Source: a virus. From it: a DNA stretch of 64,000 nucleotides. Position 1 is the first letter of the stretch, and every line of letters starts with the position of its first letter. Below are positions 1-64,000 of the stretch, piece by piece. The DNA lies in the IMG/VR virus record IMGVR_UViG_3300017971_007885, positions 36,483 through 100,482 of that record. One strand, given 5' to 3'. A model generated the notes under the pieces. That model searched no databases and had not been told where the DNA came from. It saw only the letters and a list, made by a program, of their open reading frames with translations. The translations under genes were made by a program, and so were the position numbers.

Positions 1-1
1 C

Positions 2-211
2 GCTCAGACGACAACCCAACTTGGAAAGGAATTTGCCCACAAGATCCGATTGGTTCAGGGGGCCGTGAATAGGTTACAGGCCAGATTATCAAGCGGCAAG
101 GGCAAAACGGCCAATATAGAGCGGGATCTTAGGCGATATGCCAGGCTGGCTACAGCCATTCGAGAAGAGTATAACCGATTGCTTGATGAGTTTTCAGGGG
201 CCGGGGTATGA
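2..211 (+). CDS. 3' end of a hypothetical protein (truncated by window edge)
   Basis: Open frame AQTTTQLGKEF...EFSGAGV* whose TGA overlaps the next ATG (ATGA at 208-211). Confidence 0.6.
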   Translation, partial: AQTTTQLGKEFAHKIRLVQGAVNRLQARLSSGKGKTANIERDLRRYARLATAIREEYNRLLDEFSGAGV

Positions 212-1245
212 ACCAAAGAGCGGCACTTGATCCTGAATCGTGTTCCAAGCACAGGGCTTGGTTTAATGGTTGGGTGGTCACCCAGAGGGGCGGGCCAGGC
301 TCTGGTAACTGGGGCCATAAGGGGCGGAAGGGGCAACGGGGTGGATCGTTGGCCAAGACAGGCGGGGCCGCCTTTGCCCTTTACCGGTACATGCGCAAAA
401 AGAAGGCCGGATTATCAAGCCCCGCCGCCAAAGCCGTGATCGATGGGATCAAGGCCCAGAGGCCGGATGCCACGGATGCCGGGATCGAGATGTATCTAGA
501 CACGATGGGTATGGACCGTGAAAAGTTCGACTATTATGGCGAAAAGTTGGGCTTGGATGTGGATGCGCTCCGGGATCCGTTTTTTGCCGAGATAGGCGAA
601 ACAGACAAGGCCATGGAACGGCTCAAGATGCAGATCCAGGACAAGGCAACCTATCAATGGATCGGCACGAGTGGCAAAAAGTTTGTGGCCTTTTCTCAGG
701 AAACGCCAGATGATATATGGGAAAAGGTCAAAACGCCGGTAGGGACCACTTCAGCCGATGCGATCGACAAGCTGAAGAGCCAGGGGATCAAGGTCAATAT
801 ACAGGGTGACGTAAAAGAAGAGCGGTTGCATCGGGAGTTATCGCAATTATCCAACTTGCTTCAGGAAAAGCCCATTCTGCAAAAGATCTTTACTTCCCAA
901 GGGGGCCGGGTAGACTACCGGGAAAGGCCGCCCCACAAGCCAACGGCTTCAGCTTCTTATGAATTTGACAAGATCGTGGTGTGGGCTGGAGAAGACGACT
1001 TTCCCAACTTTCCCAACGTATGGGCTCACGAGATAGGCCATGCGACGGCCAAAATGGCCAGTGTCAAGGATATGGCCAAAGTGTTTGGCCGGGGTCGTCA
1101 CGTAAGCGCCTATGCCTGGACTAACTTCCAAGAGGACTTTGCGGAAACATTCACAAGCGTGATCTTTGGGGACCAGAAAGCCCAGAGTTTTGCAGGTCCG
1201 GACAAGGTTGGTTTTATCAATGACCTATTGGCGAGGGTACAATGA
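208..1245 (+). CDS. Head-associated protein with GGPGSGNWGH motif and C-terminal zincin metallopeptidase
   Basis: GGPGSGNWGHKGRKGQRGGS motif typical of phage head/MuF-associated proteins; AHEIGH (HExxH) plus YAWTNFQEDFAETF. Confidence 0.75.
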   Translation: MNQRAALDPESCSKHRAWFNGWVVTQRGGPGSGNWGHKGRKGQRGGSLAKTGGAAFALYRYMRKKKAGLSSPAAKAVIDGIKAQRPDATDAGIEMYLDTMGMDREKFDYYGEKLGLDVDALRDPFFAEIGETDKAMERLKMQIQDKATYQWIGTSGKKFVAFSQETPDDIWEKVKTPVGTTSADAIDKLKSQGIKVNIQGDVKEERLHRELSQLSNLLQEKPILQKIFTSQGGRVDYRERPPHKPTASASYEFDKIVVWAGEDDFPNFPNVWAHEIGHATAKMASVKDMAKVFGRGRHVSAYAWTNFQEDFAETFTSVIFGDQKAQSFAGPDKVGFINDLLARVQ

Positions 1246-1439
1246 CCACGGTGCGGATTATTCCATGCCAGGAACGTGGTTGCCGGTGGCTCCGAGATCC
1301 AAAAGGGCCATTGGACGATCCGGTTTTTGTGTGTTACGCATTTCCGAACGGGATACCCGAAGAGATCCTAAACGGCAAAAACGATCACACAAAGCCCTAT
1401 CCGGGCGATGATGGTTTTATGTTCCAGGCGGAAGAGTAG
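1242..1439 (+). CDS. Small Cys-containing phage protein (CxAFPxGIP...DHxxPYPGDxG family)
   Basis: CYAFPNGIPEEILNGKNDHTKPYPGDDG motif, often seen after MuF/toxin-like head genes; ATGA coupling. Confidence 0.65.
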   Translation: MTTVRIIPCQERGCRWLRDPKGPLDDPVFVCYAFPNGIPEEILNGKNDHTKPYPGDDGFMFQAEE

Positions 1440-1717
1440 TGCTTGATCGATTGGCGTATTTCTTCCACCCATTCCTTGGCGTTGACCTGGACGCCGGTCA
1501 GATCGAGCGAGTTGGACACGACGAATAGACCATATAGGGTTTGGATCACAGATTCGATTTGATCGGCTGAATAGGCGGCCAATGCCGGGCCGATCTCTCG
1601 GGCAAGGCGCATGTTGCGCTCTTTGCGTGTGACTGCTACACTGGGGAAATAAAAAGAATGTGCCCCCGGCGCTTTCAGTGCTTCACGCATCTTTGACACG
1701 TATTCTTGCAGTTTCAT
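1397..1717 (-). CDS. Hypothetical protein, antisense moron-like gene with its own promoter
   Basis: SD GAAGGGAG before ATG; extended -10 TGGTATAAT on the minus strand at 1740-1748. Confidence 0.55.
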   Translation of the reverse strand: MKLQEYVSKMREALKAPGAHSFYFPSVAVTRKERNMRLAREIGPALAAYSADQIESVIQTLYGLFVVSNSLDLTGVQVNAKEWVEEIRQSIKHYSSAWNIKPSSPG

Positions 1718-1754
1718 GTGTGCTCCCTTCTATAAGGGAATTATACCATGAAAA

Positions 1755-4010
1755 ATGGATAAAGGTAAAACTATGGAGCCCAGATCAAACGATCAATTGG
1801 CCACGATGGCCAAAAAAGAATCATTGGCCCTTGCCCAAAAGGCCAGTGCGCCAAAATCATCGATCCAGCTTCGAGTAACCGATCCGGCAAAGTTGGCCGG
1901 CGGTTGGAGTTCGGGCTTGACCAATTTTGTGAACCTCTTGGCCGGTCAAGATCAAGGGTGCCCGCCATGGTCGTGCCCATTGCGCCGGGCTGACTATTTG
2001 GAATCGGTTTGGCGTAATGATAGCCGTCTATCAGGTGTGATCTTTACGATGGTTTCACGGATCGCTTCACTGGGGTGGGCCATTGTGGGGCCGATCAAGA
2101 AATTAAGACGTTGGTACGATATGCTTGCGTGGGCAGATGAAGAGGGATGGACTCAGTTTATCAAACTGTTTTTTGCCGACTATCTGACCACGGATGAAGG
2201 CGGGATTCTGGAAACAACCCGGAGCTTTTATCCCCGTGGTCCGCTCGTTTCTTTGTGGAATATGGACGCCAGGCACGCCATACCGGGACCGGTCACGTTG
2301 CCCGCAAAAACTGAAGTGGCCGGAAAGAGCACCAAGATGAAGTCTTGGCCGCTTATTTTCAAAGATCAAGATCATTGGAAGGGACTCAAGAAAGGGCAAT
2401 TTTTGCGCGTGGCCTCACTTCCGACCACGGACCAATTCAGACGGCGCATGGGGTTCTGTTTTATGTCTAGAATCTTGCGCTATGCCGCTCTAGCCGATGC
2501 CATGCTAAAGTTTCAAGAAGAGCGGGTGTCAAACTTGCCCCCAGAGGGGATCGCCACGATCTCAGGACTAACCAGGCCACAGGTCGAGAAGGCCATGCAG
2601 GAATACACCCTTCAGCGCAAACAAAAAAACCAGTTGACATGGCCGGGCGTGCTTTGGTTGGTATCCAATACCTATGGTCAGGAATGCAAGGTAGCTTTTA
2701 CAAGCTTTCGCCAGGTGTGGGAAAACTTTAGTGATCGGGAAGCAAACGAGGTTTTTTCTAAAGTCGTGGCACTGGATGCCGGGATCGATGTATCCGAGAT
2801 ATGGCAAGTGGAATTCCACGGGGCAACAAAGGCCGCTTCTTGGCTCCAGCACAAAAAGAGCTTGGGCAAGGGATCGGCTGAATTTATCGTGGAATTCGAG
2901 CGATGGATCGCCAGGAACACGCCTCAAGATATCGCTTTCCGCTTTGACACGCCGGACGACGAACAGGACGTGACGCATGAGCGGATCCGGCAAATGCGAA
3001 TTAAAAACATCAAGGAGCTTTGGGTACCGCCTCAAGGACAAGAAGAAGGACTGCTTACAAAAGAACAAGCTCTTGAGTTATTGGCCATGGAGCAGGTTAT
3101 ACCCAACTATATGGCCGCCCCAACTATAAGCACGGTGACTGACATTATCAAAAGCAACACAGGGGGGACCATTGGCCGGATGCACTTTCCTTCAGGGGCT
3201 ATCGAGATTGACCGGCCATATTGGCAACTTGATGCCACGATGCTGACAGCCGCCGATCTTGACCTGGAGCCGGTCAACCGGAATGATCCGGGGATCGATG
3301 CCTTGCTAGATGAAGCATCCCCAGAGTTGGCCACTCAACTAATCCCGATCGTCAAGCGGTGGGAAGACCTGAACGAGCGACTTAGGAGAGTGCTTGATCT
3401 ATGGCAAAGGGATATAATAAGCGAGTTGGAAGGCAACCCGGATATTTTGGCAGATCCAAACTACTGGAGCGGATGGGGCGATCAAATCTCAGATGCTCTT
3501 ATGCCCGCCTTTTATCAATCGGCACTCGAAGGCGGCATGAGTGTACTATCTCAACCCGGTCTAGATGTAAGCTTTGATCGGGTCAATCAAGTGGCCAGGC
3601 AGGTAGCACAAGAAGAGATGTTTGGCATGGTCAGCTTGACAGGCAATGAAAGCATAGTGCGATCACGCCGGGAACTGCTTGATCAAGTGCGCAAGGACTT
3701 GGCCACGGAAAAGATCGCTTGGACAGATGTGGAAGGGCGGCTTGCCCCCTACTTTGGAGCGGGCCGGGCACGTATGATTGCCGTGTCCGAGAACACCGAT
3801 CTATGGGCCGGGGCTCAGTTACGAACGGCCACGGGTGCAGGGCTCACGGAAAAGAGGTCTATCCGGGCTGACATTGGCCGGGTATGCCCAACCCACATAT
3901 GTGACGATGCGCAAGCGGCGGGGTGGGTGCCGATCGATGAAGAGATCGTGCCGGGTCATAAGCGCCCAAGATACCATCCTATGTGCTATTGTTTCACTCA
4001 ATACCGCTAA
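1755..4010 (+). CDS. Portal protein fused to a MuF/minor head morphogenesis domain
   Basis: Portal-sized helical N-terminal region at the start of the head module; C-terminus RARMIAVSE...CPTHIC...YHPMCYC is the MuF (SPP1 gp7-like) signature; alternative start 1773. Confidence 0.75.
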   Translation: MDKGKTMEPRSNDQLATMAKKESLALAQKASAPKSSIQLRVTDPAKLAGGWSSGLTNFVNLLAGQDQGCPPWSCPLRRADYLESVWRNDSRLSGVIFTMVSRIASLGWAIVGPIKKLRRWYDMLAWADEEGWTQFIKLFFADYLTTDEGGILETTRSFYPRGPLVSLWNMDARHAIPGPVTLPAKTEVAGKSTKMKSWPLIFKDQDHWKGLKKGQFLRVASLPTTDQFRRRMGFCFMSRILRYAALADAMLKFQEERVSNLPPEGIATISGLTRPQVEKAMQEYTLQRKQKNQLTWPGVLWLVSNTYGQECKVAFTSFRQVWENFSDREANEVFSKVVALDAGIDVSEIWQVEFHGATKAASWLQHKKSLGKGSAEFIVEFERWIARNTPQDIAFRFDTPDDEQDVTHERIRQMRIKNIKELWVPPQGQEEGLLTKEQALELLAMEQVIPNYMAAPTISTVTDIIKSNTGGTIGRMHFPSGAIEIDRPYWQLDATMLTAADLDLEPVNRNDPGIDALLDEASPELATQLIPIVKRWEDLNERLRRVLDLWQRDIISELEGNPDILADPNYWSGWGDQISDALMPAFYQSALEGGMSVLSQPGLDVSFDRVNQVARQVAQEEMFGMVSLTGNESIVRSRRELLDQVRKDLATEKIAWTDVEGRLAPYFGAGRARMIAVSENTDLWAGAQLRTATGAGLTEKRSIRADIGRVCPTHICDDAQAAGWVPIDEEIVPGHKRPRYHPMCYCFTQYR

Positions 4011-4030
4011 GCATCATAGAAAGATTGTCA

Positions 4031-5035
4031 ATGCCTAGAAAAGCAACTAGAATACAAAAAGTCTGTAAAGTTTGCGGTGAACCATTTGAAGTGCTCCCAA
4101 GTAGAGCCAAGAAGCGGTTTTGCTCCAAGTCATGCGCCGCCAAAGTAAACCGCAAGACTAAAAATCCAGTGTTTGTAAAGTGTCAACAATGTGGCGTAGA
4201 ATTCCAGGTGCCACCAAGTAGAAGAGATGCCAAGTTTTGTTCCAAAGAGTGCTATGGAGAATCCAAGAAGGGCATAGTGCCGGATGTAAAAGGCAAGCAT
4301 TGGTGGAATTCGGAGCCGGTCACTTTGGAATGTGAGCAGTGCCACGCACCGTTTCAGGTGCCAGAATCACGGAAAGGCACGGCGCGTTTTTGCACAAAAA
4401 CATGTGCCGATCTTTGGAGAGTAGGCCGGGATAGACCAGAAATGAAGCGCCAGGTCCAGGTAACTTGTGAACAGTGCGGCAAGACATTTTCAATCAATGC
4501 CGCCCAAACAGAACGGCGCTTTTGTTCTCGGGGTTGTCGTGCTCTATGGCTTGGTGAACTGCAAGCGGGCCAGGATCATCCAGGTTACAACAGTGAAGAG
4601 CGGGCTTGTTTGCAGTGCGGGAAGCCGATCCAGGTAACCAAGGGGTACAGAGAAAAGGGATGGGGTCAGTTTTGCAACCGGCAATGCCAGGCGCTCTATC
4701 AAGTGGGAGCCAATAGCCCGGCATGGAAGGGCGGCTTGTCTTTTGAGCCGTATCCCCCCGAGTTTAACGATCGGCTGAAGCGCCCGGTGTGGGCACGGGA
4801 TCGGGGTATTTGCCGGTGTGGATGTGGCCAACCCGGTGCCGATGTGCACCATGTGGACTATGACAAGGAAAACAACAGCTTGGGCAACTTGGTGCTTTTG
4901 GCCAAGTCATGCCACGGCAAAACGAACTTCAACCGGGAGCACTGGACGGCATTTTTCCAGGCCCAACAAGAGGGATTATCAAATGCCATACCCAAACGAG
5001 CACGCCGCAAGGCTCAACAACCCGGACAAGTATAA
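4031..5035 (+). CDS. HNH endonuclease with tandem Zn-ribbon repeats
   Basis: Five CxxCGxxF...FCSxxC-type repeats, then RDRGIC...DVHHVDYDKENN...LLAKSCHGKTN. Confidence 0.85.
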   Translation: MPRKATRIQKVCKVCGEPFEVLPSRAKKRFCSKSCAAKVNRKTKNPVFVKCQQCGVEFQVPPSRRDAKFCSKECYGESKKGIVPDVKGKHWWNSEPVTLECEQCHAPFQVPESRKGTARFCTKTCADLWRVGRDRPEMKRQVQVTCEQCGKTFSINAAQTERRFCSRGCRALWLGELQAGQDHPGYNSEERACLQCGKPIQVTKGYREKGWGQFCNRQCQALYQVGANSPAWKGGLSFEPYPPEFNDRLKRPVWARDRGICRCGCGQPGADVHHVDYDKENNSLGNLVLLAKSCHGKTNFNREHWTAFFQAQQEGLSNAIPKRARRKAQQPGQV

Positions 5036-5285
5036 GCGAGTGCGCCGGGTCAATAACAAATTTGGTCCAGGGATCCATGCCATCTTTGGCTTTACGGGTT
5101 CAAAGCAGGACGGCGGTGGTGAACTGCAAGCAATCCGCTTTGATCGCTCCAAGTATACACCCAAACAGGCACGGAAGTGGCTCAAAGAGCACGATTACAA
5201 GGCTATGCTGGAAGAGGCCACAAAACCAAAGGCCGCTCCGGTCAAGAAGAGCGCATGGTTTATGGGTTGGCACGTAACCCGATAG
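4983..5285 (+). CDS. Head-associated small protein (MPYPNEHAARL domain)
   Basis: MPYPNEHAARL...ELQAIRF...ARKWLKEH domain, commonly fused to phage prohead proteases. Confidence 0.6.
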   Translation: MPYPNEHAARLNNPDKYKRVRRVNNKFGPGIHAIFGFTGSKQDGGGELQAIRFDRSKYTPKQARKWLKEHDYKAMLEEATKPKAAPVKKSAWFMGWHVTR

Positions 5286-5295
5286 GGGATTATCA

Positions 5296-5796
5296 ATGGC
5301 TTGGGACGTGATCGATGAAGGGCAAGAATACGAGATTGATCTTGATGAATTCGACGTGGCGATCGGGAAGGCGCTCCAGAGAGCGGCCAACGTGGTCCGC
5401 ACCCCTTTGGCTACGCCGCCCACCAAAAAGCCAGGGGAAAAACACCTTGCCGGGCCATTGCCAGGCGGATTTTACACGAACCGCCAACGAAAGTTTGTGC
5501 TTGCCGGGATCCGGAGCGGGGCCATCAAGGTGCCTTATCTCAGGACTGGAAACTTGCCACGATCTTGGTCTATCTCAGATCCCGAGAAGGATGGCAAGGA
5601 TCTGACCGTTACCATCTTTTCGGATATTACAGAAGCGCCATATAATGAGTGGGTCCAGCAGGACAACAGAGCGGCAAAGCGCCGCCAGGTGCCCATGCAT
5701 AAGGATTGGCCGGTGCCCAACGATGTAGCAGATAGGAACGAGAAAAAAGTAAGCCAGATCCTGGAAGACGAAATGAAGCATTGGGGCGGTGCATAA
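5296..5796 (+). CDS. Neck/head-completion protein (HK97 gp10-like)
   Basis: YLRTGNLPRSW...APYNEWVQ motif; position in head module. Confidence 0.55.
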   Translation: MAWDVIDEGQEYEIDLDEFDVAIGKALQRAANVVRTPLATPPTKKPGEKHLAGPLPGGFYTNRQRKFVLAGIRSGAIKVPYLRTGNLPRSWSISDPEKDGKDLTVTIFSDITEAPYNEWVQQDNRAAKRRQVPMHKDWPVPNDVADRNEKKVSQILEDEMKHWGGA

Positions 5797-5999
5797 TGGC
5801 GGACACTAGAAAAACCGTCCGGCTTGGCCCGGAAGAGATGCAGCTTATACAGAAACTTAGGGTATTGCGGCGGAGCGATATCCATGGTATAATGGTAGTT
5901 AAATGGGAGCCATCGGCTCTTTCTATAGTCACGAAGACAGGCCAGATCGTTACCTACGAGTGCGGGAAACGCCGCACATCCGGAAACGGCACTATCTGA
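5796..5999 (+). CDS. Small hypothetical protein preceding an intra-operon terminator
   Basis: TAATG coupling to the upstream gene; 67 aa. Confidence 0.55.
   Translation: MADTRKTVRLGPEEMQLIQKLRVLRRSDIHGIMVVKWEPSALSIVTKTGQIVTYECGKRRTSGNGTI
5865..5893 (+). promoter_or_regulatory. Putative sigma70-type promoter
   Basis: TTGCGG-N17-TATAAT with extended TG. Confidence 0.45.
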
Positions 6000-6030
6000 C
6001 CACCCAACCGGATCGGTATAGCCGATGACG

Positions 6031-6064
6031 CGGGCATGCGCTTTACGGGCGCATGCCCGTTTTT
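6031..6064 (+). terminator. Intrinsic terminator inside the head operon
   Basis: CGGGCATGCGC-TTTACGG-GCGCATGCCCG-TTTTT. Confidence 0.75.
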
Positions 6065-6086
6065 GCGTTTTGGGAGCAGGTGCATA

Positions 6087-6665
6087 ATGCAACACGGCAG
6101 GGCCATGGTGGCATTCTTTTTGCCCCAGTACGCGAGTGAACAACTGGACTCATTCAAGGAGCACTTTCCGCCAGGCTCTGAAGTGACGCCGCTTCAGGAT
6201 TATCATATCACCTTGGCCTATATGCCGGAAGTCAAGGATAAAGAGCTTTTGCGTGAAGTAGTCCGGGGGTTTGCACAAAACGAGCACCCAATATCCGGAC
6301 AGATCGGTGGTATCGGGCGTTTTGCCCACGATGAAAAGGGTACAAACCCATTTTACACGTCTTTTGATGCTCCAGTGTTGCCAGGCTTCCGCCAAAGGCT
6401 AGTAGAAAAGCTTGGCCAATACGGCATTGCGGTTTCAGAATTGCACGGCTTTATTCCACATTGCACCATGGCCTACATTCCAGCCAACACACACAACCCG
6501 GCCCTTGTGGTGCCATATATCGGGGTCACTTTTGATTGCATTTGGTTAGCATCCGACGATGATCGGGAACGGTTTCCGTTGGTATCCACGACGATGGAGC
6601 TAAAAAAAAGACTCGGGCCAAGAGCAAAAGCCCTTGCAGGAGTGATAGAGTATGCCAAGTCCTAG
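6087..6665 (+). CDS. 2H phosphoesterase (2'-5' RNA ligase/Acb1-like)
   Basis: Two HxT motifs, DYHITLAY and FIPHCTMAY; SD GGAGCAGG. Confidence 0.85.
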   Translation: MQHGRAMVAFFLPQYASEQLDSFKEHFPPGSEVTPLQDYHITLAYMPEVKDKELLREVVRGFAQNEHPISGQIGGIGRFAHDEKGTNPFYTSFDAPVLPGFRQRLVEKLGQYGIAVSELHGFIPHCTMAYIPANTHNPALVVPYIGVTFDCIWLASDDDRERFPLVSTTMELKKRLGPRAKALAGVIEYAKS

Positions 6666-7095
6666 TAAGCCATGGTTAGCAAGAGTGCTTGTAGCAATCG
6701 AGCAATTATCTGGTGCGATCGGGGGCGGAAGCGGATCCGCGATCGGGGTGAATCTGGAAGATATCATTGGTGCGGATGCCAATGCCAACTTTGTGGATGA
6801 GCCGGCGGCCAACACAGCGGCGGTTGTGACATTGGCCGCTCCAGGTGCCGGAGTACGTAACGTGATCGGTGTGATTGGTTGGTCCTATGATGGTGAACCG
6901 GCCAATGGTTCTTTAACAATTGCATCCGGGGGAGCCGACTTTTTCAAGATCGACATAACAACCAGTGGGCCGGGCTTCTATCCTTTTTTGCCCCGCCCCT
7001 TGCGTCTTCCAGCGGGCCAGGCCGTGACGATCACCCTATCGGCGGCAGGAGTTGGGATCAGCGGGATTGTCAATACCCATGCCTGGACAGAGTAG
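6652..7095 (+). CDS. Putative virion structural/decoration protein
   Basis: Ala/Gly-rich beta-type sequence; overlaps the upstream stop. Confidence 0.5.
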   Translation: MPSPSKPWLARVLVAIEQLSGAIGGGSGSAIGVNLEDIIGADANANFVDEPAANTAAVVTLAAPGAGVRNVIGVIGWSYDGEPANGSLTIASGGADFFKIDITTSGPGFYPFLPRPLRLPAGQAVTITLSAAGVGISGIVNTHAWTE

Positions 7096-7104
7096 GGTGG
7101 AAGA

Positions 7105-7347
7105 ATGGTTATTCGCTATTGGTGGCTTGCAAGACTCATTCAAGCACTTTCTATTTTCGGGCGTTGCGGGACTATTGGCGTATTGCTTGACCTGGATCAT
7201 GTGTTGGTTCTCTTACTCGAAGGGAAGCCCCTCACGTGGGAGAACCTTTGCACGAATTCAGGCAGACCGTTCCATATCCCGGCTGTGTTGGTCAGCGGCG
7301 GTGTTTTTTGCATTTCTTGTGCATTGCGTACAGGACGGGCTAATTAG
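7105..7347 (+). CDS. Small membrane protein with DLDH motif
   Basis: Hydrophobic segments; GVLLDLDH...RPFH resembles metal-dependent membrane hydrolases; abuts the next ATG. Confidence 0.4.
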   Translation: MVIRYWWLARLIQALSIFGRCGTIGVLLDLDHVLVLLLEGKPLTWENLCTNSGRPFHIPAVLVSGGVFCISCALRTGRAN

Positions 7348-9087
7348 ATGAGCTTATCACTGACAGGGATGCAAGGTCTTCATGGCCTCATAGGTAGAGT
7401 GCGGTGGTTGTTGCGGGATGACTTTTGCGACACGAGAGCGGCCGGCGCTGTCGATGGCACCCCGGCCACGCCTGGACCTGGAACGAGAACGGTGGTTGAC
7501 ACGGGCAATCACATGTCTGTGAATGGAGATTTTTTGACCACAGATGGGTCCGTTGCAACAGGAGATCCACGATGCTACTACAATGTTGTGTTTACTAGAC
7601 AGGCCGGTCTAGTAGCTCTTTGTGATATTGAAACGAATTCACGGATCTATTTTGGATTTGATAGTGGCGTCGGGGCAGAGCCAGATCTAGCCGCCTTGTC
7701 GTTTAACGGAACGCCTCTTTTTGCTTGGGATGGTGGAGTGGCACGCCAGGTTGGAACCATAGTTCTTGGTGCAAAGTATAAACTGGGCATTGTGTTGCGC
7801 ACATCAGGGCTGTACTGTTTCATCAAAGGACAAGCATTCACACATTGGACACTATTGTGGTTCAGTGCCGCAAATAATACAGCAAATTTGTATCTAGGGG
7901 CTTGTGGACGAACAGGCACACTGGATAGTGATTTTATCCGTGTCCCAGACGCCCTATGGCTCCCAAACCCGCTTGCCCATGACTCTTTCACTCGTGCCAA
8001 CGGGCCGCTAGGATCAACGGAAGATACAGGGCCAGATGGACAACCGTCAACGATCAGGGTGTGGCAGTTGGGTGGGGCGACATGGGCCGTGAGTGCAAAT
8101 GAAGCCGTCAACACGCCAACGTTGGGATCGGAAGAATTGACCAACGGTAACTTTACAGCCTGGACCGGGGATGATCCGGATAATTGGTCCGTTTTACTTG
8201 AGGATGTGAACAACTATGTCACCGAAAATCCGGCCAACAACGCACAAGTTGTGTCGGACGGATCAGCAGGTGTCAATCTCCGGCAGTCTTGCATGGGCGA
8301 AGGGTGGTTTCGCATTCAAGCGGTCGTTTCTGCACATGCCGTTGGCGGGCTTAAAATCTACAACACTGATGGGGAATGGATTTTTCAAAGCGGAAAACCC
8401 AATGCGGTTGGAACGTGGGAGAGTAGCCAATACAACAGCGGTGTAGGAATGTCGCTCATCGTCCAGGCGGCGGCGGCCTGTGATATCACGCTTGATAGTG
8501 TCAGCGTGAAACGGCTGACCACAAAAGAGCTATTCTCAGCCGTGCAAGTAGCAACGGCAGATGTACTTGCCAGTGTCGAGATTGACGCAATGCCAGTTTC
8601 AGGAACTGAATATGCCCAGGCCGGCCTTATGCTCAACCTTGACGATCCGGACAACCCGCAAAACTATGTGTTAGTCCTTATGGATACAGCACCGTTGTCA
8701 CTCGGATTTGTGCGAATTCACAAGTGGGTAGCCGGGGTGAGGACGAATGTTGCAAACACAAGTGTTGCTTATGTACCCGGCGCAACGCTTGTAGCCGTTA
8801 AGGATGGCACATCCTATTCAGTGTACTATAACAACTCGCTCGTAGGAACGACACAGACCATTGCTGATGCCGGGATTATCAATAACACGTTACACGGCAT
8901 GTTCAGCACGCACGAAGACAACCAGTTAGACAACTTTCAGGTGTTCGCTCGTGGAACAGGTAACGAGTACAACCGGCTGGATGCGTGGTCATTTGACGGC
9001 AATTGTGCTGCCTGTGTTTGACTGCTTTTAATGGAATCAGGCGATTTCCTACTACTCGAAAGCGGGGACAAGATTTTATTGGAGTAA
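7348..9087 (+). CDS. Virion carbohydrate-binding/decoration protein; UGA at 9019-9021 probably recoded (candidate Sec), extending the ORF from 9021 to 9087
   Basis: Beta-rich CBM/lectin-like modules; after ...NCAACV-TGA the frame continues LLLMESGDFLLLESGDKILLE* and ends 4 nt before the next ATG. Confidence 0.65.
9033..9049 (+). promoter_or_regulatory. Bacterial SECIS-like hairpin
   Basis: GGAATC-AGGC-GAT(T)TCC, 11 nt after UGA; same spacing and length as the E. coli fdhF minimal SECIS. Confidence 0.55.
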
Positions 9088-9091
9088 AACG

Positions 9092-11263
9092 ATGCCCGAC
9101 ACAAAGATATCAAATTTGACACCGTTGGCTACCGCCGTTAAAGGTGACGTGCTCCCGATCGTCAACGGGGGCGCAACCAAAAAGATCACGGTTGAAGACT
9201 TGTTGCGTTACGAGAACGTGATCACGGTTGCCAAAAGCGGGCCGGCGGACTATACAACTATTGAAGCGGCTCTTGCTGTAGCGGCGGCTCGTGATGTGAT
9301 CATGGTTGCGCCGGGTATCTATTCTGAAAACAACCCTTTGACCGTGCCCGATCAGGTCACGATCATGGCACTCGGGGAGCAGAACACAACCCGGATAGAA
9401 GCAGCCAATGCCAACCAGGATCTGTTCACGAGTGCTAACTTTTTTATCGTCACGGGCTTTTCTATTGCCGATGTAGCTGGAACTGGTTGGATCATTGACG
9501 TAAACGCCGCCGATGCCGTGATTTTTGAGGACTGTGTTGTCTATGAGTGTGAGCAGGGATTCAGAACGTCTCACGTGTCCGCCACGCTGACCTTGGGCAA
9601 TATATTCTTTTTGACCTTGGGCGTTACCAAGACCGATCCGTGCGTTCGGAACAACGCCGGAAACATCACCGTTGCCGGTGGGCGTATTGGCGTAGGCTCT
9701 TTGATCGGTTGCGTTTTCAATGTGGACGGCGCAAATGCGATCACCACCGTGCTTCACTTTCTGACATTTGAAACCACCGTTGACTATGTTGTGGTAGCTG
9801 ACAACGGGGCACGCTCTGTTTTTACCGGGTGTTCGTTTGTGGGAATGAACGATGCGGCTTCTTTGGCCGGTGGAAGCGATACGCGATTTGTCGCCACGTC
9901 TGTCTTTTTGGCCGGGAATGATGCGATCCGAATTGAAAACAGCGGAGCCAACACAAACTTTGTAGGCCAAGGGATCACGGTTGAGTCAACGACTCGCTAC
10001 GATCTCAACATTTTGAGTGCAACGGGTACAGTATCGGGGTTTGGACAGTCTGCGCTTGATCAGATGAACTTTGTTACGGGAGCGCAGTTTACAGCCAGCT
10101 TTGTGGACTTGAAAGAGGACGACGAAGGGCTGAATGTCGTTGGGGAACTTCACGTTGGCATACCGGAACTTGGCGCAGAATCGGTTATGGGCCAGGGCGA
10201 TAGTTACACACGTGGTATGCTTGTCTACACTTATAATCCAGCCGGGCCGGTGTGGGCTGATGTTAGTGTCGCCGCCCGATCTGCTTCCGGGTCCACATTC
10301 ACATTTCCGGCAGTGGCGGCAAATAACGCGATCTATGTTGCTTCCAGCTTGGCGGATGCTTCGGACTATTTGCACCACGATGGAATCAAGGCCAGCATTA
10401 CAACCGCCGCCGTTTTGGGTGGTGGGTCGATCGTGGTCGAATACTGGAACGGGGCGGCCTGGGTGCCCATTGATCACATGTCCACGCTATCAAATGCCCC
10501 CTATACTCAGTATGGAAAGAATATCTTTGAGCGGACAGGCTCCGAACAAATCCGCTATCCGTTGGCCTTTGTATCGTCTTGGACCAAAAACGATCCAGTG
10601 ACGCCGGCCATTGGCACAAATTACTTTTGGATGCGTTTCCGGGTTGTAGGCGGGATTACCACGGCACCGATCTTTGAGCAATTCAAGCTACACACCGATC
10701 GCTTTGAGGTTAACGCTGATGGCGTCACGGAGTATTTTGGCCATGCCCGCTATCCGCAAGATTTGAGACTAGACTATCGGGAACTAAGCGGCTTTTCTCC
10801 AGGCAATCAGAATGTTGCTTATGGAACCGGGGTCACGTTTGTTTATATCAATAACAAGTTTGTAGATGGCAAAAAGGACGGATTTGGTGTTTACGTGACC
10901 ATTCCGACAGGTATCGACACAAGTTTGCCACTCCGCTTTGCCTGGAACTGGTATGCAGACACGGCCAATGCCGGGGATGTGGAATTTACTGTAGAAGATA
11001 TACAGCTTGAGGTAGGTGATCTGATAGATGGCACGGCCGGCACCACAACTTATACCACGGTTGAGACTGTCGGGGCTGGAACCAGATACGTTTTCCGCCA
11101 GTCTTACCTTGACCTGGATATCTCGGATTTGGTGCCTGGGGAAGCCGTGGCCATCGCTCTTTATCGTGATGCAACAGCACCCAATGATCCGCCTGATACA
11201 CTAAACGGTGATGTTGTGATCTTTGGTGATATCCGGGCGATCGGTTACTTTTGGCGGCCATGA
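9092..11263 (+). CDS. Beta-helix (pectin lyase/pectinesterase-like) virion fibre or spike
   Basis: MPDTKISNL N-terminus; ITVAKSGPADYTTIEAAL...VAPGIYSE beta-helix cap. Confidence 0.7.
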   Translation: MPDTKISNLTPLATAVKGDVLPIVNGGATKKITVEDLLRYENVITVAKSGPADYTTIEAALAVAAARDVIMVAPGIYSENNPLTVPDQVTIMALGEQNTTRIEAANANQDLFTSANFFIVTGFSIADVAGTGWIIDVNAADAVIFEDCVVYECEQGFRTSHVSATLTLGNIFFLTLGVTKTDPCVRNNAGNITVAGGRIGVGSLIGCVFNVDGANAITTVLHFLTFETTVDYVVVADNGARSVFTGCSFVGMNDAASLAGGSDTRFVATSVFLAGNDAIRIENSGANTNFVGQGITVESTTRYDLNILSATGTVSGFGQSALDQMNFVTGAQFTASFVDLKEDDEGLNVVGELHVGIPELGAESVMGQGDSYTRGMLVYTYNPAGPVWADVSVAARSASGSTFTFPAVAANNAIYVASSLADASDYLHHDGIKASITTAAVLGGGSIVVEYWNGAAWVPIDHMSTLSNAPYTQYGKNIFERTGSEQIRYPLAFVSSWTKNDPVTPAIGTNYFWMRFRVVGGITTAPIFEQFKLHTDRFEVNADGVTEYFGHARYPQDLRLDYRELSGFSPGNQNVAYGTGVTFVYINNKFVDGKKDGFGVYVTIPTGIDTSLPLRFAWNWYADTANAGDVEFTVEDIQLEVGDLIDGTAGTTTYTTVETVGAGTRYVFRQSYLDLDISDLVPGEAVAIALYRDATAPNDPPDTLNGDVVIFGDIRAIGYFWRP

Positions 11264-12480
11264 TGACTCAAAATCAACTTGTTTTTTCAAACCAACCCGA
11301 TTCATCGATCTTTGTTTGGAAGGCAATGGGAGATCGGTGGTATGTGGCCATCGTTTCAAAGGCAACCACGGACCGGGTTGGCGAACTGGTTACAATCAAG
11401 GGAATGGACTTTGCGATCGACGTTGCAAAGCGGCACAATTATCATTCCGGGCTCTACATCGAACATGCGGTGCCATGGACACGCATAGGGCGATCGGTGC
11501 GCGAAATGCGAATTGGAAAGCTGTGGATCGAGATCGGGAAGTTTTATAAGAACCCATTAGCAAAACTAGCCTATAAGGCATTGCAAAAGGCCAAAGACGG
11601 CGCGATTAGGTTGAGCGTGGGCTTCTTAACGCCAGCAAAGCAACGGAAACTTGGCGTATATACAAAGCTTTTGAAGTTTGACACGAGTTTGGTGCTTAAA
11701 CCGGCTCACCCAGAAACACACATCATAGTGGGAGGTAACAAAATGAGTGATCTAATGCAACGGGTCTTGAAACTGCTTGGCCCTGAGAATCCGGAAGAGG
11801 AAGAACAGGCCATGGCAATGCTCAAGGAGTTGTTCACCGGATCGAAGTCCATGGACGGTGATCTTGCCTTAGTGGGGAAGGCCGGAAAAGGCAAGGACGA
11901 CGACGACAAGAGCGGTTTCCCGGCTTTTCTGAAGAAAGTCAAAGCCGGGGACAAAGAATTGTTTGGCATGCTGGAAAAGATGGCTGAAGAGATGCCCGAC
12001 AATGAAGCTCTGAAAAAGGCTTGTGCGACGATGAAGAAACGCATGAGCGAATACCCGGCCATCGAAGAGAAGCAGGAACCGCCCCCGGAAGAGGAAGAGG
12101 AAGAAGAAGAGGCAGTGGCCGCCAAAACAAAGAGCGGTGAAGGGGTCGAGACTCTGCTTACCGCTGTAGCGGAGATCGTGGACGCCAGGCTTGTCCCGAT
12201 CACGGAAGCCCTTGCCGGATTATCAAGCACGCCGGGCCAGGTCGTGGAACTGACCGAACGGGTCAAGAACTTGGAAGCCGGGGACCAGGCGGCGGAAGTG
12301 ATCGCAGCTTTGGTCAAGCGGTTGCCTGACATGGCTTTTGCTCAGTCCACCCGGCCATCCGACGATGCTGAAGACGTTGGCGACACGGCGGACTTGATCG
12401 AAGAGCTTCAGAAACGGCTTGACTTTGGCGACGATGAACCACAGCACCCACTTGCGCATTTTATTGGCGCGGGCGAGTAG
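11260..12480 (+). CDS. Prohead protease-scaffold
   Basis: TDRVGELVT...EH...RLSVGF...TSLVLKPAHP (HK97-type protease) followed by an acidic helical tail; directly precedes the capsid gene. Confidence 0.75.
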   Translation: MMTQNQLVFSNQPDSSIFVWKAMGDRWYVAIVSKATTDRVGELVTIKGMDFAIDVAKRHNYHSGLYIEHAVPWTRIGRSVREMRIGKLWIEIGKFYKNPLAKLAYKALQKAKDGAIRLSVGFLTPAKQRKLGVYTKLLKFDTSLVLKPAHPETHIIVGGNKMSDLMQRVLKLLGPENPEEEEQAMAMLKELFTGSKSMDGDLALVGKAGKGKDDDDKSGFPAFLKKVKAGDKELFGMLEKMAEEMPDNEALKKACATMKKRMSEYPAIEEKQEPPPEEEEEEEEAVAAKTKSGEGVETLLTAVAEIVDARLVPITEALAGLSSTPGQVVELTERVKNLEAGDQAAEVIAALVKRLPDMAFAQSTRPSDDAEDVGDTADLIEELQKRLDFGDDEPQHPLAHFIGAGE

Positions 12481-12544
12481 CCAACCCATTCTAGTGCACG
12501 ATTGCACGGAATGAAACCCAGAAACACATTTTGGAGGTAACAAG

Positions 12545-13990
12545 ATGGATCAAAACACATTATCAATGCTTGTCCGGTTGGCTGAATCGGGCCAGTCAGA
12601 AACCCTACTGAACCTCTTGGGCAATGACATGGGCGGTGTGGCTGTGCGCCGGAAAGCACTCACCAACACTCTTTTGTACGGCAATGGTGGGTTGTTTACC
12701 GTTTGTGCGGATGACAACTTGATCAACGCATCGGTGAACGATGATGGCATTTGTGCCGTTATTCCCTGGAAGCCCACCACGGCGGATGTGCGCCGCCAAC
12801 CCGTGATCACGGCGATCGGACACTTGGGCGGCTACGCTCAACCAACCGATCAGTGTGGCGATCCCCCGGTCAGCGATTGGCGGGGGTGTGAACTCGAATG
12901 GTGCATTGGCCGCATCCGTGGCCGATCCCCCGAGTATGACCGGCTGGATCTTGGCACCCGATGGTGCGAGAAATACCCGATCTTTCGCACCTTTGGTAGT
13001 TTGACCGTGGGCGGGCAAACGATCGCTCCCACTGGCACCCAGATCCAGAATGATGCAGAGTGGGGAGCCGTGGCCGCCGCCATCCAGGTCCGCCAGGTGC
13101 TTGGACGCTGGATCTATACTGGCAACCGGTCCACAAACCGGAACATGTTCGATGGGTTCCAGATCCTGATCAACACCGGTTATACCGATGTTCAGAGCCG
13201 GATCCCGTGCCCCGCCGTTGACTCGAAGATCGAGGACTTTGAAAGCGACTGCATCAGCGACGAAACGAGCGGCAAGAACATCTATGCCTACCTGGAAGCC
13301 GTTGTGCAACGGATCATCCAGAGGGCACGCCAGGCCGGTCTAGGCCGTCCCAAAGCGGAAGATATGGTGCTTGTGATGCGCACCGAGATGGCAGAAGCCT
13401 TGTATGAGTATTGGGCTTGCCAGATCGGGCCGTGCTCCACCACGCTCCCAGTGGCTGGAACGGCAACCAACCAAGTGCAGTTTGTGTCTTCCGACTGGGC
13501 ACGCCAGTTTGCCGATGACCTACGCCGCCGTGAAGTGCTCTTGGTGCACGGTATGTACATCCCGGTTGTGACCGACGATTACATGCCCTTTACCAATGGA
13601 GCAGGGGTCAATAACCGGATCTCGGATATCTACATCTTGACGCTTCAGATCTCGGGGCTGCCCAACGTTTACGGTGAATTCCAGGACTTCCGGGCGGGCG
13701 TGGGTGACTCGATCACCGGCTTCAATGAAGAACTTTACGGTGGTCAGCCAACCGATGAGGGCCGCTTTTACGTATGGCAAGAGCGAACCAACACTTGCTT
13801 TGACGTGAGGCTTGCCGTGAAACCACGCTTGGTTGTGGCTATGCCCTTCCTTTGTGGCCGGGTATCCAACGTTTGCGTGACGCCGCTTAACCCGCCGTTG
13901 TCGAGCTATCCGCCAGATGGTAGCCCGTATTACCCCGATGGTGGCGCTTACGATGCCACGTATGACGCCGGGGACTGCGTGTATAGCTAG
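12545..13990 (+). CDS. Major capsid protein (Cys-rich)
   Basis: 481 aa after protease; strong SD GGAGG; GN...FDGFQILIN HK97-fold motif; stable hairpin downstream. Confidence 0.8.
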   Translation: MDQNTLSMLVRLAESGQSETLLNLLGNDMGGVAVRRKALTNTLLYGNGGLFTVCADDNLINASVNDDGICAVIPWKPTTADVRRQPVITAIGHLGGYAQPTDQCGDPPVSDWRGCELEWCIGRIRGRSPEYDRLDLGTRWCEKYPIFRTFGSLTVGGQTIAPTGTQIQNDAEWGAVAAAIQVRQVLGRWIYTGNRSTNRNMFDGFQILINTGYTDVQSRIPCPAVDSKIEDFESDCISDETSGKNIYAYLEAVVQRIIQRARQAGLGRPKAEDMVLVMRTEMAEALYEYWACQIGPCSTTLPVAGTATNQVQFVSSDWARQFADDLRRREVLLVHGMYIPVVTDDYMPFTNGAGVNNRISDIYILTLQISGLPNVYGEFQDFRAGVGDSITGFNEELYGGQPTDEGRFYVWQERTNTCFDVRLAVKPRLVVAMPFLCGRVSNVCVTPLNPPLSSYPPDGSPYYPDGGAYDATYDAGDCVYS

Positions 13991-14003
13991 AAGGGCGGCT
14001 TGA

Positions 14004-14852
14004 ATGAGCCGGAGTGATAGGGGAAGCCCTTCCGGGGCTTCCCCCACTGTACACCTTGTGGGCAAGCGAGATCCGTGGATCTTAGGCAGGTATGCCGATA
14101 TCTTGACCGGGCGGCTTGGTTGGTCAATCGGAGAACGTCCAAAAACGGACGTGGCCTTGAACCTCTTTTGGCCTTACTTGTCGATCATGGTCGGGGATCC
14201 GCTCCCACAGACCAAGAACGCCGCTTTTTTCACGCACCTTGAAGAAGCGGAAAGAGGCCGTACCCAGTCAAAAATAAACCGATGGCATAACGCGGCTCAA
14301 GTGGTGGACCTGCGGATCTGCATGACTGCCAAATACAGGGAGATCTTGGCTCCCCATGGGCCAACGGTGCACGTGCCGGTACCCATAGAAGAGCAGTTTG
14401 CGCCCTGCAAATTGCGGGTGGGTGTGGCCGGGAAGGTGTATGATTTATCTCGCAAGGGTGAAGACCTGGTGCGGCAATTGGTCAACACCAAAGAATTTGA
14501 CGTGATCGGGGCCGGAGAAGGATGGCCGTGCCCCACAAAGTTTTACAAGTGGGCGGATATGCCCAAATTTTATCAATCGCTTGATGTGTTCCTGGTTACG
14601 TCTGAAGTGGAAGGCGGGCCGGTAACGATGCTAGAGGCGCTTAGATGTGGCGTGCCGGTTGTGGCTCCGGCACACGTGGGAATGGTGGATGAATTCCAGG
14701 TGGCCACATACAAGCGGGGCAATTTTCAATCAATGCTTGCCCGGCTCCGGACCTTCCAGTTGGGAAGGATAAAGCGATATCAGAGCGTGGCCAATAGAAC
14801 GGTGGAAAACTTTGCGCAAGCCTGTCAACAAGCCATCGAACGGGTATGCTAA
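14004..14852 (+). CDS. Glycosyltransferase, GT-B/GT4-like
   Basis: RKGEDL...FYQSLDVFLVTSEVEGGPVTMLEALRCGVPVV. Confidence 0.85.
   Translation: MSRSDRGSPSGASPTVHLVGKRDPWILGRYADILTGRLGWSIGERPKTDVALNLFWPYLSIMVGDPLPQTKNAAFFTHLEEAERGRTQSKINRWHNAAQVVDLRICMTAKYREILAPHGPTVHVPVPIEEQFAPCKLRVGVAGKVYDLSRKGEDLVRQLVNTKEFDVIGAGEGWPCPTKFYKWADMPKFYQSLDVFLVTSEVEGGPVTMLEALRCGVPVVAPAHVGMVDEFQVATYKRGNFQSMLARLRTFQLGRIKRYQSVANRTVENFAQACQQAIERVC
14020..14044 (+). promoter_or_regulatory. GC hairpin after the capsid gene (mRNA stabiliser or weak terminator)
   Basis: GGGGAAGCCC-TTCCG-GGGCTTCCCC with no U-tract. Confidence 0.5.
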
Positions 14853-15501
14853 CACAGGGGCCATGTTTGTGGCTTATGGTCAGAAAGCGATCCAATGTTT
14901 CTATGATTGTGCGGAATCGCTCCGAGTGCATCACCCGGATATGCCTATAGTGGTGATCGGGGATCAATCAATCGTTTTCCCGAATTGCACGTGCCTACAG
15001 GAGCCAAGCACCGATATCGGAGCCAGAAGCATCAAGACTCAGATTTGGCGGTATGTACCCGATGGTTGGACATATGCGCTATACATGGATGTTGACACAC
15101 TTGTATTGAAACCGCTAGATCGTTTCTTGCAACCATTGCTTGACGGTTGGGAACTGGTTATGGTCCGGGATGAGTTGGCGGATGTAGTGGATCGGTGCCG
15201 ACTCAAGAACAATGAAGAAAAGCAACACATCAAGAACGCTTTTGGGACCGGGGAACTAGTCCAGTTTGCGGGCGGTTTGTTTTCTTGGCGTATATGCCCA
15301 ACAGTGCAACGTTTTTTCGAGATATGGCATGCAGAGTGGGGCCGTTTCAGCTTCAGGGATCAAGGGGCTTTGGTGCGGGCCTTGGCACTTACGCCGGTCA
15401 AACTTTGGCCACTCGGATGGGCGGCCAATGCTTCCAAACGAGAGCATGCGATCGAAGTATGGCATATACACGGCAAGGCCAGAATGGCAGGTGCTCAATG
15501 A
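14812..15501 (+). CDS. Glycosyltransferase, GT-A (GT8/nucleotide-diphospho-sugar transferase-like)
   Basis: ALYMDVDT (DxD), RDQGAL, WHIHG; real start probably ATG 14863. Confidence 0.75.
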   Translation: MRKPVNKPSNGYANTGAMFVAYGQKAIQCFYDCAESLRVHHPDMPIVVIGDQSIVFPNCTCLQEPSTDIGARSIKTQIWRYVPDGWTYALYMDVDTLVLKPLDRFLQPLLDGWELVMVRDELADVVDRCRLKNNEEKQHIKNAFGTGELVQFAGGLFSWRICPTVQRFFEIWHAEWGRFSFRDQGALVRALALTPVKLWPLGWAANASKREHAIEVWHIHGKARMAGAQ

Positions 15502-16517
15502 CTTGGTTACAAGCATGGATTATCAATCAAGATCCGGTTGCCCAGTTGGCCGTAGCGGAAAAAGGTGGGCCGGGCTCCGGGAACTGGGGACACGCCGGAG
15601 TAAAGGGCACTCGTGGCGGATCTGCTCCTAAACGGGGCAAAGGTGCGGCCATGTCTTTGGCTACTGGCAAGGATTGGGAAGAGCGCCAGATGCAAACCAT
15701 AGAAGATGCTTACTTGGCAGATGCTGAAGATAGTTCCAAGCGACTTTATCAAGCCGCCGTGAAGGGTGGCAAGCTGTCTACCAAAGAACAAAGAAAGGAT
15801 GCCCTGAAGAGCTACAAAGCACTCAAAGAATTAGACCGGCATAGCATGTATGAGCCGATGGATGACTATCCGGCTATGTCGGAAGCCCTTGCCTATACTG
15901 TTAGTCATGGCAGTTTGAAACAAGCAAGGGCCAACTTCCAAGAAATTGCCGATCTGTTGGTAGATCCAAAACGTAAAGAAGAAGAAGAGTGGAAAGTGCA
16001 CCGGGTGGATGCCATAACACGGGCCAGGGGTGAACGAGTGCCGGGCCTAAAGAAACAAGCAAAGCCAAAGCCGGTTGAGGTAGTAAAGCCGTCCGGACCG
16101 GAAGCAAAAAAGATCTTGGATGCCAAACCGGTCACGGATGACTATTATATAAACCGCCCAGTAAGCCGGAGAACGATCGGGGGCGGGGTAACAAGCGAAT
16201 GGCAGAAGGTCAAGGCCAAGCCGGTTAAGGTAGCGGGCTATGAAGATCAAGATTTTTTCATTCACCGGCCATTGGGCTCCAGAAAAAGCGGTTGGACTAT
16301 CTCAGAAGGCCGCACCGGTACATCACTTGTTTTACAATACGGCGGCACTCAGGCCAAAGCCATCCGAAAGCTTACGACTATACTGGACAAAATAAAGAAA
16401 GCAGGGCGGACCACGTTTCAGAACAAAATAACCAGTGCCGTGAACGCCAGTACACAAAGAGGTCAGCCTTTGCAATCGCCCCGCTATGGCGGAACAGGGC
16501 CAATATATAGGGGCTAG
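15498..16517 (+). CDS. Second GGPGSGNWGH-motif head-associated protein
   Basis: KGGPGSGNWGHAGVKGTRGGS; ATGA coupling. Confidence 0.65.
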   Translation: MTWLQAWIINQDPVAQLAVAEKGGPGSGNWGHAGVKGTRGGSAPKRGKGAAMSLATGKDWEERQMQTIEDAYLADAEDSSKRLYQAAVKGGKLSTKEQRKDALKSYKALKELDRHSMYEPMDDYPAMSEALAYTVSHGSLKQARANFQEIADLLVDPKRKEEEEWKVHRVDAITRARGERVPGLKKQAKPKPVEVVKPSGPEAKKILDAKPVTDDYYINRPVSRRTIGGGVTSEWQKVKAKPVKVAGYEDQDFFIHRPLGSRKSGWTISEGRTGTSLVLQYGGTQAKAIRKLTTILDKIKKAGRTTFQNKITSAVNASTQRGQPLQSPRYGGTGPIYRG

Positions 16518-16531
16518 AAGGGATACTTGAC

Positions 16532-16984
16532 GTGAAGCTACAACTTGGGGCCGGGGACCGGCCACGTCAAGGGTACATTAACAGCGATATTATCAAACTG
16601 CCAGGGATCCAGGTGATTCACGATCTGAATGTGCTTCCATGGCCCTGGGAAGATGGGAAATTTGAAGAGATCCTATCTTTGGCTGTGTTTGAACACTTGT
16701 GGCTCAGACTGGACACGAGTATAGAAGAGTGTTGGCGGCTCCTGAAGCCGGACGGCTTGCTTATTTTCAAAGTGCCAGATTGCAATTCCCCCACAGTGGC
16801 GGATGATCCACAACACATTCATAGGGGATGGAGCAACCGGACTTTTGACTTCTTCGATCCGACTCGGGGCGAATATGGCAAGCGGGGCCAGATGTATGGA
16901 TATCATCCATGGTCCGTTCTCTCGATCAAGCCGATAGCCAACGGGAATTCTTGGATGGTGCGCATGCGGAAGGTTGGGCAATGA
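16532..16984 (+). CDS. Class I SAM-dependent methyltransferase (Methyltransf_11-like)
   Basis: LQLGAGD...HDLNVLPWP...FEH...ECWRLLKPDG. Confidence 0.85.
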   Translation: MKLQLGAGDRPRQGYINSDIIKLPGIQVIHDLNVLPWPWEDGKFEEILSLAVFEHLWLRLDTSIEECWRLLKPDGLLIFKVPDCNSPTVADDPQHIHRGWSNRTFDFFDPTRGEYGKRGQMYGYHPWSVLSIKPIANGNSWMVRMRKVGQ

Positions 16985-18108
16985 GACAAACGATCTATAG
17001 ATCGGGGACAAACAAAATAGAGACGCCAAATCAAATATCCACGCCCACGCGCCAGGTGCCCTATGTTATGCCGCTTCACTATCCAGAAGTGATCTTGGAC
17101 TGCTACAATGAAGGCGATCAGGCACTTTTCATGTTTCCAGAAGCGTGGCTTGCCCCAGAGTATTGCAAGTTGGGCTTTAGGGTCTTGGCTCAAGGGTATG
17201 ACATAGTTGTGCCGCTCCGGGAACATCAAGAAGAGCCGGTCATGTATGCCGGGCTTCTATGGATGGCCTTCAGCGATCCGGTAAAGGCGTTCTTGAGAGA
17301 CTGGGCATTAAAGAGCCAGGAGCTTTATCCGTGGCGAGCCTTTCATGATGCGCTTTATGAGAGCGGGATCCGGGTATGGTATGCGCCGGCCACGTGGTGG
17401 AAGCAACCGACCTATGCCGGTATGGCCGTGATCATTCCTTGCTACAACCATGAAGAATTCTTGCTTGAAGCGGTAAACTCTGCGCTCCGGGCCAGGGCCG
17501 ATCAGATTATCATTGTAGACGATGGATCTCCGGGGGATGTGCTTGGGGCGCTTGCACCATTGATCAATCGAAGGAAAGCGCCGATCTTTGTGCTCAAGCA
17601 GGAAAACAAAGGCTTGCCCGCCGCCAGAAATGCCGGGATCCGGGCCACGACTATGCAGCATTGCATTGCTCTGGATGCTGACGATCGAATCTCGGATCAT
17701 TACATTGCCAGGGCGAAAAAGGCGATCATCAAACACACATGGCTATATAGCAATGTCGAGCTTTTTGGTGACGCTCAGAGGGTGGTCAAGCCTAAAGTCA
17801 ACAGGGCTTCGATGCGTGCAATGCAACCGACCAATGCCACTACAGTGGTTCCAAAGCACGCATGGCAGTTTGTGGGCGGGTACGATGAAACGATAGGTGG
17901 CTTTGAATCGTGGGACTTTTTATCAAGGCTCATACAGGCCAATTGGACACCACGCAAATTCACGGGCGTGGCCTACTATCGGAAACGGAACGGTGAAGGC
18001 ATGTTGGCGGAAAAGGTTTTTGCTGACAAGCCAACTTACTTCAAGGGTTTGATAGATCGCAACCCGGTCTATTTCCGGGGTGCCTTCAAAGAGCACTTGC
18101 GTGAATAA
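16981..18108 (+). CDS. Glycosyltransferase family 2
   Basis: VIIPCYN...IIVDDGS...NKGLPAARNAG...LDADD. Confidence 0.9.
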   Translation: MRQTIYRSGTNKIETPNQISTPTRQVPYVMPLHYPEVILDCYNEGDQALFMFPEAWLAPEYCKLGFRVLAQGYDIVVPLREHQEEPVMYAGLLWMAFSDPVKAFLRDWALKSQELYPWRAFHDALYESGIRVWYAPATWWKQPTYAGMAVIIPCYNHEEFLLEAVNSALRARADQIIIVDDGSPGDVLGALAPLINRRKAPIFVLKQENKGLPAARNAGIRATTMQHCIALDADDRISDHYIARAKKAIIKHTWLYSNVELFGDAQRVVKPKVNRASMRAMQPTNATTVVPKHAWQFVGGYDETIGGFESWDFLSRLIQANWTPRKFTGVAYYRKRNGEGMLAEKVFADKPTYFKGLIDRNPVYFRGAFKEHLRE

Positions 18109-18128
18109 CGCTAGAAAGCAGGTCCAGA

Positions 18129-18674
18129 ATGGAACAAAGTACACGGATGGGGTTGGTTGAGTACATAGGAGCCAAGACGGCTTCTTTCTCAGTAGCCTAT
18201 AACCCAACTCAGGGCCGGACCGTGAACCGGATGTGGGCGGCCATTGGTAACGATCAATCGCCCATGATCAAACAAAGAAGGTGGTTGCCGGAGCCAGAGG
18301 CACGATTTTACAACGCTTTTGCGGACTTTAGGCTTTTGCGATGGGGATCGAGCGTTTCAACCGAACCGGTCAGAACGCCGGTGGTTACTGCATTCTCGGA
18401 GCCGATTCCGGAACCGCAAGCCCTTCCTTTGCACGTGCTTTTACAACAGCAAAGAGATGCAATGATGGCCGTTGCCCCGGCCGGCGCGATCGTGACCAAG
18501 GACATAGAAGAGATCGGGCCGCAATATCTCATGTCAAAATCTGGAACTGTTCACAGGCCAGAATGCTCTTCAGCCAAGAGGATCAAAACGCCGGTAGAAT
18601 TCCATACGATGGAAGACGTAACCGCCGATCCGAACTTCAAAAAGTTTCATAGTTGTTGTGAGGGATTAACGTAA
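18129..18674 (+). CDS. Hypothetical capsid-associated protein with C-terminal metal-binding motif
   Basis: VEYIG N-terminal motif shared with the next gene; VHRPEC...HSCC. Confidence 0.55.
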   Translation: MEQSTRMGLVEYIGAKTASFSVAYNPTQGRTVNRMWAAIGNDQSPMIKQRRWLPEPEARFYNAFADFRLLRWGSSVSTEPVRTPVVTAFSEPIPEPQALPLHVLLQQQRDAMMAVAPAGAIVTKDIEEIGPQYLMSKSGTVHRPECSSAKRIKTPVEFHTMEDVTADPNFKKFHSCCEGLT

Positions 18675-18913
18675 TGGGTTGAGGGTGCCCAACTCGGACG
18701 GGTCCGAGCAGAACCAGGCCACGGCGGATTTTCAAACCAGATCCAACGTGGAAGCAGATCCTGTACATCGGTGGGCGTGCGGGCACGTTTACCGTGCCGG
18801 GAGGATATACCGGCCAAGATTACGCTATTTGTCCAAATACGCTTATACCAGTGCACCCACGGGACATGCCTTTTTTTGAGGGTAGGCCAAGGGAGTATAA
18901 AACAGTATGGTGA
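18674..18913 (+). CDS. Candidate selenoprotein, 79 aa: MG(U)GCPTRTG...ILYIGGRAGTFTVPGGYTGQDYAICPNTLIPVHPRDMPFF...
   Basis: ATG overlaps the upstream TAA, has an SD, in-frame TGA at codon 3 in an MGxGC motif; frame stays open to 18913 and overlaps the next start; not in the ORF track. Confidence 0.7.
18693..18708 (+). promoter_or_regulatory. Bacterial SECIS-like hairpin
   Basis: CTCGGA-CGGG-TCCGAG with G-rich apical loop, 10 nt after UGA 18680-18682. Confidence 0.6.
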
Positions 18914-20112
18914 ATCCAAGTCCGTTTTATGCGCCGGGCTTTATCGCTCCAGGTATCGCACCGGTGCCGATCTCACTAACTGAATACATCCAAACCACAG
19001 GGATCAACGAATATCTATTCTATGGCGTGAAACGGGGCGCTTACGTGCCGGAAAGTACCCAATTTTACGACTTTTGGGATCGCCAGATGATTTATCAATA
19101 CCTGCGGGCGGCGGAGCGCCAGATCGAGAACAAGATCCGGGTCCACCTTACCCCTACTTGGGCGGATGAAGACGGCGAAGAAGTGATCGTGGCAGATATG
19201 CGCGGCTATGTCTCAACATCGGGCCGCTCTGGGTACTATGCATGGCACGATTTTGCAGGTGCGTGGCCCTGGAGTGGGAGCGGATCGTACTATTACAACC
19301 CAACAAGCTTGGACTGGAAGGCATTTATCCAGGCCGGGCAAAGAAAAACTTCTGTATACGCCGCCCATGCCACGGTTTCATATGGCGGTGACTGGGCAAA
19401 AGTGACCGTTCCAAGTGGCGGGGTGGGCTCCAAGGACGAAATACGGGTATTTTATGCCGATGGCACCCATACCTATGGGCCAGAGCCGTCCAAGATCAAA
19501 GTGGGACCGAACAACATTATCATTACATGGCCAAAGGTCCGGATGGTTAAGCCAGAACTGAGCACCAGGCACAACTTGCCGGTGGACTTTGACGATAACA
19601 ACAACTTTGTGGAAACGATCACAGTGGCCCGAGAGTACAACGATCCAAGTGTTCAAGCCGTGGTCAGAACACGCCGGAACTGCAATACAACCGCATGCCA
19701 GGAGAGCACGGAAACAGCTTGTATCTTTCCTTCAGAACGGGAACTTGGTTATGTGGCCATCTATCCGGCTTGCTATGGCGGTGGACAGTGGCGGCGGCGG
19801 ACGGCATTCCAGGGAATCCCAGATGTGGCGTTTCTGCATTATCAATCAGGGCTGAAGACCTTGCCGCCAGGGTGGGATCAAGCGATCATCCGCCTTGCTC
19901 ACACGATTATGCCAGAAGCACCATGTCCGACAGGTCACCAACCCCAAGATCGTTTCTGGAGCAGGGACCGGAACATGAGCCATTCACAAACCCGAGAGCG
20001 GATCAATTGTCCGTGGGGGCTAATGGATGGGGCGTGGTACTCCTGGATGTTTTTCGAGGAACAAGAGCAGAATTATAGCAAAGGGGGTGGTTTACTTGCC
20101 TTCAGAGGATAA
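18907..20112 (+). CDS. Head-tail adaptor/connector-like protein
   Basis: AAERQIE...HYQSG...DQAIIRLA pattern; lies between capsid and tail genes. Confidence 0.55.
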   Translation: MVNPSPFYAPGFIAPGIAPVPISLTEYIQTTGINEYLFYGVKRGAYVPESTQFYDFWDRQMIYQYLRAAERQIENKIRVHLTPTWADEDGEEVIVADMRGYVSTSGRSGYYAWHDFAGAWPWSGSGSYYYNPTSLDWKAFIQAGQRKTSVYAAHATVSYGGDWAKVTVPSGGVGSKDEIRVFYADGTHTYGPEPSKIKVGPNNIIITWPKVRMVKPELSTRHNLPVDFDDNNNFVETITVAREYNDPSVQAVVRTRRNCNTTACQESTETACIFPSERELGYVAIYPACYGGGQWRRRTAFQGIPDVAFLHYQSGLKTLPPGWDQAIIRLAHTIMPEAPCPTGHQPQDRFWSRDRNMSHSQTRERINCPWGLMDGAWYSWMFFEEQEQNYSKGGGLLAFRG

Positions 20113-20425
20113 ACAGATCGTATTTTTCGATCCTAGAAACTACCGGAGAGGCAATCCCAATGTGATCTTGTTTCATAGCAACCGCTTCTTGATCTTGCCC
20201 TTATCTGAGGTAGCCATAGCTGAAGATGGTATTTTGTCCGTTGATCAAGTCAACTTGGCTTGTGCATTTGATGTAACCCCAGACTTGCCGCCCCGAGTGG
20301 TGGGAAGCGCGTGGAAACATCACATTGTTTTCAATACAGAAGTAGATCCAGTGTGGGCCGTAGGTGTAGCCCGATCGTGTGACCTATCCGCAAGTGAGAT
20401 TGTGGACAAATTCATGGAGGTATAA
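20087..20425 (+). CDS. Hypothetical protein
   Basis: Fills the gap before the tail gene; GTG start. Confidence 0.5.
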   Translation: MVYLPSEDKQIVFFDPRNYRRGNPNVILFHSNRFLILPLSEVAIAEDGILSVDQVNLACAFDVTPDLPPRVVGSAWKHHIVFNTEVDPVWAVGVARSCDLSASEIVDKFMEV

Positions 20426-20428
20426 GAA

Positions 20429-21928
20429 ATGTCAACAACCGTTGATCAAACAACTATCCAAAGGGGGTTTCAAACCCCATTCCTAAAGATCCATCCTTCC
20501 ATCGATCCATACGAGTACACGGGCGATTGTTCACGGCTTCAAGGCGTAACAAAACCCCTTGGCGATGTGGAACACACGGAATGTATGGATGCAACCCAGG
20601 CCACGGGCTTCCGGGAAGACTCGGAGATCGTCTCACGGCCAGGATCCACCACGGGCACCATGGTGATGAAGAAGAGTATTGTCAATGCGATCAAGGCTGA
20701 ACTCTGGGCAGATTGCAGATGGAACATTGACATTAGGCTTCAGCTAGAGGGTACCGGCTCCAGGTCCGATCAAATGAACTGGAACGCAATCGATCGGTAT
20801 ATCCGGTCCAAGTACACCGAGTATGCTACTGACGACGAAACGGTATACACTCGGGACGATCAAGGCGAAGTCTTGATCACGATGCCCTTTAGTGCGCCGC
20901 CTTTGTCGTTTTACAACATCCGCAAGCTGGATGCCCAATTGATCGATACTGACAAGGCCGGAAACATCACATGTATAACGTGGCTTGCCCATGAAGAGTG
21001 CCCCAGTGTCAACGGGCCGGCCGTGGGGTGCAAGATGGCTGTGGGAACGGCTGACATCGGTGGTAACCCACAGGTAGGATTATCAAGCGACGGTGGCCAA
21101 ACCTGGACTTGGTTTACCTTTGATGGCACGAACAACACGCCAACGTGGACCAACCCGATTACTGGAATCAGCGGGATCGATGACTTGATCGTGGTGGTCA
21201 GTGCGGCGGAAGGGTCACATGCGTATTCCACAGACGGCGGAACCACGTGGGCGGAAGTCACGCTTGCCGACTATGCCGCCAATGCCCCCCAGGCCGTGGT
21301 AGTGCAATCGCCTACAGCTATATGGATTGCCGGTGCCAACGGGTATATCTGGTTCTCGGATGACGGCGCTGTAACAGCAACCACGGCGGACGGTGGGAAC
21401 CCCGGTGTGGTCACGTCAAGCAACCTGCTCCGGATCAAGGCGCTATCCGATCGCTTTATCATTGCCGTGGGTGCATCCAATGCCATCGTAAAATCTGAGA
21501 ACGGCGGCGAAACCTGGAGCCTGGTTACAGGGCCGGCGGCTCAAGCGGCGGTGCAAGCCAATTCGATCGCAATGTGGGATCAAAACATTTGGCTTGTGGT
21601 CTATGAAGACGGCGAGGCTTACTGGACCGACGATGCCGGAACAACCTGGACCGAGGATACCCAGATCACAGACAAGGCTTTGACGGCGCTCAACGATGTT
21701 GCCGTGCATAAAGCGGAACGGTATGTGATGGTGGGTGAAGACGGCGATGGTAACGGGATCATTTTGGACAACATCCACGGTGCCCCCGGCAAGTGGGCAG
21801 AAATCGCAGAGCCGTCCGATGTGCAGGAGCTTTTCCAGGTGATCACGTGTGATCAAAACCTTTGGGTAGCAACCGGCGAAGTCACCTATGTGGGTGCCGA
21901 AGGCGCGATCGTTCGAGCGGTGGCCTAA
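20429..21928 (+). CDS. Major tail tube protein with C-terminal BNR/beta-propeller domain
   Basis: Precedes chaperones and tape measure; SD GGAGG; SxDGGxTW (Asp-box) repeats. Confidence 0.65.
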   Translation: MSTTVDQTTIQRGFQTPFLKIHPSIDPYEYTGDCSRLQGVTKPLGDVEHTECMDATQATGFREDSEIVSRPGSTTGTMVMKKSIVNAIKAELWADCRWNIDIRLQLEGTGSRSDQMNWNAIDRYIRSKYTEYATDDETVYTRDDQGEVLITMPFSAPPLSFYNIRKLDAQLIDTDKAGNITCITWLAHEECPSVNGPAVGCKMAVGTADIGGNPQVGLSSDGGQTWTWFTFDGTNNTPTWTNPITGISGIDDLIVVVSAAEGSHAYSTDGGTTWAEVTLADYAANAPQAVVVQSPTAIWIAGANGYIWFSDDGAVTATTADGGNPGVVTSSNLLRIKALSDRFIIAVGASNAIVKSENGGETWSLVTGPAAQAAVQANSIAMWDQNIWLVVYEDGEAYWTDDAGTTWTEDTQITDKALTALNDVAVHKAERYVMVGEDGDGNGIILDNIHGAPGKWAEIAEPSDVQELFQVITCDQNLWVATGEVTYVGAEGAIVRAVA

Positions 21929-21950
21929 GTCCACCTAGAAACGGGAACCA

Positions 21951-22505
21951 ATGTTAGTATCAGAAGCTGAAGCGATCTTGGATGATTTTCAATCGATCGT
22001 CAAGTTGTCGTGCGGCGCGATCGTACTATGCAAAAAAGTGCCGGGATTTTTGCTCCGGGCCTTCCAGCGTAGCCACGTGGAACCAAAACCGCCCAAGAAA
22101 CCGGTAAAAGTCTTGGGCGGCATGACAACGATGGAAGAAGATCCAGAGGATCCAGCGTATAAACAAACGATGGACGACTGGACAGCAAAAACAGGCTTTG
22201 ACTTCCTGGAGATCGCCATGGATTATATGGATCTCCTGGACGAAACAAAAGAGCAAGCGACGATCCGGGAACAAAGGCTTGATCGGTACGGCATGGAAAA
22301 TATCACGCCAAACAGGATGGACGTGTTTATATTTTCTGAACAAACAGAAGATACCAATGCCGAGTACATCAAGCTTTTGTGCGATGAAGTCATGCGGTTG
22401 AGTACAATTACGCCCCCGGAGGTGGCTGAAGCCAAGGGCAATTTTCGATCTTCGATGGATGAATCTGCCAGTAACGGATCTCCAGATGCCGAGGACGCAT
22501 CTTAG
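21951..22505 (+). CDS. Tail assembly chaperone (G-like)
   Basis: Position between tube and tape measure; ...EAKGNFR near the C-terminus. Confidence 0.65.
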   Translation: MLVSEAEAILDDFQSIVKLSCGAIVLCKKVPGFLLRAFQRSHVEPKPPKKPVKVLGGMTTMEEDPEDPAYKQTMDDWTAKTGFDFLEIAMDYMDLLDETKEQATIREQRLDRYGMENITPNRMDVFIFSEQTEDTNAEYIKLLCDEVMRLSTITPPEVAEAKGNFRSSMDESASNGSPDAEDAS

Positions 22506-22698
22506 TTATGGCCCTGAAGGGAAAAGCACTTGGCTTTTGTGTCCGGAACTCTTGAGATGGGAGATCGCCAGGTTTGAAGGTTACCGGCTAGATGAATTTG
22601 ACGATCTTCCGGGTCCAGAACAGTCCCGTTGTGCCGCCCGGTTTGAAGTCTACCAGATCAAGGAACGATTACTAGCCGGAGGGTTGCATGGCGGATAA
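22444..22698 (+). CDS. Tail assembly chaperone frameshift extension (T-like, +1 frame)
   Basis: Overlapping +1 frame open from TTT-CGA at 22443-22448; FDDLPGPEQ motif. Confidence 0.55.
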   Translation, partial: FDLRWMNLPVTDLQMPRTHLSYGPEGKSTWLLCPELLRWEIARFEGYRLDEFDDLPGPEQSRCAARFEVYQIKERLLAGGLHGG

Positions 22699-22728
22699 TG
22701 TGCAACCCTTTTTTCACATGAGGTAGCC

Positions 22729-23184
22729 ATGAAACGATCGCAATGGTACGGATGGCCAAAAAAGAGGGCGCTTTATAGCCAGGGCGAAGGGCCAGGCGGT
22801 GAATGTGTATGCCCAGAGTGCGGCGCAAAGAAGCCGCATGAAGCAGGGACGCCATGCACAGATGTGCCGTGCCCAAAGTGCGGTACAAAGATGGTCCGGG
22901 AAGGGGCGATTATCAACAAGGCCGCCTATAGCCGGAGCAGGTGCATGATGTGCGACAATCCCCCCCAGATAGATGCCAGGTGGGCGGATGGCCGGGGGCG
23001 GGCATGGTTTTGCATCCCCCACTTCCTAGAGTGGACGCAAAAAGAGCCACGAGAGATCGTACAAGCATGGTTTATCAAAGATGGCCAAGCACCCAAAACT
23101 TTGAAGGATCATCCAGGGGCTAGACTCGGTACAGAGCCGGCCAAGATAGCAAATCGGGCCAGGGAGTTAGCACATGGCGGATAA
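22729..23184 (+). CDS. Zn-ribbon protein (GPGGECVCPECG...PCxxxxCPKCG)
   Basis: Cys clusters; SD GAGG. Confidence 0.65.
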   Translation: MKRSQWYGWPKKRALYSQGEGPGGECVCPECGAKKPHEAGTPCTDVPCPKCGTKMVREGAIINKAAYSRSRCMMCDNPPQIDARWADGRGRAWFCIPHFLEWTQKEPREIVQAWFIKDGQAPKTLKDHPGARLGTEPAKIANRARELAHGG

Positions 23185-26100
23185 AATGCGCAAACTTGGG
23201 CTAAAAGTGGCGCTTGCCGGGCTCCAGTCCTACCGATCCGGCATTCAGTCTATCAACAAAGACAACGCCGCAACCAGGCAATCAATGGAAGACGTGGCCC
23301 AAGGGAGCCAAAAACTAGACTTGGGCATGGCCGCCTTGACCGGCGGAATGCAAGCCCTTGCCGCAAAGGGGATCGAAGTGCTTCTTGGCGGACTGAAGAG
23401 GTTGGGCAAAGAGATCTATGGCATGGCCTCAGAAGCCGGTGTGGTGGCCGGGCTAAAAGGAGCCTTTGAAGGACTGTCCGCTTCTGTGGGCCTAACCGGT
23501 GCAGAAATGCTACAAAAGTTCAGGGTGGCCACGGGTGGCATGGTGACCATGAAAGATGCTATGATGAGTTTTAACAAGGCCGCCCAGTTGATTAGCACTG
23601 ATTTTGCCACAATGATCCCCGATGCTATGGGGCACCTATCCAAGGTGTCTCGGTCAACCGGGGCCAGTCTGGACTATTTGCTTGACTCCTTGGTGATCGG
23701 TATTGGCCGCCTATCTCCTATGATCCTGGACAACTTGAGTATCCAGGTGTCCCTTGCCGAAGCCTCACAACGAGCCGCCGACATGTTTGGCGTGAACACC
23801 AAGGCATTATCAAAACAGCAAAAGCAATTGGGCATGGCCAATATCGTTATGGAAAAGTTGGCCATCAATACGGCGCATATGCCAGGCGTAACCGGCACAA
23901 CCACGGCACAAATGGCTGCATTGGGTACAACCTTGAAAGACGTGCGAACAGAGATCGGCCTTCGCTTTTTGCCGGTGTTGAGCGAATGGATGGGCATTGC
24001 CAACGCTCTAGCCACTGAGTTTATGCCAAAACTCATTCCAGCGGCTGAAAAGGTATCTAATGCAGTCATGGGAATGATGACTTGGTTTCAAAAGTTGGTT
24101 CCTGTACAGAAAATTGTGGCCGGTTTATCTGAAGCTTTTGATGCTTTCGTGACCGGGATGCAAACGGCGCTTGCTCCGGCTCTAGAAGTCTGGGGGAACT
24201 GGACCGGGATTATCAAAGCTTACATTGAAAGCATCGTCAATATTTTGACCGGTGGTGGACTGGGGAAGGTGTTTGAAGAACTGCCAGGCAAGATCGAAGC
24301 CGCTTTTGCGGTGATCGGGCCAATAATTGAAGAGGTAACCAAGTACCTGACTTATTTCTTCAGAGTGGCCAGAGATGTTTTTGCAGGAGTTGAAGCCCTT
24401 TTGAAGGGGGACACAGAGCGGGCAACCAAATTTTTTACAAAAGCCTTCAACACAGCCATAGCCACGGTGATCGCCCTATTCAAGCGGCTTGGTGCTCAAG
24501 TGATCGAGTGGGGCAAAAGTCTGATTGCATCCTACAGTAAAGGGATCATTGAAGGGATCAAAGCCTATCTATCCGCCGCTCTTCAATCTGTAGCCAACTT
24601 TATCAAATCATTTATGGCTCCAGGGAGCCCGCCCAAGTTTTTGCCGGATATTGGCACGTGGGGTGCCGGGGCAATGAATGAGTACATCAAGGGCATGGAG
24701 CATGCCGATTTTGGTATGCTGTCTAGTTTTACATCCCAATTCAAAACCGAACTTTCAGGCTTGATCCAGGCCGGTGATTTGGATGCTTCTGCTTTTGCAG
24801 ATACGTTTTTTGAGCTACGTGGCACCGTCATGAAGGTCATGGATGACTTCAAAAAAACCGGCAAGGTTGCAGCGGGGGCATTGGATCCGTTACGCAAAAA
24901 CTTGGGCAAGACCGGGGAAGCTTTGGCTGAATTGATCGAGAAACAACTTGCCTTTTCCGCTCTGGATAAGCAGATCGAAGAGCTAGAAAAAGGCTTCAGT
25001 GAAGCAATGGATGGAATCAGCAAAAAGTTCGAGGGCTTGACGGATCAAGAAGAAGCCTTGAATGATGCCTTGATGCCTTTTATCAAAAACCTGGAAAAGC
25101 TACGCGCTCAAGAAGTCGTTGAACTTGACGAATTGAGAGAGATGTTAGACGCCGGAGAAATTGGGCTTGAAGAGTACGAAGATCGGGTCAAGGCTGTAAA
25201 AGATCAAACCAGGGAAGCCGAAAAAGCCTATAATGTGAAGCGAGCAGAGCAGGTAAAATCACGCCAAAATATTCAGGAGCAAAAAGAGGCACTTCAGGAC
25301 CAGGCCAAAACGCTTCAAGATGAACGGCGAGAGAAACTAAAAGCTCTTGCTGAAGAAAGAAAAGCTTTGGCTGAAGGGATCACGGCGCTTCAGGACCGGC
25401 TTGCGTTCCACCGTGAAACGTTGGGCGTGATGAAACAACAAGACCAATTGTTAAAAAAGATGGCTGAAAGGATGCCCAAGGTTGGCGTGGGGGCCGGCCC
25501 TAAAGTGGACGGCATGCCAGCTTTACCAAAGGTTGAAGATTTGCTTGGTGAAGACATGCCCACCGTGCTTGAATCTGTTGACGACTTTAGGAAACGGATG
25601 GAAGATCTAGGTAGTCTTGAGATCGAACCGTTTGATCTCGGGGAACTTTTGCCCGATGTGGAAACAACAAAACGTGAAGTTTCCGCTTGGTTCTCTGCAT
25701 CTTTGGCCGGCATACAAACGGCGGCACAAAATTCGCCTATTGCTCAATGGATCCTGGATGCATTTTTCGTAAAACTCCCTGAAGTAATAAAGGGAATTAG
25801 CACGTGGATGGAAAGCAATTTTCCTATGGCCTTTTATATGGTACCAAAAATCTTGGAAGAAGTTTTCTCTGGAGATTTTCAAGGTGCCTTGCAATTGGCT
25901 ATTGATTGGTTCGAGTGGTTCAAAAGCTATATTGCTATCTGGTGGGCAATGGAGATTGAGCCTAAACTGAAACCATTCAAAGAGTGGTGGGAAAAAACTT
26001 GGCCGATCTTGCAAGCGATTGCAGTCACGGCATGGAAAGTGATCAGTGATGTTGTCTCGGCGGCGGTGAAAGTGATCGTGGATGATGTTTGGCCAAAACT

Positions 26101-27235
26101 CCAAGAAGCATGGGATAATTTGAGCGAAGCCCTTGGACTTGGACAGATCACATGGGAAGATACTTGGTATGCGATCAAAACAGCCGTGATGGTGGTCGGG
26201 GCCGTTATCGGTGCGGTCATTTTGGGAGTGGTGGCCGTGATCGTGGGGCTGGCCAACGCGATCGCTTCCGCTGCACAGACGATCACTAGTGCGATGAGAA
26301 ACACTAAGGAAGGGTGGATCAAAATTTGGGCCGCCATAACAACGTCACTCGAACTTGCCAAAAAGTTCATCTTGGCGATTATCAAAGGTGATTTTGCCCT
26401 TGCTTGGGAAACTATGAAGCAGGGACTCGTAGCAACAAAAATATTCTGGGAAGGTGTTTGGTTGGCCATCAAGGGCGCTTTTGAAGCTTCAATTGGGCTT
26501 ATTTTGTCGATCATTGGCGGATTCGTCGAAGGCATAATTGACTTCTTTACTAACCTGTACAAAGACTTGATCGGTGAATCTATCATCACTGATATGCTAA
26601 CCGATATCTGGACCGCTTTCACCAAAACGTTCACGGATATTTTGGAGAAGGCGGGGGAATTTGTAACGGGTGTGATTGACTTTTTCAAAGGGCTATTGAC
26701 TGACCTTGTTGGCGATGATGGCACCGTGACCAACATGGCCAAAAAAATCTATGATACGGTTGTCGGCGCTTTTAACGATATCATCAAAACAGCCGGTGAG
26801 ATGGTGGAAAGCTTCAAGCAAGTTGGTATAGATATTTTCGCCGGAATTTGGGAAGGTCTAAAAGAAAAGTGGCAGGAAGTCAAAAAGTGGATCTTGGGCC
26901 GCTTCAGCAAATTAGGCAAAGACGTGGAAGACGAAATGGAGATCGAATCTCCAAGCAAGGTGTTCTCCAGAATTGGCGAAAAAATGGCTGAAGGTGTTGA
27001 AGTGGGCTTTGGTTTGGAAGGGCTGGAGAAGAAAGTGTCTATGAGCGTGGCTCCAGCGATCATGATGAGCAAAACCGCCCGACCAATAAGCACATCGAAT
27101 ACAAATAACAACGTTGACAGATCGATAGATAGCAGAAACCAAAGCGTAAGCATGCCGGTGACAGTTGTTGATAGCCAGGTGTCGCTTGCTCAATTTAGAG
27201 AAACATTCAGACAAATGTTGACCGAGAGAGGGTAA
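23174..27235 (+). CDS. Tape measure protein
   Basis: 1353 aa helical, Ala-rich, periodic W/F repeats, C-terminal IESPSKVF motif. Confidence 0.9.
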   Translation: MADKMRKLGLKVALAGLQSYRSGIQSINKDNAATRQSMEDVAQGSQKLDLGMAALTGGMQALAAKGIEVLLGGLKRLGKEIYGMASEAGVVAGLKGAFEGLSASVGLTGAEMLQKFRVATGGMVTMKDAMMSFNKAAQLISTDFATMIPDAMGHLSKVSRSTGASLDYLLDSLVIGIGRLSPMILDNLSIQVSLAEASQRAADMFGVNTKALSKQQKQLGMANIVMEKLAINTAHMPGVTGTTTAQMAALGTTLKDVRTEIGLRFLPVLSEWMGIANALATEFMPKLIPAAEKVSNAVMGMMTWFQKLVPVQKIVAGLSEAFDAFVTGMQTALAPALEVWGNWTGIIKAYIESIVNILTGGGLGKVFEELPGKIEAAFAVIGPIIEEVTKYLTYFFRVARDVFAGVEALLKGDTERATKFFTKAFNTAIATVIALFKRLGAQVIEWGKSLIASYSKGIIEGIKAYLSAALQSVANFIKSFMAPGSPPKFLPDIGTWGAGAMNEYIKGMEHADFGMLSSFTSQFKTELSGLIQAGDLDASAFADTFFELRGTVMKVMDDFKKTGKVAAGALDPLRKNLGKTGEALAELIEKQLAFSALDKQIEELEKGFSEAMDGISKKFEGLTDQEEALNDALMPFIKNLEKLRAQEVVELDELREMLDAGEIGLEEYEDRVKAVKDQTREAEKAYNVKRAEQVKSRQNIQEQKEALQDQAKTLQDERREKLKALAEERKALAEGITALQDRLAFHRETLGVMKQQDQLLKKMAERMPKVGVGAGPKVDGMPALPKVEDLLGEDMPTVLESVDDFRKRMEDLGSLEIEPFDLGELLPDVETTKREVSAWFSASLAGIQTAAQNSPIAQWILDAFFVKLPEVIKGISTWMESNFPMAFYMVPKILEEVFSGDFQGALQLAIDWFEWFKSYIAIWWAMEIEPKLKPFKEWWEKTWPILQAIAVTAWKVISDVVSAAVKVIVDDVWPKLQEAWDNLSEALGLGQITWEDTWYAIKTAVMVVGAVIGAVILGVVAVIVGLANAIASAAQTITSAMRNTKEGWIKIWAAITTSLELAKKFILAIIKGDFALAWETMKQGLVATKIFWEGVWLAIKGAFEASIGLILSIIGGFVEGIIDFFTNLYKDLIGESIITDMLTDIWTAFTKTFTDILEKAGEFVTGVIDFFKGLLTDLVGDDGTVTNMAKKIYDTVVGAFNDIIKTAGEMVESFKQVGIDIFAGIWEGLKEKWQEVKKWILGRFSKLGKDVEDEMEIESPSKVFSRIGEKMAEGVEVGFGLEGLEKKVSMSVAPAIMMSKTARPISTSNTNNNVDRSIDSRNQSVSMPVTVVDSQVSLAQFRETFRQMLTERG

Positions 27236-27239
27236 AGAT

Positions 27240-30200
27240 ATGCCGTCAAACCCATATTCCGGAATGCCAAAGATGTGCTTGCTGTGCACAACTGCCCCCA
27301 ACGGTAGGCCGATCGATCTTTTGAATGCTCGTGGCATTTGTATCACAAATCCGCCAGGCTGGACGCCGCAAATTACAACGTTGAAAGGTGGTGGGGTCCG
27401 GGTCGGATCGCAAACATTGGATGATGATTGGCTCGTGGCCGGTGCGTATGGAGCGGTAGGGGAAGCTTTTCCGGTCAGAATCAACGCGGCGGATACCGCT
27501 GCAAGGGTACAAGAACTCTTGATGCGATTGCAAGAGGCTGCACAGTATTGGATCGATGGCTGGCAACGTGATGCCGTCTATTTGAAGGTACAGCTAACCG
27601 AAGATCATGGCGTTAAGTACAGCCGGATCAAAACAGGATCATACCGGATCGGCAATTATGCTTTTGGGGACCGGACAGGATTACCAAACAATGTATTGGT
27701 GCTAGAACGTGAACCATACTGGAACGGCGCTCCGCCCAACGAGATGCTTGGACCGTTTGCAAATTGGTGCCCCAACCCTTCATTTGAGTATTGGTCAGAC
27801 GATGGTATTGTGGATGCGTTCCCAACAGGTTGGTATGGTTGGCTGGATAGCGGTTTATTGCCCCCCACTTTAGAACTTCGGAGAGAAGATCAACAGATCG
27901 CCGGACCGGACTATGCTCTAGATATAAATTTCGCCGCCGCTCTTGGTGCCGGGGACTATCGGCTAACCGGTAGAATGAATTGGCCAGGTTCTCCAGAACA
28001 AGCAACGTTGCGCTTTTGGCTGTTCCTGACCTTGACAGCCGCCACACATACATTCAGCGTGCGAGTGATCAATAACAAAACCGGTGCGGCGGTTGCAACG
28101 GCCTCTTTTACATCAGATTATCAAGGCTACTATTATTTGCCGGTAGATGCGCCATTTATTGACGATGGAACATACTCGGTAGAATTGCGGTGGCAATTCG
28201 TCAATTCTTTTGTTCCATCCAGATCGGTGATCGACCACATTTGTTTCACGCCGGGCATATACGATGAAGACAGTTGGCCAAGTGAAAGCTTTTATCTGAC
28301 CTGCTCCAATATATGGAATTGGGAAGATGACGAGATGCACTATGGGCACAAGCGGGGCGTTGGAGAAGATGTCCAGCATCCTATCAACTTCCTTGATGTA
28401 TCCGGTGTACCTGGATCGGCTCCGGCGATCATGGAACTTAACGTCTCGCATCTTGGTGCCAAATATGGCGATGACAAGAACTATCCGATTATCAATTACG
28501 TGATGGGATCTCAGGTCCACGAAGCCGGGAAACGATCTAAAGATGAGTACCACATTTCGATGAATGGCGATGGGCCAGGATACACAGGCACAACAGAAAA
28601 GAATTTTTCTTCAGAGAGTTACATCAATGCTAGGCTGACAACAACATATAGTGCGATCTATTGTTGGCGTGCCGATGCGTTGGCGGAAACGTCTTTGTAT
28701 ACGGGCCGTTTCAAGGTTTTTGGCAGAATGCGATGGGTACCCACGGCGGAAGGAGTGTCAACGACATTACAGCTAGAACACTGGATCGGTAGCCAGGTGG
28801 GCCTTTTACAACAAGATGAAGTAATACTTGAGCCATCCGATCAATACAGAATGGTCAATCTTACACCCCGCTCTGTCGTTGACTGGAGTATTCAAGCCGA
28901 TACGCCGGCCGCTCTCGGGCTACGCCTTAACGGGAAAACAGAAGAAGAGGCTGGCAATATCGTGGTTGATTTTCTTCTGTTTGTTCCAACAGATGCAGGT
29001 ATGACAACGATCACGTTTGACGAAAATACGCCATGGTTGGTCGGTCAAGCTATTTCGATAGACGGTAACCCCAACCATCAACCAATTTCTGTTACATCCC
29101 CGTTTTTCCCTTGGGTTCGAGAATCAAGCATGTTGCTTGTAGCCGAAGGGCTAGATAGTTGGCTATGCACAGATGCTGAAGCTTTCACTGGTTCACTTTA
29201 TGTATCTACATACAATGTGGACGTGACCTATGATTATCAAATTTGGATCCCGATCAAGTGGCGTAGCACATTCGCCGCAACCAAGTACCCCGTTGACATT
29301 GTAAACAACGGGTGGGACACGGCCACGCTCATCGGTGCGGCTAAGATGTTAGCCAGCGGGAATGATTTGCGTGTCTTTGACAACGGGGTAGAAATAGATC
29401 GTTGGCTCCAGGATATAAATACTGCAACAACTCAGGTTTGGGCAAATCTGGACTTTGATCCCAAGGGGGAAGCGGCTCTTGCTACAGCCATAGCGGCCGG
29501 CGGGTTCGTGTCAACGATAACGGTCAGCAACCCAACCACTGATTTTCCGAACTCGGGGATCCTGCTTATTGACTCTGAAGCATTTGAATACACATCAAAA
29601 AATGATACCACAATGACCTTTGGTGGTGTCACTAGAGCGATCCGGGGCACAACTTCAGCATTGCACAATGTTGGAGCCGCCGTCTGGTGGATACAACATG
29701 ATTTGTGGATCAAGTATGGCAATGCCGCCGCCGCTGCTCCAACTGTAGACGACGATTATAAACCGGCCTTTCGCCTTGACTCAACAAATGTATCATGGGA
29801 TTACGACGACTTCGGCGAAGATGACGAATTGCGTGCCGCTCAATGGTTCTATGAAGCTCCGCTTCCAGGATACACGTACCCGTGCACCAAGTATACGGCC
29901 AACCATGGCGGTACAGCCGATCCTTGGCAGGAAATGGGGATAACATGGGATGCCGATGCCACTGCATCCGGACGATGGTGGCTCTACAACCCATGTGGTA
30001 TCTCTTCAGTGAATTATCAAAACGGAGAACACTATAGAACGTTGGCGATCCCAACGGAACAACTCACATCTAGCATGACAGGGGTTGAGCCGTGGACTCT
30101 AGAATACACCATTCCAACCCCCGGTGCCGGTGCTTGGGTAGCATGGAGCCGAAACGAAACCATGACGGCAAACACCAAGTATGTAGGTATAGAAGTTTAT

Positions 30201-31274
30201 TCTTTGGGCGGTGGCTCTCAACATTGGCTTGAGGTTGCAGATGTAACCGTGGCCCTGCTCAGTAGTGACACACCATCTGTTACGATCGGTGATGAACAAT
30301 CCGCCGCACAGGGGAAACTACTCAGGTTTGATCATCGTGGTTGGGCGCAAGTTGCGGTACACGATGAAGCAATTAGAGCACTTGAAACGTGGGGAGCCTA
30401 TTTGTACTATATTGCAGACACGAGCGTTATCCGGTACCGTGTCATTTCCGGGACGCAAGATTTCATCACAGGAACCGCATCGTATTACGATCTTCGTGCT
30501 TATGCCGGATCTCTTTGGTTAGCATCGGATGCAGGAAAAATCTTTTATTCCGACGATGATGGAAATGTGACAGAAAGCACAGATCAAGGATCACAAGTAT
30601 GGCAAACGATGGAAGTCTATAAGCGAAATCTGTACGTTGGGGCTGATACAGGAGCGGTTGCAGTATACAACCCTATTGATGGTTGGTCAATCTCGACCAC
30701 ATTGGCGGGTGAGGTTCGCAAGCTAAAAACCTGGAACGGCAAATTGTACGCCAGTGTTGATCAAAATGGGGTGTATTCGTTTGATGGTCAATCCTGGACC
30801 AACGTATTATCATATGATGTGCTTTATGGAGAAATGGGGGGCTTGGAAGTATACGACGATCTTTTGTTTGTCGGGACCGGTAATAATGGAGGGGATGCTT
30901 ATGTTATTTACACGGAAGATGGAATAAACTGGACAGAAAATATATTCCCGGCCTCTAGTGTGACTATGGCCATGGAACCATTTGATGGGCGGCTTTTTAT
31001 CGGGTTTGGGTTTTTGTTTGGGGCTGATGAGTGGGCTTCAGAATGGCTTATTTGGCATACACGGGCCGTGCCAAAACTATACTTGGCAGAGCATACCGGG
31101 GGGCCGTTCACTTTGTACCCAGATCGGATCAACCGATATTATCAAATGATGGAAGTGCTTAACACGGACGTGGCACCAGAATATCCAGAATGCTATTTGG
31201 AACGAGACAAAGGACCGCAAACCCATATTGGCGTGTCTTTTATTCCCCGTTGGCATGTGTTGCGAGAGGACTAA
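27240..31274 (+). CDS. Distal tail/tail tip protein with CBM and beta-propeller modules
   Basis: Follows tape measure; NPSFE CBM start; xxLYxG propeller repeats. Confidence 0.65.
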   Translation: MPSNPYSGMPKMCLLCTTAPNGRPIDLLNARGICITNPPGWTPQITTLKGGGVRVGSQTLDDDWLVAGAYGAVGEAFPVRINAADTAARVQELLMRLQEAAQYWIDGWQRDAVYLKVQLTEDHGVKYSRIKTGSYRIGNYAFGDRTGLPNNVLVLEREPYWNGAPPNEMLGPFANWCPNPSFEYWSDDGIVDAFPTGWYGWLDSGLLPPTLELRREDQQIAGPDYALDINFAAALGAGDYRLTGRMNWPGSPEQATLRFWLFLTLTAATHTFSVRVINNKTGAAVATASFTSDYQGYYYLPVDAPFIDDGTYSVELRWQFVNSFVPSRSVIDHICFTPGIYDEDSWPSESFYLTCSNIWNWEDDEMHYGHKRGVGEDVQHPINFLDVSGVPGSAPAIMELNVSHLGAKYGDDKNYPIINYVMGSQVHEAGKRSKDEYHISMNGDGPGYTGTTEKNFSSESYINARLTTTYSAIYCWRADALAETSLYTGRFKVFGRMRWVPTAEGVSTTLQLEHWIGSQVGLLQQDEVILEPSDQYRMVNLTPRSVVDWSIQADTPAALGLRLNGKTEEEAGNIVVDFLLFVPTDAGMTTITFDENTPWLVGQAISIDGNPNHQPISVTSPFFPWVRESSMLLVAEGLDSWLCTDAEAFTGSLYVSTYNVDVTYDYQIWIPIKWRSTFAATKYPVDIVNNGWDTATLIGAAKMLASGNDLRVFDNGVEIDRWLQDINTATTQVWANLDFDPKGEAALATAIAAGGFVSTITVSNPTTDFPNSGILLIDSEAFEYTSKNDTTMTFGGVTRAIRGTTSALHNVGAAVWWIQHDLWIKYGNAAAAAPTVDDDYKPAFRLDSTNVSWDYDDFGEDDELRAAQWFYEAPLPGYTYPCTKYTANHGGTADPWQEMGITWDADATASGRWWLYNPCGISSVNYQNGEHYRTLAIPTEQLTSSMTGVEPWTLEYTIPTPGAGAWVAWSRNETMTANTKYVGIEVYSLGGGSQHWLEVADVTVALLSSDTPSVTIGDEQSAAQGKLLRFDHRGWAQVAVHDEAIRALETWGAYLYYIADTSVIRYRVISGTQDFITGTASYYDLRAYAGSLWLASDAGKIFYSDDDGNVTESTDQGSQVWQTMEVYKRNLYVGADTGAVAVYNPIDGWSISTTLAGEVRKLKTWNGKLYASVDQNGVYSFDGQSWTNVLSYDVLYGEMGGLEVYDDLLFVGTGNNGGDAYVIYTEDGINWTENIFPASSVTMAMEPFDGRLFIGFGFLFGADEWASEWLIWHTRAVPKLYLAEHTGGPFTLYPDRINRYYQMMEVLNTDVAPEYPECYLERDKGPQTHIGVSFIPRWHVLRED

Positions 31275-31277
31275 TCA

Positions 31278-32372
31278 ATGCTATGGCATAAAGTCTTTAC
31301 TCCAGTGCTCACCGGTCAAACGATCTTGGAGAACGTAACACATCGGGTGGGGGATAGCTGGAGTCAAAACATAACAAACCAAGATGGGTTTCAACGAGCG
31401 TCTTGCACACTCTCTGGGGACCGGGACTATTTGCGTAATTGGTTTGAAATGGGGCTTGGTCGCCATTGGCGCTATGAATCAAACAGTGGTGATACCATCT
31501 GGGAAGGTATGGTGTGGGCGCTCCGACTGGTAGACGATGGATGGAGCCAGAGCAGATCACTTGACTCTTTTTCAAACAGAATCAGGGGCGTTTACGACTC
31601 TCGTGCAACCGGAGAACGTTTACATGTGCCATCATCGTCCACTTGGGAAGAGGACACGGACAGTCAAGCACAATTCGGAATCAAAGAGAACATCTTGACC
31701 GTTGGGGAAACAAATGCAACGACTGCGATCGGATATGTCGATCTCGAAATAGCCAAACGGGCATGGCCAGGGCGAAGTAAGGCCAAAACGGAAACAAAAG
31801 GTACAAGTTTGGCTGTAGAATTGCGCGGTTATATGGACACGCTTGGTTGGCGCATCTATAACGACACAACGAGCGGCTTAGAAGACTGTAGCGTGATGGT
31901 GGATCGAATCGTTTCCGCCGTGGGTCAGTATGTAAACTCGACCTACACAATAGACAACACCTTCCAATATCCGGCATATCACAACCGGGACAGGTACGCA
32001 TTATCAATCTTGCGGGACATCATTAGCTTGGGTGATGGTACCGATCCCTGGACTGTGGGCATGTATGAAGATCGACAACTCAGATATGAACCAGTTGAAA
32101 CCGAAATTAACATGTATTGGCACGAAGGCGAACCAACCCCGGTGCGGCTGGATGGATCTCGGGTCGATCCGTGGCAAATCAGACCAAACGATGTGATCAA
32201 GTCCGCTTGGCTACTGCCAGGCTACATCTTTGACGATGATCCGCAACGGGATCCGATGACCTTGATCGTGCAAGAAATTCGTTTCAAAGCACCCTACAGC
32301 ATTTCTATTGTGGGAACAGACGATCTACAGATCGAAATTCTATTAAATCGCATCCAGAAAACAAGGTGGTAG
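31278..32372 (+). CDS. Tail hub/Tal-like protein
   Basis: Position; DTDSQAQFGIKE motif. Confidence 0.6.
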   Translation: MLWHKVFTPVLTGQTILENVTHRVGDSWSQNITNQDGFQRASCTLSGDRDYLRNWFEMGLGRHWRYESNSGDTIWEGMVWALRLVDDGWSQSRSLDSFSNRIRGVYDSRATGERLHVPSSSTWEEDTDSQAQFGIKENILTVGETNATTAIGYVDLEIAKRAWPGRSKAKTETKGTSLAVELRGYMDTLGWRIYNDTTSGLEDCSVMVDRIVSAVGQYVNSTYTIDNTFQYPAYHNRDRYALSILRDIISLGDGTDPWTVGMYEDRQLRYEPVETEINMYWHEGEPTPVRLDGSRVDPWQIRPNDVIKSAWLLPGYIFDDDPQRDPMTLIVQEIRFKAPYSISIVGTDDLQIEILLNRIQKTRW

Positions 32373-32384
32373 GAAGGATTATCA

Positions 32385-34181
32385 ATGCCAGAGCCCAGAG
32401 ATGATCAATTGGTCGAACGCCTTGTGCCAGATTTTGTGACTCGGGATGAGGGAGTGCCGATCTGGAAGATGCTAGAGCTAGGCGCTTTTTTCGACGCGGA
32501 CGATCTGCTTATGGTTATGCATTTTGACGATCATAGGTTGCTGGACGTGGCCGGGACGCCTGGAAACTATTTTATAGGCACGCGAGGGGAACGGGCTCTA
32601 AATGGACCGGCCAATGCATCGGCTTCTTCTCGTGGAGCAATGACATTGGTACCCTCTCAATGGAAGTATCATCCCGCCATTCAAGTCTTGGATGGTATCA
32701 CCAATGAGTATACCAACCCGAGTTTTGAACTCAACACAACCAATGCAGCCGCTGTTAGCGCCGCAATTGCGATCACGCTTGATGAGGCCCGTTATGGTGC
32801 TAAATCACTTGAGATCACAACCAATAACGCCATTGCAAACGAAGGATGGTCAACGAACCAGATCACACTTGCGGCAAATCAAACCCATACCGCCGCTTTC
32901 TGGTTCCGTGGCACGGCGGGCTATTCGTATATCGCAAATCTGACAGAATTCACGGGTGCGGCGGTTTACGTGGATACAGTCCAGGTTTCCTTTACAGGAA
33001 CAGGCCGGTGGCAACGGGTATCTGTATCAAATGCATTTGGAGCAACGGGCGGACTTGGGCAATTATTTGTTCGTACAGCGGCGCAACGATCTGAAGTATT
33101 TTACTGTGATGGCGTGGATGTGTTTCAGAACATGGCCTATGACATCCACCACGTTGACGGCGATATGGGGGACGGTTACTCTTGGACCGGTGTCCCGCAT
33201 GGCTCAACGTCTACGCGGGTTGCAAGTGAAGTTGATCTTTCGGCTTACGTCAATGCATTATCAATAGACACGTTGACGATCAGCACGCGGGTGCAGATGC
33301 CCTACGCAAGCACAGCGTCTTGGCCTCATGGGGCGGTAAACTATGTATTCGATATTCGTGGCGCGAACAATAACAACCGTATCTATATCGTTTGGGCGGA
33401 TGCTGGTAAATTCATCGTCTATATCAATGGCGTAAATCGTATCACCGATGCCCTTGCAACATTCGATGCGGGCGAAACAATACACCTTATCTTGACCTGT
33501 GATTTTGCAAGCGATGAGTACAAGCTGTATATGAACGGGGTGCTTATAGGCGAGGACGATACAGCACTGTCAACACCAAGCCTCACCACATATTGGAAGT
33601 TGGGCGCAAGATTCGGTGGAACGCGCCAATCTGGAATGATGTTTGCTGAACACGTTGTTTTGAATCGGATATTGACAGAAACGGAAATCAGGCAATGGTG
33701 GGCACTAAGACGACCAGTGATTGACGCGCAAGCCGTTGACAAGCAATTGCCTTGTGGGATCGATGTATTCAGGTCAACGGTGCAAAACATTCCTTCTGCG
33801 GCTTGGACAACATTACAACTTGACACATTGCGCTACAATGAGCACATGGTGTTCGATACGGCCAACTATCGCGTCTATGTCACACAACCAGGTTGGTACA
33901 ATCTCAGTGTGGGTGTGCGATGGGCCAACGCCGGTGGGAACTATCGGGCACTGCGGATCACGGTGAATGGGTCGATCATCGTTGAACAGTTTATTCCACC
34001 CGTTCTTACGACAGTGACCATTTTATCAGCGGCGACGACATGGTATCTCATTCCAGGTGACTATATCGAATTGCAAGCCATCCAGGATTCAGGTGCCGGG
34101 TTGAATATCGATTATGGTGCCAACTATTCGCCTTTCCTACGTGTTATCAAAATTCGCAATGTTTTCCCGGAGGTATACTAA
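32385..34181 (+). CDS. Receptor-binding tail protein (CBM, LamG-like, C1q/TNF-like C-terminus)
   Basis: TNPSFE; LYMNGVLIG...LNRILTETEI; VTQPGWYNL...GDYIEL. Confidence 0.65.
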   Translation: MPEPRDDQLVERLVPDFVTRDEGVPIWKMLELGAFFDADDLLMVMHFDDHRLLDVAGTPGNYFIGTRGERALNGPANASASSRGAMTLVPSQWKYHPAIQVLDGITNEYTNPSFELNTTNAAAVSAAIAITLDEARYGAKSLEITTNNAIANEGWSTNQITLAANQTHTAAFWFRGTAGYSYIANLTEFTGAAVYVDTVQVSFTGTGRWQRVSVSNAFGATGGLGQLFVRTAAQRSEVFYCDGVDVFQNMAYDIHHVDGDMGDGYSWTGVPHGSTSTRVASEVDLSAYVNALSIDTLTISTRVQMPYASTASWPHGAVNYVFDIRGANNNNRIYIVWADAGKFIVYINGVNRITDALATFDAGETIHLILTCDFASDEYKLYMNGVLIGEDDTALSTPSLTTYWKLGARFGGTRQSGMMFAEHVVLNRILTETEIRQWWALRRPVIDAQAVDKQLPCGIDVFRSTVQNIPSAAWTTLQLDTLRYNEHMVFDTANYRVYVTQPGWYNLSVGVRWANAGGNYRALRITVNGSIIVEQFIPPVLTTVTILSAATTWYLIPGDYIELQAIQDSGAGLNIDYGANYSPFLRVIKIRNVFPEVY

Positions 34182-34708
34182 TGGCTATTAGAGAATGGTT
34201 GATCGATCAAAAGTTATATGCAGCAGGGGCACATGAATTACTGAACTCGTTTGTGGGATACGCGGAATTTGCCTTAGCTGATATTATGGCTTGGTTCCAG
34301 GGCTCATTACGCCAACCGGCTCTACAGGCCCGCAAGATAAGCGCCTGGGATCTGTCTGCATTTACTCGGCACTTGCAATTGGCGGGCTTACTCGTTTTTT
34401 CCCCCACTGATACCGAGTATGATCCATCTGTGTTGGCATATGTCCCCAACCCAGTGCCGCCCATGATTATCAATGCGTGGGCAACGACAGGAGCAACATC
34501 ATGTGAGTACATTCCCAGTGCCAACACGTATCAATTGTACTCATCGTTGGATCGTGTCACGTGGACAGATCGGGGTACCGGAATTGTACGGGTAGATGAA
34601 TCAGGTGTGGATTTTGCCTATGCAGGCGCGATCGGGGAATTCCTGTGGTTCACAACACGATACGGGGATTACAATTCATTCCCGCTAGAACTGGAGGTTC
34701 TGTCATGA
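34181..34708 (+). CDS. Hypothetical virion protein
   Basis: Translationally coupled at both ends. Confidence 0.5.
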   Translation: MAIREWLIDQKLYAAGAHELLNSFVGYAEFALADIMAWFQGSLRQPALQARKISAWDLSAFTRHLQLAGLLVFSPTDTEYDPSVLAYVPNPVPPMIINAWATTGATSCEYIPSANTYQLYSSLDRVTWTDRGTGIVRVDESGVDFAYAGAIGEFLWFTTRYGDYNSFPLELEVLS

Positions 34709-35994
34709 ATGTAAGAGCGTTACTAAGTCAATCTTATTCCAACCGCACATTGTCCAATATCCAGGAAACGATCAACAAGGCCAAGACCATGGGCGCTAGT
34801 GCTATCTGGGTGAACGTTCACGAGGGCGGGGCGCATTACAATAGCGCGTACTTTGGCAGATGCAGCAAAATAGAAGCCGGACTTGATCCGTTGGGGAAAA
34901 TGATCGAATTGGCCCATGCTGAAGAGATCGAGGTTTACCCATGGTTGACGCCAGGATATGACATTTATCAAGTCGATCCAAGCACCCGCATTTGGCTTTC
35001 CGATGTGCAACGGTCATGGACCTATTTTGCATTGCCGGCCGCAAAGACAGCACAGCAAGCATTGTTGGATGACATTGCCGGGAAATATGCGATAGATGGC
35101 TTTTTGCTTGATTACATCCGATATCCAAAGACGCAAGATTCTCGGGCAAACAAAGATGATGTGAGCGCCATTGTAGAAGCATCGTATGCAAAAGCCCAAA
35201 CGCTGGATCTGCCATTGTACGCCACGGTGGCCAGCAATGTACCCGACAACGGGCGTTACATGTATCAACATTGGGATGAGTGGCTTGATGGTGAATACAT
35301 CGATCTTGTGTTCCCGATGATCTATTATGATGTGCACGATGCGTTCAAATTGTCATGGGATACCGGCAAATGGCCGCATGATGACATTGCCAGAATTGGC
35401 ATCTGTCTTGCTCCGGTCAATGTCCAAACGGACTATTCGCCAAAACCAAAGTGGTATATGGGCGATGAGATGGAGATCGTCCGTTCGCTTGGCTCACAAC
35501 ATTTTGCAGTATTTGATAGCCGCCTCATGACCTACGATCATGCAGACAAGATTTCCCGCATGACGATGGGCCGCACAAACCAACTCCGGGCCGTGTCGTT
35601 CCACCATGGATACCGGGAAACGGCGATCGTGGTTGAGAAGGACAACGAATCCACTCTACTCAGGTATGAAACCGATCCTTGGGGCGCATGGCAGGGCATT
35701 GCTAACAAAACGGATGAGCAGGTACAGGCAATGCTTCCGATCGGGGTTTGGTGCCACAAGCACAATGATGGTGTGTGGTCGCTTCACATCAGTGACGATG
35801 AGCCAACATGGGAGGACGTTACGCACCCACAGGACGGTGAAGAGATCCAGGCCACGGCAGACACGCCAGATTTGCCCGATCCCGGACCACAACCGGACTG
35901 GGAAACACTGCGAAAGCTGGAACATGAAAGTGCCGATCTACTTGAGCAGTTGGCGCAAAATCGACGCGATATTGCTGAAGAATACAACGTGTAG
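34705..35994 (+). CDS. GHL10/DUF187 glycoside hydrolase, candidate endolysin
   Basis: DPLGKMIELAH...IEVYPW...IDGFLLDYIRYP...WDEWL...PMIY (DigH/YddW-type family). Confidence 0.75.
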   Translation: MNVRALLSQSYSNRTLSNIQETINKAKTMGASAIWVNVHEGGAHYNSAYFGRCSKIEAGLDPLGKMIELAHAEEIEVYPWLTPGYDIYQVDPSTRIWLSDVQRSWTYFALPAAKTAQQALLDDIAGKYAIDGFLLDYIRYPKTQDSRANKDDVSAIVEASYAKAQTLDLPLYATVASNVPDNGRYMYQHWDEWLDGEYIDLVFPMIYYDVHDAFKLSWDTGKWPHDDIARIGICLAPVNVQTDYSPKPKWYMGDEMEIVRSLGSQHFAVFDSRLMTYDHADKISRMTMGRTNQLRAVSFHHGYRETAIVVEKDNESTLLRYETDPWGAWQGIANKTDEQVQAMLPIGVWCHKHNDGVWSLHISDDEPTWEDVTHPQDGEEIQATADTPDLPDPGPQPDWETLRKLEHESADLLEQLAQNRRDIAEEYNV

Positions 35995-36003
35995 AGTATT
36001 ATC

Positions 36004-36498
36004 ATGCCTTTTTCAGAGATCAAGATACTAATTGCAGAAGACGATCTAGCATTGGCCAATCTGTGGGAACGGATTTGTACCGAAATAGGTTTTCAGGTCA
36101 CTAAAGCCATAACCGTTCGAGAAGCACTTGAACACGTGGGTACGGCTCACATTTTATTGGCCGATCTGATGCTTGCCGATGGACGTGCGGATTTGCTGAT
36201 TTCTAATTGGGTTGAGCACAATGGCGGCCCGCTTGTTTGCGTTTCTGGTGTTTTGTCTGAATCCGAGATCTGGGATTTCATCTTGCAGGGAGCATATAAT
36301 GCTTTTGCAAAAACCGATTTTACAAATGAGATGGTACGGACCTTGGTCGTGCGATATGCAAAGTGGGTCATGCTGAAGGTGAGGCTAGATGCACTAGAAA
36401 ACCAAATTAAGCTACAACGTTATGCGATCGGCGGATTGACGGCTTTGGTCTTGGGAAAAGAGCTATGGAGTTTTATAGCCCCCCTGTTCTTTCCATAA
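36004..36498 (+). CDS. Receiver (REC) domain protein with coiled coil and C-terminal hydrophobic segment
   Basis: ILIAEDD, LLADLML (phospho-Asp), VSG, FAK. Confidence 0.75.
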   Translation: MPFSEIKILIAEDDLALANLWERICTEIGFQVTKAITVREALEHVGTAHILLADLMLADGRADLLISNWVEHNGGPLVCVSGVLSESEIWDFILQGAYNAFAKTDFTNEMVRTLVVRYAKWVMLKVRLDALENQIKLQRYAIGGLTALVLGKELWSFIAPLFFP

Positions 36499-36513
36499 AA
36501 AGGTATCAGACAA

Positions 36514-36542
36514 GAGGCGATCTTTTAGATCGTCTTTTTTTG
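36514..36542 (+). terminator. Late-operon terminator
   Basis: GAGGCGATC-TTTTA-GATCGTCTT followed by a T-run. Confidence 0.7.
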
Positions 36543-36565
36543 TGCGTACGTGGTGACACAAGATG

Positions 36566-36594
36566 TTGACAGGTCGTGTCATCTGTGATAGAAT
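36566..36594 (+). promoter_or_regulatory. Near-consensus sigma70 promoter for the FtsK operon
   Basis: TTGACA-N17-TAGAAT; TGACAC/GTGTCA inverted half-sites overlap it. Confidence 0.8.
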
Positions 36595-36610
36595 GGTTAC
36601 AGGAGAAAAC

Positions 36611-36949
36611 ATGCCAGGAAAACAGGTCAGAATTGACGCAAATTTGCTTGCCAAGCTTCAGTGTGAAGCGGATCGTCACAACCTAACTATCAGTAAGTAT
36701 ATCGAACAACTAATCAAAGAATCGCAAGCATACAAAAGCCTTTTGATTGACGTGGGTTTTGACTTGCGGCCAGATCAAGGCCGCTTGGTGGGCCTATCAA
36801 TGGAAGCGTGGGCACGATTGAACAGCTTTCGAGCAGATTACATCAAAGCGCAACCCACATGTACAGGAGATATTAGCAGTGTAGTGTTGCATCTACTAGA
36901 AGGGGCCGATCATGAATCAGATCGGAGCGTGGCTAAATGCCCTGTATAG
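36611..36949 (+). CDS. Ribbon-helix-helix-like regulator
   Basis: KQVRIDANLLAKLQCEADRHNLTISKYIEQLI; SD AGGAG. Confidence 0.6.
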   Translation: MPGKQVRIDANLLAKLQCEADRHNLTISKYIEQLIKESQAYKSLLIDVGFDLRPDQGRLVGLSMEAWARLNSFRADYIKAQPTCTGDISSVVLHLLEGADHESDRSVAKCPV

Positions 36950-38204
36950 GGTATTGACGCTAGAGAAGGGTATCTTTTTCAATCTCGTAGGACGACAGCG
37001 GGGACTTCGGACCTACCTCATGCAGATTCACCTACCAAACACGGCAGATTTGCCCAAGGTGCTCAAGGCGCATGAATCTTTGGCCATGGCCATGGGTGTG
37101 GAGCATGTCCGGGTAGCTAGAAACAAGGCGCTTGTTGACATAGATGTGCCGCTTCCAGAGGATTCATGGCGCTCTGTGAAATTGAGCCAGATATTATCAA
37201 GCCAGGCGGAGCGGCTAACTCTTGGACACGATAGCGGCGGCCAGGTGGCCACGATAAGCCTACAGTCACCACTTTGCGCCAACGTTCTTTTTGCCGGAAT
37301 GCCAGGCAGTGGCAAGACTTTTTCAATGATTAGCCTGGTGTTCCAATGTGCCGTGATGTACGATCCACAGGATCTTCAGATCATCTTGATCGATCTGAAG
37401 AACGACAGGGCATGGAAACCGCTTCATATGTTGCCCCACTTGGCACATCCGCCCGTGAAGACTGAGCAGGAAGCCCGCCAGGTTCTGGAGTGGGTCCGGG
37501 ATCAACGGCTGGAGCGGATCCACTACAATGGCCAAAAACAGTTTCCACGGCTCCTTGTGGTGATCGATGAGATAGCTTCCTTGATCATGCGTGCCGGAAA
37601 GGAAGGTGCCCTTGCCAAGTTGATCGGTGAAAGCACCGGACAGGGCCGGGCACTGGGGATCAATCTATTTTTGGGCACTCAACAGCCCAACCAGAAAACC
37701 ATGGGAGCCTTCACTAATGCAGATATGCACGTGCGGATCGTGGGCCGGGTAACCAGTGCGGACTATGCCGCTCACGCTACAGGCCGCCCCCAAACTGGAG
37801 CGGAACACCTTTGTGGTAAAGGGGATATGTTGGCCTTCTTTGGAAACGAAATTCGGCATATCACAACACTGTACTTGGATCGGGACTCTCTGAAGCAATT
37901 GCCCAAGAAGATCGAACCCGAACCGCTTTTGCTTCCAGCTTTTACGGCAGATGCGCCGGAGCCAGGTGGCCGGGATACGGCAAAGATTTACAGCCCAGAA
38001 GTGATCAAAAAGACGGCATTGGCACTTTACTGGTTTTTTAAGTGGGGCAAACGGCCAACGGCCAATTCCCTACAATCAGAGTGCAAAGGTTCCATGACCA
38101 ATAGCCGGATCGCCAGAAATACGGCGCTTGACATTATCAAGCAATGGCCGGAGCCGGCTGAAGTCTTTGTGCGGAATCTTATGCAGGAAGGTAAAGCAAC
38201 ATGA
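36912..38204 (+). CDS. FtsK/SpoIIIE/TraB-family ATPase
   Basis: Walker A GMPGSGKT, LIDLK, Walker B VVIDE, GRALGINLFLGTQQP, GAEHLCGKGDML. Confidence 0.9.
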   Translation: MNQIGAWLNALYRVLTLEKGIFFNLVGRQRGLRTYLMQIHLPNTADLPKVLKAHESLAMAMGVEHVRVARNKALVDIDVPLPEDSWRSVKLSQILSSQAERLTLGHDSGGQVATISLQSPLCANVLFAGMPGSGKTFSMISLVFQCAVMYDPQDLQIILIDLKNDRAWKPLHMLPHLAHPPVKTEQEARQVLEWVRDQRLERIHYNGQKQFPRLLVVIDEIASLIMRAGKEGALAKLIGESTGQGRALGINLFLGTQQPNQKTMGAFTNADMHVRIVGRVTSADYAAHATGRPQTGAEHLCGKGDMLAFFGNEIRHITTLYLDRDSLKQLPKKIEPEPLLLPAFTADAPEPGGRDTAKIYSPEVIKKTALALYWFFKWGKRPTANSLQSECKGSMTNSRIARNTALDIIKQWPEPAEVFVRNLMQEGKAT

Positions 38205-38647
38205 AGAAATTGCGCTTTTTTGGCATTGTCCTATCACTTGCCTTGATCGGTGGATGCGTGGCGCTTGGGGGAGTTGTCGGCTTCGAGATCGTGAATAATC
38301 CCGAGATGCGCATGCTCTTGAAAGTGTTCGCTTACTTGGTGGTGGCTTTGGCCTTGATCGGGGCCGTGTGTGTGTTCCTCATGGGCGTGATCTTGGTCAT
38401 CGGCAAGGGCTTGGGGTTGAGCCAGGGGGATACAAAAGCGGCGCTCCAGGCGGCGATCGCCTTGGCCAGAAGTTCAAACACGATCAACAAGCTTTATGGA
38501 CGGCTCCCCCGTGGACTCTTGCCGCCAGGTCAAGCCCCGCCCAATTATTATCAATGGCCAGTGAGCACCATGGGTGATGGCCCGATCGATGGCCATGCCA
38601 CTCATGCCAACACAGAACGGGCCAATGCTGAAGCTTGGGAGCGGTAA
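38201..38647 (+). CDS. Two-TM membrane protein
   Basis: Two hydrophobic helices; ATGA-coupled to the FtsK gene. Confidence 0.7.
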   Translation: MKKLRFFGIVLSLALIGGCVALGGVVGFEIVNNPEMRMLLKVFAYLVVALALIGAVCVFLMGVILVIGKGLGLSQGDTKAALQAAIALARSSNTINKLYGRLPRGLLPPGQAPPNYYQWPVSTMGDGPIDGHATHANTERANAEAWER

Positions 38648-38649
38648 CC

Positions 38650-38859
38650 ATGGATGTTTGGGTAGGCCATGCAGGAAAGAAACAATGGACCATCCAAAGC
38701 CTGGAAGATCCGCCCCAAGTACCCGAATTATGGCAAAAGGTCACGATCCGTTTTTACCTTGACCACAAAGAGAAGCCTATACCGGGTTATGTGAGCCGGA
38801 TCATTGACCATGAATGGTTTGTGGTCCGGGCCGGGAAACGACAAAGGCCCACCCTTTGA
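38650..38859 (+). CDS. Hypothetical protein
   Basis: Last ORF before the terminator. Confidence 0.5.
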   Translation: MDVWVGHAGKKQWTIQSLEDPPQVPELWQKVTIRFYLDHKEKPIPGYVSRIIDHEWFVVRAGKRQRPTL

Positions 38860-38873
38860 CAGGTGGGCCTTTT
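38843..38873. terminator. Bidirectional terminator between convergent operons
   Basis: AAAGGCCCACC-CTTTGACA-GGTGGGCCTTTT. Confidence 0.8.
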
Positions 38874-38894
38874 GGCTGAAATGATGAGGTATTA

Positions 38895-40283
38895 TCAATC
38901 CGCCGTCAATAGCACTTGCCCGTGCCAAACCATGTTAGGCTCTTCCTCACTCGACAGATGCCCGATCCCATCCTGGAGCAGATCCCACGCATTTTCCAAC
39001 TCTTCCATTGCATTGGTCAAAGCTTGACTTCTGTGCTTTTCCGGGATGCATTCCAGGGCCGCCAGAGCCGCCTTGATCGCCCCTTGATCGTCTTCCAGTT
39101 GAGCCAGGGCCGGACATTTGTTTGTGCTCCGGCGCAAGTGATCCACAACGTGCATCGTAATGACTTCCCGCCCCACAGGCAGATCGATACTTGTGGCTTC
39201 TGCTCTTACGTAGCAATCCACTGTAACAGATGCCCAGTCATGACCACGGGTTTTTAGATGCACCCGGTCCGACCTAAAAGAGCCATCCCGGTATCCATCA
39301 AAATCGGCTTCCAGCTTTTTCAATAGCGCCAGGCGCTTGATCCCTCTACGCTTGGTTGTTTCATACACGATCACGCATTTGGGATATTGCTCCAGGTACT
39401 GGGGCAAAAAGCGGCGCTTTATATCCTTGAGCACCTTGGCCGGTGGACGCCCGAGAGTAAAACCCATGGTAGGGATATCACGATCGTTGGGCGTGAAGGA
39501 ATAGCCGCCCCGGTGGAATTCATCAATCAGATGAGGCCAATTTCCGGACACTTTGGCCTTCGGATCATTGTTGTTGATCCAAAGGTGGATGCCATAACCG
39601 TCCGTGTGCATAATATCGCAGGATCGCCACTTGGGATTCCCTTCATAGCTCCAATCACTGCCCATCAAGTGCGCAATGTGTTGGCCGGTCCAGTGCACGG
39701 CTTGGATATTATCACTCGGGCACGGGCCAAGATCCAATTCTTTGGGCTCTGGATCGACCGGGGCGGCTTCCGCCGCCTCTTGTTTTTCTGGGTACTCTGT
39801 CATAGCTTCCAGCACTTCAGTGAACCAACGGTGTAAAGGCTCTCGGGAACTCAGATCCAGAACAAAAGAGTAATCACCATCATAGCCCTGGATGGCCGGA
39901 GCGTCCCAACCATACTTCTTTTTTCCAGCTATGGCCGCCGCCTCAATTAGGGCTTTTGAATGCTTCCGGATTAGAGAAGGCCGTGATCCAAAGCATACTT
40001 CTTCCGCACCTTCAGGCACTGGGATTTCTTTTTGCGCAAAAACCACCGAACCATCCGCCAGAATCCAAGAATGCGCATACTCGGTACGCTCATATTGGCC
40101 ATCATAGTGTTTTCCCTCAAAGGGTGCCAATAGTTTCTTGACTTGGGCCTTGCTTGGACCATCCGCCCAGACAATCCGCACCCCGCTTTTGCTTATCACT
40201 GAAAACTTGGTGCCGGGATAATTGGCCTTCAAAAGCTTCCGGACCATCTTTGCTGTCTCAACTGTCGAAATGTGCCTTGCCAT
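38895..40283 (-). CDS. LPD29-domain protein
   Basis: TAKMVRKLLKANYPGTKFSV...WADGP...FEGKHYDG. Confidence 0.7.
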   Translation of the reverse strand: MARHISTVETAKMVRKLLKANYPGTKFSVISKSGVRIVWADGPSKAQVKKLLAPFEGKHYDGQYERTEYAHSWILADGSVVFAQKEIPVPEGAEEVCFGSRPSLIRKHSKALIEAAAIAGKKKYGWDAPAIQGYDGDYSFVLDLSSREPLHRWFTEVLEAMTEYPEKQEAAEAAPVDPEPKELDLGPCPSDNIQAVHWTGQHIAHLMGSDWSYEGNPKWRSCDIMHTDGYGIHLWINNNDPKAKVSGNWPHLIDEFHRGGYSFTPNDRDIPTMGFTLGRPPAKVLKDIKRRFLPQYLEQYPKCVIVYETTKRRGIKRLALLKKLEADFDGYRDGSFRSDRVHLKTRGHDWASVTVDCYVRAEATSIDLPVGREVITMHVVDHLRRSTNKCPALAQLEDDQGAIKAALAALECIPEKHRSQALTNAMEELENAWDLLQDGIGHLSSEEEPNMVWHGQVLLTAD

Positions 40284-40343
40284 CGTGCTTTACTCCATTC
40301 TATACTTGGGCCGCCCCGTTGGCCGCCCCTCAACTTCACGCTC

Positions 40344-40399
40344 ATTGTACCATGAGAAAGAAGCCAGATCCTGACGTGAATCTGACTTCTACCCTGACA
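40344..40399 (-). promoter_or_regulatory. Repeated early promoter, copy A
   Basis: TGTCAG..AGTCAG-ATTCA-CGTCAG-N21-TACAAT. Confidence 0.7.
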
Positions 40400-40834
40400 C
40401 TAGTCCCAGTCCAGATGTACCGGATCGGACCACTGACCATCTACCTGCTCATGCCACGTGGTATTTTCAATGGTTGGCTCTTTGCTCGTGTCCATCCAAC
40501 CCCGCTTCACCGTGGCTTCTTGATGAAACGTGGCTTCTGCCAACACCATCGGAGCCAGCACCCGGACCACGCTTATGGTCACTTCTTTGGTGCTCAAGGC
40601 TTCCGCCACATCGGCAAACACCGCTTCCAGGTCACACATTATCATTCCCTCTTTCTGACTATCTGGGAGCCGCCGCCACTGGGTGGATTGACGCCCACCG
40701 ATGCGATCGGCTACTTCTCCATCAATTTCTTCGATCTCGTACTCTTCTCGATCCTTCAGGACCGGCACGCTTGGATCATCACTCAGAGCAAAAAACACTC
40801 TTGGATCGTCCCTCAAAACTGCGATCTTTAACAC
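40400..40834 (-). CDS. Hypothetical protein
   Basis: ORF between promoter copies A and B. Confidence 0.5.
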   Translation of the reverse strand: MLKIAVLRDDPRVFFALSDDPSVPVLKDREEYEIEEIDGEVADRIGGRQSTQWRRLPDSQKEGMIMCDLEAVFADVAEALSTKEVTISVVRVLAPMVLAEATFHQEATVKRGWMDTSKEPTIENTTWHEQVDGQWSDPVHLDWD

Positions 40835-40878
40835 TTTACTTACTTTCTAGCCCAGAACTGGGCAAACATTGTATTTGT

Positions 40879-41002
40879 GCAAACTTGGAGCCAATTTGTT
40901 CCGCTTGTCGCTTTTGGCTTGTCCCTAGCTATGACACTTTGGGCCGGACGTTATCCGTTTTGCAAGTCACGCTGTCAGTTGCGCGTGTGGCTCCAAGTTT
41001 GC
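40879..41002 (-). ncRNA. Structured 5' leader or small RNA closed by a 15-bp inverted repeat
   Basis: GCAAACTTGGAGCCA / TGGCTCCAAGTTTGC enclosing three internal hairpins. Confidence 0.5.
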
Positions 41003-41023
41003 GTTTCGTTTTCCTTCAACTCC

Positions 41024-41067
41024 AGTATACCAGATCTGAAGACTAGTTTCCTGACATGAAGCTGACA
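41024..41067 (-). promoter_or_regulatory. Repeated early promoter, copy B
   Basis: TGTCAGCTTCATGTCAG-N21-TATACT. Confidence 0.8.
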
Positions 41068-41070
41068 GTT

Positions 41071-44000
41071 TCAGAATTCTTGGATAGTATTGCAGTATGG
41101 ACACCGGCCTACAACCCGGTAACTGGTAGAGCCAGGGCCGTCCGGCTCTTCTTTTTCAAAGGCGCTCATGATCATCGCGTGGCCGCAAAGGGAGCAGGTC
41201 ACCGGCACGGCATCCAGGTGGGACCGGAATTGTGCCCGAGTGTAACCGGCTTCCTGGAAGCAAAGAGCCACGATCGCCCGTTTCTCGAACCCCGGATCGG
41301 CATAGTAGATTATATGGTCGGCTACAGTGGCCGGGTCAGCGGCCAGGCGATCCACTTCGCATTCCACCATGTGCCGGGCACCAAAAAAGCCGGTCATCCA
41401 GGAGCTAAATTGATCGCTCTGGGTCCAGGGGCAATATGGCACGCCACCTTCCGCTGTCGCTGTGTTGTTGCTTTTCAGGCCGTGCTTGAATCCCTCAAAG
41501 ATTGCGCTTGGGTACATAGTCTTCACGCTCCATTCCGGTCATACAGGCCACAAAGGTACCATGTTCATCCAAAGTTGTGTACAGATCGCCGTATACCTGG
41601 ACGTTGATCGTTGGCCAACCGGTCACATTATCATTGCCCCATGGCTTATGATCGGCATGGTAGTAAAACAGATCCCCATCATATTGAGACACAACCGGCA
41701 CATACCATCCCGGACCACGCCAGTGCACAAAAGCTGTACTCCCTTGGTGTTCCTGGAGCAGAGTGGCCAGGGTTTGATCTTGCTCTTTTTGGCACTCGGA
41801 GCAGTAGCCGCCCCCAGTCAAAGGCTTGTCACATCCGGCGCAATGGCTCTTCAGCCACTGGATCGCTTCTTGATCCGGCAAAATGTCTTCCCGAGTAGCA
41901 CACGATACACAAACACATTCCCCTTCTATCGTACGCTCAATTGGTCGTAAGCAGTACCGGCACCTATACATTATCAATCATCCTTCTGGTTGATCTCATC
42001 CAAGATCCTTTGAACGTCTTGTGATGTTGTCCCCGTTGCCTTCCAACCGCTTGGGGTTTGGTTTACACCGTTGCTTACAACTTCATCATTCATGCTCACT
42101 AAGCCTTTCAGCACAGCGGCAATGATCGCAATTGCAAAAAGTCCACCACCAATAATAACACCACCCATGATTACACTTCCTTTCTTCGTCTTTGTCTGAC
42201 CATCACGGCCAGGAACTGGTAACAACTCCCATAACAATGCAATCCCCTAAGATCCACATCCGCTTCCGGATTCTCTGAAACGATCTTGGCCAGGGCGCAA
42301 GCTTTGCAGTGCGCACCGGTTACTTGCTTTTGTTTGCCGTCTTCACGCTCTACAATGAAGCCGCTCCCGATGTCGATCGCGTACCACTTCAAGAGTGCCG
42401 GCTTCATTGCCACAGTATCATTCATGAGCCCTTCGTCAATCGCTTTATTGATTGCGGCTCGTTGGCACAATTGGCATAATTCCCCATTCGCCCAAGGATC
42501 TTCATGTGACAAATTCACATCCACTGGAAAGTGCTTCCCAAAAAGACCACAAAAAGAAGTCCCTTGCTCCCAAAGATGATACTTGGTGCCATAGTGTGGG
42601 AATCCCCATCTTTTGCCAAGAGCATGCGCCGCTTCTCTTGCTCTTTGTGGCGTGATCTGGTTTCCTGTACAATCTCTCATTGCCATAGTACCGCCTTTGA
42701 ATTATCAATCACTTGATCCGCCGTCCCTTCAATTGCGCCGCTAGGTCTTTAGCCGACATGCTAAAGGGTTCAACCCCCACGATGCGAGAGGCCCATGCTA
42801 TGATCTGACCACTCATAAGGTGATAGAACTGTCCCCAACCGTGGGCCAGGTGTTGGCCAAGGAACTCGTGGCCATCTTCCGCCGTTTCAACCCGGCAGAT
42901 CCATCCGCCTTCAGCACCGGCATAGCCGTGGATCTTTGCCCATCGTTTGGCAAGGTATCTTTGGGCTTGGCTTGATGATTTGTGGGGTCGGTTGCCAGTG
43001 TGCACCGTTTTGTGCCCGTATTGCTCCGGTCTAATCCGTGGCATTATCAATCCTCACTTTCTTGTGGTCATCCCAAGGGTTTCTTGTGCGTCTGGGTGAG
43101 CACTCATGTTAGCCAGGCACCGCTTGCAAGTTACCCGGTACCCTTTCATCGTGTGGATCCCGCTCTTCCTTCTATGCCCGGTTGTGCACGTTTCCGCCCC
43201 ACAAAGGGTATACATGCTCGTGCGGCATTCTCTTTCAATTACACGAACAACATGGATTGCCTTGCCCCGGCCAACTTGGCCAGGAACCCAAGAATACCTT
43301 GTGATTTTCTCCAAACTCTCCATTTCGTGATCAAAATAGGATTGCCCGCCAGGCACTGACCAATGCCCCCGGAGCCCAAAAACTTGGGTTTGGAACTCTT
43401 CCAGAGCCTGGAGCCGGATCAACGCCCACCGAAGATCCCATGCGCTCACGTTTACATGTTCACTGGAACCCTTGCCGTCTATGGCCTTCTGAAGCCGGGC
43501 CAACATCTGGGGTTGGGGCTTACCATCATATGTCATGTATGCCATTATCATCATTCCTTTCTGAGTTTCAGCGAAAGTGTCATGTTGCCATAGCGGAATC
43601 CAAACCATTCCAAAATATCAACTGCTCGAACAGTTAAGCTTTTTCGCCTACCGGCTCTATTAAAAGTGAATTCGAATGTGTCAATTTGTATCCCCCCGCC
43701 ATAGACAGGTTCAATTGATGAAGAGATATAAGCATCACCATTAACGGTGATCTCACCATCGCCAACCACAATAAAGCCCTCTTCTGTCAGTTTTTCAATT
43801 TTCTTTTGTAGATCCAAGATTGCATTCCTTTTCTAGAAGGGCAATGCCCCTTCAGGGCACCCATTCAGGTGCTCAAAACCAACTAACTGCCACTTGGACC
43901 AGGCGGACCACTGGGCAACCATCCCCCTCATCGTGTAGGTGCGGGTGCGCTCAAAGTGTACTCGGACCATCTGAGGCACCATGTATTGCCCGCAAGTCAT

Positions 44001-44551
44001 GCAGGTGTGTCCCATGGTCGTGGTCCTGGTTTCACTCATTTGTTGCTTGCACTCTTCCGGGCGGGGTTCGTACCAGTCTCGACCATCCGCTGTGTAAAAT
44101 TCACGATCCCACATTATCAACGTTCGTTTCTAGATCGTTTCGATCCAAAAGTATGCCTTTATATGGGCCTTCGGCTACTTCCAAATACTTTTCAGAAGCC
44201 GGGGCACCGGGCCATGCATGAAAAGTCTTCAGATTGAATGTTGTCCCTTTGGGCACAAAAACAGCACTAAGGCCCAAAATGCAAAGTTCGTATTTTGCTA
44301 TACCGGTAAACACTTTGGACATATCAATACCCCTTCTAGCGCCAGTCGCCTTCATAGCTCAACACTGCCCGGCACTTTGAACATTGGTATGATCCAACGC
44401 CAGGCCGGTAGTGTGCTTCAGATCCACACTTGCCGCATGGAAGTATTCCCCTTGATTCAGCATCTTGTGCTTCCAATTCTGCAAGTGCACGCTCTCCTTT
44501 GCTTTCATCCGCGTGTACTTGTCGCCAACGATCTGCATGTATGCTTCCCAT
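41071..44551 (-). other. Cluster of small early hypothetical CDS, many Cys/Zn-finger type: 41071-41526, 41495-41971, 41974-42168, 42171-42686, 42709-43044, 43054-43545, 43551-43817, 43833-44114, 44101-44322, 44336-44551
   Basis: Tightly packed, co-oriented ORFs with SD sites; several share TTGATAATG junctions. Confidence 0.65.
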
Positions 44552-44603
44552 TATCAATACCTTTCCGTTGTGGGGAGCCCTTGCCGGGCTCCCCTTTGCT
44601 TGA

Positions 44604-45800
44604 CTAGTCTTCTACCGCTTCAAACTTGCACCGGGTCAAAATCGTTTGCTTGGTGCCCCGGTATTCATCGTGAGCCTTGACCGTGGCCTTGCCGCTCACA
44701 ACCGTTTCCCCATCGTACCAGTCAAAAAAGTTTCCAGTCTTCCATACCAATATGTTGCCATCTTTGTCCAGAAACTTGTACAGATAGGTTGCGCCATACA
44801 TCGAATCAAAGCTTGTGGAAAAAACCAAGGTCAAGTTGTCGAATTCTTGACGTTTTTTGATGGTGCCAACCCACTCGGAAGGCTTGGTGTTGGCCTCTTC
44901 CGCCTTGCGCTCTATCTCTTTTTTGTAGGCTATGATGGCAGAAGCGACGATCCCGGATTGCTTGATAGTTATGTATTCATCACTGAAGGAAGTGGCCAGG
45001 TTCCAAAAGTAATCGTTGCGCTCTTCCCGGTTAGCCACGTCTTCACGCACCCACTCAACCACTTTTTTGGCCAACAAGCGATCCGCCCCAATAACTTCCA
45101 GTTTGGCCGGGCTATACTTGCTTGCAAAAAACGAACTTAGAGCGATATCCGCCGTGGCCGGGCCTTGCTCTTCACCCCGGTACACTGCACCCCGGCTTGT
45201 CCATCCGCACAAGCGAACGGCGGCGGCTACGTGGTAAAGGAAACCTTCCAGATTCATGTAGTCGCTTCCGCCACTGTAACCCATCGGATCCCATTCAACT
45301 TCTCGGGCCTCTTCGTAAAGATCAAGGATGTGTTGCGCCCACTTGGCCAATGCTTCCGGGTTGGCGTGACCGGTAAAATCCTTCAAGCAGGTGCTTCCAA
45401 CTTGGACAAATTCCCCTGCTTCACTCGTAACCACGTAGGTGTAATTACGTTCCCGGTTGGTTTTGCAGTGTTCACACCACGGCTCAACCGTGCGAAACTT
45501 GGCCGGAAGGTCTTCTTCCAGAAGCGAGTACATCACGTTCCCGTTAGGCGTGTGCTCCAGCTTGGCCGCCAGTTTCCAACCGTTCAATACTGGGGCTTCA
45601 CCGACCACTTCAACATCAAAGACCTTGACCGGCACTTTAGTGCTATGGCCGCTTTCATCGGTCTTGTGCCAAATTTCAAACCGTTCCGCCAAGATCGTCA
45701 TGGTGATCTCGGGTGTGTCCAACTTGGCCGCCCGCTTGTTTAGTTTGGCGATCTTGCTTGCCAGTTTTGCGTAATTGACTTCTGGGATAATTGCCTTCAC
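44604..45800 (-). CDS. Conserved phage early protein (CxxC Zn motif, C-terminal OB-like fold)
   Basis: CEHCKTNRER...QVGSTCLKDF; ATVKAHDEYRGTKQT; SD GGAG before GTG. Confidence 0.7.
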   Translation of the reverse strand: MKAIIPEVNYAKLASKIAKLNKRAAKLDTPEITMTILAERFEIWHKTDESGHSTKVPVKVFDVEVVGEAPVLNGWKLAAKLEHTPNGNVMYSLLEEDLPAKFRTVEPWCEHCKTNRERNYTYVVTSEAGEFVQVGSTCLKDFTGHANPEALAKWAQHILDLYEEAREVEWDPMGYSGGSDYMNLEGFLYHVAAAVRLCGWTSRGAVYRGEEQGPATADIALSSFFASKYSPAKLEVIGADRLLAKKVVEWVREDVANREERNDYFWNLATSFSDEYITIKQSGIVASAIIAYKKEIERKAEEANTKPSEWVGTIKKRQEFDNLTLVFSTSFDSMYGATYLYKFLDKDGNILVWKTGNFFDWYDGETVVSGKATVKAHDEYRGTKQTILTRCKFEAVED

Positions 45801-45851
45801 TTGTTTGCTCCATTCTAAAATCTGGTTTGTTTGCTGTTCAACTTCAGCTAT

Positions 45852-45906
45852 AGTATACCAGATCCTGGAATAGTTTCCTGACATGAAGCTGACATTTTTC
45901 CCGACA
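45852..45906 (-). promoter_or_regulatory. Repeated early promoter, copy C
   Basis: TGTCGG..TGTCAGCTTCATGTCAG-N20-TATACT. Confidence 0.8.
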
Positions 45907-45912
45907 ATGCAC

Positions 45913-45936
45913 AAAAGGGAGCCGGTTGGCTCCCTT
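45913..45936 (-). terminator. Intrinsic terminator just upstream of promoter C
   Basis: Minus strand AAGGGAGCC-AACC-GGCTCCCTTTT. Confidence 0.7.
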
Positions 45937-45954
45937 CCATATTATCAATGCTCC

Positions 45955-47788
45955 CTAGTTTGGAAGCCTCATGGCCTCTTGGTGCAGGTCTGAAAGCATC
46001 CGCTTCAAGATGTACAACTCGGAATGTGAAAGGCACTCGTGGGCCGCTATCATAAGCGTGGACCTGAGAATACGAATTTGATCCAAGAATTCGCCCAAGT
46101 TGGCCAATTCGTAAACCCGGCACTTGCCACTTGCTTCATCTCGGAAGCCGATAAAACCACCGTGATCGCTGCATTCGCCGTCCATGTCGGCAAACTGCAA
46201 GAACGTGCGATCCGATACCTTGATCGCGTATTTGCCTGTGTAAGCAAAGCGGATCACACTGGGGCATACCACGTCACTAACTGACAACTCGGAAGACTCA
46301 AGCTTGGTCATCGGAGCCCGCCCCACGTTCGTGGGCTTGCCAAGCGAATCGGTGACATATACGCCAAGGATATCCCTGCTCATGTAGAACTCTAACATTA
46401 TCAATCCTTCCCTTTTATGTGGGGTTGCGCCCCAACCGCAACCAATAAACTCATGGCCTTGATCACTTGCTCATGGGCCGTTTGAACGTTTTGTGGGCCG
46501 CCAGTCGCTTGATACAACAGATCATAGGCTTGCTGAAGAGCCACTTGGCGCAATTCCCGGATCATGTTGGCCGGATCGTTCCCTATGCCATGGGCATACT
46601 CCAATTCATGACCACAGATCCACATGGCCAGGGCGTGAAGGGCATCCAACTGCTCTTCATCCAGATCGAACAGATCGGCCAGGGCCGCCCGATTGCCCAG
46701 ATCGTGGGCCGGGTGGATCTTGATGATGCTATCAAAGATAGCACGGCACATCAAGATATCCGTTTCATTCATTTTGGCCATTATCAATCCCTCTTTTTCT
46801 CGGGCAAGTGCCCATAGGTGTGATCCCATACCAACTTTGGGACCATGATTCCGTAAACTTGGCCGTTTTCCGTTCGCCAAAGGGTGTACTCGTGCACCGG
46901 CTTGGCCAACTTGGCATAGGAGCCGCCGATCTTTTGGTGGGCGTGCGTTCTGATTTTGTGCTCTTTGTGCTCCCACGTATGGCGCTCCAAGAATTCGCCC
47001 AAGGTCATGATCCCGCAATAGTAATGTGACACTTGGGCAAGAGCTTTTTGGAGCCGTCCGGCATCTCGGGCGGATATCGCTTTGATCATTTTCCCATCCT
47101 TTTCAGTTTGGCCAGGCACCGGGTGCAGGTCACCGGTTGATCTGGACTTGGCCGCCATTCTGACCAACCCGCCGATCTCGGACCTGGAGCCGAACCACAA
47201 ACGGGCTTCCACTGGGGATAATACCCTTCTCGGGTGTTATTCTTTTTCAACAGCCGGGCGTGGAACAAAGTACCACCGTCCCGTTCCGCACCGTTTGCGC
47301 ACCGTCCGGCTTTGGCGCTCACAGTGTAGCCACGATCAAGATCCACTTGGCACCGGGCACAAAGGCCGTTTTCGTTTAGATCCGCCCCGTAAGTGCGGCA
47401 CATGGAACACGGTGGGCGCTCTGGAGCCGGATCCCGCTTGGGCATATCCGGGCAATCATCTAACATCTTCTTGAACTGCTCCGCAAAAGTCATCTTATAC
47501 GCTCTGGTTTGCAATCCGCAAGCACTGTTGATAGGCCGCCGCCGGGCCGCTTACCCATCGCACATGGTACCACTTGCCGTTTACCGTGCTCTGGACCTCT
47601 TCCGCCATGCCCATTCCCTTGTGAAACCGGGTGCGCATCCGTGGGCCAACTCTCGGGTGCTCTTGACCACATTTTGCGCAAGTGTCGATTGTGGTGCTTG
47701 CCACATCGGTGGGCTGGAGCCGGACATTGTTCCGATCGTATTCTGTACATCCGCACCGGGTGCATACTTTCTTGGGTAAAGTAATCAT
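45955..47788 (-). other. Cluster of early hypothetical CDS: 45955-46398, 46401-46781, 46784-47089, 47086-47493, 47495-47788
   Basis: Coupled co-oriented ORFs with SD sites. Confidence 0.6.
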
Positions 47789-47869
47789 TCGGGTGTCTTT
47801 CACTTGACTGCTCCTGTCTGGATTTGGTTTGGTGGGGCGGCCATTTGGCCGCCCCTCAACTTCAATATC

Positions 47870-47925
47870 ATTGTACCATGAATAGAAACCCCGATCCTGA
47901 CATGAAGCTGACATTTTTTCTGACA
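47870..47925 (-). promoter_or_regulatory. Repeated early promoter, copy D
   Basis: Three TGTCAG units, then N21-TACAAT. Confidence 0.8.
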
Positions 47926-47926
47926 C

Positions 47927-48745
47927 TCAGAGCCTGGAGAAGGCCCATGTCAATTCGTAGCTGTAAAGCTTGTCTTCCGGCAAGGGCTCTTCCGTGACGA
48001 TCCACGTATGGGGCACTGAATCCGATCTTTTTTGGTGCTCCAAGATGCAAGCTTGATCTAGGCTTGCCCACGTCAAAGAAAACGGACGGCTGAAGGAGCC
48101 ATACACGTGCCTAAAATCACCAGCTTGGGCTTCTGGGTGCTTATACTCGAATTCCAACGGTGAAAGCAGGTGCCGGCCGTTTTGGCGCAATTGCGCAACG
48201 TGATCCAGGCCGCAAAGCTTGAAGAGTCGCATAATCCGATCGAATTCATTGGCCGCAAAAGCACCTTTGCCCTTCCACTCGTGGGCACTGGAGCAGTCCA
48301 GGATCATGTAGCTGTAGGTGTCTTTATCAAAAGCCAATAGCAAGGCATCGTTCACTTCCCACCCACGGCGGTTTACTTCCATAACATCTTGCTCAACCTG
48401 GAGCACAAAACGCTTATCCAGATGCATGTATTGCCTTGCATCCAACACGATCATCTTGGGCCGGACCAACCAACGGCGGCCATTGGCCTCTTCCACTCGC
48501 CAATTCTTGGGGAAACTTGGCAGATCGGCCATTGCTTCCAAAAACTCGGCTTCCCGAGTGGGGCAAACAAAGTCAGCATTCATGTATGGGCGGCCATCCA
48601 AAGGTTTCCAGATCTCCCCTTGCCATTCCCACACGCCCCCGGTATGCACGCCATCCGGAAGGCCATCCACGCGCACCGATGCTTCCAGCTTGACAGCATC
48701 TTGGTGGGGTTGGATATCTCTCGTTGAAAGTGGTAACTCGGACAT
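47927..48745 (-). CDS. Protein kinase-like fold protein (divergent)
   Basis: WK...REAEFLEAM (alphaC Glu), NRRGWEVND (catalytic-loop-like), ILDCSSA (DFG-like). Confidence 0.45.
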   Translation of the reverse strand: MSELPLSTRDIQPHQDAVKLEASVRVDGLPDGVHTGGVWEWQGEIWKPLDGRPYMNADFVCPTREAEFLEAMADLPSFPKNWRVEEANGRRWLVRPKMIVLDARQYMHLDKRFVLQVEQDVMEVNRRGWEVNDALLLAFDKDTYSYMILDCSSAHEWKGKGAFAANEFDRIMRLFKLCGLDHVAQLRQNGRHLLSPLEFEYKHPEAQAGDFRHVYGSFSRPFSLTWASLDQACILEHQKRSDSVPHTWIVTEEPLPEDKLYSYELTWAFSRL

Positions 48746-48795
48746 TATCAATCCTTCTAGGGGCGGCACTCGGGCCGCCCCGGTTACAGTGTGGG

Positions 48796-49401
48796 TTAGC
48801 ATGCCCACATGGTTACACTAAAAATCCCGACAAATTCAGCATTCAGACCAATAAGCACCCTTGCATCATAGTCCAACTTGAAGCCCACGGCATTGGTTGC
48901 CATACTGACCACATCCGCTTCCGAGATACCCGCCGCAACCACGGTGTAGCCCTCATTGGCACCGATCCCCCTGACTTCCCAAACTTTGATCTGGGGTTTC
49001 TCTGTGCACACGAAAAGCTTGCCGGGCTTGCCAACAGCGGCGCTCAAAAAAAAGATTTCGCCGTCAAAGTCAAAGCTTGCAAGGGCGATCTCCATTGCAC
49101 GGCGCATCACTGTCCAGCAGTGCCGGGTTATCAATCGCCCATTACACGTGCCTTGATGTGGCGCTTTCCCTAACAACTGACGCTTGTTGAGACTGCTATA
49201 GTTTCCATAGGTCACCGTGTTGCCCACTTCATCCATTGCCTTGCCCAGATCCCCAAAAGCCACAAACGGGGCGGACATTAAGCTTACAACCAATTGACAA
49301 CGGTGCTCAATCCGCACGGAAAACGTGCACTTGGGGAATTCTCGCTTCAATTGTGCTCGTGTTGCTTTGCCCGCCGCCGCCAACGTGATTTGCTTGTCCA
49401 T
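48796..49401 (-). CDS. LPD29-like protein
   Basis: RAQLKREFPKCTFSVR...SLMSAPF. Confidence 0.55.
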   Translation of the reverse strand: MDKQITLAAAGKATRAQLKREFPKCTFSVRIEHRCQLVVSLMSAPFVAFGDLGKAMDEVGNTVTYGNYSSLNKRQLLGKAPHQGTCNGRLITRHCWTVMRRAMEIALASFDFDGEIFFLSAAVGKPGKLFVCTEKPQIKVWEVRGIGANEGYTVVAAGISEADVVSMATNAVGFKLDYDARVLIGLNAEFVGIFSVTMWAC

Positions 49402-49449
49402 TGCTCTATCCCATCTAGGGGGCGGCTTGGCCGCCCCCGAGTACCCAAT

Positions 49450-49818
49450 TTACCCGGCGATCTGGTAAGGCCCAACGTGGTGGACGTTCAGAATGGGCTT
49501 GCCACAAAATAGTTCAAATTCGACTATCCAGGAGCCTTGTGGTACCTCAGCCTGCCGGCCGATCTGGTGCGATTGCTTGGGGCCGCCAGCGTGAAGGCTC
49601 ATCTGGGATTGCATTCGAAGCGTAAAGGGCTCCGCGTTTTGTCGGTACCCGTGATAGGTTGTGGCCTCACTGAGCATAAGCTTCCAGCCGGGTGATTGTA
49701 TGTACAACTCGCACATTCTTGTGCGGTACCGTTTTTGGTAGGCCAAAACTTTTTCAGCCACTGGAGCCGGAAGCGCCTTGATTTGAGCCTTTTTGAGATG
49801 CTGACCTTGTGCTAACAT
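49450..49818 (-). CDS. Hypothetical first early gene
   Basis: SD AAAGGA; directly downstream of promoter E. Confidence 0.6.
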   Translation of the reverse strand: MLAQGQHLKKAQIKALPAPVAEKVLAYQKRYRTRMCELYIQSPGWKLMLSEATTYHGYRQNAEPFTLRMQSQMSLHAGGPKQSHQIGRQAEVPQGSWIVEFELFCGKPILNVHHVGPYQIAG

Positions 49819-49892
49819 TGGTTATCCTTTCTGAGAACAAAAAAAATGGGTTTGGGTGAGCGGTGGTTTGTACCGCCCTTAACTTCATATCC

Positions 49893-49935
49893 AGTATACC
49901 AGATCCTGGAATAGTTTCCTGACATGAAGCTGACA
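49893..49935 (-). promoter_or_regulatory. Repeated early promoter, copy E
   Basis: Identical to copy C over about 45 bp. Confidence 0.8.
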
Positions 49936-50103
49936 TTTTGGAAGCCAATTTTTTGCTATCTAAAGCGGTATCCTAAGTACCTGGAGCCGTGTCCGGGCCG
50001 CTCTTGGGCTTTTGGGCGCGGATCTCAGTTTGTCGCCTGGTGTACCGCTAGTATAATCGCTAGTATACTAGTTTGGCTGGAGCGTCATGGGGAAAATTGG
50101 GGC

Positions 50104-50132
50104 TTGACTTGGAGCTTGTTTCATGATAGAAT
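50104..50132 (+). promoter_or_regulatory. Sigma70 promoter, rightward
   Basis: TTGACT-N17-TAGAAT. Confidence 0.75.
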
Positions 50133-50138
50133 AGAAGA

Positions 50139-50308
50139 CGTAAGAGGAACGCAAAAAATTAGGCGCAAGCACAGACATGCGCCGGGCCTTGTGGAAGGGG
50201 TCAATCACACGGAGATAAAGCACCTTTTTGGGTGGATCTTTGGTCGTATCCTTTGCCGTGTGAGGCGACTTCCATAGACCACAGATTCACCCAAGAGGGT
50301 GTTTTTTT
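50139..50308 (+). ncRNA. Candidate sRNA or attenuated leader (about 170 nt)
   Basis: Hairpin GGCGCA/TGCGCC, long stem TCACACGG/CCGTGTGA, terminator CACCC-AAGA-GGGTG-T7. Confidence 0.5.
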
Positions 50309-50325
50309 ATTAGAAGGGAAGTACA

Positions 50326-51293
50326 ATGCCAGCCTACGCCATAAACATAGCCGACCTATCCGCCCAGATCCAGAGGCGTGGCCAGATGTGTCCGCCCATG
50401 CTGATGCTCTCGGATCTCTTAACTCGGGAAACCGTCAAATGTGAAGGGAATCGGCTGGATGGTGATGCGCTCTTGCTGGATGTGGATCAAGAGCGGATGG
50501 AAGCGATTTTGGACATTTTGAGGAACGGGCTTGGCCGGTTGCCAGGTATCCCCAAGAATCTATTCCGCATCTACATGGCCAAGAACGCCACGGCCAGAAC
50601 CTGGAAGCGGGTGTGATGTGTTTGAAGTGACCATTACTATCCGGGGAATCCAGGACCATAGTGGCAAGGGTGAACACACAACCATCATAACCCCTATGCA
50701 GGTAGCAGAGTTAGAGTTTTTAACCATGTCAGCCATAGCGGCCAAGGAAGGCCGATCGCCTGATAGCTGGACACTAGAAGACATGGCACGGTTATTTTGT
50801 GGGTGTTCTTCAGCCGGGATCGATCTGTTTTTGGCTGAATATGGCAAGAAGCGAGTAGAAGAGAAGCGCAAGGAAGCCCGAAAGCTTGTAATCGAAGGGC
50901 CATAGCCTTGCGCTTTTTGGTTTTTGCGCAAAAAGTCAGAAGGGACAGCACGTGATTATCAATCAAAATCCAAAGTTTGGCCATGCGGACGTGTACCCAT
51001 GGGCCAACTCGACAGAAGAGGCGCGGCGGCAAAAACGGATCACCGTTACGATAGAAGGGCTTGTGCAATACGATAGCCGATACTGGACAGAACAAGAATT
51101 CATCGAATACATAAGTACGCTTTCTCGGGGCTTTGCAGAAGCTTTTACTCTTGCGGTTGAAGCAAAAGCCAGGTCAGAAGCACACAAGAAAAAGGTCCGG
51201 ACACTATTGGCCGCTATGGAAACGCAAAAGGGATCAATGGCGAAAAATGATCCAAAATTTTGCGGGCTAGAATCGGGTACCAATGAAACCTAA
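50326..51293 (+). other. Three hypothetical CDS: 50326-50616, 50618-50905, 50952-51293
   Basis: Co-oriented ORFs with SD-like sites. Confidence 0.55.
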
Positions 51294-51915
51294 AAAGTTC
51301 CTTTTTAAGGCGGAAAACTACGAGTATTATCAAGATGGCAAGTGGGCCAGGGCTGTAGAGATCCCTATCTTCCGGCGCATCTTGGCACGGGAATTTGCCC
51401 GAGATGACCGTTATATTCCGATCGTTCTGGAAGTCGGCAATGTTATGGCGCATCATACCAACTATAGACCTGGAGAGCATTACGATGTGTTGGACCTATA
51501 CGAGCATGAGCCGGGCGTGATCAATAAAGACGCAACGTTTTGGCGGACAGGTGCGAATAACTACAGCTTGATCATATCCGTTTCGACATTTGAACACATT
51601 GGCCAGGCCAGGTATGAAGGCACGGATCAGCTATTCAGACCGATGGCTGCCGCTCTGAACCTCTTCACTTGGTGTTTAGCCTCACATGGCAAGATGATTT
51701 TTTCAATCCCTCTCAAATATCGCCGGGCCGGTGATATCATGGTATGGAACGCTTTCCCAGAGCAATGGATCCGGGTCAACTTTTTGCGCAATTGTGGCAA
51801 TGGGGTTTGGGAGCAGGTAAGCAGAAAAGAGGCACGAAGGATCGGATACTATGGCAAGCCGTATCCTGGAGCGAATGGGTTGGCTATAGTTCAGGTCCAG
51901 AAACCGCCACTATAA
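51283..51915 (+). CDS. SAM-dependent methyltransferase-like protein
   Basis: VLEVGNV...VLDLYE...LIISVSTFEHIG. Confidence 0.6.
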   Translation: MKPKKFLFKAENYEYYQDGKWARAVEIPIFRRILAREFARDDRYIPIVLEVGNVMAHHTNYRPGEHYDVLDLYEHEPGVINKDATFWRTGANNYSLIISVSTFEHIGQARYEGTDQLFRPMAAALNLFTWCLASHGKMIFSIPLKYRRAGDIMVWNAFPEQWIRVNFLRNCGNGVWEQVSRKEARRIGYYGKPYPGANGLAIVQVQKPPL

Positions 51916-52118
51916 TGGAAAATTACGAACTTGACGAAAACGCCAATATTATGATGGCCAGGGCGCTCCGGTTGGCGGTGATTCAGAGCCAGTATAATGC
52001 CGGGCGTTTAACACTCGAACAGGCACAAGAGCTATTGCGGGGGCCGTTGTCCCCGAGAAAGGGCAACGTGTATGATGATTCCGATCAATTGAGAGTGAAA
52101 AGCGGGGCAGGTGCGTGA
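51915..52118 (+). CDS. Hypothetical protein
   Basis: TAATG coupling. Confidence 0.45.
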   Translation: MENYELDENANIMMARALRLAVIQSQYNAGRLTLEQAQELLRGPLSPRKGNVYDDSDQLRVKSGAGA

Positions 52119-52164
52119 AGGGCTCAGTACCCGGATCGGGTGGGTTCGATTCCCACTACTCGCT
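52102..52164 (+). pseudogene. tRNA-like remnant
   Basis: Perfect T-arm GTGGG-TTCGATT-CCCAC and 3' acceptor half TACTCGC; D-arm and anticodon arm degenerate. Confidence 0.4.
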
Positions 52165-52172
52165 ATTATCAA

Positions 52173-52730
52173 AGTCAAAAGCAGGGCACGACCAGGCAAT
52201 GGAGTGGCGAAGTCCTAGATCCAACCACCGTGTAACCTGTACTTGACGCCAGGATATAAACAACTAGGCCAACCTAAAGCGGCACTAATCGAAAAACCTG
52301 GAGTGCCGCCATGGTCCAAGGGGAACGTAAGGCGCTATGCCGTTTACGGTGTTGTGCGATCCCTACCTGATAACGATCCTTGCGGTCGTTTCCCGTTCCG
52401 ATGTACCAGACAAGCCCACCACATGGGGCGTGGCTACCGGAAGCCAGGGGTACGGGTTTAGCATCCAAGTTGCCGAAAGGCAACCGGTTATCTAGGAACC
52501 AGGGCCGGAAGGATGTCTTTTTGAGCGTGGCTGATTGTGGATGTGCCAGGCTATCTAGTTGGGCGTCAAGATCACGGATTATCAATGCCGTGGCCGGGTT
52601 TAATAGGGAGAGATCCGTCAAGTGCCGATCAAATTTGCCACATTGTGGCAGTCATGAGAATGCTTTCAGCATTGTCCTACGGACAGTAGAATGCTAACTA
52701 ACATTCTGACTCTTGATCCATCAAAGAGCA
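52173..52730 (+). ncRNA. Large structured ncRNA candidate (about 550 nt)
   Basis: Nested long-range helices and more than ten hairpins, including GTTGCC-GAAA-GGCAAC; no credible ORF. Confidence 0.6.
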
Positions 52731-52850
52731 AAAAGTGGTACACTTTGATCCACATTTGGGAGATCGAGATTGCACTAAGGTCAAATTTGGTATAAAATGA
52801 TCCAGATTGCTTACTTACTAACCAGATCGTATGGACGATGAGCAAATCTA

Positions 52851-53474
52851 TTGTGTGTATACGATTGGTCAGCCGGTAAGATCAACGTGCTACTAGAGCA
52901 GTGGCGTGAATTGCGCCTAGATCGGTTTGAAGCAGTGGGCGTTTTGGAGCTATTATCATTCAGCCGGATCAAAAAACAAACGATTGAAGCGATTGTGAGC
53001 AAAGCCAAGGCTTTGGGCTATGACCTGGAATCGGAAGAAGTGGGAAGCCGTCAATCTGAAACGGGCCATTGGCTGATTATGCCCAAAATTTTGCACAAGT
53101 GGTCGGTTGTCTATGAAGACGGTTACCCGGTGGATAAAGAGCGGGCAACGTTGGCATTTATGCACGTGCGCCAGAATCACAAGGTTGCATTCACAAACGT
53201 GCAATCTCGTGGCCTCTTTAATCCCACCATCCCGAAGCCGGAGCCCGATGGTTACGAGATCGTTATGTTGGAGTGGTCGCTTGTAGCCGTTGTTTCTCCG
53301 GAAGGTGCGGTGACCTGGGGGAAAACGGCCCTTGATGATCTTGTAACTCGGGTGCTTCATGGGAGCATAGAAGAGAACAAAATCAGCCGGGCGCTCCAGA
53401 GCCAGATCAATGATAGATTATCAATCCGTTGGTTGTCTTTGGATGGACAGGAAGCAAAGAACAGAGAGGATTAG
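52851..53474 (+). CDS. Hypothetical protein (start uncertain)
   Basis: Long ORF downstream of TTGCAC-N17-TAAAAT (52770-52798). Confidence 0.55.
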   Translation: MCVYDWSAGKINVLLEQWRELRLDRFEAVGVLELLSFSRIKKQTIEAIVSKAKALGYDLESEEVGSRQSETGHWLIMPKILHKWSVVYEDGYPVDKERATLAFMHVRQNHKVAFTNVQSRGLFNPTIPKPEPDGYEIVMLEWSLVAVVSPEGAVTWGKTALDDLVTRVLHGSIEENKISRALQSQINDRLSIRWLSLDGQEAKNRED

Positions 53475-53477
53475 AGC

Positions 53478-54044
53478 ATGAGAGGCATTTCCTTCAGTGC
53501 ACAGATGATTCAGGCGATCCAGAATACCCAATTTGACCGTTATCCTGCTTTGCCTTTGGACGATCCGGCCGGCGCGATCAAATGTCATACCCGGAGAAAT
53601 CACCAAGATGTACAATACCACGTTGGTCGGGTGTACTATGTCAATGAGCCTTTGATCCGGGTCAAGCACGGGGCCGTGTATGAAGCGGACGGTGTTCCGG
53701 TGACCGGTGAAGATGGTCGCCAGGTGGCATGGCAGTGGCAACGGGATCGGCTTCCAGCCATTTTTATGCCCAAATACGCCAGGCGGGAATGGGTGCGGAT
53801 TATCAAGGTCGAAAGGTCCACACTTGGGGCCATGGGCGTGATGGATCTCGTGTATGAAGGGCTCTTGGTGACCAATGACCAAATGAATACGCTTTACCCC
53901 GATGGTTGGGGGGCGGTGGAAGAGGAAAAAGAATACCGCCAGGAGTGGAAGAAGCTGTGGGAAACTCTGAACGGGCGGGGTACCTGCCAACCGAGTATGA
54001 AGGTGATGGCGTATCACTTTGAACGGGTGCACGAACCTAAATAA
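53478..54044 (+). CDS. ASCH/PUA-like phage protein
   Basis: GISFSAQMIQAI...KCHTRR...AIFMPKYARR. Confidence 0.6.
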   Translation: MRGISFSAQMIQAIQNTQFDRYPALPLDDPAGAIKCHTRRNHQDVQYHVGRVYYVNEPLIRVKHGAVYEADGVPVTGEDGRQVAWQWQRDRLPAIFMPKYARREWVRIIKVERSTLGAMGVMDLVYEGLLVTNDQMNTLYPDGWGAVEEEKEYRQEWKKLWETLNGRGTCQPSMKVMAYHFERVHEPK

Positions 54045-54067
54045 TTGGCAACACGAAAGGGTGCTTC

Positions 54068-54760
54068 ATGAAAGTAGAAAATGAACTCGGGGTAATCGTC
54101 CAGTTTGCCCAACAGTGCAAAGAACAGGGATGGGAGATCGTTTCAATCCGATCCCAGTTTCCAGACGCGATTATCAAGCCTTTTGATGCCGATCGAGTAT
54201 ACTTGGTTGAATTCGAGTTTCTAGCTTCCGACTTTATGCTTCACAAACATGATCTGCGGGAATGTGACATAATTGTGTGTTGGTTGAATGACTGGGCGGA
54301 TTGCCCTATAACTATTTGGGGGTTATCTGAGGATGGCAGTTGGCCCAATGTGGAGAATGTTACGGATGAACAGATAGAGCTTTATCAGTTGAAACAGGAA
54401 AACACGGGTCTAAAAAAACAGATCAAAAAATTTGCATCGGGAATATTTGAGGGTGTGGACACTGAAGATCTCGATGCTGATAGTTTAACGTTTTCCGAGC
54501 TTCTTACTTTCAATGCCCTATCTAAAGCAAACGGTGGTATTTGTACTCGCTACAAGTTGAAGCATGAGCTTTGGGAAGATGCTGAAGTGGATAATAGCCG
54601 GTTAGAGAAAGTTATATCTAGATTGCGCAAAAAGTTGGTCGGATCGAACTTTTTCATATGTACGATCCGGGGCCGGGGATATAAATTGATCGAGAAATTG
54701 CCAGAAATGTCAGCTTCATGTCAGGAAACTATTCCGGAATCTGGTATACTAGAAGCGTAG
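54068..54760 (+). CDS. PD-(D/E)XK-like domain fused to an OmpR/PhoB-type winged helix (Trans_reg_C)
   Basis: FPDA...VEFEF...CDIIVCW; C-terminal LW...NSRLEKVISRLRKKL...ICTIRGRGYKL. Confidence 0.75.
   Translation: MKVENELGVIVQFAQQCKEQGWEIVSIRSQFPDAIIKPFDADRVYLVEFEFLASDFMLHKHDLRECDIIVCWLNDWADCPITIWGLSEDGSWPNVENVTDEQIELYQLKQENTGLKKQIKKFASGIFEGVDTEDLDADSLTFSELLTFNALSKANGGICTRYKLKHELWEDAEVDNSRLEKVISRLRKKLVGSNFFICTIRGRGYKLIEKLPEMSASCQETIPESGILEA
54708..54750 (+). promoter_or_regulatory. Repeated early promoter, copy F
   Basis: TGTCAGCTTCATGTCAG-N20-TATACT inside the 3' end of the wHTH gene. Confidence 0.8.
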
Positions 54761-54805
54761 GACCGAACGGACAAACGAGCAAGATACCAGATAGGAGAAC
54801 AAACG

Positions 54806-56137
54806 ATGTTGCAATTAGGCTTGAAAGTGACTTTTGAATTAGTGGAAGGCAAAACCACGGTTGGCCAGATCGTGAATTTTGCCGGTGGGATGCAGCAAGC
54901 AGTTGTGCGCACATCCAATAACCAGATTTGGAGCGTGCCGGTTGGGCAATTGACCGTGAGCAAAGAGCTAACACGGGCCGCTTACCTGGAAGCCTTCAGG
55001 AGCATGACCGTTATGGCCAATTCTATTCGGGATTGGGAAGAAAAGCGAAATGCCGGGCTTCCCGCTGTTGGGCTTCCGGCATGCAGGGATCGGTACGAGC
55101 AAGCCGATGCCTTAACCAGGCGGATCGAAGCGTGGGCCGGGTCGGTTGGTTTTGCTTTGCCGGATTACTCGGAAGTACAACGTTACTGCAACGGTGGTTT
55201 TGGCGTTTCAGGCCAATAGAAGGGGTTATCAATGGAATTCACAGTAAAGAATTACAAACGGGATCGGCGGTTTGGTTGGGGTTGGACTACTCAACCAACG
55301 GGCCATGGTACAGAAATCGAAACGCCAGGAGCGCCGAGCTACTTGGGCACGTTGGCCCAGTTGCGGCGGGAAAGGGCAACCGATGCCGCTTTTAACAGTT
55401 TGGGCGGCGCGTTCTACAACACGGCATGGTTTTATCAAGGCAAGCGCATAACCCACACGTGGGTCTATACCATCGTGGAAACGGCGGACGATTTGCCGGG
55501 CAATCCAGATACGGTGAGAAGTTGGTGGGTACAGAATCAGGAGCATCATTACAAAAATGATCGCTATGGCTACGCTTGGGTGCCGGGCTTCCGGTTGGAT
55601 TTGATAGATCCTGATGATGTTCTGAAAATTCGAACGGCTGATTAGAGCGGGTACACCCGATAGAACAGGAACAGATCAATGGATAGCTGTGTAGACTGCG
55701 GAACACTTTTCAAGACGAAGCGTGAACTTTACGCCCACACGGTGGAAGACCATGGCGGGGCGCTTTTGGTGGCCGATCTTGACGGTTACGAGAAGGCCGT
55801 GGTAAACCTCAACATCCCCCCGGCTAAGATCAAGGCCATGCGCACCATGGCCACGGTAGCGGCCAATTCGATGGGGCTCCAGGCCGATCACATCGCTTAC
55901 CCGATGGAAGAGAACGAGATCCAGGTTGTCTATTGCGGCGACACCATCAAGCTGAAGGCCCAAGTGTGGGAGCATCTTTCCATTTTCCCGCCTTCTCGCG
56001 TGTCCAGAACGGAAGAGGATACCAGGCCAATGGTTTACGCAAGCAAGGATGGTTTCACCGTCCACTTTCGCAACATGCCGGAAGGCGTGCGGGTGCGGAA
56101 TATCTATTACACGGATTATTTGGCGATTGTGGAATGA
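54806..56137 (+). other. Three hypothetical CDS: 54806-55219, 55232-55645, 55679-56137 (last has an N-terminal C2H2 finger)
   Basis: SD sites; CVDCG...ELYAHTVEDH. Confidence 0.6.
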
Positions 56138-57027
56138 AGATCGCCTACTCCAACAAGAAGATCAAGGCCAGGAAACGGGCCTTGATCGTTTCTGCCAACC
56201 AGATCATAGAAGAGTACCAGGCCCAAAACTTTAATGTGACCTTGCGCCAGTTGTATTATCAAATGGTTGCCCGAGACTTGATCCCCAACACGGTGAATTC
56301 ATACCAACGGTTGGGCCAGGCGATCGGTGATGGCCGGATGATCGGGCTTGTGGACTGGGAAGCGATCGTGGATCTAACTCGGGAACTGCGGGGCCGGGGT
56401 CATTGGGATAGCCCGATCGCCTTCATAGAGGATGCCCACCATTGGTTTCACAAAGATCTATGGGCAGATCAATCGACTATTCCGGAAGTGTGGGTGGAAA
56501 AAGATGCGCTCCGGAACGTTGTGGACCGGGCGTGTACTAAGCTTGATGTGCCGTATTTTGTTTGCCGGGGTTATCCTTCAATAAGCGAGATGTGGATCGC
56601 CGCTCAGAGAATCCGAGAACGAGCAAACAACGATCAAGATACGATTATCATTCACCTTGGGGATCACGATCCGAGTGGGATCGACATGAGCCGGGATATT
56701 TTTGATCGGTTGAACACGTTTATAAACCATCATGGGTGTGAAGGGTGGCTTCAGGTAGACCGGGTTGCGCTCAACATGGACCAGATCCAGATCTACGATC
56801 CGCCCCCAAACCCTACCAAGCTGACCGATAGCAGGGCCGGGGCATATGTCCAACAGTATGGATATGAGTCTTGGGAACTTGACGCCCTGGAACCCAATAC
56901 CTTGATCGTCTTGATTCAGAACAAAATCGCAGAAGCGATCGATGATTTGGATCAAATGAAAGTCCGGGTTAAGGAAGAGGTTCACGGACAGCAACGGATC
57001 AAGAATACCAAGAGCCTTCTATACTAG
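56134..57027 (+). CDS. Toprim-domain protein (Topo VI-A/JetD-like)
   Basis: TLRQLYY, VWVEKDAL, RGYPS, GDHDPSG, WELDAL. Confidence 0.8.
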   Translation: MKIAYSNKKIKARKRALIVSANQIIEEYQAQNFNVTLRQLYYQMVARDLIPNTVNSYQRLGQAIGDGRMIGLVDWEAIVDLTRELRGRGHWDSPIAFIEDAHHWFHKDLWADQSTIPEVWVEKDALRNVVDRACTKLDVPYFVCRGYPSISEMWIAAQRIRERANNDQDTIIIHLGDHDPSGIDMSRDIFDRLNTFINHHGCEGWLQVDRVALNMDQIQIYDPPPNPTKLTDSRAGAYVQQYGYESWELDALEPNTLIVLIQNKIAEAIDDLDQMKVRVKEEVHGQQRIKNTKSLLY

Positions 57028-57040
57028 AAATTGAGGGACC

Positions 57041-57283
57041 ATGAGCGGTTGGAACAAGTCAGGATTTGCAACCACGGGGCACCGTCTTCAGTATCTGGAG
57101 CGGTTATTATCAAGGCCGGAAGGGTGTACTCAACAAGAGTATATTATGGTGACCGGGCGGGCGATCGATCGTCAAACCTGGATATCAGATCTATACATCT
57201 ATGCTCAGTGTGCAGGTATGGCGCTCAAGCGGATGGAAGAGCCGGGCCGGTGGCAGTTGATTAGATCGGATGAGGTATCATGA
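57041..57283 (+). CDS. Small HTH-like protein
   Basis: RLQYLERLL...DRQTWISDL; coupled to the next gene. Confidence 0.4.
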   Translation: MSGWNKSGFATTGHRLQYLERLLSRPEGCTQQEYIMVTGRAIDRQTWISDLYIYAQCAGMALKRMEEPGRWQLIRSDEVS

Positions 57284-57723
57284 GCGAACCCATTGCCAGC
57301 TTTACCGGGCAATATGCGTTCTTGTCCAACTTTAGCAGATCAATACTCTACGTGAACGGCTATGTGTATGCCACGGTGGAACATTATTTTCAAGCCCAGA
57401 AGACCGATGATGCCCGTTGGCGGGCCAAGATACGCCAGGCCCAGACGCCAGGGGCGGCCAAGTTGTTGGGCAATGCGTGTCCTTTGCGCTCAGACTGGGA
57501 GCAGGACAAGGAAAACGTCATGTATAGGGGGCTCCAAGCCAAGTTTGCCGATCCGTTTTTGCGCAAAAAGTTGCTTGCCACGGGTGACCGGGAATTGATC
57601 GAAGGCAATCAGCACGGGGATCGAGAGTGGGGGCAGGTCAACGGGGTGGGCGAAAATAAACTTGGCAAGCTTTTGATGAAGCTCCGGGAAGAGATCCGGG
57701 CCAACCGGACGGTGACGTTATGA
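57280..57723 (+). CDS. NADAR (YbiA-like) hydrolase
   Basis: FLSNF...TVEHYFQAQK...AKF...LLATGDRELIEGN...WG...GENKLGKLLM. Confidence 0.92.
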   Translation: MSEPIASFTGQYAFLSNFSRSILYVNGYVYATVEHYFQAQKTDDARWRAKIRQAQTPGAAKLLGNACPLRSDWEQDKENVMYRGLQAKFADPFLRKKLLATGDRELIEGNQHGDREWGQVNGVGENKLGKLLMKLREEIRANRTVTL

Positions 57724-60559
57724 GCGATTTTATCAATCAGCTACCCAAAGATGATCGGGTTTGGCCGGGTCGCCAGGCTTATCAGAAGGTGGATGATCCG
57801 TTTTTTGACGATCTTTATGCCGTGGGCTATGCCATCAAGGGCGGGAAGCGGCTCCGGGTCAACAAGATCTTTTTAACCCGAGAACAGATCAGGGCGTTGG
57901 CCGTGGGTGCGGAAGTGGAATTTTATATGGTCGTTATGTGCCAGGCGGGCTACTCGTGGGAAACGCCCCACAAGTACATGTTGGGAGTATTTTCGAGCAA
58001 GGTCAAAGCGCATGAAGCTGGAAAAGCTGAATCAGATAGCCGGGGCGGTTCCTATCGTTATGCAGTCCAACCGGCTCAAATAGATCAACCGTTAAAGTAT
58101 TGGAGAGAAAAGGAATAACCATGAAGCTTTACAGGTCACATGGCAATAAGCGGATGTTGAAGTACCAGGGTTTCCATATTATCAATCCTGAAACGCTCAA
58201 GGCGTTTTGCGGCGATGATCCGCAAGCAGATCCGAGTGAAGATGGTAAACACTTTGAAGGCATTGCGGGGGATGACTTGCCGAAAGGGGAACGCTTTTGC
58301 CGGGAGTGTGTGCACGCCAAGAGTGGCTACAAGGTGGAAAATATCCAGTATGGCCAGGTGCGGCGTTATGGGCCGTCTGTGTACAAGTGGCACGTTACCG
58401 ATCTGACAGGTGAGCGGCCGGCGGAAGAAGTCAAAGCCTATTGCCGGACACACGTGCGCCAGGTGCCGGGCAAAAAGGATCCGGACTATCATCCGCTCAA
58501 CGAACACTATCAGGGCTTTGGTTTGGTGAGTGGCCACACCTATTATTATCAAACCGGATGCGAATGGAACGGGTAAAGGAGCGGATCATGGATGGAATAG
58601 AAAAAATGTTGCAGGATAAAGAAAAGCTTGATGCCCAGTTAGAGGCTCAACAAGGGGTTGTCAAGGCCAAAGAACTTGAAGTATTGCGAACTTGGCTTGT
58701 TGGTCGTCTGGATGTTGATTTTAAGGCTGTGGGGGGGTTTCCGTGGCAATACTTAGCAGAAGACGATCCAGGGATCGGGCCAATTATGCTTCTTTACAAG
58801 GGGGCGGTGCATTTTGAGATCCGGGGCCACGAGCCTACCAATGAAATCGTGGTCATTATCCAGGGGCGGCAGTACCGGAATAGGCATGGTCATAATGTGG
58901 GTGACTTTTGGGCCATGATATCTGGAGTGCTCAAGGTGAAACTGGAAGAGCATGAAGCGGTGGTGGAAGGGAGCAAGCGGAAGTTTTGGAAGGGCGTGGA
59001 TTATCAATCTTGGGGCATTGCAAACTTGGGAAGCGTTGGCCGGGACTATGAACGGGCAAAGGATATACTCCGGGCCTTGACCGATGACATAACAGAGCAG
59101 GAACTTGCCAAGATGCAAGAGCAATTGACCATCGCCGGGACCAAACTGGAGAACTTGGGCCGCCGTGCCCGAGAAAAACGACATGATGAAGCTGTAGACG
59201 TGGAACGGCTCCGGCGCAAGTCGGCACGGCATTCTACATGGAAAGAAGTCCGCAAAGAACGGCTCAAGTTGGCACTTTTTTATCCGTTTGCTTATTATCA
59301 AGTCTTCTATGGCACAAGTGAAGACGACTATATCACATCCAGGTATGCCGATCCGATTGAAGGCGATTGGTACGATGATTTGAATTCGAGTGGTGAGCGT
59401 ACCAAAATCCCCATGGTAGTCAAGGTGGAACGGATTGTGGTGGATGACTTGGCCGGGTGTGACTACAATTCATGGTGCCGGTACAAAACCCAAGTTGGTA
59501 CTATTTACACGGCTCCGCCCAAGGAACGGGATTTTGAACGGCTGGAAACGGCATACCCGGACGGTTACGAACAGGTTCAAGTCGTTATTCCCACGGGGTA
59601 TCTATTGCGAGGGGACGATCTTGCGGCCAGTGTGAATTTTGAGCCGTTGCCTTTGATACCTGGAGAGTGGCATGCGCCGTGGTCGTGGCTGGAGCAACAA
59701 GAGAACGAGCGGCAATTGATGAGTGATCTTGATGCTTTTGCCGAAGAGATGGGTTTCTTTGTTCCTGAATCACTCCAGGAGTGGGCCGGGATTATCAAAG
59801 GATCGCCGTGGGGCAAAGACCTGGAAGTGTTCTTGGGGTTGTGTCGATTTCCGAAATCGGAAGCCGCTTTACCGCCCACTATGGAAGGATGGCATGGCTA
59901 AAATTTGTACACCGACAAAGGCATGGCGCATTCATCCAGGGCGTGGAGCATGGCACTTGTTGCGCCCTAACTATATCGATCGGCAGACTGGCAAACAAGT
60001 TACCGTTTGTGGCGTGCCGATTTGACAGAAATGTGAAAGTAAGCCGGTGGCTGACTTGAATTTGAGGCGGGATCGGGTATGCACTGTATGCCTGGGTCCG
60101 TGCACTATAAAATGACCATGGATAGAGAGGATTATCAAGATGGTAGATCAACCTAAAGATTTTGTAATTTTCCCCGGCGCTCAGACAGGGATCCGAGTGG
60201 ATCGACTTGTGGCGTGGCTTCCGGCTGAAGAAGTACCGATGGATGACTTGAACGGCAACCCCGTGACGCCCTTGGCGTTTCACGTACAGGGTATGCAGGA
60301 CGATTATACGATCTTGGTGCGAGATCCTGAAGACGTGAAAGCGTTCTTGTTGGGTGCCTGGAACGAGATTCAGCTTGTGCGAATTCTCCGGGATGCTTGC
60401 GCGGATGCGCTCCGGTGGCTGGATGGAACGTATAACCAGGGTGAGCCGGACGATGAGCGGCCAAAGTGGGGTGACGATCAAGAGATGGACGATCTTTACA
60501 ACCGTTTAGGGCGGCTGATTGCGCTTGTGGATGGTGAACCGTTCGTGCCCAAGTCGTGA
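57720..60559 (+). other. Hypothetical CDS: 57720-58118, 58121-58576, 58588-59901, 59894-60025, 60140-60559
   Basis: Coupled co-oriented ORFs with SD sites. Confidence 0.55.
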
Positions 60560-60572
60560 AGGGGGATTATCA

Positions 60573-61634
60573 ATGGTTGCGCTTTTGACGGCGGGCAAAG
60601 AGCGGGAAGTATTTCGTCCGGTGGCCAAGTGGCGGCGCTCTTATCTTGTCACTGACCGGTATATACCACGCAAAGACAAAAACGAAGTTTTAACGTTCTT
60701 GCAGGACAAGGATGGCCGGGATTGCCATGCCGTGGTGGACGAAGCCTTGTATGATGAATTTGAGGTTGGGGACGTGATCCGTTTCCCACGGTCCAACCCG
60801 AGACAGCCAAATGCAGAAGGTTGGTTGGTTGTGCAACCGCCGTTTGATGTCGTCCGGGCCGTGATGCCCTTGGAGAGATTATCAATCCGAGTTGCGTATA
60901 TCTCGAAACCGGTGCGGATCTGTGAGACGGTGTACTTTGTGACTGCCATAGGACCACAAAAGTGGCTCAAGATCCCCTATGATTTGGCCCAGTCCTATTT
61001 TGAGAAGGGTCAGGTGGGCGGAAGCGGCAAAGACTTCTATCAGGTGTTGGGGGTGTCCAGGGATGCCGAATTGTCCGATATCCGGGCTGCCTATCGCCTT
61101 TTGGTCAGGCAGTATCACCACGATGCAGGTCAGAGGCCGGACGATCAAACCATGCGGCGCATCAATGAAGCGTATGATGTGCTATCCGATCCGGAAGAGC
61201 GGGCCAAATATGACCGGATGATCATGGGCAACGGGCCTTCTTTGATGGGTTGGCCAGGCTCCGGGGCCGGCGAACTGGAGATTTTGGGCGAAGATCGGGG
61301 CTCTTTGATCTGTGCACTTGAGATATTATCATTTAAGCGAGATCAACGGTTTGATCAAGTGACCTTTTTTGCCGGTGAACTATTTGATTTGAGCAAGCCT
61401 CATGCTTCCGTGGCTGCTCACCACACGAGTATCCGCTTTGGATGGCGGTACGAAGGCGAAAAATATACATTTGATGTGTCTAACACATTGCCAAATGTCA
61501 GATATGCGTTCTCTGGAACGTTTGATGTACAGATAGAGTATCGGAAACGTGCGCATTGGAACCCAGACAATGGCGATTATCGCTATACTTGGGACGTGCG
61601 CGATCTTACAATTTTGGGCCACAGTGCCCAATGA
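60573..61634 (+). CDS. Protein with internal J-domain (HPD replaced by HHD)
   Basis: DFYQVLGVSRDA...RQYHHD...INEAYDVLSDPEERAKYD. Confidence 0.8.
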   Translation: MVALLTAGKEREVFRPVAKWRRSYLVTDRYIPRKDKNEVLTFLQDKDGRDCHAVVDEALYDEFEVGDVIRFPRSNPRQPNAEGWLVVQPPFDVVRAVMPLERLSIRVAYISKPVRICETVYFVTAIGPQKWLKIPYDLAQSYFEKGQVGGSGKDFYQVLGVSRDAELSDIRAAYRLLVRQYHHDAGQRPDDQTMRRINEAYDVLSDPEERAKYDRMIMGNGPSLMGWPGSGAGELEILGEDRGSLICALEILSFKRDQRFDQVTFFAGELFDLSKPHASVAAHHTSIRFGWRYEGEKYTFDVSNTLPNVRYAFSGTFDVQIEYRKRAHWNPDNGDYRYTWDVRDLTILGHSAQ

Positions 61635-61648
61635 AGGGAGTATTATCA

Positions 61649-62548
61649 ATGGAGATCAAGGGTTTGACCATCGGTGATCCGGTGGAATCGGGGCGGCTCA
61701 CGGCGTGGCCTCTCTATGGCCAGGACTATCATGGATATGGCTTTGTGGATGAAGTGCAATTGGTCCACGATCATAGCTATGGCCGGATGGGGTTCAAGGG
61801 CGGTGATGATCCGGACGGCGGGATCGCTCCTGCGGGGATGATGTTTTTTATTCCCACGGGCCAGGATCGAGCGCTCCGGGAATCGGTTTTTATTCCATAC
61901 GGCGAAACGGTCTATGTGGATACGGTATGCCTGGAGCCGTCCAACGGGGGGTTGTGGCAACCGGGTGAAGGCATGACCACTCGGGCGTTGCCGATCTCGC
62001 TTCAGGCGGCGCTACCGGATGGCCGGGGGTTCTCTGACCTTTGGCCAGATATCCGCGAGCGACATGCGGCCAATGGCCAAACAGGAACCACGGTGCACGC
62101 GCTATTGAAGCCGGGCCAGTATGTATTATCAAAAGACATGATCGATCCTGATGCCAGGGGCGCTATGTTGGCGATTGATGGCCGGGTTGTGGCGATCGAG
62201 ATTGCCCCCACGAAGCGGGCCTTCCGGCAATGGTGGGTAGAATACGGCCTGTCCGAAGCCTTTGCTTTTGAGGCTCAGACACTGCCAGAACTTCCTTTGC
62301 CCATTGGCCAGGTGGCCGGCGGGACGATCGAGCCGGAAGCGCAAGGTATGCACAAGGTTACGGTCCTGGATATCTTGAAGGGGTGGGTGTATGCGATGAG
62401 CGGCCAGATCATCTATGCTTCTTTGCTGGAAAAAGAGGGTCTGACCGTCTTCAAGAAGCATGGCCAGGAGCGAGCCAGGCCAGATTATCAAGCCGAACCG
62501 GATACGCCATGCGATGGGGACGGTGAACCCCTGGAGTGGGTGGATTGA
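61649..62548 (+). CDS. ARPP-1 (DUF6569)-like protein
   Basis: QDRAL...VFIP...VCLEP...W; GAMLAIDGRVVAIE. Confidence 0.6.
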   Translation: MEIKGLTIGDPVESGRLTAWPLYGQDYHGYGFVDEVQLVHDHSYGRMGFKGGDDPDGGIAPAGMMFFIPTGQDRALRESVFIPYGETVYVDTVCLEPSNGGLWQPGEGMTTRALPISLQAALPDGRGFSDLWPDIRERHAANGQTGTTVHALLKPGQYVLSKDMIDPDARGAMLAIDGRVVAIEIAPTKRAFRQWWVEYGLSEAFAFEAQTLPELPLPIGQVAGGTIEPEAQGMHKVTVLDILKGWVYAMSGQIIYASLLEKEGLTVFKKHGQERARPDYQAEPDTPCDGDGEPLEWVD

Positions 62549-62549
62549 C

Positions 62550-63317
62550 ATGCCGGAGAAGCCCACAGAGTACAGCATAACGGCGGGGCCACGGGTCAAG
62601 GCGCTTGACGATTACGACTTTTTCAATCTTCCCACGGATGTGGTGGATGATTGGCGGTGGGATCGGGTACGCCATCTGGGGATCTTGTGGCTGGATAGTC
62701 AGCTTGTCGAAAAACAGGCGGCGCTTGTTTTGGCACAACGAGAACTTGATGATGCCGTGGCCCATGTCAGAGACTGCAAGAAGCGGTTGGAGTCCAGGGA
62801 AGGCCGGGTGCGCAAGGGCATAGACGAAAAGGAGATCTTTGGTACAGCCAGGACAAACAAGGATGAACGGGAAACCAAGCGGGTGAACATCGTCCGGGCG
62901 GACCAGGATTATCAAGCCCGGCTAGATGCCTACAATGAAGCCGTGGCCATCAAGGACCGGGCGGAAAGCGATCGAGACTTTGCAGAGCAAGCGGTTAAGA
63001 ACGTGCGCATGCGGCTCAATGCCCGGATGTGGTTGATCCAATTCATTACAAGCATAAAGCCGATCCCGTTGGCCAGCGTGCCCGATGAAGATGGCAAGAT
63101 CCCGGCGCTCCAGGTCAAGCCCAAGGTGCAAGAAGCGCAAGTGCCCACGAACCAACAAACACGGGATTGGTTGGCGGCTATGCAGAACCAAGATGCCCGT
63201 TATGGTTTGGTGGGCAAGTTGGCGCTCCAAGTCTTGCCGGAAGGCGTGGATCCGGAACATCCCCGAGTGCAAGAAGTCCGGGCGGATATCCGGAAGCACT
63301 TTGGGCCTACGTTATGA
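62550..63317 (+). CDS. Coiled-coil hypothetical protein
   Basis: Heptad-rich helical sequence. Confidence 0.55.
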   Translation: MPEKPTEYSITAGPRVKALDDYDFFNLPTDVVDDWRWDRVRHLGILWLDSQLVEKQAALVLAQRELDDAVAHVRDCKKRLESREGRVRKGIDEKEIFGTARTNKDERETKRVNIVRADQDYQARLDAYNEAVAIKDRAESDRDFAEQAVKNVRMRLNARMWLIQFITSIKPIPLASVPDEDGKIPALQVKPKVQEAQVPTNQQTRDWLAAMQNQDARYGLVGKLALQVLPEGVDPEHPRVQEVRADIRKHFGPTL

Positions 63318-64000
63318 AACCAGGATGGCACGAAGTGCGGGAATCGGGGCCATTGGCCGGCGGATCGCTCTTGGCGGCGCTTGTTGCTCAGAAATACGAG
63401 CATGTGATCTGGGTGCTTTCATCACAGGCCCACGTGAACATTTTCAACCTGCTTGACTGGGCTCCAGAATACATCTTTGCAATAGAGCGGATCGATCGAT
63501 TCTTTTTGATGTTGGCTGAAGTCCATGACGTGGCCGATCTAGTCGTGGTGGACAACTTTGCGGAATTGGCTCCGGTGCATCCCCAAAACGTGCATATCGC
63601 CGGTGACGTGAAACGGCATTGGTTTAGGCCCAAATGCCCGGTGATCGTCCTGAATCAGGAACGGGTGCCACATCCGCCAGGTGGTGAGTTTTGGCGCTCC
63701 AGGCTCCAGACCAAACAAACATTATCAAACCTGGAACACTATCCAGACCTGTATAGCCAGTTGTGCCCAGATGGCCGGTGGTTAGTTTGGGAGCGTTCCA
63801 GGTGCATCCGGTGCGGCTGTTTAGTACAAGAAGACAACCTTTTGGCGTGCCCCCAGTGCAATCTTGCGCCGTGGGTTGGCAAAGATCCGTACTTTGGGGC
63901 ATGGGATTATCAACAGAGGGAGCGGGTACCATGTAAAGGACAGATGCGAGATTGGCCATTTCTTGGCGGGAAGGATAACAAATGCCTACAAAGCAAGTAG
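63314..64000 (+). CDS. Degenerate RecA-like protein with C-terminal Zn ribbon
   Basis: DLVVVDNFAEL, VIVLNQER, PPGG; Walker A decayed (GPLAGGS); CIRC...CPQC. Confidence 0.5.
   Translation: MKPGWHEVRESGPLAGGSLLAALVAQKYEHVIWVLSSQAHVNIFNLLDWAPEYIFAIERIDRFFLMLAEVHDVADLVVVDNFAELAPVHPQNVHIAGDVKRHWFRPKCPVIVLNQERVPHPPGGEFWRSRLQTKQTLSNLEHYPDLYSQLCPDGRWLVWERSRCIRCGCLVQEDNLLACPQCNLAPWVGKDPYFGAWDYQQRERVPCKGQMRDWPFLGGKDNKCLQSK

Follow-up and report, generated by a model that had tools for sequence, protein, structure and literature searches.

Direction-coding words such as KOPS and Chi are known on bacterial chromosomes. In the literature we searched, a tailed phage with a single genome-wide one-way word placed at measured intervals was not found, and these papers describe only orientation loss as restriction escape. 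The stretch of DNA analysed here (64,000 nt, called the window in what follows) belongs to a 100,482-bp record of an uncultured marine-sediment phage. It raises the question of whether the AT-rich heptamer TTATCAA, which recurs along one strand of this 52% GC genome, is a signal selected at the DNA level and, if so, which machine might read it.

Results

The one-way word and its strand polarity

The initial annotation had estimated by hand about 75–80 forward copies of TTATCAA and had noticed no reverse-complement copy. Exact counting yielded 78 copies on the plus strand of the window and none on the minus strand, and the coordinates given as examples were correct. Shuffled sequences contained a mean of 8.1 copies on both strands with a maximum of 17. 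Over the whole record, the word was counted 117 times on the plus strand and not once on the minus strand. A polarity switch was found neither across these 100,482 bp (92% of the estimated genome) nor in five related records, which together carry 129 forward copies and no reverse copy. For the longer form ATTATCAA, we counted 61/0 in the window (2.5 expected) and 93/0 in the whole record. The core had been recognized correctly, but the true motif is slightly wider: TTATCA[AT] reached 141/0 and the variant TTTTCAA 37/1. Thus, the word is better given as TTWTCAW, mostly ATTATCAA. The extended preference reads R-G-A-TTATCAA followed by any base except C. Two familiar protein-binding sites were rejected as identities of the word. 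For the IHF site (WATCAA-N4-TTR), T was not enriched 4–6 bases past the word, and for the DnaA box (TTWTNCACA), C was disfavored at the very base that the box requires.

Selection at the DNA level

Inside plus-strand genes, TTATCAA was observed 94 times, compared with 19.9 ± 3.6 copies when synonymous codons were shuffled and 8.1 ± 3.0 when the codon order was shuffled. Its reverse complement was absent from these genes (4.7 and 8.5 expected, respectively), and the reverse complement of the shorter TTATCA was found once against 13 and 27 copies expected under the codon-aware nulls; this active depletion of reverse copies had escaped the initial annotation. Forward copies amount to 5–12 times the codon-aware expectation; neither similar counts on the two strands (117/0 in the record) nor a lack of enrichment was found. 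The copies occupy all three reading frames (42/26/26), and the earlier statement that their frames differ was correct.

In the minus-strand gene block (Table 1), the majority of the word copies are intergenic, and several of them lie exactly in the spacer between ribosome binding site and start codon, where the gene strand reads TTGATAATG. Here TTATCAA keeps its plus orientation (12/0) and, therefore, the orientation is independent of gene direction; the initial annotation had rightly stated that no flip occurs in this block. Among relatives at about 80% nucleotide identity, the position was kept for 36 of 39 sites (92%), and the corresponding value for control 7-mers was 35%. A lineage with a TerL that is 40–46% identical and without detectable nucleotide similarity carries the dialect TTWTCAAGA (25/2), which fits a co-evolving protein reader. 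Taken together, the comparison with codon-aware nulls, the unchanged polarity in the minus-strand block and the positional conservation indicate that TTWTCAW acts in cis as a DNA signal whose orientation matters, rather than through codons or mRNA, as had been argued before; forward copies are selected for and reverse copies selected against.

Quantized spacing

The spacing of the word is lattice-like with a quantum of roughly 400 bp, a property that was not part of the initial annotation. The gaps between neighboring words fall into groups near 400, 800, and 1200 bp, and hardly any measure 500–700 bp. Between 44 and 48% of all gaps fall within 300–500 bp, compared with 16–18% under random placement, and gaps below 300 bp are depleted. 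The histogram of pair distances showed peaks near 400, 800, 1250, and 1575 bp. Adjoining short gaps are anticorrelated (r = −0.78) and sum up to 806 ± 43 bp; the distance to the next neighbor but one is tighter than that to the nearest neighbor (401 ± 64 bp). The relatives share the same spacing modes. Long-range phase coherence of the lattice was not found.

Table 1. Positions of the one-way words and of the genes discussed as their possible readers (coordinates of the window)
Feature	Position	Strand	Basis
TTWTCAW one-way array	85..63913	+	78 TTATCAA, 13 TTATCAT and 26 TTTTCAA on plus; one TTTTCAA on minus
GCCAGR and GGGCCG, second and third one-way words	1..64000	+	Counts (146/0 and 71/4); treated as a separate phenomenon
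Zinc-ribbon ORF with weak HNH-like stretch in the head module, only candidate nickase seen	3983..5035	+	PF01844 18.9 bits, PF13392 21.5 bits, below Pfam cut-offs
Sigma-70-like promoter, near-consensus (TTGACA, 17-nt spacer, TAGAAT, TG), ahead of the FtsK-like operon	36566..36594	+	Pattern match only
Small protein with ribbon-helix-helix-like (RHH-like) N-terminus, second candidate reader	36611..36949	+	By eye, no Pfam hit
FtsK/SpoIIIE-family dsDNA translocase (430 aa), main candidate reader	36912..38204	+	Pfam, PDB, Foldseek
Two-span hydrophobic protein, start overlapping the translocase stop	38201..38647	+	Sequence read by eye
Minus-strand gene block in which the word keeps plus orientation	38861..49900	−	TTATCAA 12/0, TTATCAW 15/0

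An FtsK-like translocase is encoded in the window

The main candidate reader matched the Pfam family PF01580 with an E-value of 5.5e-19, and a PDB sequence search retrieved the FtsK motor (3e-19). In its structural model (pLDDT 84), a motor domain is followed by a disordered linker (residues 339–356) and a C-terminal four-helix HTH-like domain; the protein has no transmembrane part. Foldseek aligned the model to the FtsK motor (6t8o/2ius) with E-values of 5e-24 to about 1e-23 and TM-scores of 0.64–0.72. For the C-terminal 75 amino acids, winged-helix regulators were the best structural matches, and these were weak and generic (Z 5–6.2). The FtsK gamma domain (PF09397) was not detected in the genome, and hhalign of the C-terminal domain against bacterial gamma domains gave a probability of 0.7%. 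From its sequence, the two-span protein encoded directly downstream might anchor the motor in the membrane.

Discussion

What reads the word?

As a working explanation, which we consider possible rather than probable, TTWTCAW may serve as orientation cue for a DNA-tracking machine that moves in one direction, most plausibly for the FtsK-like translocase of the phage, a putatively membrane-tethered protein that carries an HTH-like domain at its C-terminus. A protein machine would travel the whole genome one way and read the word, which would either set its direction or allow it to re-engage at closely and regularly spaced points. The favored candidate for this role is the phage's own FtsK/SpoIIIE-type dsDNA pump, in which a flexible linker joins the motor to the small HTH-like domain, and this pump would probably be held at the membrane via the co-translated two-span protein. 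Such an arrangement would resemble KOPS for bacterial FtsK, but on a viral chromosome of single polarity. Genome import, transfer across a membrane or septum, and clearing or segregating of replicated DNA are candidate tasks. The observed depletion of reverse copies would be expected if a translocase reads the orientation of the word. The translocase model alone explains neither the 400-bp quantum nor the scarcity of close pairs. In the mycobacteriophage Omega, an FtsK-like gene is present and a one-way word is absent. The initial annotation had called the word a directional cue and had offered a broad list of readers. The orientation-dependent, selected signal holds, and the list has only been narrowed, with an FtsK-family motor encoded and primase, helicase, and polymerase families undetected in the record.

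Among known systems, KOPS (GGGNAGGG, read by the FtsK gamma domain) and SRS (read by SpoIIIE) come closest. In both cases, a short asymmetric dsDNA word steers an FtsK-family pump by its orientation, and the motor that reads it carries a small DNA-binding domain on a flexible tether, a protein of the kind encoded here. KOPS in the wrong orientation are also counter-selected. However, KOPS and SRS are G-rich, about 15 times sparser and unevenly spaced, and they switch polarity at ori and dif. In contrast, the phage word is AT-rich, 100% one-way over the replicon and evenly spaced, it is found in a tailed phage with a terminase, and the C-terminal domain of the phage translocase is not recognizable as a gamma domain. 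TraB of Streptomyces conjugative plasmids, likewise an FtsK-like pump from a mobile element, recognizes an 8-bp word (clt) and moves dsDNA across membranes, but the clt repeats form one local cluster and not a genome-wide lattice of single polarity. The uptake sequences of Haemophilus (USS) and Neisseria (DUS) share the density (about one copy per kb), the location within genes and a distribution that is evener than chance; they occur, however, in both orientations and in competent bacteria rather than in phages.

If the pump is the reader, the FtsK-like genes scattered in phages would gain a function, and a guided DNA-transport step would be added to the phage life cycle. With a short, invariant word and small candidate proteins, the question of the reader is directly accessible in vitro.

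Alternative readers

It is also conceivable, though somewhat doubtful, that the word is a site for an enzyme acting on one strand. This enzyme might be a site-specific nickase that leaves a regularly interrupted strand, as in the virion DNA of T5, tf, and phiKMV, or a primase that initiates lagging-strand fragments of about 400–800 nt while the genome replicates in one direction (rolling-circle or end-to-end). The strict confinement to one strand throughout the genome and the absence of reverse copies agree with either enzyme, an AT-rich heptamer is easily melted in a genome of 52% GC, and Okazaki-type fragments would naturally give a regular spacing. Moreover, the reverse complement TTGATAA presumably resembles the CTTG/ATA nick core of the replication proteins of phiX174 and pC194. 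Recognizable members of Toprim_2, Prim-Pol, DnaB_C, PolA, and PolB were not detected in the record, which covers an estimated 92% of the genome, nor was a pC194-type Rep; for a nickase, a weak HNH/zinc-ribbon ORF is encoded, but its HNH match does not reach the cut-offs. The recognition sites of known primases comprise 3 bases, and start-to-start measuring would not yield gaps quantized at 400, 800, and 1200 bp with anticorrelated neighbors. The nicks of T5, tf, and phiKMV likewise mark one strand of a phage genome at specific sequences. However, these sets comprise 4 to a few dozen irregularly placed sites with longer or different consensus. All public records that carry the phage word are assembled contigs.

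The quantum itself invites a broader reading, which we regard as rather unlikely: the one-strand lattice of about 400 bp could be a physical ruler for an undescribed way of handling viral chromosomes. Either a membrane-anchored FtsK-type pump would move the genome of a phage or plasmid-prophage across a membrane or septum with measured re-engagement, or oriented sites would align the DNA with a periodic protein scaffold as a kind of phage chromatin. If a nickase, a primase or a scaffold turned out to be the reader, the 400-bp quantum would still be a new design principle.

An architectural role is unlikely in our view. Here, the sites would be docking points of a protein (e.g., the RHH-like protein or an adaptor of an actin-like partition protein) that folds the genome regularly, as loops or as a solenoid with turns of about 400 bp, and thereby condenses or segregates it, with the uniform orientation serving head-to-tail stacking. 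The quantized gaps, the near-empty range of 500–700 bp and the tight next-neighbor distance (806 ± 43 vs. 401 ± 64 bp) suggest registration to a physical repeat, and, by established polymer physics, DNA loops most readily at lengths near 400 bp. An actin-like ALP/ParM homologue is encoded in addition to the RHH-like protein, but the RHH assignment was made by eye only. The lattice lacks long-range phase coherence, and such proteins seldom depend on, and as a rule do not impose, a complete lack of the reverse orientation. An HU/IHF-type protein was not found, and the site lacks the remainder of the IHF consensus.

We consider it very unlikely that the word acts like Chi, which, together with RecBCD/AddAB, exemplifies an orientation-dependent word that alters the behavior of a DNA-tracking enzyme. 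In this case, it would mark the phage genome as self by switching off a helicase-nuclease (host RecBCD/AddAB or a phage enzyme destroying host DNA) that enters at the single free end of rolling-circle or packaged DNA. One-way orientation suits a single entry end, and a high density limits the loss of DNA. Heavy pressure by host nucleases is apparent (GGGCCC 0 vs. 39 expected, CGCG 65 vs. 342, TTAA 68 vs. 232), and the gene content includes a truncated SMC/Rad50-like gene and a nuclease-like gene with RNase_H fold. However, Chi does not depend on even spacing or on the elimination of reverse copies. The known Chi words are G-rich, unevenly spaced and host-defined, their reverse copies are not absent, and the lineage dialects of the phage word are as suggestive of a reader encoded by the phage as of one from the host.

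Restriction escape and the other one-way words

An asymmetric word with all copies on one strand is also the mark left by restriction enzymes that cut between head-to-head sites (Type III, Type ISP, MANTIS-like). In T7, all 36 EcoP15I sites are in direct orientation. Escape from such restriction by loss of one orientation has been documented in phages (bioRxiv 10.64898/2026.09.23.753747). For TTWTCAW, mere escape is largely refuted and appears highly implausible, since it predicts only the loss of one orientation and not a 5–12-fold gain of forward copies, 92% conservation (35% for control words) or a lattice. For GCCAGR, the second one-way word, which like the third had been overlooked in the initial annotation, escape is the probable explanation. 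This word is irregularly spaced and reaches 230/0 in the whole record, its reverse is depleted (0 vs. 20–24 expected under codon-aware nulls, with the forward word at 3–5 times expectation), and in the Ga0315308 lineage it is not one-way. Thus, selected signals can be separated from restriction-escape asymmetries within the same genome via enrichment, site conservation, and spacing. The third word, GGGCCG, is irregularly spaced as well (116/9 in the whole record), and its asymmetry perhaps also reflects escape from orientation-dependent restriction.

Strand bias and form of the TTATCAA word

Formal counting of TTATCAA in the window yielded 78 copies on the plus strand and none on the minus strand (78/0 in the notation used hereafter), and in dinucleotide-preserving shuffles of the window both strands together carried a mean of 8.1 and a maximum of 17 copies. 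The initial annotation, which had estimated some 75-80 copies on one strand and no reverse complement, was thus correct on this point. ATTATCAA, a written-out sequence bearing the word, was found 61/0 times in the window (2.5 expected). Across the whole 100,482-bp record we counted 117/0 copies of TTATCAA and 93/0 of ATTATCAA and thus, to answer a question raised initially, the polarity does not switch at any point of the record. A k-mer survey gave 149/2 copies of TTATCA, 141/0 of TTATCA[AT] and 37/1 of the variant TTTTCAA. TTATCAA as first proposed is therefore a real one-way word but slightly too narrow, and TTWTCAW is its wider form. The flanks contribute little: R and G are favoured 2 and 3 bases upstream, A immediately upstream, and any base except C directly 3' of the word. 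When the flanks were inspected by eye, no alternation of two site classes was seen. Readings of the word as IHF site or DnaA box were rejected by flank comparison, and a literature search on the word and on spaced one-way phage motifs returned nothing relevant. Another written-out sequence bearing the word is GATTATCAAT.

To separate the word from coding effects, we relied on 132 genes called by a simple model of codon usage. Word copies within plus-strand genes occupied all three frames (42/26/26), as had been claimed. For the same genes we used two nulls, in which either synonymous codons or the codon order were shuffled (proteins or codon usage kept). Synonymous shuffling gave 19.9±3.6 forward and 4.7 reverse copies, and codon-order shuffling 8.1±3.0 and 8.5, compared with 94 forward and 0 reverse copies observed. 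The reverse of the 6-mer TTATCA was present once, with 13-27 copies expected. This forward excess and reverse deficit indicate that the word was gained in one direction and purged in the other, and both enrichment and strand asymmetry withstand a codon-aware null. Minus-strand genes form an 11-kb block at window 38.9-49.9 kb, in which the GC skew flips and the word remains on the plus strand (12/0); this bears out the constant orientation described earlier. Most copies in this block are intergenic, and several occupy precisely the spacer that separates a ribosome-binding site from its start codon. Selection appears to put the word where its cost is lowest, with the DNA orientation always constant. 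We conclude that the word is a genuine DNA signal, under strong selection, that encodes direction and has a measured spacing.

Spacing of the word

Gaps of 300-500 bp made up 44-48% of all TTATCAW or TTWTCAW gaps, compared with 16-18% for random placement (largest of 2000 trials 28%), and gaps under 300 bp made up 9-16% (random placement 34-42%). The all-pair distance histogram peaks at about 300-500 bp, is deeply depressed at 550-700 bp and peaks again at about 750-850 bp, with further maxima near 1250, 1575, and 2000 bp. The spacing is quantised with a quantum of about 400 bp, a property newly described here. Neighbouring short gaps showed a strong negative correlation (r = −0.78; permutation p < 2e-4; n = 36). 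Two consecutive short gaps summed to 806±43 bp and single gaps measured 401±64 bp, and thus the next-but-one distance is held tighter than the nearest one. TTTTCAA was found near the midpoint of some double gaps. The modes recurred in two relatives, at about 400, 800, and 1130-1250 bp; 1 gap in one of them and 0 in the other fell within 500-700 bp. The lattice had no long-range phase coherence (maximal spectral power 8.5), and the order is therefore local, like that of a liquid or of a lattice with vacancies. None of the remaining frequent one-way words was spaced with comparable regularity, which argues that the TTWTCAW spacing is not a property of genes. Capsid-spool geometry was rejected as ruler by reasoning, since a spool of several layers offers a continuum of turn lengths and not the single quantum seen from one end of the genome to the other. 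No model that we considered accounts for the origin of the 400-bp ruler.

Conservation and dialects in related phages

We compared five IMG/VR fragments whose TerL (88-97% identity) or FtsK-like protein (90% identity) is close to that of this genome. Their nucleotide identity to it was 76-84% across about half their length, and the word was one-way in all of them (129/0 in total). Where the sequences align, 36 of 39 sites still carried the word at the same place (35% for control 7-mers); three fragments overlap one another, so that fewer than 39 sites are independent, and each fragment singly still shows the conservation. Four short Ga0315308 contigs from another metagenome, whose TerL shows 40-46% identity and whose nucleotide sequence has no similarity to that of this genome, carried the dialect TTWTCAAGA (25 forward, 2 reverse). 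One relative, of 63.6 kb and 55% identical in TerL, carried only a weak version of the word (15/3), confined to one gene block and oriented opposite to TerL; no FtsK-like match was obtained in this fragment, which is 58% complete. The word was absent from two short contigs with 44-54% TerL identity. This pattern indicates that the signal predates this species, that its wording varies and that it is patchy on the terminase tree. FtsK orthologues at 69-77% identity are encoded on other contigs.

A 12-kb stretch gave no megablast match among phage isolates, and the nearest isolates by TerL were Microcystis phage Mvi-JY20 and Myxococcus phage Mx1 (about 25% identity). Scanning genome contigs for prophage relatives returned one irrelevant match. 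Among the matches listed in an IMG/VR pattern scan for two copies 345-375 bp apart, there were only chance occurrences in AT-rich contigs.

The largest word-free stretch of the genome lies outside the window and coincides with a sharp change in GC skew, from about −0.2 to +0.4; tandem and direct repeats adjoin the jump (see table), and the gap is kept in relatives. The seam is a candidate origin, or control region of another kind, at which the one-way system may start or end.

Gene content and the FtsK-like operon

The source is an uncultured tailed phage of sediment and seawater metagenomes (52% GC), which IMG/VR labels a provirus and estimates to be 92% complete. We identified a distant terminase large subunit, a tail-fibre-like protein, virion proteins, a probable tape-measure protein (1353 aa), DNA methyltransferases of the Dam and N6/N4 types, a PAPS-reductase-like protein, and a radical-SAM protein. 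The actin-like homologue and the provirus label hint at a plasmid-prophage lifestyle, and the NADAR, DnaJ-domain, and ARPP-1-like genes are possible host-takeover or counter-defence functions. The record starts inside an SMC/Rad50-like gene and is therefore cut; its parent contig, which measures 109,791 bp, has the same TerL and may include host flank, is present in the protein collection. Six-frame family searches of the record did not find PolA, PolB, DnaB-type helicase, Toprim primase, Prim-Pol, or HU/IHF. A pC194-type Rep gave no match in the six-frame search, in which the Rep_1 control was likewise silent, and no tRNA genes were found in the window.

Features of the genome (L001 and L002 are stretches of it with their own coordinates)
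Feature	Position	Strand	Remarks
SMC/Rad50/SbcC-like ATPase gene	L001:1-237		cut at record start; signature LSGGE
Actin-like ALP/ParM homologue	L001:4285-5292		PF17989 and PF21522; PHROG 'partition protein'
Perfect 3×33-bp and 3×21-bp tandem repeats, two more direct repeats	L002:3000-7700 (genome 21.0-25.7 kb)		adjoin skew jump
Largest word-free stretch	L002 4.2-7.7 kb (genome 22.2-25.7 kb)
Glycosyltransferases, small methyltransferase, GHL10-like hydrolase	window 14058-18108 and 34705-35994		among virion genes
499-aa protein	window 20429-21928		BNR/sortilin-type repeats
Promoter-like site	window 36566-36594		near-consensus; upstream of three-gene operon
Operon gene 1, small protein			N-terminus ribbon-helix-helix-like by eye; no Pfam match
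Operon gene 2, FtsK/SpoIIIE-family ATPase	window 36912-38204	+	430 aa; PF01580, E 5.5e-19
Operon gene 3			two hydrophobic spans; start overlaps ATPase stop
Two proteins with LPD29 domain (large polyvalent-protein-associated)	window 38895-40283 and 48796-49401	−	in minus-strand gene block; domain as in conjugative elements and phages
NADAR domain, DnaJ-domain, ARPP-1-like proteins	window 57280-57723, 60573-61634, 61649-62548		early region

By sequence, the operon ATPase matched the Pseudomonas FtsK motor at 3e-19. Its structural model (pLDDT 84) superimposed on FtsK motor structures (Foldseek E about 1e-23, TM 0.64-0.72) and fitted them better than conjugative coupling proteins or EccC. Residues 339-356 form a disordered linker, which is followed by a conserved four-helix domain. 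This C-terminal domain is not a recognisable gamma domain: the gamma family was not found in the genome, and hhalign against gamma domains was non-significant. Modelled alone (pLDDT 87), it retrieved almost exclusively winged-helix DNA-binding domains as best matches, with Z-scores of only 5-6.2, values that common helical arrangements also reach. The motor, the tether, the small DNA-binding-like domain, and the separate membrane partner would make up the architecture of a sequence-guided DNA pump. Mycobacteriophage Omega, tested as a case in which an FtsK-like gene would go with such a word, has the gene and no one-way word.

Possible readers of the word

Any explanation has to account for five points: the single orientation over the replicon, the purging of reverse copies, the strong gain of forward copies together with site conservation, the 400-bp quantum, and the lineage dialects. 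A machine tracking DNA in one direction would read a protein-specific word, and this reading fits four of the five points. The FtsK-like pump would be that machine and is our candidate reader; we place it first, as a tentative choice, because it is the only such machine identifiable here. KOPS and FtsK are closest in logic to this system, which differs from them in density, regularity, single polarity, and setting. As reader the pump is putative, and any function of the word would likewise be putative. Translocase, packaging or ejection motor, primase, recombination enzyme, and coating protein had been listed initially as readers of a directional cue; the DNA-level cue holds and a translocase gene is encoded, but no primase family was found in six-frame searches of the record.

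One-strand enzymology, that is nicking or priming at the word, would fit the polarity, but we found no encoded enzyme for it and quantised gaps are not its natural outcome, so that we regard it as possible but rather doubtful. An architectural array of DNA-binding proteins gives the best fit of all readings to the quantum and the poorest to the purging of reverse copies, and we consider it unlikely. A Chi-like protective word is quite improbable and fits worse than the pump, nicking or priming, or the array. Pure restriction escape as source of the TTWTCAW asymmetry is very improbable, since it leaves the 5-12-fold gain, the conservation of 92% of sites, and the lattice unaccounted for.

Other one-way words and restriction-site avoidance

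Additional one-way words were GCCAGR (230/0 in the genome, 146/0 in the window), GGGCCG (116/9 and 71/4), and CCGGGC (109/12 in the genome), all of which keep their orientation in the minus-strand gene block. CCTGGC, the reverse of GCCAGG, was absent (20-24 expected), YCTGGC was fully purged, and forward GCCAGG reached 3-5 times expectation. GCCAGR and GGGCCG are spaced irregularly, their sites are only moderately conserved (64-66% vs 39% for controls), and neither GCCAG nor GGGCCG had a fixed offset from TTATCA. In the Ga0315308 lineage GCCAGR is not one-way and GGGCCG is (24/1).

Type III, Type ISP, and MANTIS systems cut only between head-to-head sites and drive phages to one orientation; in T7 all 36 EcoP15I sites are in direct repeat (bioRxiv 10.64898/2026.09.23.753747). 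The most economical reading of the GCCAGR asymmetry is that it is probably an escape from a defence that needs head-to-head sites, and the GGGCCG asymmetry perhaps reflects the same kind of escape. Several palindromes were depleted in coding regions (GGGCCC 0 vs 39 expected, CGCG 65 vs 342, TTAA 68 vs 232), which indicates strong restriction-site avoidance. GATC was counted 1040 times in coding regions, nearly twice the codon-usage prediction of 563±21, and a Dam-type methylase is encoded by the phage.

Follow-up and report, generated by a model that had tools for sequence, protein, structure and literature searches.

In phage Qbeta, the A1 protein arises because a leaky UGA closing a structural gene is decoded by a near-cognate tRNA without SelB, so that a minor C-terminally extended isoform is made beside the major short one. 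In phages T7 (capsid proteins 10A/10B) and lambda (gpG/gpGT), a small, fixed share of the ribosomes likewise extends the C-terminus of a virion or assembly protein. In Escherichia coli fdhF, an in-frame UGA is followed by the SECIS, a 17-nt stem-loop starting 11 nt downstream, with GG and then U in the loop and a bulged U on the 5' side. The locus that we analysed in a tailed dsDNA prophage bears a likeness to each of them: to fdhF by an in-frame UGA (position 9019) with a 17-nt stem-loop 11 nt further on and GG in its loop, and to Qbeta, T7 and lambda by the minor, C-terminally extended isoform that we propose. On our reading, UGA 9019 is an ordinary stop codon and not a selenocysteine codon, and it lies in the flexible linker joining a lectin-like virion protein to a conserved 21-residue LLLExGD tail.

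The window, that is, the whole stretch of DNA that was analysed (64,000 nucleotides), is the last 64 kb of a 100,482-bp IMG/VR record classed as a provirus (features in Table 1). A reading made earlier from the sequence only described a 557-aa ORF ending at TGA 9019 and an open continuation running to just before the next ATG, and both are there. The same reading had left room for the TGA being unsupported by reads. The codon is carried by contigs from three public runs belonging to three studies, in a stretch without any difference between them (two runs have a contig depth of about 16-17x and possibly represent the source sample; the third has 4.6x). Because it is identical in the contigs of the three runs, TGA 9019 is real DNA and not an assembly slip. 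A megablast search of positions 7348-11263 against deposited phages returned no match. The window also contains an HNH endonuclease gene and a 2'-5' RNA ligase/LigT-like gene (3983-5035 and 6036-6665), which separate the fibre pair from the putative portal gene.

Table 1. Features around UGA 9019 and at the second in-frame TGA of the window
Feature	Position	Strand	Remark
ORF of 557 aa, C-terminus ...FDGNCAACV	7348-9021	+	stop is TGA 9019-9021
Carrier protein body, all-beta, three ConA/LamG/CBM66-like beta-sandwich domains	7348..9018	+	AF2 and Foldseek
C-terminal linker WSFDGNCAACV	8986..9018	+	otherwise only in the closest homolog (WSYDYTCPAVPPGV); the rest of the family stops short of it
In-frame stop codon TGA, next base C (GTT TGA C)	9019-9021	+	aligned with Gly of the closest homolog's linker
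Frame beyond TGA 9019, 21 codons, LLLMESGDFLLLESGDKILLE	9022-9084	+	
Tail LLLMESGDFLLLESGDKILLE, three 8-residue hhhE-xGD-x units	9022..9084	+	intact member of the C-terminal LLLE tail family
ATG within the first repeat	9031..9033	+	no Shine-Dalgarno; LLME variant also in other tails
17-mer GGAAUCAGGCGAUUUCC, proposed SECIS	9033-9049	+	weak hairpin, chance level
GGAG Shine-Dalgarno of the fibre gene	9081..9084	+	inside the last two tail codons (TTG GAG)
TAA closing the extended frame	9085-9087	+	4 nt, then fibre ATG 9092
Fibre or tailspike-like protein, 723 aa, pectate-lyase-type beta-helix	9092..11263	+	weak tail-fibre PHROG match
N-terminal head of the 723-aa protein, about 38 aa, MPDTKISNL...PIVNGGATKKIT	9092-9205	+	
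ATG GGT TGA, then 76 open codons, conserved small protein	18674-18913		TGA 18680-18682

We sought Pfam and PHROG families for the 557-aa protein and found none; its homologs, about 50 in number, are in metagenomes. The AF2 model (pLDDT 79, pTM 0.79) consists of three beta-sandwich domains, for which Foldseek returned CBM66, laminin LG and GH43 accessory modules, all of them beta-sandwiches, and this points to a lectin-like product. Nearly all members of the family stop at ...GEYxxLDxY and lack the tail, and the gene that comes after them is different from the fibre gene. The sole member sharing the extra linker is the closest homolog, P0003 (= L033, on contig Ga0180434_10000565), which has 45% identity and keeps the gene order. 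Its frame runs without any stop through that linker into MLLETGVDQLLLEDGDGIELE, and the tail ends in a TAATG overlap with a gene of the same fibre kind, starting MADQKITDL. Aligning homolog C-termini across the stop, the check proposed for the earlier reading, places a Gly, not a Cys, opposite UGA 9019, within a Pro/Gly linker (PPGV) of the only homolog that reaches this position. Since linker and tail are unbroken in the closest homolog, the fused state is ancestral and TGA 9019 arose within the linker. No relative closer than this homolog was found when we looked for one. When the 579-aa read-through product was modelled with AF2 (TGA read as W), residues 551-579 had a pLDDT of about 38-40, but the alignment is so shallow there that this value argues neither way. 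Homologs of the three-beta-sandwich protein also occur in Patescibacteria metagenome-assembled genomes (L233-L235, L236-L238, L239), and the Candidatus Gottesmanbacteria chromosome OY969569.1 (L236-L238) carries three copies within 26 kb.

To assess the integrity of the tail, a profile was built from 32 tails of other phages and searched against the six-frame translation of the 100-kb record. The sole match is the stretch that follows UGA 9019 (9022-9084; E 4.5e-11, 39.8 bits), the next best peptide having an E-value of 0.75. Intact tails average 39.9 ± 5.4 bits; the window tail therefore scores at their mean. In a simulation, only 5-9% of tails remained in the intact score range after 10% neutral divergence. 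Hence, unless the stop is young, the tail is still being translated. Judged by this profile and by its fusion in the closest homolog, the tail is a real conserved module belonging to the 557-aa protein.

The tail is also part of a wider arrangement. A scan of IMG/VR contigs for LLLExGDxLLLE yielded at least 120 loci, which bears out what the earlier reading had said, namely that LLxExG..LLLE repeats are a recurrent ending of phage virion proteins. Among the matches listed, 35 of the 42 motifs that end a frame are followed, at most 19 nt further on, by a gene starting with a MADxK(I/L)(S/T)xL head, and several of the other seven have the same head behind a leader sequence; internal copies, again among the matches listed, have a head gene next to them in only 3 cases out of 67. 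The listed carriers range from 43-59 aa up to 2068 aa and include relatives of head-closure, baseplate-wedge and tail proteins. Looking from the other side, a strict tail lies upstream of MADTKIS heads in 14 cases out of 116, and a degenerate tail in about a dozen more. As 35/42 tails precede a head but only 14/116 heads follow a strict tail, the tail needs the head and not vice versa. The junction pattern LLE-TAATG-GCN-GAY was present in 16 loci only, and no natural fusion of tail and head was found in about 400 loci. In other phages, the tail is the extreme C-terminus of whatever protein adjoins the MADxK(I/L)(S/T)xL fibre gene upstream, and we infer from this gene adjacency that it may be a docking peptide for the fibre head.

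The phage under study fits this arrangement in part. Its record contains exactly one tail and one head, adjacent to each other; the hhhE-xGD-x units end the frame, and the MPDTKISNL head gene follows 4 nt past the TAA. The tail is not continuous with a self-starting carrier ORF, since the TGA precedes the first repeat and ATG 9031 has no Shine-Dalgarno. We found no Pfam or PHROG model covering the LLLE tail, and a literature search turned up no phage paper in which either the tail or the head motif is named. A tblastn search with the 21-aa tail gave one weak match (E 8), a protein whose C-terminus is LLLE-like on inspection. With the fibre head of the window, tblastn against deposited phages gave no match at E 0.01, and relatives of the fibre body have different N-termini. 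As far as could be checked, the tail-head gene-pair rule in uncultured phages is new. Whatever the fate of read-through, it is a simple one: a short LLLExGD tail at a gene end is almost always followed by a fibre gene with a MADxKISxL head. In annotation, it could help to locate the attachment points of fibres and the borders of exchangeable fibre modules.

The repeat and the head are each met outside this pairing as well. The LLLExGD repeat also has internal copies: in proteins of about 1150 aa (L124, L129, L130, L135, L138 and others), it lies some 140 residues from the C-terminus, in the context DDTSA.YFRTS...LLLEDGD.LLLEDGDK..ESDIDFG.W.PM and with no head gene after it; it is present too in families of 326 aa and 502 aa, again with no head genes following. 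MADTKIS loci devoid of a tail (for example L290, L312, L314 and L394, the last being Phage DSL-LC05) mostly follow a gene ending in TYS.AG..LTFS.APP..S.IEVNY and then a stop. This C-terminus may be a second kind of partner end for MADTKIS heads.

How, then, should the stop ahead of the tail be understood? Our preferred reading, which we hold tentatively, is a SelB-independent read-through of the weak UGA-C that gives a minor tail-bearing isoform. Most ribosomes would terminate at UGA 9019 and release the tail-less 557-aa protein; a small share would decode UGA-C with a near-cognate tRNA, most likely tRNA-Trp, without SelB, and produce a 579-aa isoform whose junction reads CAACV-X-LLLMESGDFLLLESGDK. 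UGA-C is said to be the weakest termination signal of E. coli, a result ascribed to Poole, Brown and Tate in 1995. UGA read-through in wild-type E. coli amounts to about 2-4%, with Trp-tRNA(Trp) competing with RF2 (PMC10570021). Several observations argue for such a read-through at 9019. Firstly, the closest homolog has the same linker and tail fused, and the same kind of fibre gene next. Secondly, the extension is conserved at the protein level: the tail is undecayed by its profile score, and tail and head form a module. Thirdly, the stop sits exactly at the junction between body and tail, in the leaky UGA-C signal. Read-through would add a real tag, because the 21 codons encode a conserved tail that is fused in the closest homolog. 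The earlier proposal that read-through of the UGA adds an assembly tag, giving short and long isoforms, is therefore kept as regards the tag, which is genuine, and given up as regards the selenocysteine route. We infer that read-through would reach a useful level. As the gene now stands, the tail can be produced only by leaky read-through, if at all.

Other observations speak against read-through. The stop is not conserved along with the extension in relatives: no stop was seen in 56 tails (the 42 listed and 14 more), and every other tail examined is either continuous with its carrier or part of a separate small gene. A stimulating structure downstream of UGA 9019 was not evident from folding and from comparison with the TGA background. 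Small carriers are in frame with the gene upstream in 5 cases out of 15, which is the chance rate and thus does not point to read-through as a general habit. We also considered a +1 shift at GUU UGA C, a prfB-like site, and rejected it because the +1 frame stops after three codons.

A second in-frame TGA bears on the origin of the first. At 18674, a frame opens with ATG, preceded by a normal Shine-Dalgarno (-6.1 kcal/mol), and meets a TGA at its third codon; no canonical start was found between this TGA and the conserved core. Beyond it, the frame has four homologs, the best of which is P0051 (71 aa, E 2.3e-25); in the N-terminus of this homolog, MARPTR, an Arg lies close to the position aligned with the TGA. 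Both in-frame TGAs stand where a nonsense codon is least harmful, one at the third codon and the other 22 codons short of the end of its gene. The sequence-only reading had taken two sites as the mark of a system. Site 18680 does add another TGA inside a conserved frame; in this phage, however, TGA serves as an ordinary stop, both positions are tolerable, and such a stop was seen in no other phage that has this tail. The two-TGA pattern fits a leaky or tolerated UGA as well as it fits mild decay of a prophage, and not a recoding system.

The main rival reading, only slightly less probable than the preferred one, is that UGA 9019 is a recent nonsense mutation, by which a sense codon of the linker (GGA or CGA, for example) became TGA in the prophage lineage and left an orphaned, effectively unexpressed tail that has not yet decayed. 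Mutational load is a fair alternative because the record is a provirus and because the second conserved frame has its own early TGA. It would account for the unbroken state of all other tails and for the fused homolog with its Gly at the aligned position, and it agrees with the absence of the tail from most relatives of the 557-aa protein. Data of this kind do contain broken tails: in one locus of another phage (L117), a 10-nt duplication disrupts the tail. On the other hand, a tail scoring at the intact mean implies that the mutation is younger than about 5% neutral divergence. Moreover, the stop would have fallen exactly on the domain junction and in the leakiest context, out of about 12,000 late codons; the late genes listed are otherwise open from start to stop, and the sequence is identical in three runs.

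A bolder form of the read-through reading, which we regard as unlikely, is that UGA 9019 is kept on purpose. A fixed, low near-cognate read-through would then dose the tailed lectin-like copies that can be tethered to the MADTKIS head of the fibre, making it a Qbeta-A1-like device in a tailed dsDNA phage. If this were true, the dosing would make use of a tail-head docking pair that is widespread and, to the extent that we could find, previously undescribed. As to whether UGA 9019 is maintained by selection or merely tolerated, the sequence fits both arrangements.

Reinitiation is improbable. Here, ribosomes would stop at UGA 9019 and restart at AUG 9031, only 9 nt past it, to make a free 18-residue peptide, MESGDFLLLESGDKILLE, comparable to the separate small carriers of 43-59 aa that are common in other phages. 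Those small carriers bear out only in part the case of homologs encoding the motif as a mini-ORF, which the earlier reading itself had named as a refutation: they have a conserved N-terminus of their own (M.I.LGLGLG) that is missing here, and ATG 9031 has no ribosome-binding site. With a Shine-Dalgarno energy of +0.7 kcal/mol (the median over genes being -6.65), this ATG is equalled or bettered by 94% of the ATGs in the window. The peptide would also lack the first LLL strand, whose codons are still present in the 9 nt separating UGA and AUG. The Met itself is a normal variant of the first repeat, as seen in the tail SLLMESGSYLLLESGSNILLE of L298. An independent 18-aa mini-gene is thus unlikely, because ATG 9031 lacks a Shine-Dalgarno and its Met is an ordinary repeat variant.

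The small carriers of 43-59 aa (L298:1078-1215(-), L284:426-566(-), L133:1584-1730(+) and L167) have an N-terminus in which I/L and G alternate (M.I.LGLGLG, CIGIGIGM). They have no Pfam or PHROG match and appear to be an unannotated small-protein family. In L117 (IMGVR_UViG_3300032067_000004, minus strand), an LLLE tail (motif at 2906-2941) precedes a gene with a MADEKLSQL head. Some 30 nt ahead of the motif, GTAGAAACGG stands twice, and this 10-nt tandem duplication shifts the tail into another frame; without it, a mini-protein of about 40 aa would continue into the tail.

It is very improbable that this phage reads UGA as sense, by genetic code 4 or 25 or with a suppressor tRNA of its own, or that the TGA stems from faulty assembly. 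The occurrence of an in-frame TGA in each of two conserved frames and the body homologs in Patescibacteria metagenome-assembled genomes speak for such an explanation. Against it, TGA terminates 7 of the 34 late genes, two ATGA-overlap junctions and one tandem stop being among these cases, and since it serves as a normal stop in late genes the code is neither table 4 nor table 25. Read with table 11, the late ORFs stay open over as many as 1353 codons, and the record contains no tRNA gene. Thus, neither a disuse of TGA as a stop, nor many in-frame TGAs, nor a tRNA with a UCA anticodon was found. As for an assembly error, the presence of the TGA in contigs of three runs opposes it.

The earlier reading also proposed an fdhF-like hairpin. 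The position and spacing that it gave hold: a 17-nt hairpin with GG in the loop lies exactly 11 nt past UGA 9019. Its minimum-energy fold (-3.9 kcal/mol) has a stem of six base pairs, one of them G-U, capped by an AGGC tetraloop, and the bulged U that had been described is absent from it. In longer contexts, the z-scores are -0.9 to +0.8, no better than shuffled sequence. An equally stable 17-mer lies at +11 beside 5.9% of all 2219 TGA trinucleotides of the window, and with spacing and length left free 65% of the window TGAs have an equally stable hairpin. Searched in Rfam, the hairpin region matched no family, bacterial SECIS models included, at E up to 10; the hairpin was not terminator-like either. 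Neither tRNA genes, tRNA-Sec included, nor selB were found in the whole 100-kb phage record. Compared with the fdhF SECIS, site 9019 therefore has a weak stem at chance level, AGGC in place of the GGUC loop (no U after GG), no bulged U on the 5' side, no notable lower helix, no Rfam match, no Cys homolog and no Sec genes in view; what it shares with a selenoprotein gene is the in-frame UGA, here after CxxC, with the frame continuing, and neither Cys nor Sec was found at the aligned position in the homologs, the closest having Gly and the remaining family members ending earlier. Selenocysteine insertion at UGA 9019, decoded by a host SelB with the hairpin at +11 as its SECIS, is the least probable explanation of all and is not supported. 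If the stop were a mere fresh nonsense mutation, the finding would be an ordinary one, with a caution against calling any UGA accompanied by a small hairpin selenocysteine.

Among deposited phages, the tail and the head each have a counterpart. The virion structural protein WBC28471.1 of Rhodobacteraceae phage LS06-2018-MD05 carries hhhE-xGD-x units at its very C-terminus, as here. The known LLLE tails consist of two or three such units and are unbroken with their carrier; in the window phage, an in-frame UGA cuts the tail off. The head of Roseobacter phage CRP-4 gp53, a putative fiber protein, and those of the fibre/adaptor proteins of Phage DSL-LC05 and Halomonas phage QHHSV-1 have the same MA(D/N/Q)xKIS.L...PxVQGGxTK pattern as the gene at 9092. 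These cultured phages differ in the gene upstream of the head gene, which has no LLLE tail and ends, for example, in TLTFSEAPP...Y.

If read-through at UGA 9019 is functional, it would be a rare case of a minor structural isoform made by stop-codon read-through in a tailed dsDNA phage. The closest parallel, Qbeta, is a single-stranded RNA levivirus, whereas the present phage is a tailed dsDNA prophage; the Qbeta extension is a folded domain of about 200 aa, whereas the one proposed here is a linear tail of 21 residues; and in Qbeta both stop and extension are conserved across relatives, whereas here the stop is absent from the only relative with the tail. T7 10A/10B and lambda gpG/gpGT reach their extended proteins by -1 slippage at conserved slippery sites; at site 9019, in contrast, the frame is unchanged and the weak stop is the sole signal.

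Follow-up and report, generated by a model that had tools for sequence, protein, structure and literature searches.

A self-contained FtsK-type translocase unit in an uncultured phage genome that carries an evenly spaced, one-strand octamer

Introduction

The polar words that accompany the translocases FtsK and SpoIIIE are KOPS (GGGNAGGG) and SRS (GAGAAGGG). A related arrangement is that of TraB from Streptomyces conjugative plasmids, which is found together with a clt locus, a kil-kor repressor and the Spd membrane proteins, and whose TRS repeats are clustered in clt beside traB. Another FtsK-like DNA-transfer ATPase, TcpA of pCW3 (PDB 6o1w), has N-terminal TM helices of its own. FtsK-like genes are also scattered through large phages, although to our knowledge none has an assigned role, and our search of the literature on the phage proteins found only genome-announcement mentions. 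Octamers that are polar in phage DNA have been described in a different setting, that of the Chi-rich phages LLS and MD8, in which the octamer occurs far above chance and in one active orientation. Each of these genomes has roughly 20 sites, clustered near one end, at a density 2.5 times that of E. coli (one per 4.6 kb), and their reader is RecBCD, with no link to FtsK (Genome Res 2025, PMC12315714).

Here, we describe an uncultured phage genome of ~100 kb with a self-contained four-gene unit centred on an FtsK-type DNA pump. The genome pairs an extremely polar word, ATTATCAA, with a phage FtsK that ends in a small, foldable candidate reader domain (~75 residues). If the two are linked, the virus would use sequence-directed DNA pumping, and a new genome-wide signal would be explained. 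If the link fails, the operon still stands as a clear case of an FtsK module that is split and under repressor control, and the word needs a Chi-like, priming or nicking mechanism.

Results and discussion

An autonomous transcription unit between two phage blocks

The unit was located in a window of 64,000 nucleotides, to which all coordinates refer (Table 1). Its gene order is a small RHH-like gene, ftsK, a gene for a membrane protein with two TM segments (2-TM) and a gene for a 69-aa protein. Everything described in the original prediction was found where it had been placed, including a near-consensus promoter and a terminator belonging to the unit; the fourth gene was absent from it. The promoter is the top-scoring site within 35900-39200, and terminators with z of about -4 stand on both sides. 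The upstream terminator ends the preceding GHL10 and receiver-domain genes, whilst the G+C stem of the downstream hairpin is followed by UUUUGG and separates the unit from a convergent minus-strand gene (38895-40283). The unit sits between a late plus-strand block and a convergent minus-strand block, and like a moron it has its own promoter and terminator and is inserted between phage modules. We conclude that this moron-like locus forms a transcription unit of its own, with a host-type promoter and terminators at both ends.

Table 1. Coordinates of the features of the FtsK unit in the window
Feature	Coordinates	Strand	Details
Intrinsic terminator, hairpin + U7	36504..36545	+	-18.3 kcal/mol, z -4.06; left border
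Sigma-70-type promoter	36566..36594	+	TTGACA-17-TAGAAT, extended -10 TG; 11/12 matches
RHH-like small protein, 112 aa	36611..36949	+	sub-threshold Pfam matches
FtsK/SpoIIIE-type ATPase, soluble, 430 aa	36912..38204	+	PF01580, phrog_1358, AF2/Foldseek
Copy of ATTATCAA inside ftsK	37193..37200	+	minor codons ATA-TTA-TCA
Membrane protein, 148 aa, two hydrophobic segments, ~80-aa tail	38201..38647	+	sequence, hydropathy
Soluble protein, 69 aa, last gene of unit	38650..38859	+	ORF
Terminator hairpin	38843..38872	.	11-bp stem, -20.4 kcal/mol, z -3.98

The first gene was read as the 112-aa ORF that starts with ATG behind an AGGAGA ribosome site, since the listed 128-aa ORF from 36563 would start within the promoter. 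Its final 38 nt overlap the start of ftsK, the ATG of the 2-TM gene overlaps the ftsK stop codon as ATGA, and the ATG of the 69-aa gene follows 3 nt after the stop of the 2-TM gene. The 69-aa protein matched no family in Pfam, PADLOC or NCBIfam.

Only one related contig, L001, covers the place of FtsK. It was the sole hit of the metagenome contig search and was likewise recovered with the homologue P0005 as query; megablast against phages found no relative, and a search of genome contigs returned only distant cellular FtsKs. The layout of L001 is identical (terminator, promoter, small protein, FtsK, 2-TM protein, small protein, hairpin), with FtsK 90%, the 2-TM protein 91% (at the same position) and the 69-aa protein 86% identical. 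At the corresponding place L001 has the promoter TTGCAA-17-TATAAT, and there the first gene and promoter have been swapped for another pair, the small protein being 29% identical. Such an exchange fits a cognate repressor/operator cassette.

The predicted RHH-like regulator fared less evenly, in that the small gene is present but its RHH assignment stays below threshold throughout. Residues 5-42 matched RHH_1, MatP_C, HicB, CopG_antitoxin and DUF6364 in Pfam at E 0.056-0.13, all sub-threshold (RHH_1: E 0.066, 13.6 bits against a cut-off of 20.5), and the L001 counterpart had no Pfam match. Judged by sequence, the protein is a probable autorepressor. A small, exchangeable RHH-like repressor would then control the unit by a logic like that of kil/kor control of Streptomyces plasmid TraB.

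A soluble FtsK motor

The ATPase matched PF01580 (E 5.5e-19; 68.9 bits against a cut-off of 24) and phrog_1358 (E 5e-32), and its Walker A (GMPGSGKT, residue 129) and Walker B (VVIDE, residue 216) motifs are both intact. It is laid out as an alpha+beta motor (residues 1-~335), a disordered linker (340-357) and a four-helix C-terminal domain (362-425; nt 37995-38186). Its AF2 model (mean pLDDT 84) matched 6t8o, 2ius and 2iut in Foldseek at E 1e-23 to 2e-24 (TM 0.63-0.72, ~368 columns); these are alpha-beta structures of E. coli and P. aeruginosa FtsK, and here too the alpha domain precedes the beta domain. Alignment of the full-length protein with full-length FtsKs by hhalign gave a probability of 99.8% across query residues 23-388.

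The protein thus resembles FtsK/SpoIIIE in its alpha+beta RecA-type motor, its Walker motifs and its small helical C-terminal domain on a flexible linker. In contrast to them, it has neither the N-terminal 4-TM domain nor the long linker, and opens directly with the alpha domain. Hydropathy bears out the original prediction of an FtsK ATPase without an N-terminal TM segment: no window in the 430 aa reaches 1.6, the highest 19-residue window scoring 1.35. Sequence and model together point to a genuine FtsK-type dsDNA motor with complete alpha and beta domains and without a membrane domain of its own. Five homologues (P0002-P0006) are 69-90% identical to it, and the lineages P0003-P0006 are 69-77% identical.

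Viral FtsK loci as a rule encode soluble forms of 350-530 aa. The phage FtsK/SpoIIIE-like proteins of phrog_1358 (Mycobacterium phage Omega gp203 and those of Bacillus phages Moonbeam, Eldridge and Goe3) are likewise short and soluble, come from large tailed phages and, in the motor, are 24-29% identical to the protein described here; unlike it, they lack this C-terminal domain, and their loci lack a dispersed polar octamer.

We considered the possibility that phage DNA is not what the ATPase acts on, and that it instead serves host takeover, defence or counter-defence, or works with the membrane protein as an EssC/EccC-type secretion ATPase. PADLOC matched the FtsK-like domains of SspH (E 1.6e-22) and MADS mad8, NCBIfam matched EccCa and EssC of type VII secretion at E values similar to those for FtsK, PHROGs classes phage FtsK-like proteins as moron/host takeover, and the build of the unit is moron-like. 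However, the structural matches put FtsK motors first (~1e-24), TcpA second (2e-16) and EccC/EssC behind them (1e-12 and weaker), and true FtsK motors, alpha domain included, match at least ten orders of magnitude better than EccC/EssC or HerA. Moreover, no other secretion or defence component adjoins the unit in Pfam, PADLOC or NCBIfam. We therefore regard a role away from phage DNA as very unlikely. TcpA, although the second-best structural match, is far weaker than FtsK (TM 0.48, rmsd 8).

A candidate membrane partner and a proposed split translocase

The coupled 2-TM protein of the original prediction was recovered as described: in addition to the ATGA overlap, hydropathy gives hydrophobic segments at about residues 6-30 and 38-68. 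Pfam, PHROGs, PADLOC and NCBIfam yielded no family for this protein. A lipoprotein reading (IGGC, residues 16-19) was dropped, as the Cys falls midway along the first hydrophobic segment. From its gene coupling and conservation alone, we infer that it is a membrane anchor or partner of the motor. It could instead be a membrane protein with no connection to the motor, perhaps of a holin-like kind, since the operon adjoins a GHL10 gene in the lysis position.

Our preferred reading of the locus, held with evenly balanced confidence, is a repressor-controlled, moron-like unit encoding a split FtsK translocase with a 2-TM tether and an HTH-like DNA-targeting domain. The unit would make an FtsK-type hexameric dsDNA translocase, and the coupled 2-TM protein would supply the membrane tether through its ~80-residue tail, so that the pump would be a split FtsK. 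Where FtsK has gamma, the flexible linker of this pump would carry a four-helix HTH-like domain peculiar to the lineage, and that domain would probably target or orient the motor on DNA, ATTATCAA being one candidate target. Such a unit would share with Streptomyces TraB an FtsK-like motor with a C-terminal candidate DNA-reading domain, a probable small repressor and an adjacent small membrane protein, and differ from the TraB plasmids in that the element is a tailed phage with TerL.

A lineage-specific C-terminal domain with a weak likeness to HTH folds

The C-terminal domain (pLDDT ~85 in the AF2 model) occupies the position where FtsK, SpoIIIE and TraB have their sequence-reading domain. It contains the peptide TANSLQSECKGSMTNSRIAR (residues 383-402 of FtsK), and helix 3 has S398, R399 and R402 unchanged across six homologues. 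The best fold matches are nearly all HTH or winged-helix DNA-binding domains, including CapW, MarR, ArsR/SmtB, BrxR, PadR and GntR, and they are weak (Z ~4.4-6), a Z under 8 being in the range reachable by chance for helical models.

A small helical C-terminal domain, loosely gamma/wHTH-like, had been predicted. The four helices after the linker are there, but the resemblance to a wHTH is weak, and the model has no beta wing, a fourth helix standing where gamma has its wing. Comparison with gamma itself gave little: FtsK gamma (2j5o) came at Foldseek rank 47 (E 6.2, TM 0.42), and nothing in the PDB scored better than E 2.4. At E 10, the domain matched neither Pfam, PF09397 (gamma) included, nor PDB sequences, and a phmmer search of 1.8 billion cluster representatives returned only its own cluster. 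An Atlas feature search gave no usable match. On its own, the domain aligned with gamma-bearing FtsKs by hhalign at a probability of 0.13%; we therefore did not count as homology the run-on of the full-length hhalign alignment into gamma helices 1-2. The proposal of a gamma-type wHTH thus finds no backing in structure prediction or in profile comparison, and the sequence searches indicate a lineage-specific domain without sequence relatives outside its own clade. Most probably it serves to target the motor to DNA or to orient it there.

A one-strand word at even spacing

In the genome, ATTATCAA occurs 93:0 by strand, against ~1.2 expected per strand, and its family DTTWTCAW occurs 179:2, evenly spaced at about 395 bp. 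The exact word is found once per ~1 kb, and the family about once per 0.56 kb, across at least 100 kb. Variants of the word include TTTATCAA, ATTATCAT and ATTTTCAA. Nearest-neighbour distances peak at 300-520 bp with a trough at 560-720 bp, pairwise distances peak near 400, 790, 1200 and 1580 bp, and none of 5000 random placements matched this evenness. The word is also retained against codon preference: TTA makes up 8.6% of Leu codons, and 29 of the 192 TTA codons lie inside the word. At ~80% DNA identity about 70% of the sites are kept, and new ones also arise.

Around the operon, the word lies at 36975, 37193, 37319, 38133, 38547 and 38891 (the copies at 38133, 38547 and 38891 being, like that at 37193, ATTATCAA), with ordinary lattice spacing and no array. 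The insertion adjoining the unit has family variants only (34964 and 35998) and no exact ATTATCAA. The FtsK unit, carrying the word at lattice spacing unlike this adjacent insertion, is therefore a long resident of the genome. The pattern also sets it apart from the clt locus of TraB, as the word is dispersed genome-wide without a cluster at the operon.

Every close relative carries the word (33:0, 13:0, 7:0 and 22:0 by strand). In a more distant relative with 55% TerL identity, it is still enriched (8:3, against ~0.25 expected per strand) and mostly antisense to terL, and no FtsK was found within 63.6 kb, 58% of that genome. Microcystis phage Mvi-JY20, taken as a control and too distant at 24% TerL identity, had no N:0 words.

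Other sequence signals were also surveyed. The genome has many other one-orientation words as well as missing palindromes, and since many of these words are equally one-oriented, its strand polarity has more than one cause. On the plus strand TGATAA is depleted (2 observed against ~21 expected). Neither periodicity nor, in cross-correlation, any relation to the word (flat) was seen for GCCAGR, GGGTC, CAGGTG, GGGGCC, GAACTG and GATC. HIP1, at 3 copies, is not enriched, so that the genome bears no cyanobacterial signature. An IHF-like reading of the word (WATCAA-N4-TTR) was rejected, as there is no TT signal downstream.

Is the word read by FtsK?

The original prediction also offered, as speculation, that the phage pumps its genome across septa or between cells of a filamentous host, or segregates as an episome, guided by ATTATCAA. 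For such guidance, the C-terminal domain would be a gamma-like reader of ATTATCAA/DTTWTCAW, and the motor would load one way and pump the genome in one direction, as with KOPS, SRS or TRS. The order of motor, flexible linker and small HTH-like domain is FtsK-like, the word has eight letters, as KOPS and SRS do, and like an FtsK/SpoIIIE replicon the phage genome has a strongly polar octamer, kept in its relatives and against codon preference. The C-terminal domain and the word are both confined to this phage group, and since FtsK genes are uncommon in phages, the presence of FtsK and such a word in one genome is a mild coincidence. Nevertheless, no test supported reading of the word by FtsK. 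The likeness to gamma finds no sequence or profile match, the model has a fourth helix in place of the wing, the relative at 55% TerL identity keeps the word enriched without an FtsK in the 63.6 kb covered, and a screen of 80 other viral FtsK loci for polar 7- and 8-mers found a dispersed polar octamer in none. In contrast to KOPS and SRS, the phage word is rich in A+T, occurs at far higher density and even spacing, and is 100% polar. Neither the ~395-bp spacing, which is not a KOPS or SRS feature, nor the many other words that are one-oriented to an equal degree was foreseen in the prediction, and neither is predicted by KOPS logic. Also unlike FtsK, a dif/Xer context is not known for the phage. 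We consider guidance of the motor by the word unlikely. Were the C-terminal domain to read DTTWTCAW, which we find doubtful, it would be the first viral counterpart of KOPS/FtsK, a membrane-tethered split FtsK that would drive a phage genome one way along an inbuilt ~395-bp lattice.

From the evidence so far we prefer to regard the word as a genome signal in its own right, possibly Chi-like or priming-like, and readers of those two kinds are candidates equally as good as FtsK. It is quite possible, a little short of an even chance, that something else reads the word and that the FtsK unit is unrelated to it. The reader might be a host recombination nuclease of the Chi type, with the word protecting rolling-circle tails; a priming enzyme, for which the word would mark lagging-strand starts; or a phage nickase making T5-like one-strand nicks. 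Persistence of the word in the relative without a detected FtsK is consistent with any such separate reader. Phages saturated with Chi sites in one active orientation have been described (PMC12315714), and like LLS and MD8 this genome has accumulated an octamer in one orientation, although here it comes once per ~1 kb and evenly across the genome. The Chi logic, however, leaves the depletion of TGATAA on the plus strand unexplained. Even spacing would suit a ruler, as in fragment priming, but the scanned proteins included no recognisable primase, replicative helicase or polymerase. For nicking, an HNH endonuclease gene lies at 3983-5035.

The high scorers among the 80 viral FtsK loci were clustered repeats or codon-driven words rather than dispersed lattices. 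Clustered one-orientation repeats were seen beside the viral FtsK genes of three loci (L048, L087 and L022).

Organization and conservation of the FtsK unit

The locus could well be a conserved, autonomous module, putatively under repressor control, that encodes a DNA pump of the FtsK type in split form, whose HTH-like C-terminal domain is specific to the lineage. An FtsK-type pump is in itself of a known kind; the split form with its own C-terminal domain would be a new variation on it. The pump and the polar octamer ATTATCAA that recurs throughout this genome are, however, not a demonstrated system.

The near-consensus promoter and the terminator of the original prediction were both borne out (see table), as were the three genes named there, although a fourth, encoding 69 aa, had been missed. 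In the 128-aa version of the first ORF, as listed, the start falls inside the promoter. The closing hairpin faces the end of a convergent gene (38895-40283).

Features of the FtsK unit and other genes of the record (window positions unless marked "record")
Feature	Position	Details
Terminator of preceding genes	36504-36545	Hairpin + U7, z -4.1
Promoter	36566-36594	TTGACA-17-TAGAAT, TG before -10; 11/12, top promoter-like site of the region
First gene, 112 aa	ATG at 36611	AGGAGA site ahead; last 38 nt overlap FtsK start
FtsK gene, 430 aa	36912-38204	Plus strand
148-aa membrane-protein gene	ATGA at 38201-38204	ATG overlaps FtsK stop
69-aa gene	38650-38859	Starts three bases past the 148-aa gene
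Closing hairpin	38843-38872	11-bp G+C stem + UUUUGG, -20.4 kcal/mol, z -4.0
HNH endonuclease	3983-5035	phrog_1271, E 4e-37
ParB-like partition protein	record 4249-5292	Upstream of window
DNA methyltransferase, 641 aa	record 8498-10423	Upstream of window
Radical-SAM protein	record 24767-25738	Upstream of window
PAPS-reductase-like protein	record 28406-29449	Upstream of window

Five homologues of the FtsK protein share 69-90% identity with it, and all remaining matches are at or below 33%. The DNA context of these close homologues comes from one of them only, L001 (a 39,974-bp IMG/VR contig), in which the order is identical: a strong terminator, a promoter (TTGCAA-17-TATAAT), a 74-aa protein, FtsK, the two-TM protein, the small protein and a hairpin. 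FtsK, the two-TM protein and the 69-aa protein are 90%, 91% and 86% identical to their L001 counterparts, whereas identity falls to 29% for the first gene and the promoters differ, so that regulator and promoter look like an exchangeable cassette placed before a core of three conserved genes. The L001 unit comes immediately after the tail genes, whereas the window has ~2.7 kb more (34181-36610), comprising a 175-aa gene, a GHL10 hydrolase-like gene, a receiver-domain protein and the new promoter and first gene of the FtsK unit. This block holds no exact copy of ATTATCAA and just two variants of its family (34964, 35998), which suggests a recent insertion whose adaptation to the lattice of sites is still to come; the FtsK core carries ATTATCAA at normal spacing.

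Residues 5-42 of the first protein matched five RHH-type families, all below threshold (E 0.056-0.13), and its L001 version matched no family; the earlier label "RHH-like" is reasonable but weak. The 148-aa protein, which matched no family, has two hydrophobic segments (residues ~6-30 and 38-68) ahead of a soluble tail ~80 residues long, in agreement with the coupled two-TM protein that had been predicted. From its start/stop coupling and conserved adjacency to FtsK, it is a putative anchor for the motor.

The motor and its C-terminal domain

The FtsK protein matched FtsK_SpoIIIE in Pfam (E 5.5e-19) and phrog_1358 in PHROGs, and its Walker A and Walker B motifs are intact. An AlphaFold2 model built from 18 sequences (mean pLDDT 84) can be superposed, over ~368 columns, on the alpha-beta motor of FtsK from E. 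coli and P. aeruginosa (E 1e-23 to 2e-24, TM 0.63-0.72), with TcpA (E ~1e-16), the secretion ATPases EccC/EssC and HerA well behind. As had been anticipated for its N-terminus, the 430-aa protein contains no hydrophobic segment. These results identify it as a true FtsK motor, its membrane domain lost or never present. Viral FtsK-like genes are as a rule short and code for soluble forms, and we found no paper that gives such proteins a function.

In the same model, a disordered linker (340-357) leads to four helices (362-378, 384-391, 395-411 and 413-425; pLDDT ~85), which were recovered when the C-terminal domain was modelled alone (pLDDT 82). All six homologues retain the domain, and three helix-3 residues (S398, R399 and R402) do not vary among them. 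Its sequence makes it an orphan: phmmer, run against 1.8 billion representatives, returned only the domain's own cluster, there was no match in Pfam or to sequences in the PDB, and hhalign of the domain alone against FtsKs bearing gamma, the winged-helix domain that reads polar octamers in FtsK and SpoIIIE, gave a probability of 0.13%. The best Foldseek match had an E of 2.4, and P. aeruginosa FtsK gamma ranked 47th (E 6.2, TM 0.42-0.44, rmsd 2.7 over 48 columns). With an exhaustive structural aligner, the top matches were almost all winged-helix/HTH DNA-binding domains (CapW, MarR, CadC/SmtB, BrxR, PadR, GntR), at Z scores of 4.4-5.8, a range that helical models often reach by chance. An HTH-like DNA-binding domain at the position of gamma is plausible on these models. 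Of the original description, a small helical domain resembling gamma or a wHTH, the helical part stands and the HTH likeness finds weak matches; the label "winged" is not supported by the model, which has a fourth helix where gamma has its beta wing. One copy of ATTATCAA (window 38133-38140) falls on the codons for I-I-K, a conserved part of helix 3 (D-I-I-K-Q-W), probably by coincidence.

Distribution of the polar word

The window contains 61 copies of ATTATCAA, all on the plus strand, against 2.5 expected, and in the whole record, where it is the commonest octamer, the strand ratio is 93:0. Variants widen the word to DTTWTCAW (179:2, plus to minus, in the whole record; window span 85-63913). 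Genes in the window lie on the plus strand up to 38.9 kb, on the minus strand to 49.8 kb and on the plus strand thereafter, and the polarity of ATTATCAA is independent of their direction: in the minus-strand block it sits mostly between ribosome site and ATG. Of all TTA codons in plus-strand genes, 15% fall within it. Related contigs show ratios of 33:0, 13:0, 7:0 and 22:0; at ~80% DNA identity, ~70% of the sites persist, and relatives have new ones as well.

Sites of DTTWTCAW are also evenly spaced. The distance from one site to its nearest neighbour is most often 300-520 bp, hardly ever 560-720 bp, and has a second maximum at 700-850 bp; in the pairwise distances, maxima lie near 400, 790, 1200 and 1580 bp. 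This spacing was never matched in 5000 random placements, and it recurs in L001 and two other relatives, L005 and L008.

Many other words occur in one orientation only in the whole record (among them GCCAGG 163:0, GCCAGA 67:0, GGGTC 77:0, CAGGTG 65:0, GGGGCC 50:0, GAACTG 41:0 and GGAGG 18:0); the first six of these are neither periodic nor at a fixed position relative to ATTATCAA. Missing altogether are about 20 6-bp palindromes and, in either orientation, GGTCTC, GAGGAG, CAGCTC and other asymmetric sites. GATC is found about three times as often as expected, and CGCG and TTAA show strong depletion. A control cyanophage had no comparable one-orientation words or missing sites. In T7, EcoP15I sites lie in one orientation, and by analogy the pattern here looks like heavy restriction-site avoidance, orientation-dependent enzymes included.

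Does the FtsK protein read the word?

That the C-terminal domain recognizes ATTATCAA, as originally proposed, seems to us unlikely. The motor-linker-HTH architecture would suit a word reader, ATTATCAA is an octamer, both domain and word are limited to this phage group, and one genome combines a rare gene family with a rare genome feature. Against this, the domain has neither detected gamma homology nor a wing, and the even spacing of the word is not matched by KOPS or SRS, the octamers read by FtsK and SpoIIIE. Chi-saturated phages are documented (PMC12315714), a point that is against the link or neutral to it.

Close relatives are fragments, and FtsK was seen in the only one that covers the syntenic place. 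At 80 other viral FtsK loci, no polar octamer was dispersed; those with high scores had local repeat arrays, some right beside the FtsK gene. In L048 (24-3319), L087 (1342-12044) and L022 (134-991), one-orientation clusters of 7-8-mers that share TTCTG (CCTTCTGC, TTCTGAAT, GTTCTGCG) lie by FtsK-like genes; unlike genome-wide words, they resemble clt, the clustered repeats beside Streptomyces traB.

The sole intermediate relative found, L090 (IMGVR_UViG_3300005098_000067, 63.6 kb, 60% G+C, TerL 55% identical), also weighs against the link: ATTATCAA is enriched there (8:3, against ~0.25 expected per strand), and FtsK was not detected in its 63.6 kb, which are 58% complete. Its sites are mostly antisense to terL, several of them between ribosome site and ATG. 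The word is thus older than the dense lattice, with its orientation to terL not fixed.

The phage and its record

TerL and long tail genes mark a tailed phage, whose DNA is present in sediment and seawater metagenomes; none of 50,697 deposited phages is related to it at the DNA level. The window takes in bases 36483-100482 of a single virus record 100,482 bp long. The record begins (record 1-240) inside a gene whose frame, as read from the printed bases with no family comparison, encodes an LSGGE-like ATPase signature, and ends (100460-100482) just past a gene start. FtsK and TerL proteins identical to those of this phage have been recorded from a 109,791-bp contig, so the present record probably lacks ~9 kb of the full genome. 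Also encoded in the present record are an HNH endonuclease, a ParB-like protein and a topoisomerase, and genes of DNA-modification type form a cluster. The HNH, ParB-like, methyltransferase, radical-SAM and PAPS-reductase-like genes could form a DNA modification or nicking toolkit bearing on polar words.

Follow-up and report, generated by a model that had tools for sequence, protein, structure and literature searches.

The window analysed here is the last 64 kb of the roughly 100-kb (100,482-bp) IMG/VR record of an uncultured sediment phage, which is labelled 'provirus' and has a CheckV completeness of 92%. The RNA locus sits inside a rightward block of small early genes that begins near 49.9 kb. 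The gene on its 3' side was called from 52851, and alignment with its relatives placed the true start near 52911, so that the gene-free stretch measures about 790 nt. The following features make up the locus.

51283-51915, + strand: 210-aa protein of a class I SAM-methyltransferase-like family (context)
51915-52118, + strand: 67-aa ORF (context), the 3' end of which overlaps the start of the RNA
52101-52735, + strand: conserved, non-coding candidate structured RNA
52731-52808, + strand: tandem extended -10-like boxes, TGGTACACT at 52736 and TGGTATAAA at 52788

The 210-aa protein had no Pfam match of its own, and most members of its family (1123 relatives) matched Methyltransf_23, Methyltransf_12, Methyltransf_11 or DUF268. 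Methyltransf_23 was found in 25 of 36 aligned relatives, and the protein's Atlas neighbours were DUF268/Methyltransf_11 clusters; invariant residues of the family include E50-G52 and S101-T102-E104-H105. Because 45 viral loci with relatives of this protein contained no ORF-free gap, tRNA or RNA homologue, the RNA does not generally accompany the methyltransferase-like protein, and its pairing with this gene looks incidental. The 67-aa ORF, for which a search returned no family match, most likely begins with the ATG of the TAATG overlap (51915) and ends with the TGA at 52116-52118. It has equal length and zero indels in the related contig L023 (positions 841-1044), with codon position 2 being the least substituted. 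We found no phage-type promoter directly before the RNA and no terminator after it, and its neighbours gave no defence-system match in PADLOC, Pfam or NCBIfam. No gene for a tyrosine or serine recombinase (integrase), RVT_1, Ro60/TROVE or RtcB was found in the 100-kb record.

Relatives of the locus were reached via the downstream protein, which had four relatives, and a profile scan of JGI metagenomes yielded three contigs, L021, L022 and L023. L022 and L023 are the same over the RNA region and align with the window from 51284 to 52735 at about 87%, resuming from 52897; their homology with the window stops exactly at 52735. L021, a contig of 1.4 kb, matches the window at 82% between 52412 and 53594 and thus covers the RNA in part. 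Both main variants co-occur in three public DNA metagenome runs (sediment and seawater; no RNA run was listed), and contigs from those runs contained only the two known variants. With three distinct variants, two of them co-occurring in the same metagenomes, the statistics given below have little power.

Divergence from L023 was 16.2% in the 210-aa ORF, 22.6% in the 67-aa ORF and 20.6% in the downstream ORF. The corresponding values were 4.7% for 52101-52164, 8.8% for 52165-52735 and 5.8% for the core at 52242-52570. The conserved block begins at 52101, within the last codons of the 67-aa ORF, and ends exactly at 52735. Ten 1-nt indels separate the two variants in this block, and none occur across 815 nt of the upstream ORFs; codon position 3 took 62 of the 102 changes in the 210-aa ORF, and the RNA block showed no third-position bias. 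ORFs of 72-115 aa in this part of the window are missing from L023, which carries different ones. A conserved ORF over the region had been named in the original prediction as evidence against an RNA; we looked for one, alternative genetic codes included, and none was shared between the variants. The stretch 52101-52735 (+ strand) very probably encodes a non-coding, conserved and folded RNA of roughly 630 bases. The extent first proposed, about 550 nt following a tRNA-like element, captured the non-coding folded block, but the conserved unit is larger and includes the tRNA-like element itself. Recent recombination within a mosaic phage genome may account for part of the lower divergence of the RNA.

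The first 64 nt of the block form a tRNA-like module with three arms, recognised from its sequence, from the folds of both variants and from its low divergence.

52101-52164, + strand: tRNA-like minihelix
52101-52106/52159-52164, + strand: acceptor-like stem, 6 bp
52110-52131, + strand: middle hairpin, loop of 4-5 nt, with an indel between variants
52139-52144/52152-52157, + strand: T-arm, 6 bp, with the canonical T-loop UUCGAUU

This minihelix shares sequence with the end of the 67-aa ORF, namely its final five codons and the TGA stop. The three-arm shape came out alike in the folds of both variants, and both changes within it improve pairing: U52157C turns a G-U into a G-C pair, and an extra U at 52123 in L023 adds a pair to the middle hairpin. 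Stacked, the six and six pairs would correspond to the 12-bp acceptor/T minihelix that is read by tRNA-processing enzymes. The "tRNA-like" description stood for the perfect T-arm and the acceptor-like stem, but the element is a minihelix lacking a D-arm and was not called by ARAGORN, which reported 0 tRNA or tmRNA genes in the window and in the whole record.

The module falls outside the tRNA class, as only the T-arm and the 6-bp acceptor-like stem are tRNA-like, and with a middle loop of 4-5 nt it cannot decode. It also falls outside the tmRNA class, having no ARAGORN or Rfam match; the C at position 70 pairs with G3, and CCA is not encoded. The best Rfam match of the minihelix was tRNA-Sec, whose 16.4 bits fell short of the gathering score of 47, and this match was absent in L023. 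A link to selenocysteine, raised by the weak tRNA-Sec match and by a UUCA in the L023 loop, was dropped, the match being at noise level and gone in L023 and the loop carrying an indel.

A search of genomes for the pattern of T-arm plus acceptor turned up the tRNA-Gly(UCC) of an Arthromitus MAG as well as an isolated fragment from a gammaproteobacterial MAG, and these matches gave no inferable host. The lone fragment (JASHYG010000201.1, L025, positions 3394-3418, - strand, Gammaproteobacteria MAG) consists of a T-arm, an acceptor strand, a U and CCA, and shows no difference over 25 nt from the phage minihelix in its L023 form. It was not called a tRNA by ARAGORN and had no Rfam match; possible readings are an att-type remnant and a similar minihelix.

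The rest of the RNA can be divided into a linker, a 5' domain, a core with five stems, two further hairpins and a 3' tail.

52165-52180, + strand: single-stranded linker, opening with the polar word ATTATCAA
52181-52240, + strand: 5' domain, a local hairpin (CAGG-G-CACG / CGUG-UAA-CCUG) with a variable tip
52242-52570, + strand: core domain, closed by 9-bp and 7-bp helices, with five radiating stems
52242-52250/52562-52570 and 52261-52267/52555-52561, + strand: the closing helices of 9 bp and 7 bp, with a 10-nt one-sided loop between them
52279-52309, + strand: stem Hd, flanked by CCUAAAG and CCAUGG (52273 to 52315)
52322-52399, + strand: stem He, with two inner hairpins, invariant
52403-52453, + strand: stem Hf, with two inner hairpins, invariant
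52462-52515, + strand: stem Hg, a three-way junction
52469-52484, + strand: hairpin Hg1, with an invariant GAAA tetraloop at 52475-52478
52485-52507, + strand: hairpin Hg2, with the 13-nt loop AUCUAGGAACCAG
52524-52552, + strand: hairpin Hh, with a 13-nt loop
52572-52593, + strand: hairpin Hi, with AUUAUCAA in its loop
52595-52617, + strand: hairpin Hj, invariant
52636-52728, + strand: 3' tail of short hairpins Hk, Hl, Hm, Hn and Ho, with no U-tract after them

All complementary words quoted in the original prediction are present where they had been placed. They include CTTGACGCC at 52242 with GGCGTCAAG at 52562, CAACTAG at 52261 with CTAGTTG at 52555, GCGGCACT with AGTGCCGC, GGAACG with CGTTCC, GTACC with GGTAC, CATCC with GGATG around the GAAA hairpin, and the five terminal hairpins to 52728. 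One proposed pair, GGCAC at 52185 with GTGCC at 52622, is probably wrong despite the presence of both words: its 3' arm is altered in L023 and L021, and the same 5' bases are used by the stronger local hairpin at 52181-52240. Within that hairpin, RNAalifold on the window and L023 gave 18 pairs, of which none covaried and 10 were strong, and its tip (52203-52214) is the most variable part of the RNA.

Comparison of the variants revealed at least nine covarying pairs in six hairpins, changed on both sides with pairing kept. In Hg1, three of six pairs were changed on both sides among the variants (G-C to A-U, C-G to U-A and C-G to G-C), one further pair became a wobble and one was broken in L021. 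The Hg2 pair 52487-52505 is G-C in the window and L023 and C-G in L021; the Hh pair 52524-52552, A-U in the window, is G-C in both L023 and L021. Hairpin Hi forms in all three variants with distinct stems (UCACGG/CCGUGG, UCAAGC/GCUUGG and GUGGA/UCCAC). The 3' tail hairpins were likewise kept in all three; one pair of Hl (U-A to C-G) and one of Hn (G-C to A-U) show compensatory changes, and the other tail changes lie mostly in loops. Two adjacent stem changes in Hd of L023 produce G-U wobbles, which pair on the + strand only. Exceptions to pairing were few, lay at helix ends and affected one variant each (52332-52357, 52417-52426, 52471-52482, 52690-52705 and 52693-52702).

In the core segment 52400-52556 (157 nt), the structure named above pairs 98.1% of cells. 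This segment holds five two-sided changes, compared with 1.7 ± 1.0 in column shuffles (2 of 500 shuffles reached five) and 0 in six slid controls. On the - strand, the G-U pairs in T1, Hd, He1, He2, Hg1, Hg2, Hj, Hi and Hl would turn into A-C mismatches. We assign the RNA to the + strand because these G-U pairs, the orientation of the flanking genes and the GC skew agree.

Free energy gave a different picture, and folding no better than shuffled controls had been set beforehand as a result that would speak against the prediction. On the + strand, the minimum free energy was indeed no better than that of shuffles (z = -1.08 for 52173-52730 and -1.52 for 52242-52570); the - strand did slightly better, with z = -2.19 and -2.43, respectively. 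The case for a structured RNA therefore rests on the comparative evidence. The 9-bp inverted repeat alone was present in 415 of 1000 dinucleotide shuffles of 52100-52740, and the composite 9+7-bp helix in 5 of 1000. The proposed long-range helix is thus rare in shuffled sequence, but it never varies and shows no covariation. The closing helices and three to four of the five core stems (He, Hf and Hg included) never vary, and because the long-range helices are invariant, the comparison neither supports nor contradicts them. The overall multi-stem architecture, read from complementarity alone, is plausible but unproven. The claim of a highly structured RNA accordingly holds for the local hairpins, with their compensatory changes, but draws no covariation from the overall architecture.

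Several further elements of the body may bear on its folding. The CCUAAAG/CCAUGG pair around Hd resembles the 11-nt GAAA-tetraloop receptor (the CCUAAG/UAUGG motif) and is a candidate for such a receptor. Two words are duplicated inside the RNA and are invariant in all variants: CGGGUUUA (52453-52460 and 52595-52602) and CGUCAAG (52564-52570 and 52616-52622). Positions 52241-52248 can alternatively pair with the second CGUCAAG copy at 52616-52623 (8 bp), and since this copy offers an alternative partner, a conformational switch is possible. A candidate pseudoknot joins the Hd loop CGAAAA (52291) to the U-rich junction CUUUUUG (52517-52523); in a single observation, G52291A in L023 keeps it (U-G to U-A).

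At the 3' edge, the boxes TGGTACACT and TGGTATAAA, each followed by GATCCA, belong to 26-nt direct repeats (D1) placed 52 nt apart and conserved in L021; they are probably twin promoters of the next gene block. L022 and L023 have, in place of this 161-nt promoter segment, 667 nt with an HNH endonuclease gene (PF01844, E = 3.8e-15). The cassette (L023 1662-2327, equivalent to L022 5333-5998) begins exactly at the 3' boundary of the RNA, and the HNH protein of L023, of about 130 aa, lies outside the RNA. The HNH reading frame has a MAKKPSVKFLGGD start and an in-frame TAG and then continues into the HNH motif, so the gene is either a decaying homing endonuclease or one with a read-through stop. 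The promoter-like boxes of the next genes and the HNH swap at 52735 together mark the RNA as a separate unit. A free-standing homing-type endonuclease at the edge of very conserved sequence is a familiar pattern, and the placement of the HNH gene would fit an RNA gene as its conserved target.

Searches with Rfam 15 covered the 64-kb window at gathering score, where there was no match, and 1.1-1.5 kb of two variants at E ≤ 10, where there was only noise. In line with the original prediction, no group I or group II intron, RNase P or tmRNA core was recovered. RNase P RNA had no Rfam match at gathering score or E ≤ 10. For group I introns, RF00028 gave nothing at E ≤ 10; the upstream ORF retains a conserved stop codon of its own, and the relatives of the downstream protein share its N-terminus, with no extension or fused form. 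For group II introns there was no match to RF00029 or to D1-D4, and RVT_1 is absent from the record; the only GAAA hairpin has a 6-bp stem, and the GUGCG at 52111 falls inside the tRNA-like module. GOLLD (RF01998) and ROOL (RF03087) had no match at gathering score in the 64 kb or at E ≤ 10. HEARO/omega RNAs, retron msr-msd, DRT ncRNAs and bridge RNAs were set aside as well, with no Rfam match, RVT_1 or such neighbour. A CsrA sponge was rejected, GGA being about as frequent as base composition predicts by hand count and estimate. A MITE with 9-bp terminal inverted repeats was rejected too, as there is no presence/absence polymorphism and the internal hairpins covary.

Homologue searches were equally sparse. 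We obtained no match by blastn at a distant setting against 50,697 phage records, for an exact 20-mer of the core in IMG/VR, or for a 24-base core pattern among 185,579 species genomes. Close relatives of the flanking 207-aa and 210-aa proteins were absent from IMG/VR, and 19 loci around topoisomerase homologues gave no match by blastn, nhmmer or R1, a covariance model of the core (52401-52556). R1 scored 201-204 bits on the window, L022 and L023 and 175 bits on L021, with zero matches beyond the three variants in 619 kb of loci and five related viral records; since it was built from those same variants, its matches show only the confinement of the family so far. A literature search found no description of this RNA. 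The family is narrowly distributed, with three closely related variants known from one phage lineage in similar habitats. Given a conserved, non-coding block with covarying hairpins and no Rfam 15 match, the suggestion that it "may be a new class" stands.

We consider it reasonably probable that 52101-52735 (+ strand) is the gene of a ~630-nt ncRNA of an uncatalogued family, processed at its tRNA-like handle and acting in trans. With no phage-type promoter directly upstream, it is probably co-transcribed with the methyltransferase-like and 67-aa genes and would thus be made at the tail of the rightward early operon. The first 64 nt would fold into the minihelix, with the acceptor-like stem stacked on the T-arm. 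The remaining ~570 nt would form the 5' hairpin, the 330-nt core with its 16-bp interrupted closing helix and five stems, two hairpins and the five-hairpin tail. Host tRNA-processing enzymes may then recognise the minihelix, RNase P cutting on its 5' side and RNase Z or RNase E on its 3' side. Such cleavage would free a compact, exonuclease-protected RNA from the mRNA, with the 3' hairpins lending protection. Compaction would come from tertiary contacts, a candidate being that of the invariant GAAA loop with the CCUAAAG/CCAUGG motif flanking Hd. The freed RNA would act in trans early in infection, and by analogy with what has been proposed for GOLLD and ROOL, our leading guess for its role is a scaffold, a decoy or an RNA-only assembly. 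A bolder version, in which a new class of self-folding phage RNA is launched from mRNA by a tRNA-shaped handle and functions on its own, whether as a ribozyme or in an RNA-only assembly like those of ROOL and GOLLD, with a GAAA-tetraloop/receptor contact holding it together, is offered tentatively and seems to us doubtful.

We rank a trans-acting RNA above the cis-acting, replication, intron, att-remnant and coding explanations, each of which is less likely. The block could be a cis-acting element of the early transcript that controls the stability, processing or translation of the upstream mRNA, which we regard as unlikely. Ribosomes completing the 67-aa ORF might, for example, unwind the tRNA-like stem, or the block might serve as a barrier to 3' exonucleases, versions to which we give the same low weight. 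The overlap of the RNA with the last five codons and stop of the 67-aa ORF fits this, as does the failure to find a promoter or terminator of its own, and a 3' hairpin array would suit a stability element. However, a length of 630 nt, a multi-stem core, an invariant GAAA loop and conservation stronger than that of the genes go far beyond the needs of known 3' stabilisers.

It is distinctly improbable that the locus is a replication element, be it a transcript-primed origin (like ColE1 RNA II or the T4 R-loop origins) or single-stranded + strand DNA hairpins for initiation or packaging. It does belong to the early region, with replication-type genes (such as topoisomerase-like phrog_6247) a few kb downstream and about 630 nt of structured + strand sequence, and G-T pairs are tolerated in single-stranded DNA too. 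Yet iterons and an AT-rich unwinding segment are absent, the T-loop minihelix and the GAAA tetraloop are RNA-type motifs, and the GC skew turns at about 49-50 kb, at divergent promoters away from the RNA.

We attach very little weight to a self-splicing intron or other mobile ribozyme with the L022/L023 HNH gene as its homing endonuclease. The presence/absence polymorphism of that gene right at the 3' edge invites such a reading, and size and tetraloop/receptor-like motifs are typical of large ribozymes. Against it, neither Intron_gpI nor a group II model matched up to E = 10. The nested helices give no hint of a P3-P7 pseudoknot or domain V, the upstream ORF ends at a conserved stop of its own, the downstream relatives lack a fused form, and the HNH cassette replaces the promoter segment outside the conserved RNA. 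We give equally little weight to a leftover tRNA 3' half (a phage attachment site) next to functionless spacer, its low divergence due to recent recombination between variants. The T-arm and acceptor strand resemble a tRNA-Gly 3' end, the identical 25-nt fragment ending in CCA stands alone in the gammaproteobacterial MAG, and IMG/VR labels the record a provirus, but the 100-kb record has no tyrosine or serine recombinase, the element lies mid-operon, and recombination leaves the nine compensated pairs and the helix-avoiding changes unexplained. An overlooked protein-coding gene, possibly in another genetic code, deserves almost no credence: ORFs of 72-115 aa are present and lengthen under TGA=W or TAG=Q, but ten frameshifting 1-nt indels between close variants, no codon periodicity and no ORF shared with L023 oppose it.

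For a trans-acting phage RNA, GOLLD and ROOL were rightly chosen as the analogy (PMC12286853). They are phage and prophage RNAs, often near tRNA islands, and the linker of GOLLD sometimes contains tRNAs (PMC12286853). The present RNA resembles them in its length of several hundred nt, multi-domain fold, phage-encoded origin and tie to tRNA genes (PMC12286853). It differs in its distribution, three variants of one phage lineage as opposed to many taxa, and in having a tRNA-like minihelix instead of real tRNA neighbours. Among other systems, the tRNA-like processing handles of the MALAT1-mascRNA and MEN-beta type and tRNA-linked bacterial small RNAs such as 3'ETS-leuZ offer a parallel to the phage handle; a tRNA-shaped module covalently attached to a long ncRNA could recruit RNase P or RNase Z and so set one end of the ncRNA. 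The phage handle differs in lying 5' of the long RNA and in belonging to a phage, and its cleavage is putative. Phage T4 rnaC and rnaD are likewise folded RNAs, directly after phage tRNA genes, but they belong to tRNA arrays, whereas this ~630-nt RNA lies in a genome with no tRNA gene. YrlA and bacterial Y RNAs (RF02553) are ncRNAs that also have a tRNA-like module including a T-arm; in contrast, the phage RNA is five times longer and has no Rfam match to them, and the record contains no Ro60/TROVE or RtcB.

RNAs that are both large and intricately folded and have no known job are rare, and GOLLD and ROOL were unexpectedly found to form cages of RNA only. One more phage RNA of similar size would be a further test case, since its fold is different, a tRNA-shaped module is covalently attached to it and its genome has no tRNA genes. 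It could help explain why such RNAs and tRNAs travel together, whether through processing by RNase P or RNase Z, as cargo or as decoys, and would offer a natural, compact case of RNA release driven by a tRNA handle in bacteria. For now, the narrow distribution over three variants limits its value.

Two observations concern features that extend beyond the RNA. The word ATTATCAA occurs in 61 copies in the 64-kb window (about 2.5 expected), all on the + strand, and it stays on that strand even at 39-50 kb, where genes run on the - strand. Two copies fall in the RNA, at 52165-52172 and at 52578-52585, the second in the Hi loop and kept in all three variants; the word looks like a DNA-level polar signal. 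Lastly, a hairpin lies within the 67-aa ORF at 52046-52067 (GUUGUCC ... GGGCAAC), in a part of the ORF that is better conserved than the remainder, and both L023 differences in it still pair (C-G to U-G and U-G to U-A). This hairpin may mark an earlier start of the RNA, or a preserved weak sigma-70-like promoter (TTGTCC-18-TATGAT, 52047-52076).
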